DNA of 18,069 bases from Opitutia bacterium (lineage in GTDB: Bacteria; Verrucomicrobiota; Verrucomicrobiia; Opitutales; T3Sed10-336): contig JBJHCF010000063.1 of NCBI GenBank assembly GCA_050506795.1, positions 1 through 18,069 on the forward strand, read 5' to 3'. A model generated the notes under the pieces. That model had not been told where the DNA came from, did no database searches, and worked only from the letters and a program-made list of their open reading frames with translations. A program made the translations under genes and the position numbers. This document shows positions 1 through 18,069 of the stretch, piece by piece (position 1 is the stretch's first letter; every line of letters starts with the position of its first letter).

Positions 1-268
1 TTTCCTCCCCACCCTGGGGGCCACACTTTTTCAATGTTGCTTTTCATCTCCGGGGGCGCGTGGGTGTGTTTGGCTGTTCGGCTCCCCCTTCCCCCCGACA
101 CACTGCTAAATGGGGGGTAAGTTGGTTTTTTGAGTAAAAAATCCTGGGTGTCGTCCGGGCTGCAATCAATGATTGGGGCATGTCTGTCAACCTCGGCGTC
201 GGCCTTCACCTCAATGCCGACGAGGCGACCTTCCGGATCGACCCCCCAATATGACGCGGACATTTCAT

Positions 269-520
269 ATGAACGCGATCACCTACACAACGGCGAGGGA
301 GAATTTGGCTAGAACGATCGAGAAGGTAGTTTCGGACCACGATCCGGTAATCATTACCAAGAAGAATGATATGTCAGTGGTGATGATGTCTTTGGACGAC
401 TATGAATCCCTTCAGGAAACCGCTCACTTGCTTCGCAGTCCCAGAAATGTTCGGCGGTTGCTGGAATCGATCAATGAACTTGATGAAGGCAAAGGAACGG
501 AGCGGGAGATTATCGAGTGA
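269..520 (+). CDS. yefM: YefM/Phd-family antitoxin (83 aa)
   Basis: MNAITYTTARENLARTIEKVVSDHDPVIIT...VVMMSLDDYESLQETAHLLRSPRNVRRLLESI is a typical YefM sequence. The ATG at 269 is preferred over 173. The stop overlaps the next start (GTGA, 517-520). Confidence 0.95.
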   Translation: MNAITYTTARENLARTIEKVVSDHDPVIITKKNDMSVVMMSLDDYESLQETAHLLRSPRNVRRLLESINELDEGKGTEREIIE

Positions 521-771
521 AGCTTATCTTCTCTGAGAATGCCTGGTCGGAGTGTTTGGAATGGCAGAAGACCGACAAGAAAATCCTCAAGAGGATTAAC
601 GAATTAATCAAAGATACAAAACGGAATCCTACCTCGGGGCTCGGAAAACCCGAGCCGCTCAAGCACGCGCTCAATGGTTACTGGTCACGAAGAATCACGG
701 ACGAGCATCGGATGGTTTACAGGTACACGGCGGATTCCATTCTGATCGCCCAGCTCAAGTACCACCATTAG
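517..771 (+). CDS. yoeB: YoeB/Txe-family ribosome-dependent mRNase toxin
   Basis: KRINELIKDTKRNPTSGLGKPEPLKHALNGYWSRRITDEHRMVY matches the Txe/YoeB signature; translationally coupled to yefM. Confidence 0.95.
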   Translation: MKLIFSENAWSECLEWQKTDKKILKRINELIKDTKRNPTSGLGKPEPLKHALNGYWSRRITDEHRMVYRYTADSILIAQLKYHH

Positions 772-798
772 TCCGAATGGCAATCATATAAGCAGAAA

Positions 799-846
799 GT
801 AGAACACGCTTCCAGCGTGTTGTCTCAGGCTGGAAGCCTAAGCTAC
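799..846. repeat. GTAG-type REP doublet (A unit plus an inverted variant unit)
   Basis: GTAG-AACACGCT-TCC-AGCGTGTT, then the reverse complement of GTAGCTTAGGCTTCCAGCCTGA. Confidence 0.8.
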
Positions 847-934
847 TTCGATCCAGTGCCTTAACCGAGTAGATTCCTATTGGTCCCTCCATTTCACCCT
901 TGATTGGTACCGGCGCCGCTGGGTTAGGGCCTGT

Positions 935-971
935 AAAAGCCGTTTCCACCACCTGCAGGGGGCGGCTTTTT
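935..971. terminator. Putative bidirectional intrinsic terminator between convergent yoeB and the PIN gene
   Basis: AAAAGCCG (935-942) and CGGCTTTT (963-970) form an inverted repeat with A and T tails. Confidence 0.5.
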
Positions 972-983
972 GTTATCAGTGCG

Positions 984-1400
984 TCACCTTCCGGTCTTCG
1001 GCAGCTTGCGAAGGAAATCGACGGGGGAGAGAATCGGGATTTGCCGGTAGTGGCCGAGCGGGAGGAGATGTTTCTTGTCGCCGCTGACAATCGCATCGGC
1101 GTCGGCGGCGTCGGCGCATTCGAGGATAATTTCGTCGAAGGGGTCCGGGGTGGCGCCGGTGGCGCGGTCGATCGGAAAAACCATTTCCGCGGCGTCCTGT
1201 AGCGCGATGACCCAGTCCACGCACTTGCGTTTCGGGTAGTCGAGGCGCAGTTCTTCGAAAACCTCCTGATATTCGGTCAGCAGGGCGGGGCTGATGGAGG
1301 CGGTGACGCGGGCCTCCGCCCACGCGGCCAGGCACTTAAAGGGTGCGCCGCGCCAGAAGCATGCGCTGACCACGACGTTGGTGTCGAAAACGACTCTCAC
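984..1400 (-). CDS. PIN-domain (VapC-like) toxin
   Basis: MRVVFDTNVVVSA...EY...DPFDEIILECA...AIVSGDKKHLL carries the conserved acidic PIN residues; overlaps the upstream antitoxin by 4 nt. Confidence 0.92.
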   Translation of the reverse strand: MRVVFDTNVVVSACFWRGAPFKCLAAWAEARVTASISPALLTEYQEVFEELRLDYPKRKCVDWVIALQDAAEMVFPIDRATGATPDPFDEIILECADAADADAIVSGDKKHLLPLGHYRQIPILSPVDFLRKLPKTGR

Positions 1401-1654
1401 CGGGTGGATTTTCGGCGGACGCGTTTGATGGCTGATTCAAGCGCTTGTTCGTCGTCCGGTGTAATTTCCGGAAGGGAGCGTCCTTCGCGAAGCAGAGCGC
1501 GGACCTGATCCACGGTCAGCGGCCGGCGTTTCCGCATAATAACCATTCCCCCGACGTACCCGACATCCAGTTCATCACCCGGGCCGATTCGCGCCATGTC
1601 CCGGATCGCTGTCGGAATCACCGTCTGTCCTTTGGATGATACTTTAGTAAGCAT
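1397..1654 (-). CDS. AbrB/MazE/SpoVT-family DNA-binding antitoxin (VapB-like)
   Basis: TKVSSKGQTVIPTAIRDMARIGPGDELDV is the AbrB swapped-hairpin signature; lies directly upstream of the PIN gene. Confidence 0.92.
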   Translation of the reverse strand: MLTKVSSKGQTVIPTAIRDMARIGPGDELDVGYVGGMVIMRKRRPLTVDQVRALLREGRSLPEITPDDEQALESAIKRVRRKSTR

Positions 1655-1656
1655 GA

Positions 1657-1689
1657 AGTAAGATTAGGCTTACTGCCTGAGGTTGTCAA
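1657..1689 (-). promoter_or_regulatory. Sigma70-type promoter of the AbrB-PIN operon with a palindromic operator; probably leaderless
   Basis: Minus strand reads TTGACA (1689-1684), 17 nt, TAATCT (1666-1661), 6 nt, ATG. The palindrome AGTAAG-N6-CTTACT (1657-1674) straddles the -10 box. Confidence 0.75.
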
Positions 1690-1818
1690 TAGTTTCAAGG
1701 CAGTCGGCATTCCACCGGGTTTCTTCGCGCCGGCGGAAGACTTTCTCGTTTCCGGATGGTGCCTCTGATCCGTAGTTCAGCTTTGTTATGTTGCTACCAA
1801 ATTTACATAACTCGGAGG

Positions 1819-1904
1819 AATTGGACTCACACGGAGCCACAGAGCTCACGGAGGTGGGTCCTGTAAAAATCTCCGTGACTTTGTGCCTCCGTGTGAGCCC
1901 AATT
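1819..1904. repeat. Long inverted repeat built of CACGGAG/CACAGAG units
   Basis: Arm 1819-1853 AATTGGACTCACACGGAGCCACAGAGCTCACGGAG versus the reverse complement of 1871-1904 AATTGGGCTCACACGGAGGCACAAAGTCACGGAG: 3 mismatches, 1 indel, 17-nt loop. Confidence 0.85.
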
Positions 1905-2030
1905 TTCGCTGTATTTTTTGCTTCATTAAACGATGAACCGCCTTAACCGAGTGGCATTCGCCTTAGGTAAGCTTGCCAAAGTAGGATTAGGCTCTTGACC
2001 AGAATCGGAACGGAAAGAAAACGTATCCTC

Positions 2031-2546
2031 ATGAAATGCCCGGTTTGCAACGCGAAGGCCCGAATCCAATCCAGGAGTGACGAGACTGAGGGGCCGGTGT
2101 GTCCGGAGTGCGGCTGGGGAAGCGAGGTGTCAGAGGTGTCGGAGCGCACGGAAGCAATCCGTGGGGTGGGTTTTTATTTACGGTACGGGTTGATGTGGGT
2201 ACTGACGGTGATCGTTGTGGCGGGACCTTACTTGGGGATCCGGTACTTGTTGGTTGAGATGGGTGAGTTTGTGGAGACCGGCGACGCGCTGGCGAAGTTG
2301 AATCTCCATTACGGTTGGATCCTGTTGGCTTACATCGGAGTTTGCTGGGCGGTGACCCTCGAATACGACCGGAGCAATCTCGGGATCTTCGGCGGCCATC
2401 CGAACAGCAAATACAATCCCGCCTGGACACCCGAACAGCATGCCAACCGCTTCATGCGCACGTCGTCCGTTTTTCTGATGCCCGGCAAAGTCGTGGTGGA
2501 CACGGTGGCGACGACCTGGAACTTGTTGCGAAAGCCGAAGTCCTGA
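2031..2546 (+). CDS. Hypothetical membrane protein with N-terminal zinc ribbon
   Basis: MKCPVC...CPECG (two CxxC motifs) followed by two hydrophobic segments (YGLMWVLTVIVVAGPYLGI; YGWILLAYIGVCWAVTL). ATG 2031 preferred over TTG 1995. Confidence 0.7.
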   Translation: MKCPVCNAKARIQSRSDETEGPVCPECGWGSEVSEVSERTEAIRGVGFYLRYGLMWVLTVIVVAGPYLGIRYLLVEMGEFVETGDALAKLNLHYGWILLAYIGVCWAVTLEYDRSNLGIFGGHPNSKYNPAWTPEQHANRFMRTSSVFLMPGKVVVDTVATTWNLLRKPKS

Positions 2547-2590
2547 GAGTTGACGCGGCTAACAGCCTGTCGGCGAAGCCCGACAAATTC

Positions 2591-2689
2591 CTGGCGAGGC
2601 ATCGCCTCAGACCAAAGTAGCGCACGCATCCTGCGTGCCGAATTCACGCTGGCCTGCGACGAGCTCAGCCCAGTCGAAGCGTGAGCTAC
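2591..2689. repeat. Extended REP doublet (tail + B + A) with a 24-bp insert in the A unit
   Basis: GTAGCGCACGCATCCTGCGTGC at 2617, then TCACGCTGG[2653-2676]AAGCGTGAGCTAC. The tail 2591-2616 is homologous to 16762-16788. Confidence 0.85.
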
Positions 2690-2767
2690 TATTTCTATCG
2701 GATAATCATATAACTTGACTCAACGGTAACGACTTTTCGCTTTTCAGGATACTGGGGCGATGCCTGC

Positions 2768-4174
2768 ATGGGTGAGATGATGAACGCGAAGGAACTGAAA
2801 CGTTTGGGGATTCCGGAGGGACCGGCCATGGGGCTGGCACTCGAATGGGTCCGCGCGGCGGCGGAGGCCGGGAAGAATCCGGAGGATTTGCGCCGTGAGT
2901 TGGCGGAGGTCGTCGCCGGCCCGGATTTGTTTCGTGAGGATCCGGAAAAAGGACCGCTGGCGCGTGAACTCGAAAGGCCTCGTTTTTCACCGCGTGCCCA
3001 GGCCGCGCCATGGCGGATGTGGGGTTCGGGACTGGAGGATGAAGCCGTGCGGCAAATGGTCAATGCCTGCGACCTGCCGGTAGCGATCGCGGGCGCCCTG
3101 ATGCCGGACGCGCACGTCGGCTACGGTCTGCCGATTGGTGGCGTGCTGGCGACGGAGGGAGCGGTGATTCCCTATGCCGTGGGCGTGGACATCGCCTGTC
3201 GTATGAGAATGACGGTATTCGACCGGCCGGGCAGCCGGTTGGCGGGGGAAAAGGATCGTCTCGCCGGACTGCTCGAGAAGGAAACGCGTTTTGGGATAGG
3301 CGCGGCTTTTAAACGGCGGCGGGAGCATGCGGTGATGGACGATGACTGGAGTGTTTCCCCGGTCACCCTTCGGTTCAAGGACAAGGCCTGGGCGCAGTTG
3401 GGGACCAGTGGCTCGGGCAATCATTTTGTCGAATTTGGGGAATTGACCGTCAGCGGTCCCGGTCTCGACTTGGAACCGGGGAACTACCTGACCCTGCTCA
3501 GTCACAGCGGTTCGCGCGGGACCGGGGCGCAGGTCTGCTCGCACTACAGCCGGATCGCCCTGGACCGGCATCGCGAACTGCCGAAGCACCTGAAACACCT
3601 CGCCTGGTTGGATCTGGAGAGCGATGCCGGGCGGGAGTACTGGGAGGCTATGAACCTGATGGGCCGGTACGCTGCAGCCAATCACGCGGTCATCCACCGG
3701 CACATCGCAAAAGCATTCGGTGTGCCGCCGATCCTGGAACTGGAAAACCATCACAACTTCGCCTGGAAGGAAACGCATTGCATCGGCGGTAAGGAGCGGG
3801 ACGTCATCGTTCACCGCAAAGGCGCCACTCCGGCGGGCGAAGGGGTGCTGGGCATCATTCCAGGATCAATGGCCACGCCGGGGTTCGTCGTCCGAGGTAA
3901 GGGGAATCCGGAATCCCTGAACAGCGCCGCCCACGGCGCGGGCCGGGTGATGAGCCGCAAGAAGGCCAAGGACACGTTCGTTTGGGGCAATGTGCGCAAG
4001 GAGATCGAAGCGGCCGGGGTGTGGGTGCTGTCCGCCGGGACCGACGAGGTCCCCGGGGTGTATAAGGACATCCACCAGGTCATGACGGCGCAGGAGGATC
4101 TCGTCGAAATCCTCGCCCGCTTCGATCCAAAAATCGTGAAAATGGCCCCGCCCGGCGAAAGGCCGGAGGATTGA
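2768..4174 (+). CDS. rtcB: RtcB-family RNA ligase
   Basis: Motifs LMPDAHVGYGLPIGG, VGVDIAC, GSGNHFVE, HSGSRG, NHHNFA, HRKGATPA, IPGSM, SAAHGAGR and DEVPGVYKDI. The start may be 2777 or 2780. Confidence 0.97.
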   Translation: MGEMMNAKELKRLGIPEGPAMGLALEWVRAAAEAGKNPEDLRRELAEVVAGPDLFREDPEKGPLARELERPRFSPRAQAAPWRMWGSGLEDEAVRQMVNACDLPVAIAGALMPDAHVGYGLPIGGVLATEGAVIPYAVGVDIACRMRMTVFDRPGSRLAGEKDRLAGLLEKETRFGIGAAFKRRREHAVMDDDWSVSPVTLRFKDKAWAQLGTSGSGNHFVEFGELTVSGPGLDLEPGNYLTLLSHSGSRGTGAQVCSHYSRIALDRHRELPKHLKHLAWLDLESDAGREYWEAMNLMGRYAAANHAVIHRHIAKAFGVPPILELENHHNFAWKETHCIGGKERDVIVHRKGATPAGEGVLGIIPGSMATPGFVVRGKGNPESLNSAAHGAGRVMSRKKAKDTFVWGNVRKEIEAAGVWVLSAGTDEVPGVYKDIHQVMTAQEDLVEILARFDPKIVKMAPPGERPED

Positions 4175-4230
4175 GATCGGGAACCTGGTGTATTGCGGAT
4201 TCGGGGCTGATCACGTGGAGTGCGCAACTC

Positions 4231-4314
4231 GTAGCGCCCTGCTTAAGCGGGCGTTTGTGCGGTGTGCGAACGGCGGTTCCCGGGAAGGGAACTCCGGCTA
4301 AAGCACGGAGCTAC
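4231..4314. repeat. Second-family GTAG REP doublet
   Basis: GTAGCGCCCTGCTTAAGCGGGCG (from 4231) and an inverted unit reading GTAGCTCCGTGCTTTAGCCGGAG on the minus strand (from 4314); stem and loop differ from the main family. Confidence 0.65.
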
Positions 4315-4465
4315 GGGGAGCGGGAGAAAACGTTGGGCATGAGAGGGCGTGTTGTGGTAAGGTGCGCGGCACCCGACTGATGATTCTTGGGTTATTTCCC
4401 GGTGTTTTTATTCCGGTACCGACGGAAAACCTGAGGCGGATTCGATCGGGTGTCTGGAGCCATTT

Positions 4466-6112
4466 ATGCCCAACGATATGGAAACTTTGCTCGCAGCGGG
4501 CTGCAAGGCGCTTGCCGGGGGAGACTGGACGAACGCACGGGAGAATTTTCGGGTGGCTCTGGAGCGGGAGGAATCGGCCGAAGCCTACCACGGTTTGGGC
4601 GAAGCCTCCTGGTGGCTGGGAGACATGGAAGCAACGTTGAGCAATTTCGAGCGGGCCTACGCGGCTTTCCGGCGTCGTCAGGATCCGGCGCGAGCCGTGG
4701 AAATGGCTTTGCGGAACGCGTTGAACGCTTTCAATTACCTCGCCAACGACACCGCGACCGCGGGGTGGCTGGCCAGGGCGGAGAGGTTGATCGAGGCCCA
4801 TGGGCTCGGGGACTTGCGGGGCGAACTGTTGGTGATGCGTTCGAGCTGTTCGGAGGATTCCACCGCGGCCGAACGGTATGCCCTGGAGGCTTTGGAGTTG
4901 GCCCGGGCAACGGAGGATCCCGATCTGGAACTCTGGTCGCTCAGCAGTATGGGGGCGGCGCTGGTTGGGCAGGGCCGGGTGAAGGAGGGGCTATCTTTGC
5001 TGGACGAAGCGTTTGCCGGATCGCTTGCGGGTGAGGGACGACGGCTTGAGACGGTGGTGTTCACCAGTTGTGAGTTGATGAATTCTTGCGCGCGCTGCGC
5101 CGCGTTCGAACGAGCCGTGGAATGTATTCAAGTGGCCGAACGATTCGCCCGCCGGTTCGGCTGTCCATTTCTCTACAGCGAGTGCCGGGTGGTTTACGGA
5201 GAGGTCTTGCTGGCGACGGGAGATTGGCCGACGGCGGAGCGGGAATTGAAGAAGGGAATCGAGCTCTCGCGGGATTCCGTGCCGGCGTACCATGCCTGGG
5301 CGGTCGCGCTTTTGGCGGATCTGCGTCTCGCCCAGGGGAGGATCGAAGAAGCCGAGCGATTGGTGGCCGGACTCGAGGGTTTCGCTGTGACCGTGCCGAC
5401 GATCGCCCGGGTCCAGCTCTTACGGGGCGATCCCGATCTGGCCGCGTTGACAGTTGAGCGGCGCCTTGATGCGATCGGCGAGGAACCGCTTGAAAGCGTT
5501 CGTTTATTGGAACTGCTGGGTGAGACGGAAATCGCACGCGGCAAACGGGAGGTCGCCGCTGAACGCGCCCGGGGGTTGGTCGAGCGGGGTAACGCTAACA
5601 AATGTCAACTGATCACCGCTCGCGGCGAACGCCTTTTGGGGGCCTGTTCGCCCGAGGATGACACCGCGGCAGCGCGACGCCATTTCGACGCTGCGCTGTC
5701 TGAGTTTGTGCGATTGAACATGCCCTACGAGACTGGCCGAACCCGTCTCCTTTTGGCCATGTGTCTGCGCGGATCGGAACCCGGGGTGGCGCAGGTGGAA
5801 GCCCGCGCCGCGTTAACCACCCTGGACGGACTGGGGGCCATCCGGGATGCCGACGCGGCATCCCGGCTTCTCAGACAATTGGGCGTTCGGGCGACGCGCT
5901 CGTCCCCTCCTGGTCTCCAGCCCCTAACCAAACGGGAACGCGAGGTTTTTGTTTTGTTGGGCGAGGGGCTCTCCAATCCCGAGATCGCCCAAAGGCTGTT
6001 TATCAGCCGCAAGACCGTCGAACACCATGTCGGCCACATCCTCGGCAAACTCGACCTGAAAAGTCGCGCCCAAGCCGCGGCCGAAGCAGTGAGACGGGTT
6101 ATACCCGACTAA
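4466..6112 (+). CDS. TPR-repeat transcriptional regulator with C-terminal LuxR HTH
   Basis: Ala/Leu-rich helical repeats; the C-terminal LTKREREVFVLLGEGLSNPEIAQRLFISRKTVEHHVGHILGKLDLKSR is a LuxR/GerE HTH. Confidence 0.92.
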   Translation: MPNDMETLLAAGCKALAGGDWTNARENFRVALEREESAEAYHGLGEASWWLGDMEATLSNFERAYAAFRRRQDPARAVEMALRNALNAFNYLANDTATAGWLARAERLIEAHGLGDLRGELLVMRSSCSEDSTAAERYALEALELARATEDPDLELWSLSSMGAALVGQGRVKEGLSLLDEAFAGSLAGEGRRLETVVFTSCELMNSCARCAAFERAVECIQVAERFARRFGCPFLYSECRVVYGEVLLATGDWPTAERELKKGIELSRDSVPAYHAWAVALLADLRLAQGRIEEAERLVAGLEGFAVTVPTIARVQLLRGDPDLAALTVERRLDAIGEEPLESVRLLELLGETEIARGKREVAAERARGLVERGNANKCQLITARGERLLGACSPEDDTAAARRHFDAALSEFVRLNMPYETGRTRLLLAMCLRGSEPGVAQVEARAALTTLDGLGAIRDADAASRLLRQLGVRATRSSPPGLQPLTKREREVFVLLGEGLSNPEIAQRLFISRKTVEHHVGHILGKLDLKSRAQAAAEAVRRVIPD

Positions 6113-6180
6113 GCTGTGCGGCACGTTTGTGGCGGTGGATCGAAGGAGTTTAGGCTTATCGGAATCCCGTCGGCCCTTCC

Positions 6181-6302
6181 CCTGGAGGGCCATGCTCTCG
6201 CATGGCCGGGGTCGTCCCGAGCGGAAGTGGGGACCCGTTCCCTTCGCAACGGTCGCTTCCGGGACCACACCTTACGGCGGCACGGGAGCGCCTCCCTCCA
6301 GG
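6181..6302. repeat. GGAG-type REP-like doublet (third family, right unit degenerate)
   Basis: CCTGGAGGG (6181-6189) and CCCTCCAGG (6294-6302) are inverted ends; the left unit is GGAG followed by the hairpin GGCCATGC-TCTC-GCATGGCC. Confidence 0.55.
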
Positions 6303-6329
6303 AGGTGTTGGCGCAGAATTCACTGAAAA

Positions 6330-6374
6330 ATAGGGGAGTTCCCCGATGCGGGGAGGCGCTGGAACGATTATGAT
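6330..6374 (+). promoter_or_regulatory. Candidate activator box and -10 element for the TPR/monooxygenase genes
   Basis: 18-bp imperfect palindrome ATAGGGGAGTTCCCCGAT (6330-6347), TATGAT at 6369-6374, and SD AAGGAGG before ATG 6422. Confidence 0.55.
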
Positions 6375-6421
6375 TGGGCGGAGGAATTGGCGAAATTGGA
6401 TCAAAATGAAAGGAGGCTACG

Positions 6422-8110
6422 ATGAACGCTCTACACAGAATGAAATCCATTGCCGTGCGTTGCCGGAACATTTTGCCGGTTTTTGGAAAACTGTTGAACC
6501 CGAGGCTCGTCCCAACGAGTTGGCGACGGGACCGAGGTCCGTATTGTGCCCGAACCATTGTCGGTATTCTGTTCCTGAGTTCGGCCTGGATGTTAGCGGG
6601 CTGCGACGATGACGAACACGGACATGCCCGGCAGGCCGCGGACCACGGCCATGAAGCGCGGCATGGGGTGGTTAATTTCCCGATTTCCGGTAATGCGCAG
6701 GCTCATGAGGAATTTGAAACGGGCTTGGGTCACCTGCACCACATGATGTACGAGCAGGCTCGGCCCCATTTTGAAGCGGCGGCCGAGGCTGACCCGGATT
6801 GCGCCATGGCGCATTGGGGCATTGCCATGACCAGCTTTCAACCGCTCTGGCATCCGACGCCGGACGAAGGTTTGGAGCGCGGTAAGGCGGCCGTGGCGAA
6901 AGCTCGGGAACTCGGCGCACCGACGGAGCGCGAAGAGATGTATATCGCCGCCGTGGAGGCCTTCTTCACCGATCCGGATCCCGCCCGGGAAAGCCGGGCT
7001 GGCGATCACGAAGCACGGGTGAGGGCCTGGATGGAGGCCCAACGGGAATTGCACGAGGCGTACCCGGACGATGTGGACGCCGGGGCCTTTTATGCACTGG
7101 CGGAAGTCTGTTATGCCATGACCCAGTTCTCGCCGCGGGAAGAACGGGATTATACCCGCGAACGGCGGGCCGGGGCGCTCATTGAAGAGTATTTCGAAGA
7201 CCATCCGGAACATCCCGGACTCTTCCATTACCTGATCCACGCCTACGACAGCCCGGCATTGGCGCCCAAGGCGGAGGAAGTGGCCCGCGGCTACGACAAA
7301 CTGGCGCCCGATACGGTTCACGCCCTGCACATGCCGAGCCATATATTTGTCCGGCTCGGCCACTGGGAGGAAACGGCCGAGTGGAACGAACGTTCGGCGG
7401 CGGCCGCGCTGCGCGAGTGGGAAGAGGATTTTCATGCCAGCGCGCACTACGTGCACGCACTGGACTACATGATGTACGCCTACCTGCAAATGGGCGAAGA
7501 GGAAAAGGCCCGCGAGACGCTCGAACGGGTGCGGGGCGTGGACGAAATGTGGACCGCTCACTTTGCCGGCTACAACATCGCCGCCCCCCAGGCCCGGTAT
7601 TTCCTGGAGCAGGGAAAATGGGAAGAAGCCGCCAATTTGGAAACGGGGAAACCCGACGTCCTGCCCTGGGAGGATTTCCCGGCGGCCGAGTCGCTCATTT
7701 TTTATGCGCGCGGACTGGGTTCGGCGCGGACCGGCGACCTGGATCAGGCCGAGGTCGAACGGGACCGGATTCGCGAGCGCGTGGCGGCCCTGCGCGAGGA
7801 CGGGGATCTCTATTGGGCGTACATGACCGAGGCGCTCGGCGACGCCGTGGCGGCGTGGATTTTGTACGAGCGAGGTGAAACGGAGGACGCGCTTGCGCTG
7901 ATGAGCGACGCCGCCGACCTCGAGGATTCCATGGACAAACACCCCACCTCCCCCGGCGAGGTTTTCCCCGTGAGAGAACTCTACGGTGAGTTGCTGCTGA
8001 AAGAGGGGCGTTTTGACGAAGCGCGCGCGGAGTTCGAAGCATCGTTGGCACGTACGCCAAACCGTCGCAACGCCCTGGCCGCTCTCGAGCAAACCCTGGC
8101 CGCGCGATAA
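6422..8110 (+). CDS. TPR-like helical-repeat protein, probable lipoprotein, His-rich
   Basis: Strong SD; hydrophobic stretch ending in a LAG-C lipobox (Cys61); motifs DPDCAMAHWGIAM, HPGLFHYLIHAYD, HALHMPSHIF, HALDY. Confidence 0.85.
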   Translation: MNALHRMKSIAVRCRNILPVFGKLLNPRLVPTSWRRDRGPYCARTIVGILFLSSAWMLAGCDDDEHGHARQAADHGHEARHGVVNFPISGNAQAHEEFETGLGHLHHMMYEQARPHFEAAAEADPDCAMAHWGIAMTSFQPLWHPTPDEGLERGKAAVAKARELGAPTEREEMYIAAVEAFFTDPDPARESRAGDHEARVRAWMEAQRELHEAYPDDVDAGAFYALAEVCYAMTQFSPREERDYTRERRAGALIEEYFEDHPEHPGLFHYLIHAYDSPALAPKAEEVARGYDKLAPDTVHALHMPSHIFVRLGHWEETAEWNERSAAAALREWEEDFHASAHYVHALDYMMYAYLQMGEEEKARETLERVRGVDEMWTAHFAGYNIAAPQARYFLEQGKWEEAANLETGKPDVLPWEDFPAAESLIFYARGLGSARTGDLDQAEVERDRIRERVAALREDGDLYWAYMTEALGDAVAAWILYERGETEDALALMSDAADLEDSMDKHPTSPGEVFPVRELYGELLLKEGRFDEARAEFEASLARTPNRRNALAALEQTLAAR

Positions 8111-8138
8111 TAGGGAGAATACTACGTTTAAGTAAAAA

Positions 8139-8250
8139 GTAGATCACGCTTCTCCCGGCAAGCACGGGACTTCGCATGATGCTCAGCAGAGGAGTGAGTT
8201 TCGCACGCAAGATGCGTGCACTACTTCGGGTCTGATGCTTCGCCTCGCTG
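8139..8250. repeat. Extended REP doublet (A + B + tail) with a 37-bp insert in the A unit
   Basis: GTAGATCACGCTTCT...[8158-8194]TGAGTTTCGCACGCAAGATGCGTGCACTAC plus tail; apart from the insert it closely matches the reverse complement of 16762-16842. Confidence 0.85.
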
Positions 8251-8269
8251 TGATAAGGGAGACAAAACG

Positions 8270-9451
8270 ATGAAACCGTCCATTGATGAGAAGTTGTTTA
8301 ACAAGGCCCGGGATCTGGAGCCGCTGATCCGTGAACACACCGACCAGACCGAACGCAACCGGCGGCCGGCCGAAGCGGTGATGGAGGGCCTGCGGGATGC
8401 CGGACTCCAGCGGATGTTCGTCCCCAGATCCCTGGGCGGGCACGAGGTGGATCCGGTGACGTACGCGCGGGTGGCGGAGGTCATCGCGGGTTTCGACAGC
8501 GTGGCGGGCTGGGCCTTGCAGCTTGGCAATCACGTTGCCTGGTGGTGTGCCCGGCTGCCCGGGGAAGGGGTGGAAGCGATTTATGGAAAGGGACCCGATG
8601 TCCCCATCGCCGCCGCCTTCCATCCGCCTCTGAAAGCGGTCGAGGAAAACGGCGGGTACCGCCTCACCGGCCGGGCGCCCCTGGCGAGCAACATCCACAA
8701 TGCCGACTGGCTGTTGCTGAGCGGGATGGTCATGGAGGGAGACCAGCCCAGAATGTCCGATGGCGCTCCCGAACTCCTCCAACTCATCGTTCGTCGAAAC
8801 GAGGTGGACATTCACGATACCTGGCACGCCCTGGGAATGCGCGGGACAGACAGCAATGATGTGGCCGTGGACGGTGTCCCGGTTCCGGCGGAGCGAGTCT
8901 TTCCGCTCGCCCCGGAATTCGAGCCGGGATTGCATTACAAGGGGCCGCTTTACCGGTTTCCGGGGACGGGCGCGGTGGTGACCATTTTCACTCCGGTACT
9001 GCTGGCGATCGGGCAGGGGGCCATCGACGAGTTCAAGGCGCTGGCCCTGGAGAAGACGCCCATGGGCTACGCCCGAAAACTCCGTGAGCGCACGCTCGTT
9101 CAGGCGACCCTGGCTCGCGCCGAAGCCATGCTGCGTTCGGCGCGATCGTTCTTCCACGAAACGATTTCCGAGGCCTGGGAACGAACTCTGAACGGCGAAC
9201 CGTTCACCCTCGACCGGAACGCCGACCTGCTCCTGGCGGGAACGCACGCGGGACAAACCGCCGCGAAAGTCGCCGAAATGCTGCACAATCTAGCAGGAAC
9301 CTCCGGCATCTACACCTCCAGTCGCCTGGAACGCCTCTTCCGCGACGCCCACACCCTGCGCCACCACGGATTCGTCTCGGCGAACCGCTTCGAAACGGTC
9401 GGCCAGGTCCGGCTCGGAGTAGAACCGGAATTTCCCTTCGTGAGGATTTGA
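8270..9451 (+). CDS. Acyl-CoA dehydrogenase-fold flavin-dependent monooxygenase (HsaA-like)
   Basis: GLQRMFVPRSLGGHE, GGYRLTGR, DTWHALGMRGTDSNDV, AGTSGIY, LERLFRDAH. SD GGGAG before ATG 8270; the longer ORF start (8216) lies inside the repeat. Confidence 0.88.
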   Translation: MKPSIDEKLFNKARDLEPLIREHTDQTERNRRPAEAVMEGLRDAGLQRMFVPRSLGGHEVDPVTYARVAEVIAGFDSVAGWALQLGNHVAWWCARLPGEGVEAIYGKGPDVPIAAAFHPPLKAVEENGGYRLTGRAPLASNIHNADWLLLSGMVMEGDQPRMSDGAPELLQLIVRRNEVDIHDTWHALGMRGTDSNDVAVDGVPVPAERVFPLAPEFEPGLHYKGPLYRFPGTGAVVTIFTPVLLAIGQGAIDEFKALALEKTPMGYARKLRERTLVQATLARAEAMLRSARSFFHETISEAWERTLNGEPFTLDRNADLLLAGTHAGQTAAKVAEMLHNLAGTSGIYTSSRLERLFRDAHTLRHHGFVSANRFETVGQVRLGVEPEFPFVRI

Positions 9452-9485
9452 TCCTATAGCGAATGACACTCGGTTTGGGCAAAAA

Positions 9486-9621
9486 GTAGAACACGCATCC
9501 AGCGTGTTGTCTCACGCAGGATGCGTGCCCTACTTCGAGCCAGTGTGCTTGCCCAAGGAAGATTTGCCTATAGTAGTTCACGCTTCCAGCGTGAGTTTTG
9601 CACGCAGGATGCGTGCGCTAC
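9486..9621. repeat. Two REP doublets (9486-9533 and 9573-9621)
   Basis: GTAGAACACGCATCCAGCGTGTT...CACGCAGGATGCGTGCCCTAC; GTAGTTCACGCTTCCAGCGTGAG...GCACGCAGGATGCGTGCGCTAC. Confidence 0.9.
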
Positions 9622-9749
9622 TACGGCTCACACTCTTCCGACACAATCGCTTTCATCGTATAGCTCCAACGATTACGTTTTTAGCAGTAGAATATGTACT
9701 GCATTTCTTTCTTAACCTCAGGGGTAAAACGCCCAATATTTAGGTCAGT

Positions 9750-10358
9750 ATGCAAAATACTGATGAAATAGATGCGCGACGTTTAACTCTGGCTGAGGTC
9801 GCTCAGATTCAGGCGGGTTACCTGAGTCGCGAGCGGGTTGAGGTTGTGGCGGAGGGCACGCATCGGTTGCTTCTGGCGAGAGATGTTTCTGAAGGACAAG
9901 GGGTTCGGGCTGAGGATGCGATACGGTTTTTTCCGGAACGGAATCCGGAGCCTTACCAGGTGGAGGCGGGTGATGTCCTGCTGGTGGCGAGGGGGCAGGT
10001 TCACGGAGCGCACCTCATTGAGGAGGATTTGCCCAACACGCTCGCTTCGAGCGTCTTCTACATTTTGCGCCCGCGGCGGGAGTCCGTTCTCCCGGCGTAC
10101 CTCACCTGGTGGCTCAATCAGCCGGACGTCCAGGCGGAAATCAATGCCGGGGCCGGGGGTACGGGGATCAGCTACTTGGGGCGTCAGGCAGTGGAGCGGC
10201 TGGGGGTGGCGGTTCCGCCATTGTCGTTGCAGCAACGGGTTGTTGAGGTAATGGATCTCTTCCGTCGCGGGAAAGCGCTGCAAACCGCCATCGAAGAACG
10301 GCGGGAACTGCTGGTCCAATCTATCTGCAAGAATGCCATTCTATCCACTATTGACTAA
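9750..10358 (+). CDS. Short type I R-M specificity-subunit-like protein (single TRD + helix)
   Basis: TLAEVAQIQAG...GDVLLVARG...LPAYLTWWLNQP...LGVAVPPLSLQQRVV resembles one HsdS half. Confidence 0.8.
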   Translation: MQNTDEIDARRLTLAEVAQIQAGYLSRERVEVVAEGTHRLLLARDVSEGQGVRAEDAIRFFPERNPEPYQVEAGDVLLVARGQVHGAHLIEEDLPNTLASSVFYILRPRRESVLPAYLTWWLNQPDVQAEINAGAGGTGISYLGRQAVERLGVAVPPLSLQQRVVEVMDLFRRGKALQTAIEERRELLVQSICKNAILSTID

Positions 10359-10456
10359 ATAGCAACATATTATGAAACGGCCCTCAAACTTTCGATGCTC
10401 TCCTGTCTCCGGAATTCCGCGCATTTCGCACAGAGTTTTCGAAAGGGTGCATCATA

Positions 10457-10504
10457 GTAGTGCACGCATCCTGCGTGCGGATTCACGCTGGAAGCGTGAG
10501 CTAC
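10457..10504. repeat. REP doublet (B + A)
   Basis: GTAGTGCACGCATCCTGCGTGCG-GAT-TCACGCTGGAAGCGTGAGCTAC. Confidence 0.9.
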
Positions 10505-10579
10505 TTCTCCCACCGAACGGCCTCCCCGGAGAACAGGCTGCAGTAACACCGCGAAACTTGCATATGGGCGAAAAACCTT

Positions 10580-10627
10580 TCCATATTGAAGGCAGCCTTT
10601 AATATGGAGCCAAAATTCTTCCATATT
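10580..10627. promoter_or_regulatory. Palindromic operator-like element upstream of the Fic gene
   Basis: TCCATATT-G-AAGGC-A-GCCTT-T-AATATGGA (10580-10608) plus a third half-site TCCATATT at 10620-10627. Confidence 0.5.
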
Positions 10628-10641
10628 AAACTTTCCCAACG

Positions 10642-11847
10642 ATGAACCCGACGGATCCAACCTTTGCTGCGGAACGCCCCCGAGCCGGGCGCTACATTCG
10701 CCAACCGACCGGCTACCGGGCGTTCTATCCGTCGCCTCTTCCGCCGGACCCTCCGATCAGGCTTGAGGGCGAACTCCAGGCGTTGCTTTCGGCCGCTGAC
10801 CGGGCACTCGGCCGCCTTGATGGATCGATTCAGACCCTCCCCAATCCGGATCTTTTCGTTTTCATGTACGTGCGAAAGGAGGCGGTTCTCTCCAGTCAGA
10901 TCGAGGGCACCCAGAGCTCGCTGCAGGATGTGCTTGCCGCGGAAGCGCAGATTCTTACGCCCGGGCTCCCTCGCGATGTCGGGGAAGTGGTCAACTACGT
11001 CACGGCGATGAACTACGGCCTCGACAGGCTGGCGGGGATGCCGATTTCCGTGAGGTTGATCCGAGAGATCCATGAACACCTTCTCAAGGGAGTCCGTGGC
11101 GCCCATCTCACGCCCGGAGAGTTGCGGCGTTCGCAAAATTGGATCGGTCCGGGCGACTGTTCCCTCAACGAGGCGACCTTCGTTCCGCCACCACCCCATG
11201 AAGTTCCCGAGGCGCTGGGGGCTCTGGAGCAATTCCTCAACTCTCCAAGCGACCTGCCGCAGCTCATTCAGATCGGTCTCGCGCACGCCCAATTCAAGAC
11301 CGTTCACCCGTTTCTTGACGGCAACGGCCGGGTAGGCCGTCTCTTGATCACGTTTCTTCTCTGCCAGCGGGAGATTCTCGTGAAGCCGGTCCTGTACCTG
11401 TCCCATTTTTTCAAAAAGCACCGCGCCGAGTATTACGAACGCCTCCAGGCCGTTCGCGACGAGGGAGACTGGGAGGGATGGCTCGCCTTCTTCCTGCGCG
11501 GGATTGCCGCGGTCAGTAAGGAAGCGACGGAGACCGCACGTCGGATCCTCCTCCTTCGCGAAGAACATCGCGCGGACGTGACGTCGGGCCTTGGGCGCTC
11601 CGCCGCGAACGGACACCTAGTACTCGAGCACCTCTACCGGCGTCCCATTCTCTCTGTGATCGATGTGCGGACCCTGACAGGCACCTCCTATGCGGCGGCC
11701 AATAACCTGGTATCTCGAATGGGAGAGCTTGGGATCTTGCAGGAAATCACCGGCAACAAACGCAACCGCCAATTCCGCTACCAACCGTATATTGATATCT
11801 TTGGCGAGAATCGTCCGGAGGAAAATGAATCCGAGAACCCGCAATGA
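10642..11847 (+). CDS. Fic-family protein with N-terminal autoinhibitory motif and C-terminal HTH-like region
   Basis: Canonical HPFLDGNGRVGR; SSQIEG fits the (S/T)xxxE(G/N) inhibitory helix; C-terminal LQEITGNKRNRQFRYQPY. Confidence 0.95.
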   Translation: MNPTDPTFAAERPRAGRYIRQPTGYRAFYPSPLPPDPPIRLEGELQALLSAADRALGRLDGSIQTLPNPDLFVFMYVRKEAVLSSQIEGTQSSLQDVLAAEAQILTPGLPRDVGEVVNYVTAMNYGLDRLAGMPISVRLIREIHEHLLKGVRGAHLTPGELRRSQNWIGPGDCSLNEATFVPPPPHEVPEALGALEQFLNSPSDLPQLIQIGLAHAQFKTVHPFLDGNGRVGRLLITFLLCQREILVKPVLYLSHFFKKHRAEYYERLQAVRDEGDWEGWLAFFLRGIAAVSKEATETARRILLLREEHRADVTSGLGRSAANGHLVLEHLYRRPILSVIDVRTLTGTSYAAANNLVSRMGELGILQEITGNKRNRQFRYQPYIDIFGENRPEENESENPQ

Positions 11848-11867
11848 AAAGGATGTTCATTCACAAA

Positions 11868-11980
11868 GTAGCTCACGCTTCCAGCGTGAATCGCTCGCAC
11901 GCAAGATGCGTGCCCTACTTCCTCCACGCTACCAGCGTGAAACAACAACACTCAAGCTGCACGCAGGATGCGTGCCCTAC
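11868..11980. repeat. Two REP doublets (11868-11918 and 11925-11980, the second lacking its 5' GTAG)
   Basis: GTAGCTCACGCTTCCAGCGTGA...CGCACGCAAGATGCGTGCCCTAC; CACGCTACCAGCGTGA...GCACGCAGGATGCGTGCCCTAC. Confidence 0.9.
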
Positions 11981-12073
11981 TTCCTGCTTCTACGCATGAA
12001 TTTGAATTAGGGAATTGCGACGTACCTTAAGAAAACAATTGAAATACCGAATATCAGTAGTTAGACAGTCATT

Positions 12074-12667
12074 ATGAAAATCGACGCGAACCGGTTGGAG
12101 GAGGCGTTCTCCCTTTTGGGGGATCTTCTTGCTGCGCGCCAGCGTCCGGCCTCCCATTTTGTTGTGTGCGGCGGGTCGTCGCTGATTGCCCTCGGAATGG
12201 TCAATCGTTCGGTGACGCGTGATGTCGATGTCCTGGCCTCTATCGTCGATGGCGAGCTTTTGTCGCCGCGACCGCTACCCGATTGGTTTTTGGAGGATGC
12301 GGAAGACGTTCGCAGTCAACTGGACCTGCCACACGAGTGGATTAATGCGGGACCGGCCGACGATTCCTTTTTTCGCTTTGGCTTTCCCGAAGGGCTGGCG
12401 TCGCGACTGACGGAAAGAACTTTCGGTCCGGTATTCACGGTCAGTTTTATCAGCCGGTACGACCAGATTCACTTTAAGCTCTACGCCGCGGCGGACACGG
12501 GCCCCGGGCGCCATTTTCAGGACCTGCGGGATCTCCGGCCGAATCCTGAAGAATTGCTGGCCGCGGCGCGCTGGACCGTGGAGCACGACCCCTCCGAGGG
12601 CTTCAGGCTGGTGCTCGGACAACTTCTCGAACATCTCGGATATGGAGACCTCATTAACCAAATTTAA
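12074..12667 (+). CDS. Putative nucleotidyltransferase (DUF6036/AbiEii-like, Pol-beta superfamily)
   Basis: VVCGGSSL...VTRDVDVL fits the hGG..DxD NTase motif; downstream WINAGP, KLYA and HFQDL motifs. Confidence 0.8.
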   Translation: MKIDANRLEEAFSLLGDLLAARQRPASHFVVCGGSSLIALGMVNRSVTRDVDVLASIVDGELLSPRPLPDWFLEDAEDVRSQLDLPHEWINAGPADDSFFRFGFPEGLASRLTERTFGPVFTVSFISRYDQIHFKLYAAADTGPGRHFQDLRDLRPNPEELLAAARWTVEHDPSEGFRLVLGQLLEHLGYGDLINQI

Positions 12668-13643
12668 GGACCGCTTCCATGATCTGACGGTGTCATTCCT
12701 CTGGCGCCAGTGGTCCGCGCTGGGCGTCTCCGGTTATGCCCATATGGAGGACCGGCGGGTTATTGATCCCGAAGCGTTGCTCTTGTTCTCGACCGGGGCG
12801 GCACGATACGATTCGAGACTCTTCGACGAAATCCTCGACTGGCTTCAGCAAAACGGCGAATGGATCAACATCCAGCGGCTGTCGCGTATTCAAGCACTCC
12901 ATCAGATCGCCGAGCCCACGATCCTGGCTGCCATCGGCGACTTTCTTTCCCAACAGTCCGAACATCGAAAATGGAAGAGCCTCACGCGGAAAATCCGTCC
13001 CCTCGCGGAGCCGTGTCCCCTCTTTATTGAGCTGCCGGCCTATGGGAAACGGGATGAAACCTTTCTACGCTGGGGATGGGAGCGTAACCCGCCGCAAACC
13101 CGTGGGATGAGCCGGTTTCCTCCGGTCGGCGTTTGCACCTCGCTTCTTTTCAAGCTGCGTGCCCTGTTCGGAACCCAGTCGCGCGCCGACATCATCGGAT
13201 GGCTCCTAACCCACGAGTCCGGTCACCCGGCGGCCATTGCCAGGGAACTCGGATATTTCCCGCGCTCGGTTCAACTCGTGCTCAATGACCTGGCCCAATC
13301 CGGTCACATCCAAACACTGCGGGCGGGTCGGGAAAAACACTTTTCCGTTCGCCATGATGAATGGCGCTTTCTCGTTACCTGGCCGGAACCGTCAAAATTC
13401 CCTGAATGGGAAGACTGGACAGGCCGGTTTGCCGTTCTTCGACGAGCCGCCGGCCTGATCGATCGTCCGGATCTGGATCAGCTTTCCGTTGAAGTGCAGG
13501 CGATTGAAATGAAAAAGATTCTCGACCCCGCCGCTTACACGAGGACCGCACCCGGCCACTCGTTTGACCCGCCGCGGAACGAATTGAAAGGTGAGGATTC
13601 CCTCGTGGCCAGCGTCCGTGTTCTGAACCGCCTTTTCTCGTAG
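12642..13643 (+). CDS. Hypothetical protein with probable internal winged HTH; partner of the NTase
   Basis: Overlaps the NTase gene by 26 nt; RADIIGWLLTHESGHPAAIARELGYFPRSVQLVLNDLAQSGHI looks like a wHTH; N-terminal domain not recognised. Confidence 0.75.
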   Translation: METSLTKFKDRFHDLTVSFLWRQWSALGVSGYAHMEDRRVIDPEALLLFSTGAARYDSRLFDEILDWLQQNGEWINIQRLSRIQALHQIAEPTILAAIGDFLSQQSEHRKWKSLTRKIRPLAEPCPLFIELPAYGKRDETFLRWGWERNPPQTRGMSRFPPVGVCTSLLFKLRALFGTQSRADIIGWLLTHESGHPAAIARELGYFPRSVQLVLNDLAQSGHIQTLRAGREKHFSVRHDEWRFLVTWPEPSKFPEWEDWTGRFAVLRRAAGLIDRPDLDQLSVEVQAIEMKKILDPAAYTRTAPGHSFDPPRNELKGEDSLVASVRVLNRLFS

Positions 13644-13706
13644 TACGCTTAACGGTATTTTCAGCTCTTCAGAAAATGATCGAGACGCCACTGATGAAAC
13701 GCCGAA

Positions 13707-13757
13707 GTAGCTCACGCTTCCAGCGTGAATGGTTCGCACGCAGGATGCGTGCGCTAC
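13707..13757. repeat. REP doublet (A + B)
   Basis: GTAGCTCACGCTTCCAGCGTGA-ATGGTT-CGCACGCAGGATGCGTGCGCTAC. Confidence 0.9.
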
Positions 13758-13816
13758 TTCAGGCCGCGCTTCACAAGGAATTGAATAACCCCCTTCATCG
13801 AACTTCTACTTTCCTC

Positions 13817-15379
13817 ATGACCGACACCACCACCCAAAAGCAAATCAACGAAATCCTCTGGCAGGCTTGTGACACGTTTCGCGGGACGCTGGATCCGACG
13901 CAGTACAAGGATTATATCCTGGTGACGCTTTTCTTGAAATACCTGTCGGATCTCTGGAAGGACAAGCGCGAAAAGTATGAAAAGCAATACAAGGGCGACG
14001 CTAAACGGGTCGAGCGGGCGTTGCGCCGGGAGCGGTTCGTGGTGCCGACGGTGGAATTGAAGGATCGTAACGGAAAAGTGGAGGATGCGTTTCCGGCAAC
14101 ATTCGACAGTCTCTACGAGCGGCGCACGCGGTCCAACCTCGGGGAGCTGATCAACATCACGCTCGAAGCGATCGAGGACGCCAACAAGACGAAACTCGAA
14201 AACGTCTTCCGCAACATCGACTTCAACTCCGAGCCGAATCTCGGGCAGGCGAAGGACCGCAACCGGCGGCTGAACCACCTGTTGGAGGACTTCGCCAAAC
14301 CTCAGCTCGACCTGCGCCCCAGCCGGATCGGCAATAACGACGTCATCGGCGACGCCTACGAATACCTCATCAGCCGCTTCGCCGCCGACTCGGGCAAGAA
14401 AGGCGGCGAGTTCTACACGCCGGGCGAGGTGGCCACGCTTCTCGCGAAACTGCTCAAGGCGAAGCCCGGGGACACCATCTGCGACCCAGCCTGCGGGTCC
14501 GGCTCGCTGCTCATCCGCGTCGCGAAGGAAGTCGATTCCGACAACTTCGCCCTCTACGGGCAGGAATCCAACGGCAGCACCTGGGCGCTCTGCCGGATGA
14601 ACATGTTCCTCCACGCCATGGACAACGCCCGCGTCGAGTGGTGCAACACCATCACCAGCCCCCACCTGGTGGAAGGCGACCGCCTGCTCAAGTTCAACAT
14701 CGTCGTGGCCAATCCGCCCTTCTCCCTCGACAAATGGGGCCAGGACCACGCCGAAAATGACCCCTACAACCGCTTCTGGCGCGGCATCCCGCCCAAGAGC
14801 AAAGGCGACTACGCCTTCATCAGCCACATGGTGGAAACCGCCCTCGAAGACGAAGGCCGCGTCGGCGTCATCGTCCCGCACGGCGTCCTGTTCCGCGGTG
14901 GGGCCGAAGGCAAAACCCGTCAGAAACTGATCGAGGACAATCTCATCGAAGCCATCATCGGCCTGCCCGCCTACCTCTTCTTCGGCACCGGAATTCCCAC
15001 CGCCATCCTCATCCTCAACAAATCCCGCAAACCCTGGACCAAAGCCCGCTCCCGCCGGGACAAACACGTCCTCTTCATCGACGCCAGCCGCGAGTTCGAA
15101 GACGGCAAGAACCAGAACCGCCTCCGCCAAGCGGACATCAATAAAATCGTCGGGACCTACGACAAATTCGAAGCCGTCGAGAAATACGCCCACCCGGCCA
15201 CTCTGGAGGAGATCAAGGAGAACGAATTCAACCTCAACATCCCCCGCTACGTGGACACGTTCGAACCCGAACCCGAAGTGGACATCCCCGCCGTGCGGAA
15301 AGAGATCAAGGAACTGGAAAAAGAACTCGCCCAGGTCGAACGCGAGTTGGAGGGGCACTTGAAGGAGTTGGGATGGTGA
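13817..15379 (+). CDS. hsdM: Type I R-M DNA methyltransferase subunit M (520 aa)
   Basis: LWQACDTFRG..YKDYIL, GEFYTP, motif I DPACGSG, motif IV NPPF, PHGVLFRG and FNLNIPRYVDT. ATG 13817 chosen because the longer ORF's N-terminus is read through the REP. Confidence 0.97.
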   Translation: MTDTTTQKQINEILWQACDTFRGTLDPTQYKDYILVTLFLKYLSDLWKDKREKYEKQYKGDAKRVERALRRERFVVPTVELKDRNGKVEDAFPATFDSLYERRTRSNLGELINITLEAIEDANKTKLENVFRNIDFNSEPNLGQAKDRNRRLNHLLEDFAKPQLDLRPSRIGNNDVIGDAYEYLISRFAADSGKKGGEFYTPGEVATLLAKLLKAKPGDTICDPACGSGSLLIRVAKEVDSDNFALYGQESNGSTWALCRMNMFLHAMDNARVEWCNTITSPHLVEGDRLLKFNIVVANPPFSLDKWGQDHAENDPYNRFWRGIPPKSKGDYAFISHMVETALEDEGRVGVIVPHGVLFRGGAEGKTRQKLIEDNLIEAIIGLPAYLFFGTGIPTAILILNKSRKPWTKARSRRDKHVLFIDASREFEDGKNQNRLRQADINKIVGTYDKFEAVEKYAHPATLEEIKENEFNLNIPRYVDTFEPEPEVDIPAVRKEIKELEKELAQVERELEGHLKELGW

Positions 15380-15390
15380 AAACGAAAAAA

Positions 15391-15563
15391 GTAGCTCACG
15401 CTTCTAGCGGCAAGCACGGGACTTCGCATGAGGCTCAGCAGGGGCGTGAATGGGGAATCGCCCAAAGTAGCTCACGCTTCCAGCGTGAGTCCGAAACCCT
15501 CAAAGTAGATCACGCTTCTAGCGTGATTCAGAAAACCGCACACACGCAAGATGCGTGCGCTAC
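15391..15563. repeat. REP cluster: three tandem A units (first with a 37-bp insert) and one inverted B unit
   Basis: GTAG starts at 15391, 15467 and 15505; CACGCAAGATGCGTGCGCTAC ends at 15563. Confidence 0.9.
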
Positions 15564-15578
15564 TTCAGGTACCGCGTA

Positions 15579-16832
15579 ATGAATCACGATAACTCCAAAT
15601 GGCCTAATATGCCCATCGGGGATCTGCTCACGATGGTCCGACGTCCTGTGCCGGTGAAAAAGGACGCGACGTACCGAGAGATCGGTATCCGAAGTCATTG
15701 TAAAGGCATCTTTCACAAGCCTGAAACGACGGGGAAACTAATCGGGGACAAGCGAGTCTTTTGGGTCGAACCCAATTGCCTGGTCCTGAATATAGTTTTC
15801 GCCTGGGAACAGGCCGTGGCAATCACCAGCGATGCGGAGAAAGGCATGATCGCTTCGCACCGATTTCCCATGTTCCGTTCACGGAACGGAAAATTGCTTC
15901 CAGAATAGGCCTGGCGCTATTTCTCGTCACCTCGCGGAAAATACGATCTGAACATTGCTTCACCCTGGGGAGCCGGTCGAAACAAGACTCTTGGACAGGA
16001 GGAGTTTAAGCGACTGAAGATCCCCGTGCCTCCAGTCGAGTATCAGCGGAGGGTGGTGGATATCCTCGCCACCGTCGACCGGGCGATTGACCAAACTCAA
16101 AAGCTCATTGCAGCCAAGCGAAAGCTAAAGAATGGGATTGCCGAGGAGTTGCTGAGTGGGAGGAAGCGGCTTCCAAGATATTCAAGTGAATGGAGATGGA
16201 ATCGTTTCAGCGAAATAGCTACTATACGGCGTGGGGCGTCTCCGCGACCTATCGGAGCGCCCCAATGGTTTTCTGAGAAGGGGCGAGGTTGGGTGCGAAT
16301 TGCGGACGTGACGAAGAGCAAGCCGTTTCTCCGCGAAACCTCTCAATTTCTTTCAAAGGAAGGTGCTGCTAGGAGTGTCTCGGTCGATCCTGGAGATTTG
16401 ATCATGTCTATATGTGCGACGATTGGTGTTCCCCGCATTGTGGAAATACCTGCCTGTATCCATGACGGATTTGTAGTTTTTCGAAACTACGAGAATAAAC
16501 TCGATCGATGGTTCCTTTATCACTACCTCGACTTCATTGCTTCCAGATTATCCTATGGCGGTCAAGCAGGAACGCAAAGCAACTTGAATACCGGACTCGT
16601 TGGCAAAACACGGCTTCCATTGCCCTCCATCGATGAGCAGAATTGTATCGTTGCTGTACTTGACGCAGCTGACCAGCATATCGCTCAGATGGAAAAGAAG
16701 CTCACCGCTCTGCGTGAATTGAAAAGGGGACTGATGGAAACGATGCTGACTCAGAACATAACTGGCGAGACGAAGCCTCAGGCCCGAAGTAGCGCACGCA
16801 TCTTGCGTGCGAAACTCACGCTGGAAGCGTGA
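15579..16832 (+). pseudogene. hsdS: Type I R-M specificity subunit S interrupted by an in-frame TAG (15906-15908)
   Basis: ORFs 15555-15908 and 16026-16832 share a frame, and the gap is open (LLPE*AWRYFSSPRGKYDL...LKIPVPPVEYQRR). Two TRDs, each followed by a P-P..EQ-type conserved helix. Confidence 0.9.
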
Positions 16833-16837
16833 TCTAC
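16762..16837. repeat. Extended REP doublet (tail + B + A), uninterrupted; overlaps the hsdS 3' end
   Basis: CTGGCGAGACGAAGCCTCAGGCCCGAA-GTAGCGCACGCATCTTGCGTGCG-AAAC-TCACGCTGGAAGCGTGATCTAC. Confidence 0.9.
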
Positions 16838-16911
16838 TTTTTCGATTCTAGAAACATGACTCAACGACAACAAGTTTTTCGGATTTCAGCCCTCTACTCA
16901 GAAGAATACGC

Positions 16912-17942
16912 ATGAGTGATACTCTCCTATTTTATCCCAACGATCTTCCCGGTGCGCTCCGAGCTTCTGCGGAGCGGTTGCGGGCTGAAATTATGGAGCT
17001 ATCTCCAGAACGGGTGAACGGAGCGTCCGACGATGAGCTGGTTGACTGTTTTGTGTCGAAATTCCGGATCGAGCCGCTCCATATTTATGGCGACAAGGCA
17101 GAGATGGAACATCAAGAAACCAAAGTCGATGTATCCGGTGACCTAAGACGTGCTGTTTTCGACCGGAGCGATTCAGCCTATGTAAAGGGAGAACATTTTA
17201 TTCTGCATATACCTTTTACAGGCAATCCGGATTTTATACATACGACGCCCAGTCATTCTGATTCCAACCCACCTCGGGGTCGTGTTGAAAAGAACGGGAA
17301 TTCTGGTGGTGTCGTATTGATTTCTTGTTCTCTTCCATCTGATAAGGCGGACGATCAGTATGTAAATTCCTGGATTAAGGATTCGATCAAGACGGTGGAG
17401 AAATACGCCGGGTGGGTTTCGGACGATGTAGGGCGGTTTAATGGTAGTTTGGAGGAAACGGCGCGCAGCGCGATTGAGAAGCGCCGCGAGCAGTTGGAAA
17501 AACAGGGCGCGTTATTGAAGAAGTTGAGTATCCCGATTAAAAAGCGATCAGACGCACCGTCTCCGATTCCGGTGCCTATGCCGAAGCGGGTGGTTAAGCC
17601 GCTACCACCAGGTCGAGTGGTTGAACAGGAATACGGACTTCGTGACGAAGACTACGAATTCATTTTGCGAATCATTCGGCACGTATCTCGGTCCTATGAA
17701 TCGACGCCCCGAGCCTTAACGAAGCTTGCGGAGGAGGATCTGCGTGATCTCGTTCTCGGTAGCCTAAACACGCACTTCGACGGTGGCGCAGCCGGTGAAC
17801 GATTTCGAAAGGGTGGGAAGACGGATATTTGTAATGAGCACGAGAACCGTGCGGCGTTTGTTGCTGAGTGTAAGCTCTGGAAGGGGAAGAAGGCGCTGAA
17901 TGACGCGATGAACCAGTTGCTTGGATATCTGACGTGGCGGGA
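16912..17942 (+). pseudogene. Putative PD-(D/E)xK nuclease-domain protein, 3'-truncated by IS insertion
   Basis: EEDLRD...GKTDI...FVAECKLW...QLLGYLTWRD. After WRD (Asp344) the ORF runs into AT-rich IS sequence until a chance stop at 18027. Confidence 0.7.
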
Positions 17943-18069
17943 CACTAGTGTCCAGTTAAAACCCATTGAATATCAATTGCTTATAATCCATAGGGTCATC
18001 ATTTCTTGTGCTATATTCTGTAAGTAATTGATCGAAAGCTACTTTCTGAAAAACGTTCACGCTCAAAAT
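17943..18069 (-). mobile_element. End of an IS4-family insertion sequence with the transposase C-terminus (17956-18069, partial)
   Basis: Abrupt GC drop; terminus CACTAGTGTCCAGTTAAAA. The minus strand reads ILSVNVFQKVAFDQLLTEYSTRNDDPMDYKQLIFNGF*, resembling IS4-family transposase C-termini, with the stop inside the putative IR. Confidence 0.72.

Follow-up and report, generated by a model that had tools for sequence, protein, structure and literature searches.

An 18,069-nucleotide stretch of an Opitutia bacterium genome, here called the window, carries hairpin repeats of one REP family at its gene junctions, several of them between defence genes. Do these repeats delimit exchangeable defence modules, or did they settle in an operon that already held its genes? 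The window is contig C63 of the source genome (G000, an assembly 97.8% complete), and a second contig of that genome, C16, bears on the answer.

REP units at the locus and in the genome

GTAG-tagged hairpin arms number 23 at nine sites and, with one GTAG-less hairpin, make up about 24 units (Table 1), in agreement with a sequence-only reading that had counted about 24 units of one family at nine intergenic sites. The strict REP pattern had no occurrence in 500 shuffles of the window. Of seven pieces folded, six have z scores between -3.7 and -6.3; the seventh, at 8135-8230, is the loop-insert variant and has z -1.8. Both REP features, a GT[AG]G tetranucleotide 5′ of the hairpin and inverted doublets (REPINs), are present. 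Cluster orientation and composition differ from junction to junction, and a 36-nt exact match that includes spacer is common to two operon junctions, evidence of probable copying between them.

Table 1. Genes, REP sites and other elements of the window and the RAYT on C16
Feature	Position	Strand	GTAG arms (site)	Match or remark
REP doublet within ~100-bp dispersed composite element (type b), 3′ of yoeB	799..846	.	799/846 (1)	
Type-a dispersed element, doublet 2617-2689 with loop insert, at hyp183/rtcB	2590..2755	+	2617/2689 (2)	
Partial type-a element with loop insert, at TPR/acd	8139..8252	-	8139/8224 (3)	
Type-b doublet 9486-9533 and second doublet 9573-9621	9486..9621	.	9486/9533 + 9573/9621 (4)	R-M operon left border
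hsdS′, single-TRD hsdS-like gene	9750..10358	+		PADLOC Specificity_I
REP doublet at hsdS′/Fic	10457..10504	.	10457/10504 (5)	Crossed by ORF 10372-10602
Fic (SoFic-like), cargo	10642..11847	+		Pfam Fic/Fic_N; PADLOC SoFic
REP cluster 11868-11980 at Fic/NTase	11844..11999	+	11868/11918/11980 (6)	
Hairpin without GTAG	~11925			
Nucleotidyltransferase (NTase) and overlapping partner	12074..13643	+		NTase: weak DUF6036 match
REP doublet at wHTH/hsdM	13707..13757	.	13707/13757 (7)	In-frame open from ATG 13676 into hsdM
hsdM	13817..15379	+		Profile and PADLOC searches
68-codon bridge ORF over four-unit REP cluster 15391-15563	15373..15579	+	15391/15467/15505/15563 (8)	Overlaps hsdM stop and hsdS start
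hsdS	15579..16832	+		In-frame TAG at 15906-15908; C-terminus runs into REP
Type-a element (doublet 16789-16837) at hsdS/PDC-S54	16762..16897	+	16789/16837 (9)	Bridge frame 16829-16915
PDC-S54, candidate defence gene	16912..17942	+		PADLOC PDC-S54, E 1e-99; broken by IS
9-bp target duplication	17934..17942	+		Recurs beside IS end on C16
Multicopy IS end, breaking the assembly	17943..18069	+		
RAYT	C16:89395-89982	-		Between two REP triplets

All seven non-overlapping gene junctions between 8110 and 16912 bear a REP, as had been claimed. Left of 8110, other genome-wide repeat families stand in its place at AbrB/hyp183, rtcB/luxR and luxR/TPR, and this half of the window holds mostly non-defence genes. 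It had also been claimed that coupled pairs stay intact. This holds for three overlapping REP-free pairs, yefM-yoeB, AbrB-PIN and NTase-wHTH (the label wHTH is that of the earlier reading; the gene has no family match for it). It is no general rule, because junctions coupled in REP-free homologues received REPs: hsdR is coupled to its next gene in 23 of 25 such homologues and hsdM in 55 of 78, and both junction types hold REPs in G000.

The genome-wide count, which the earlier reading had proposed, gave 83 units. A 25-kb locus making up 0.5% of the genome contains 32 of them (39%), an enrichment of about 89-fold. The dispersed elements end in CYAG and CTAG (23 and 21 copies), ends consistent with CT cleavage by a RAYT, an enzyme activity that is itself predicted. 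Dispersed sites showed no significant clustering by contig overall (P 0.16); an excess on C18 (P 0.004) is common to another repeat family too. The doublet was found in none of 400 other genomes of the class, and 6 of 11 genomes of the family have single units. In 12 stretches of G003 such units are scattered, and none of these stretches gave a match to operon genes.

The RAYT in the type I R-M operon

Through the IS and its 9-bp target duplication, the window is linked to C16, which carries a DprA-like gene, a RAYT, hsdR and M48 (DprA and RAYT starts were set by homology). Because the contig carries on across the IS with this duplication, the cognate RAYT lies inside the type I R-M operon, in which hsdM, hsdS and hsdR are all present and whose order is hsdS′-Fic-NTase-wHTH-hsdM-hsdS-PDC-S54-DprA-like-RAYT-hsdR-M48. 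Among 13 Y1 loci checked, this is the only RAYT locus flanked by the REP family. The earlier reading had recognized the REP architecture of RAYT/TnpA-REP and advised a search for a RAYT flanked by the same REPs; the GTAG hairpin doublets and the RAYT between triplets in the same operon bear it out.

The RAYT has the motifs NHVH, WQ and YILDNP, which in a motif comparison loosely fit both subclass 2.4 and subclass 2.7 of Quentin 2018. It matches PF01797 above the cut-off, NF047646 at 70 bits (below the cut-off of 80) and 4er8 at E 0.007. As described in PMC3116915, PMC6006769 and PMC8266576, the REPtron or RAYT-REPIN system (E. coli TnpA-REP, PDB 4er8) is alike in its GTAG plus hairpin and its inverted doublets. 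The likeness extends to REP clusters flanking a RAYT with NHVH, WQ and YxxxNP, and to dispersed ends CYAG and CTAG. The G000 system differs in three ways: its units number just 83, with 39% of these in the 25 kb surrounding the RAYT; the RAYT stands within a patchily distributed R-M operon; and the clusters lie inside open frames. RAYTs have been described as staying in one extragenic space (10.1101/2021.07.10.451892). No RAYT-R-M link was found in Bertels 2017, where "restriction" occurs only in the reference list.

Around 46 related RAYTs, REP sites per 100 kb fall with growing distance from 15.5 to 4.4, 3.2 and 1.9. The G000 locus is denser than all 46, with 8 sites at 0.4-10 kb (counted from coordinates, IS length ignored) versus a maximum of 5, and its REPs end sharply at M48 on one side and extend about 19 kb on the other. 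The data did not support a restriction of REPs to the transcription unit of the RAYT (22 observed, 19.9 expected, P 0.28, with crude ORF calls). Of 80 RAYTs, 22 have R-M genes no more than 2 kb away, a partly circular figure, since those loci had supplied the queries and a single Eco57I-fusion family accounts for many of them. In one related locus, L030, the RAYT sits within a housekeeping run (trmB-like, EamA, ymdB, DUF480, xseA) and shows the same multi-junction REP pattern. In L027, L033, L036, L038 and L039, R-M ORFs contain the extra REP sites.

Open frames, cargo and relatives

From hsdM to M48, six consecutive junctions are each crossed by one open frame that links the stop of the first gene with the start of the second through the REP cluster; starting at hsdM, the clusters are therefore not intergenic in the strict sense. 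In G000 a single bridge ORF is thus found at 6 of 9 junctions (P between 3.5e-5 and 0.014 in five window settings with gene ends fixed, the coupling windows having first been chosen after the data were seen), and 3 of 9 are without one. The overlaps vary (-4, -1, -8, longer, or in-frame fusion), with no fixed -4 spacing. At Fic/NTase the frame begins in the Fic stop (ATGA) and stops before the NTase upstream region. In the relative G006, bridges span hsdM/hsdS and hsdR/M48, two of its four complete REP-bearing junctions, with different REP content; none was found at the L030 junction doublets. That the bridges are remnants of former gene ends is unconvincing on inspection, and a promoter scan of the locus was uninformative. 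Most surviving REP insertions appear to keep an open frame between neighbour genes, and these frames would be translated.

Two known arrangements come close. Mycobacterial MIRUs are described as repeats at start codons whose internal ORF is coupled to the next gene, minimising insertion cost (Supply 1997 via PMC12548453). Like them, the repeats here carry an ORF coupled to neighbours at the six bridged junctions; as set against that account, they differ in being RAYT-linked REPs with bridges of different length and sequence at each junction and no one fixed -4 design. In-frame intragenic REPs are described for subclass 2.4 TnpA-REP (PMC6006769) and as GTAG repeats of Opitutus terrae (PMC3733652). 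These share the frame-preserving insertions and the PVC-group setting, but the present repeats lie where genes meet, and either extend the N-terminus of a gene or form a bridge ORF of their own.

The cargo of the operon is also found where the REPs are not. Among 91 homologous R-M loci without these REPs, Fic occurs in 7, PDC-S54 in 5 and NTase-wHTH in 2 (L103 and L119). hsdM and hsdR are more than 1.9 kb apart in 31 of 35 REP-free loci, and a DprA-like gene stands 5′ of an hsdR in 2 of 8 homologue loci, with no GTAG hairpin. Homologue counts were 2 for hsdM, 1 for hsdR and 0 for M48 of 80, all distant. The backbone of hsdS′, hsdM, hsdS, hsdR and M48 with passengers is the same in REP-free copies; hsdS′-hsdM cargo and junction REPs are peculiar to G000 and G006. 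hsdS′ is the usual first gene of the family (73 of 92 hsdM loci), and its junction with hsdM is closed (at most 129 nt) in 72 of 73 homologous loci. The Fic-NTase-wHTH block splits it only in G000 and G006, with a REP at both ends in both, and its insertion goes back to one event in their ancestry.

G006 has the same order from hsdS′ to PDC-S54, with no REP at Fic/NTase or at hsdS/PDC-S54, where the genes overlap by ATGA and PDC-S54 is uninterrupted (419 aa). The conserved neighbours hyp183/rtcB in G006 and TPR/acd in G002 also have no REP between them, giving four orthologous junctions without REP (two in the operon, two in the left half). An assembly gap in G006 takes in the 5′ half of hsdR, and the RAYT too is absent from that assembly. 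In assembled contigs of three runs, a 6.6-kb piece over 8206-14827 is identical to the window, and none of the 15 joints listed, out of 68, is REP-to-REP; as contigs drop rare variants and X1 may be the source sample, this weighs neither for nor against exchange.

Explanations for the pile-up and their meaning

The best overall explanation, with a probability of about 0.7, is that a RAYT seeded REPs locally and that insertions sparing coupling survived. A RAYT (TnpA-REP, HUH/Y1 nuclease) and its REPs would have moved into a type I R-M operon with translational coupling, in an ancestor of the G000 and G006 copies, and seeded doublets preferentially nearby. REPs would pile up at nearly every operon junction because the spreading enzyme sits in the operon. 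Insertions within genes, or breaking coupling, would have been purged; survivors would lie just 3′ of old coupled start codons, with an open frame that either runs on into the following gene or stops at its start codon. Younger composite elements of about 140 bp and 100 bp would hop genome-wide, with four landings in the left part and one at hsdS/PDC-S54. The RAYT flanked by the same REPs within the operon, the distance decay and the REP-free orthologous junctions argue for seeding, which presumes gain of REPs, with two related operon copies found and gain versus loss not polarised between them. The excess density relative to the 46 loci and the sharp stop at M48, which simple distance decay does not explain, speak against it. 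As part of this explanation, the cargo genes would probably be ordinary type I R-M passengers for whose arrival REPs were unnecessary, and the REPs look like latecomers rather than the limits of exchangeable defence cassettes.

Compatible with local seeding, although in itself unlikely, is that REPs which arrived in this way served occasionally as recombination points for RAYT or RecA, with no dedicated cassette system, and so moved Fic-NTase-wHTH upstream of hsdM or fixed the operon border. Those two breakpoints and the copying suggested by the 36-nt match favour it. In REP-free L119, L123 and L126, Fic and NTase-wHTH lie directly 3′ of hsdM, and therefore a local block move suffices. Against it, the block is a single event, no rearrangement breakpoint can be placed to the base, and a tandem duplication in REP-rich L030 ends away from REPs.

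It is quite unlikely that RAYTs in R-M operons generally serve as recombinases of single strands and carry defence genes bounded by REPs into and within the operon as attC-free cassettes, with translated bridges passing on coupling and the Fic-NTase-wHTH block as one product. For this locus, it is very unlikely that the RAYT runs a cassette system, like an integron without attC, by cutting single strands at REPs and joining them anew, with the genes between REPs leaving as circles and being inserted elsewhere. Such a system would account for the REP-flanked block between hsdS′ and hsdM and for hsdS, which is wholly different in G000 and G006 with its left boundary in a REP cluster. In addition, rtcB abuts hlyIII directly in G011, and G000 similarity to that spacer begins near the last REP, in a weak alignment; the right border of the operon falls at a REP in a similarly weak one. 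TnpA-REP is reported in PMC8266576 to cleave and transfer strands in vitro, at times at distant sites. However, the right boundary of hsdS is REP-free in G006, the left breakpoint 3′ of rtcB holds another repeat family, and G009, which runs from hyp183 to hlyIII without rtcB, has no REP at the join. The comparison of relatives proposed earlier therefore yielded four empty junctions and divided breakpoints: the block and right border are compatible with exchange at REPs, and the absence of rtcB, the hsdS right end and the left border are not. The REP-free orthologous junctions and the same cargo in REP-free operons also speak against exchangeable modules. Cluster orientation and composition vary, the block reflects one ancestral event, ordinary genes flank the dispersed sites (1 of 61 TA-like), and extra sites by R-M-linked RAYTs were not significantly enriched (7.7 vs 5.0 per 100 kb, P 0.14). 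The locus shares with integrons co-oriented accessory genes with repeats between them and a DNA-processing enzyme nearby, but it lacks IntI and a uniform, single site for each gene, and shows no demonstrable gain or loss at repeats. The integron-like array proposed earlier is not supported, as units are not bounded by a site everywhere and no tyrosine recombinase family was among the locus ORFs scanned outside the IS interior.

A regulatory role, with mRNA stability or the passage of ribosomes, and hence the methylase/nuclease ratio, set by the hairpins and bridge ORFs, is highly improbable: REP positions are kept at 7 junctions or borders across two genera (G000 and G006) and frames are preserved, but unit number, type and length vary freely between the two, the 91 homologous loci do without REPs, and the G000 operon shows apparent decay, with subunits not intact (the hsdS stop, and 12 aa missing from the N-terminal region of HsdR relative to 12 aligned homologues) and the IS in PDC-S54. 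That the genome is merely saturated with this REP, the alternative once offered, is almost certainly wrong, for although several other repeat families are plentiful, 14 sites lie in 24,969 bp versus 31 in the remaining 4.92 Mb (one per 159 kb), and 19 of 71 strict units are inside the window.

Repeats at all junctions of a defence locus thus do not, on their own, point to a cassette array. The cassette reading, if true, would give RAYTs a host function, a long-standing question; a role of TnpA-REP in prochlorosin diversification has been proposed, by authors who state that a causal link is not established (10.1101/2020.03.09.984088). REP dissemination is called poorly understood in PMC8266576, and for the spread of REPs in vivo this locus is a compact test case, with one RAYT, a steep local REP pile-up, empty orthologous junctions, a dispersed element of ~140 bp sharply bounded by CYAG and CTAG, and a clear survival rule in a coupled operon.

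REP units and the transposase of the operon

Nine sites in the window together carry 23 hairpin arms tagged with GTAG, and there is one degenerate hairpin besides, which agrees with the sequence-only reading of about 24 units of one family at nine sites. The strict REP unit (GTAG plus a hairpin) does not occur in 500 shuffles of the window, and the REP array is real and far above chance. As that reading had also described, REPs are found at all seven of the non-overlapping junctions between 8110 and 16912 and at none of the three overlapping gene pairs. The left part of the window carries yefM-yoeB, PIN/AbrB, an unknown ORF of 183 aa (hyp183), rtcB, a LuxR-TPR regulator, a TPR protein and the acyl-CoA dehydrogenase-like acd, and the right part carries hsdS' (with one TRD), Fic, an NTase and its partner (labelled wHTH), hsdM, hsdS and PDC-S54.

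The source genome (G000; 4.94 Mb in 82 contigs) holds the window as one complete contig, C63, which is its densest contig for repeats. When three other repeat families are counted, some repeat is present at every non-overlapping junction from yoeB on. The loops of some REP units hold short foreign hairpin inserts of two or three kinds, which recur across G000 and the related genomes G002, G003 and G006. On contig C3, 48 repeat units at a single site are possibly a CRISPR array.

C63 and contig C16 both terminate in ends of one IS, and the same 9 bases adjoin the IS on either side. A second copy of the IS (C45/C28) obeys the same 9-bp rule; ends of this multicopy IS, with 9-bp target duplications, lie at C16, C18, C25, C28 and C45, where the assembly is broken. 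We infer from the 9-bp duplication, rather than from an assembled join, that C63, the IS and C16 are adjacent. The C16 side then contains, in order, the remainder of PDC-S54, a DprA-like gene, a Y1 transposase between REP triplets, hsdR and an M48 protease gene, with REPs at each junction, and terminates at a TrhA/hlyIII gene. The transposase features the motifs NHVH, WQ and YILDNP, and scores 70 bits against the model for REP-associated tyrosine transposases (RAYTs), below its cut-off of 80. No other Y1 locus among the 13 checked has the operon REP on its flanks. A RAYT bordered by matching REPs, the search for which followed from the sequence-only reading, is found inside the operon, on the inferred C16 side. 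Its closest named relative, in an Opitutales MAG (69%), is flanked by the same REP; that locus has no match to the operon genes, and no distal REP sites within 12.5 kb. Hits of this kind suggest that the host belongs to the Verrucomicrobiota.

Coordinates of features in the window and in related loci
Sequence	Position	Feature
Window	1819-1961	other repeat family, about 54 sites genome-wide
Window	4217-4321	other repeat family, about 66 sites genome-wide
Window	6126-6304	other repeat family, about 55 sites genome-wide
Window	2648-2682; 8150-8197; 15405-15445	hairpin inserts in REP loops
L098 (G006 operon)	4455-4505; 6330-6440	hairpin inserts in REP loops
Window	9684-9702	repeat/palindrome motif upstream of hsdS', conserved in G006; possibly an operator
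Window	10557-10630	repeat/palindrome motif upstream of Fic, conserved in G006; possibly an operator
Window; L194 (G002)	9460-9545; ~2105-2145	type-b left arm retained after acd in G002, GTAG-to-CTAC doublet absent; possible base-level REPIN empty site
Window; C16	15531-15566; ~85015-85050	36-nt exact match
Window	15906-15908	in-frame TAG in hsdS
Window	17943-18069	IS end
L017 (on C16)	~16860	HsdR deletion
L024; L030	1677-3752; 8222-10368	xseA (exonuclease VII large subunit) with in-frame RAYT and REP insertion, two MAGs
L125	13617-14285	unrelated RAYT-like gene (22%) between hsdS/DUF3800 and hsdR of a homologous operon; other junctions repeat-free

Reading frames across the junctions

A single frame spans the junction at hsdM/hsdS, hsdS/PDC-S54, PDC-S54/DprA, DprA/RAYT, RAYT/hsdR and hsdR/M48. 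These bridge frames start -7 to +3 nt from the upstream stop, cross the spacer, and finish on the downstream start or fuse in frame to the next gene. At hsdS/PDC-S54, the doublet of inverted units is mostly read by the C-terminus of hsdS itself. A single bridge is absent at hsdS'/Fic, Fic/NTase and wHTH/hsdM, although some frame crosses each cluster. Bridges at six of nine junctions give P 1.2e-4 with gene ends fixed and interiors shuffled, and 2.8e-4 with frame scrambling, for windows first set after inspecting the data and for DprA and RAYT starts placed by homology. Across five window settings P ranges from 3.5e-5 to 0.014, and the strictest setting passes 4/9. G006 keeps bridges across 372 nt at hsdM/hsdS and 245 nt at hsdR/M48, and has none at the remaining two REP junctions that are complete in its assembly. 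Read-through from a coupled start is seen at 10/13 operon junctions versus 3/29 gene ends elsewhere, a contrast that is confounded because the operon junctions were coupled ancestrally (hsdR to the next gene in 23/25, hsdM to the next gene in 55/78).

The most likely mechanism, to which we give a probability of about 0.7, is that the resident RAYT would copy REP units into its own neighbourhood, and selection on the coupled operon would leave only insertions near junctions that preserve the frame; translation of the bridges is putative.

Gene order in relatives and the state of the operon

Among 92 related hsdM loci, pooled from two sets (12 and 80), the operon REP is found in one, L098 of G006 (a genome of the same family but a different genus; hsdM 92%), whose operon holds 10 of the 21 strict units of that genome. 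Gene order there is identical to that of G000, and at seven junctions or borders REPs occur in corresponding positions, though their number and spacing differ. The operon RAYT was not found in G006, where an assembly gap also takes the 5' half of hsdR.

In 72 of the 73 loci, hsdS' and hsdM are no more than 129 nt apart. L098 alone departs from this: there, as in the window, Fic-NTase-wHTH lies between the two genes with a REP at either end. This insertion is one ancestral event. The sequence-only proposal that REPs placed Fic and the NTase pair in the R-M operon is in line with the REPs at both block ends in G000 and L098, and is weakened by the single event and by the same cargo in REP-free loci. 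That occasional recombination at operon REPs moved one block is improbable.

A dedicated cassette system, with REPs as borders of exchangeable modules, is less probable still. This single block points towards it, and hsdS, wholly different in G000 and G006, has its left boundary within a REP cluster, but in G006 a REP is missing from the right boundary. Likewise, rtcB adjoins hlyIII in G011, an empty site for the luxR-to-M48 segment, and similarity to the G011 spacer starts near the last REP in a weak alignment, but the left breakpoint carries another repeat. Orthologous junctions also lack REPs: Fic/NTase and hsdS/PDC-S54 in G006 (the latter a plain ATGA overlap), hyp183/rtcB in G006, and TPR/acd in G002. 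In G009, hyp183 is joined to hlyIII with neither rtcB nor a REP at the join. The 91 REP-free loci include Fic in 7, NTase-wHTH in 2 and PDC-S54 in 5; hsdM lies more than 1.9 kb from hsdR in 31/35 loci, and DprA-like homologues are found upstream of an hsdR in 2/8 loci, with the GTAG hairpin absent. This means that the repeats come and go at fixed gene junctions and that cargo moves without them, which leaves the modular borders of the sequence-only reading largely unsupported.

The operon of G000 now shows signs of decay: hsdS has an in-frame TAG where homologues have a sense codon, the N-terminal region of HsdR has a 12-residue in-frame deletion relative to 12 aligned homologues, and PDC-S54 is interrupted by the IS. 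The TAG is also present in contig X1, which may be the source sample.

Dispersed copies and spread around related RAYTs

A loose pattern search of G000 finds 83 REP units; the window accounts for 21 of them and the final 7 kb of C16 for 11. Saturation of the genome with REPs, the alternative in the sequence-only reading, is ruled out by this genome-wide count, with 14 sites in the 24,969 bp of the locus and 31 in the remaining 4,917,672 bp, where the density per base is about 89-fold lower.

Composite elements of about 140 bp (type a) and 100 bp (type b) cover 30 of the 31 dispersed sites and all 4 REP sites in the left part of the window, and flanks are unique at 9 of 10 operon sites (the exception is site 16789). 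TnpA-REP is reported to cleave at CT (PMC8266576), and the type a termini, starting with CYAG (23 copies) and ending with CTAG (21 copies), are in line with such cleavage. A Pfam family could be assigned at E 1e-8 to 42 of the 61 ORFs beside dispersed sites; these neighbours are ordinary genes, such as secA, lnt, prs, a DegP-like protease, lactate/malate dehydrogenase and glycosidases, with a PIN toxin among them. The exact match between the hsdM/hsdS junction and the right border of the operon, spacer included, suggests copying inside the operon.

REPs are detectable at 46 of 80 related RAYT loci, and the 35 distal sites around these 46 RAYTs thin out with distance, with 15.5 per 100 kb at 0.4-2 kb and then 4.4, 3.2 and 1.9 farther away. 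In L030, doublets lie at several junctions of the housekeeping run surrounding the RAYT inserted in xseA; one of its five distal sites derives from a 347-bp duplication, and bridge frames are absent there. Relatives of the operon RAYT are inserted in frame into HsdR (EcoEI type), Eco57I-type enzymes and a DUF4391 protein (L027, L033, L036, L038, L039 and others), and these five named loci have additional REP sites within R-M ORFs; the L033 operon also has DarTG. The window locus is the densest of those compared, with REPs lopsided about the RAYT. Neither confinement of REPs to the RAYT transcription unit (P 0.28) nor a rise in REP density near RAYTs with R-M linkage (P 0.14) is supported.

A literature search of titles and abstracts, with few subscription papers, on RAYT with R-M, REP with coupling, TnpA-REP with cassettes or defence, and RAYT with defence islands did not find this arrangement; the supplements of PMC6006769 and PMC3733652 may list such loci. 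Local REP spread around RAYTs appears to be general, and the locus described here is a RAYT-REP system whose insertions, lying in an R-M operon, are MIRU-like and preserve the frame.
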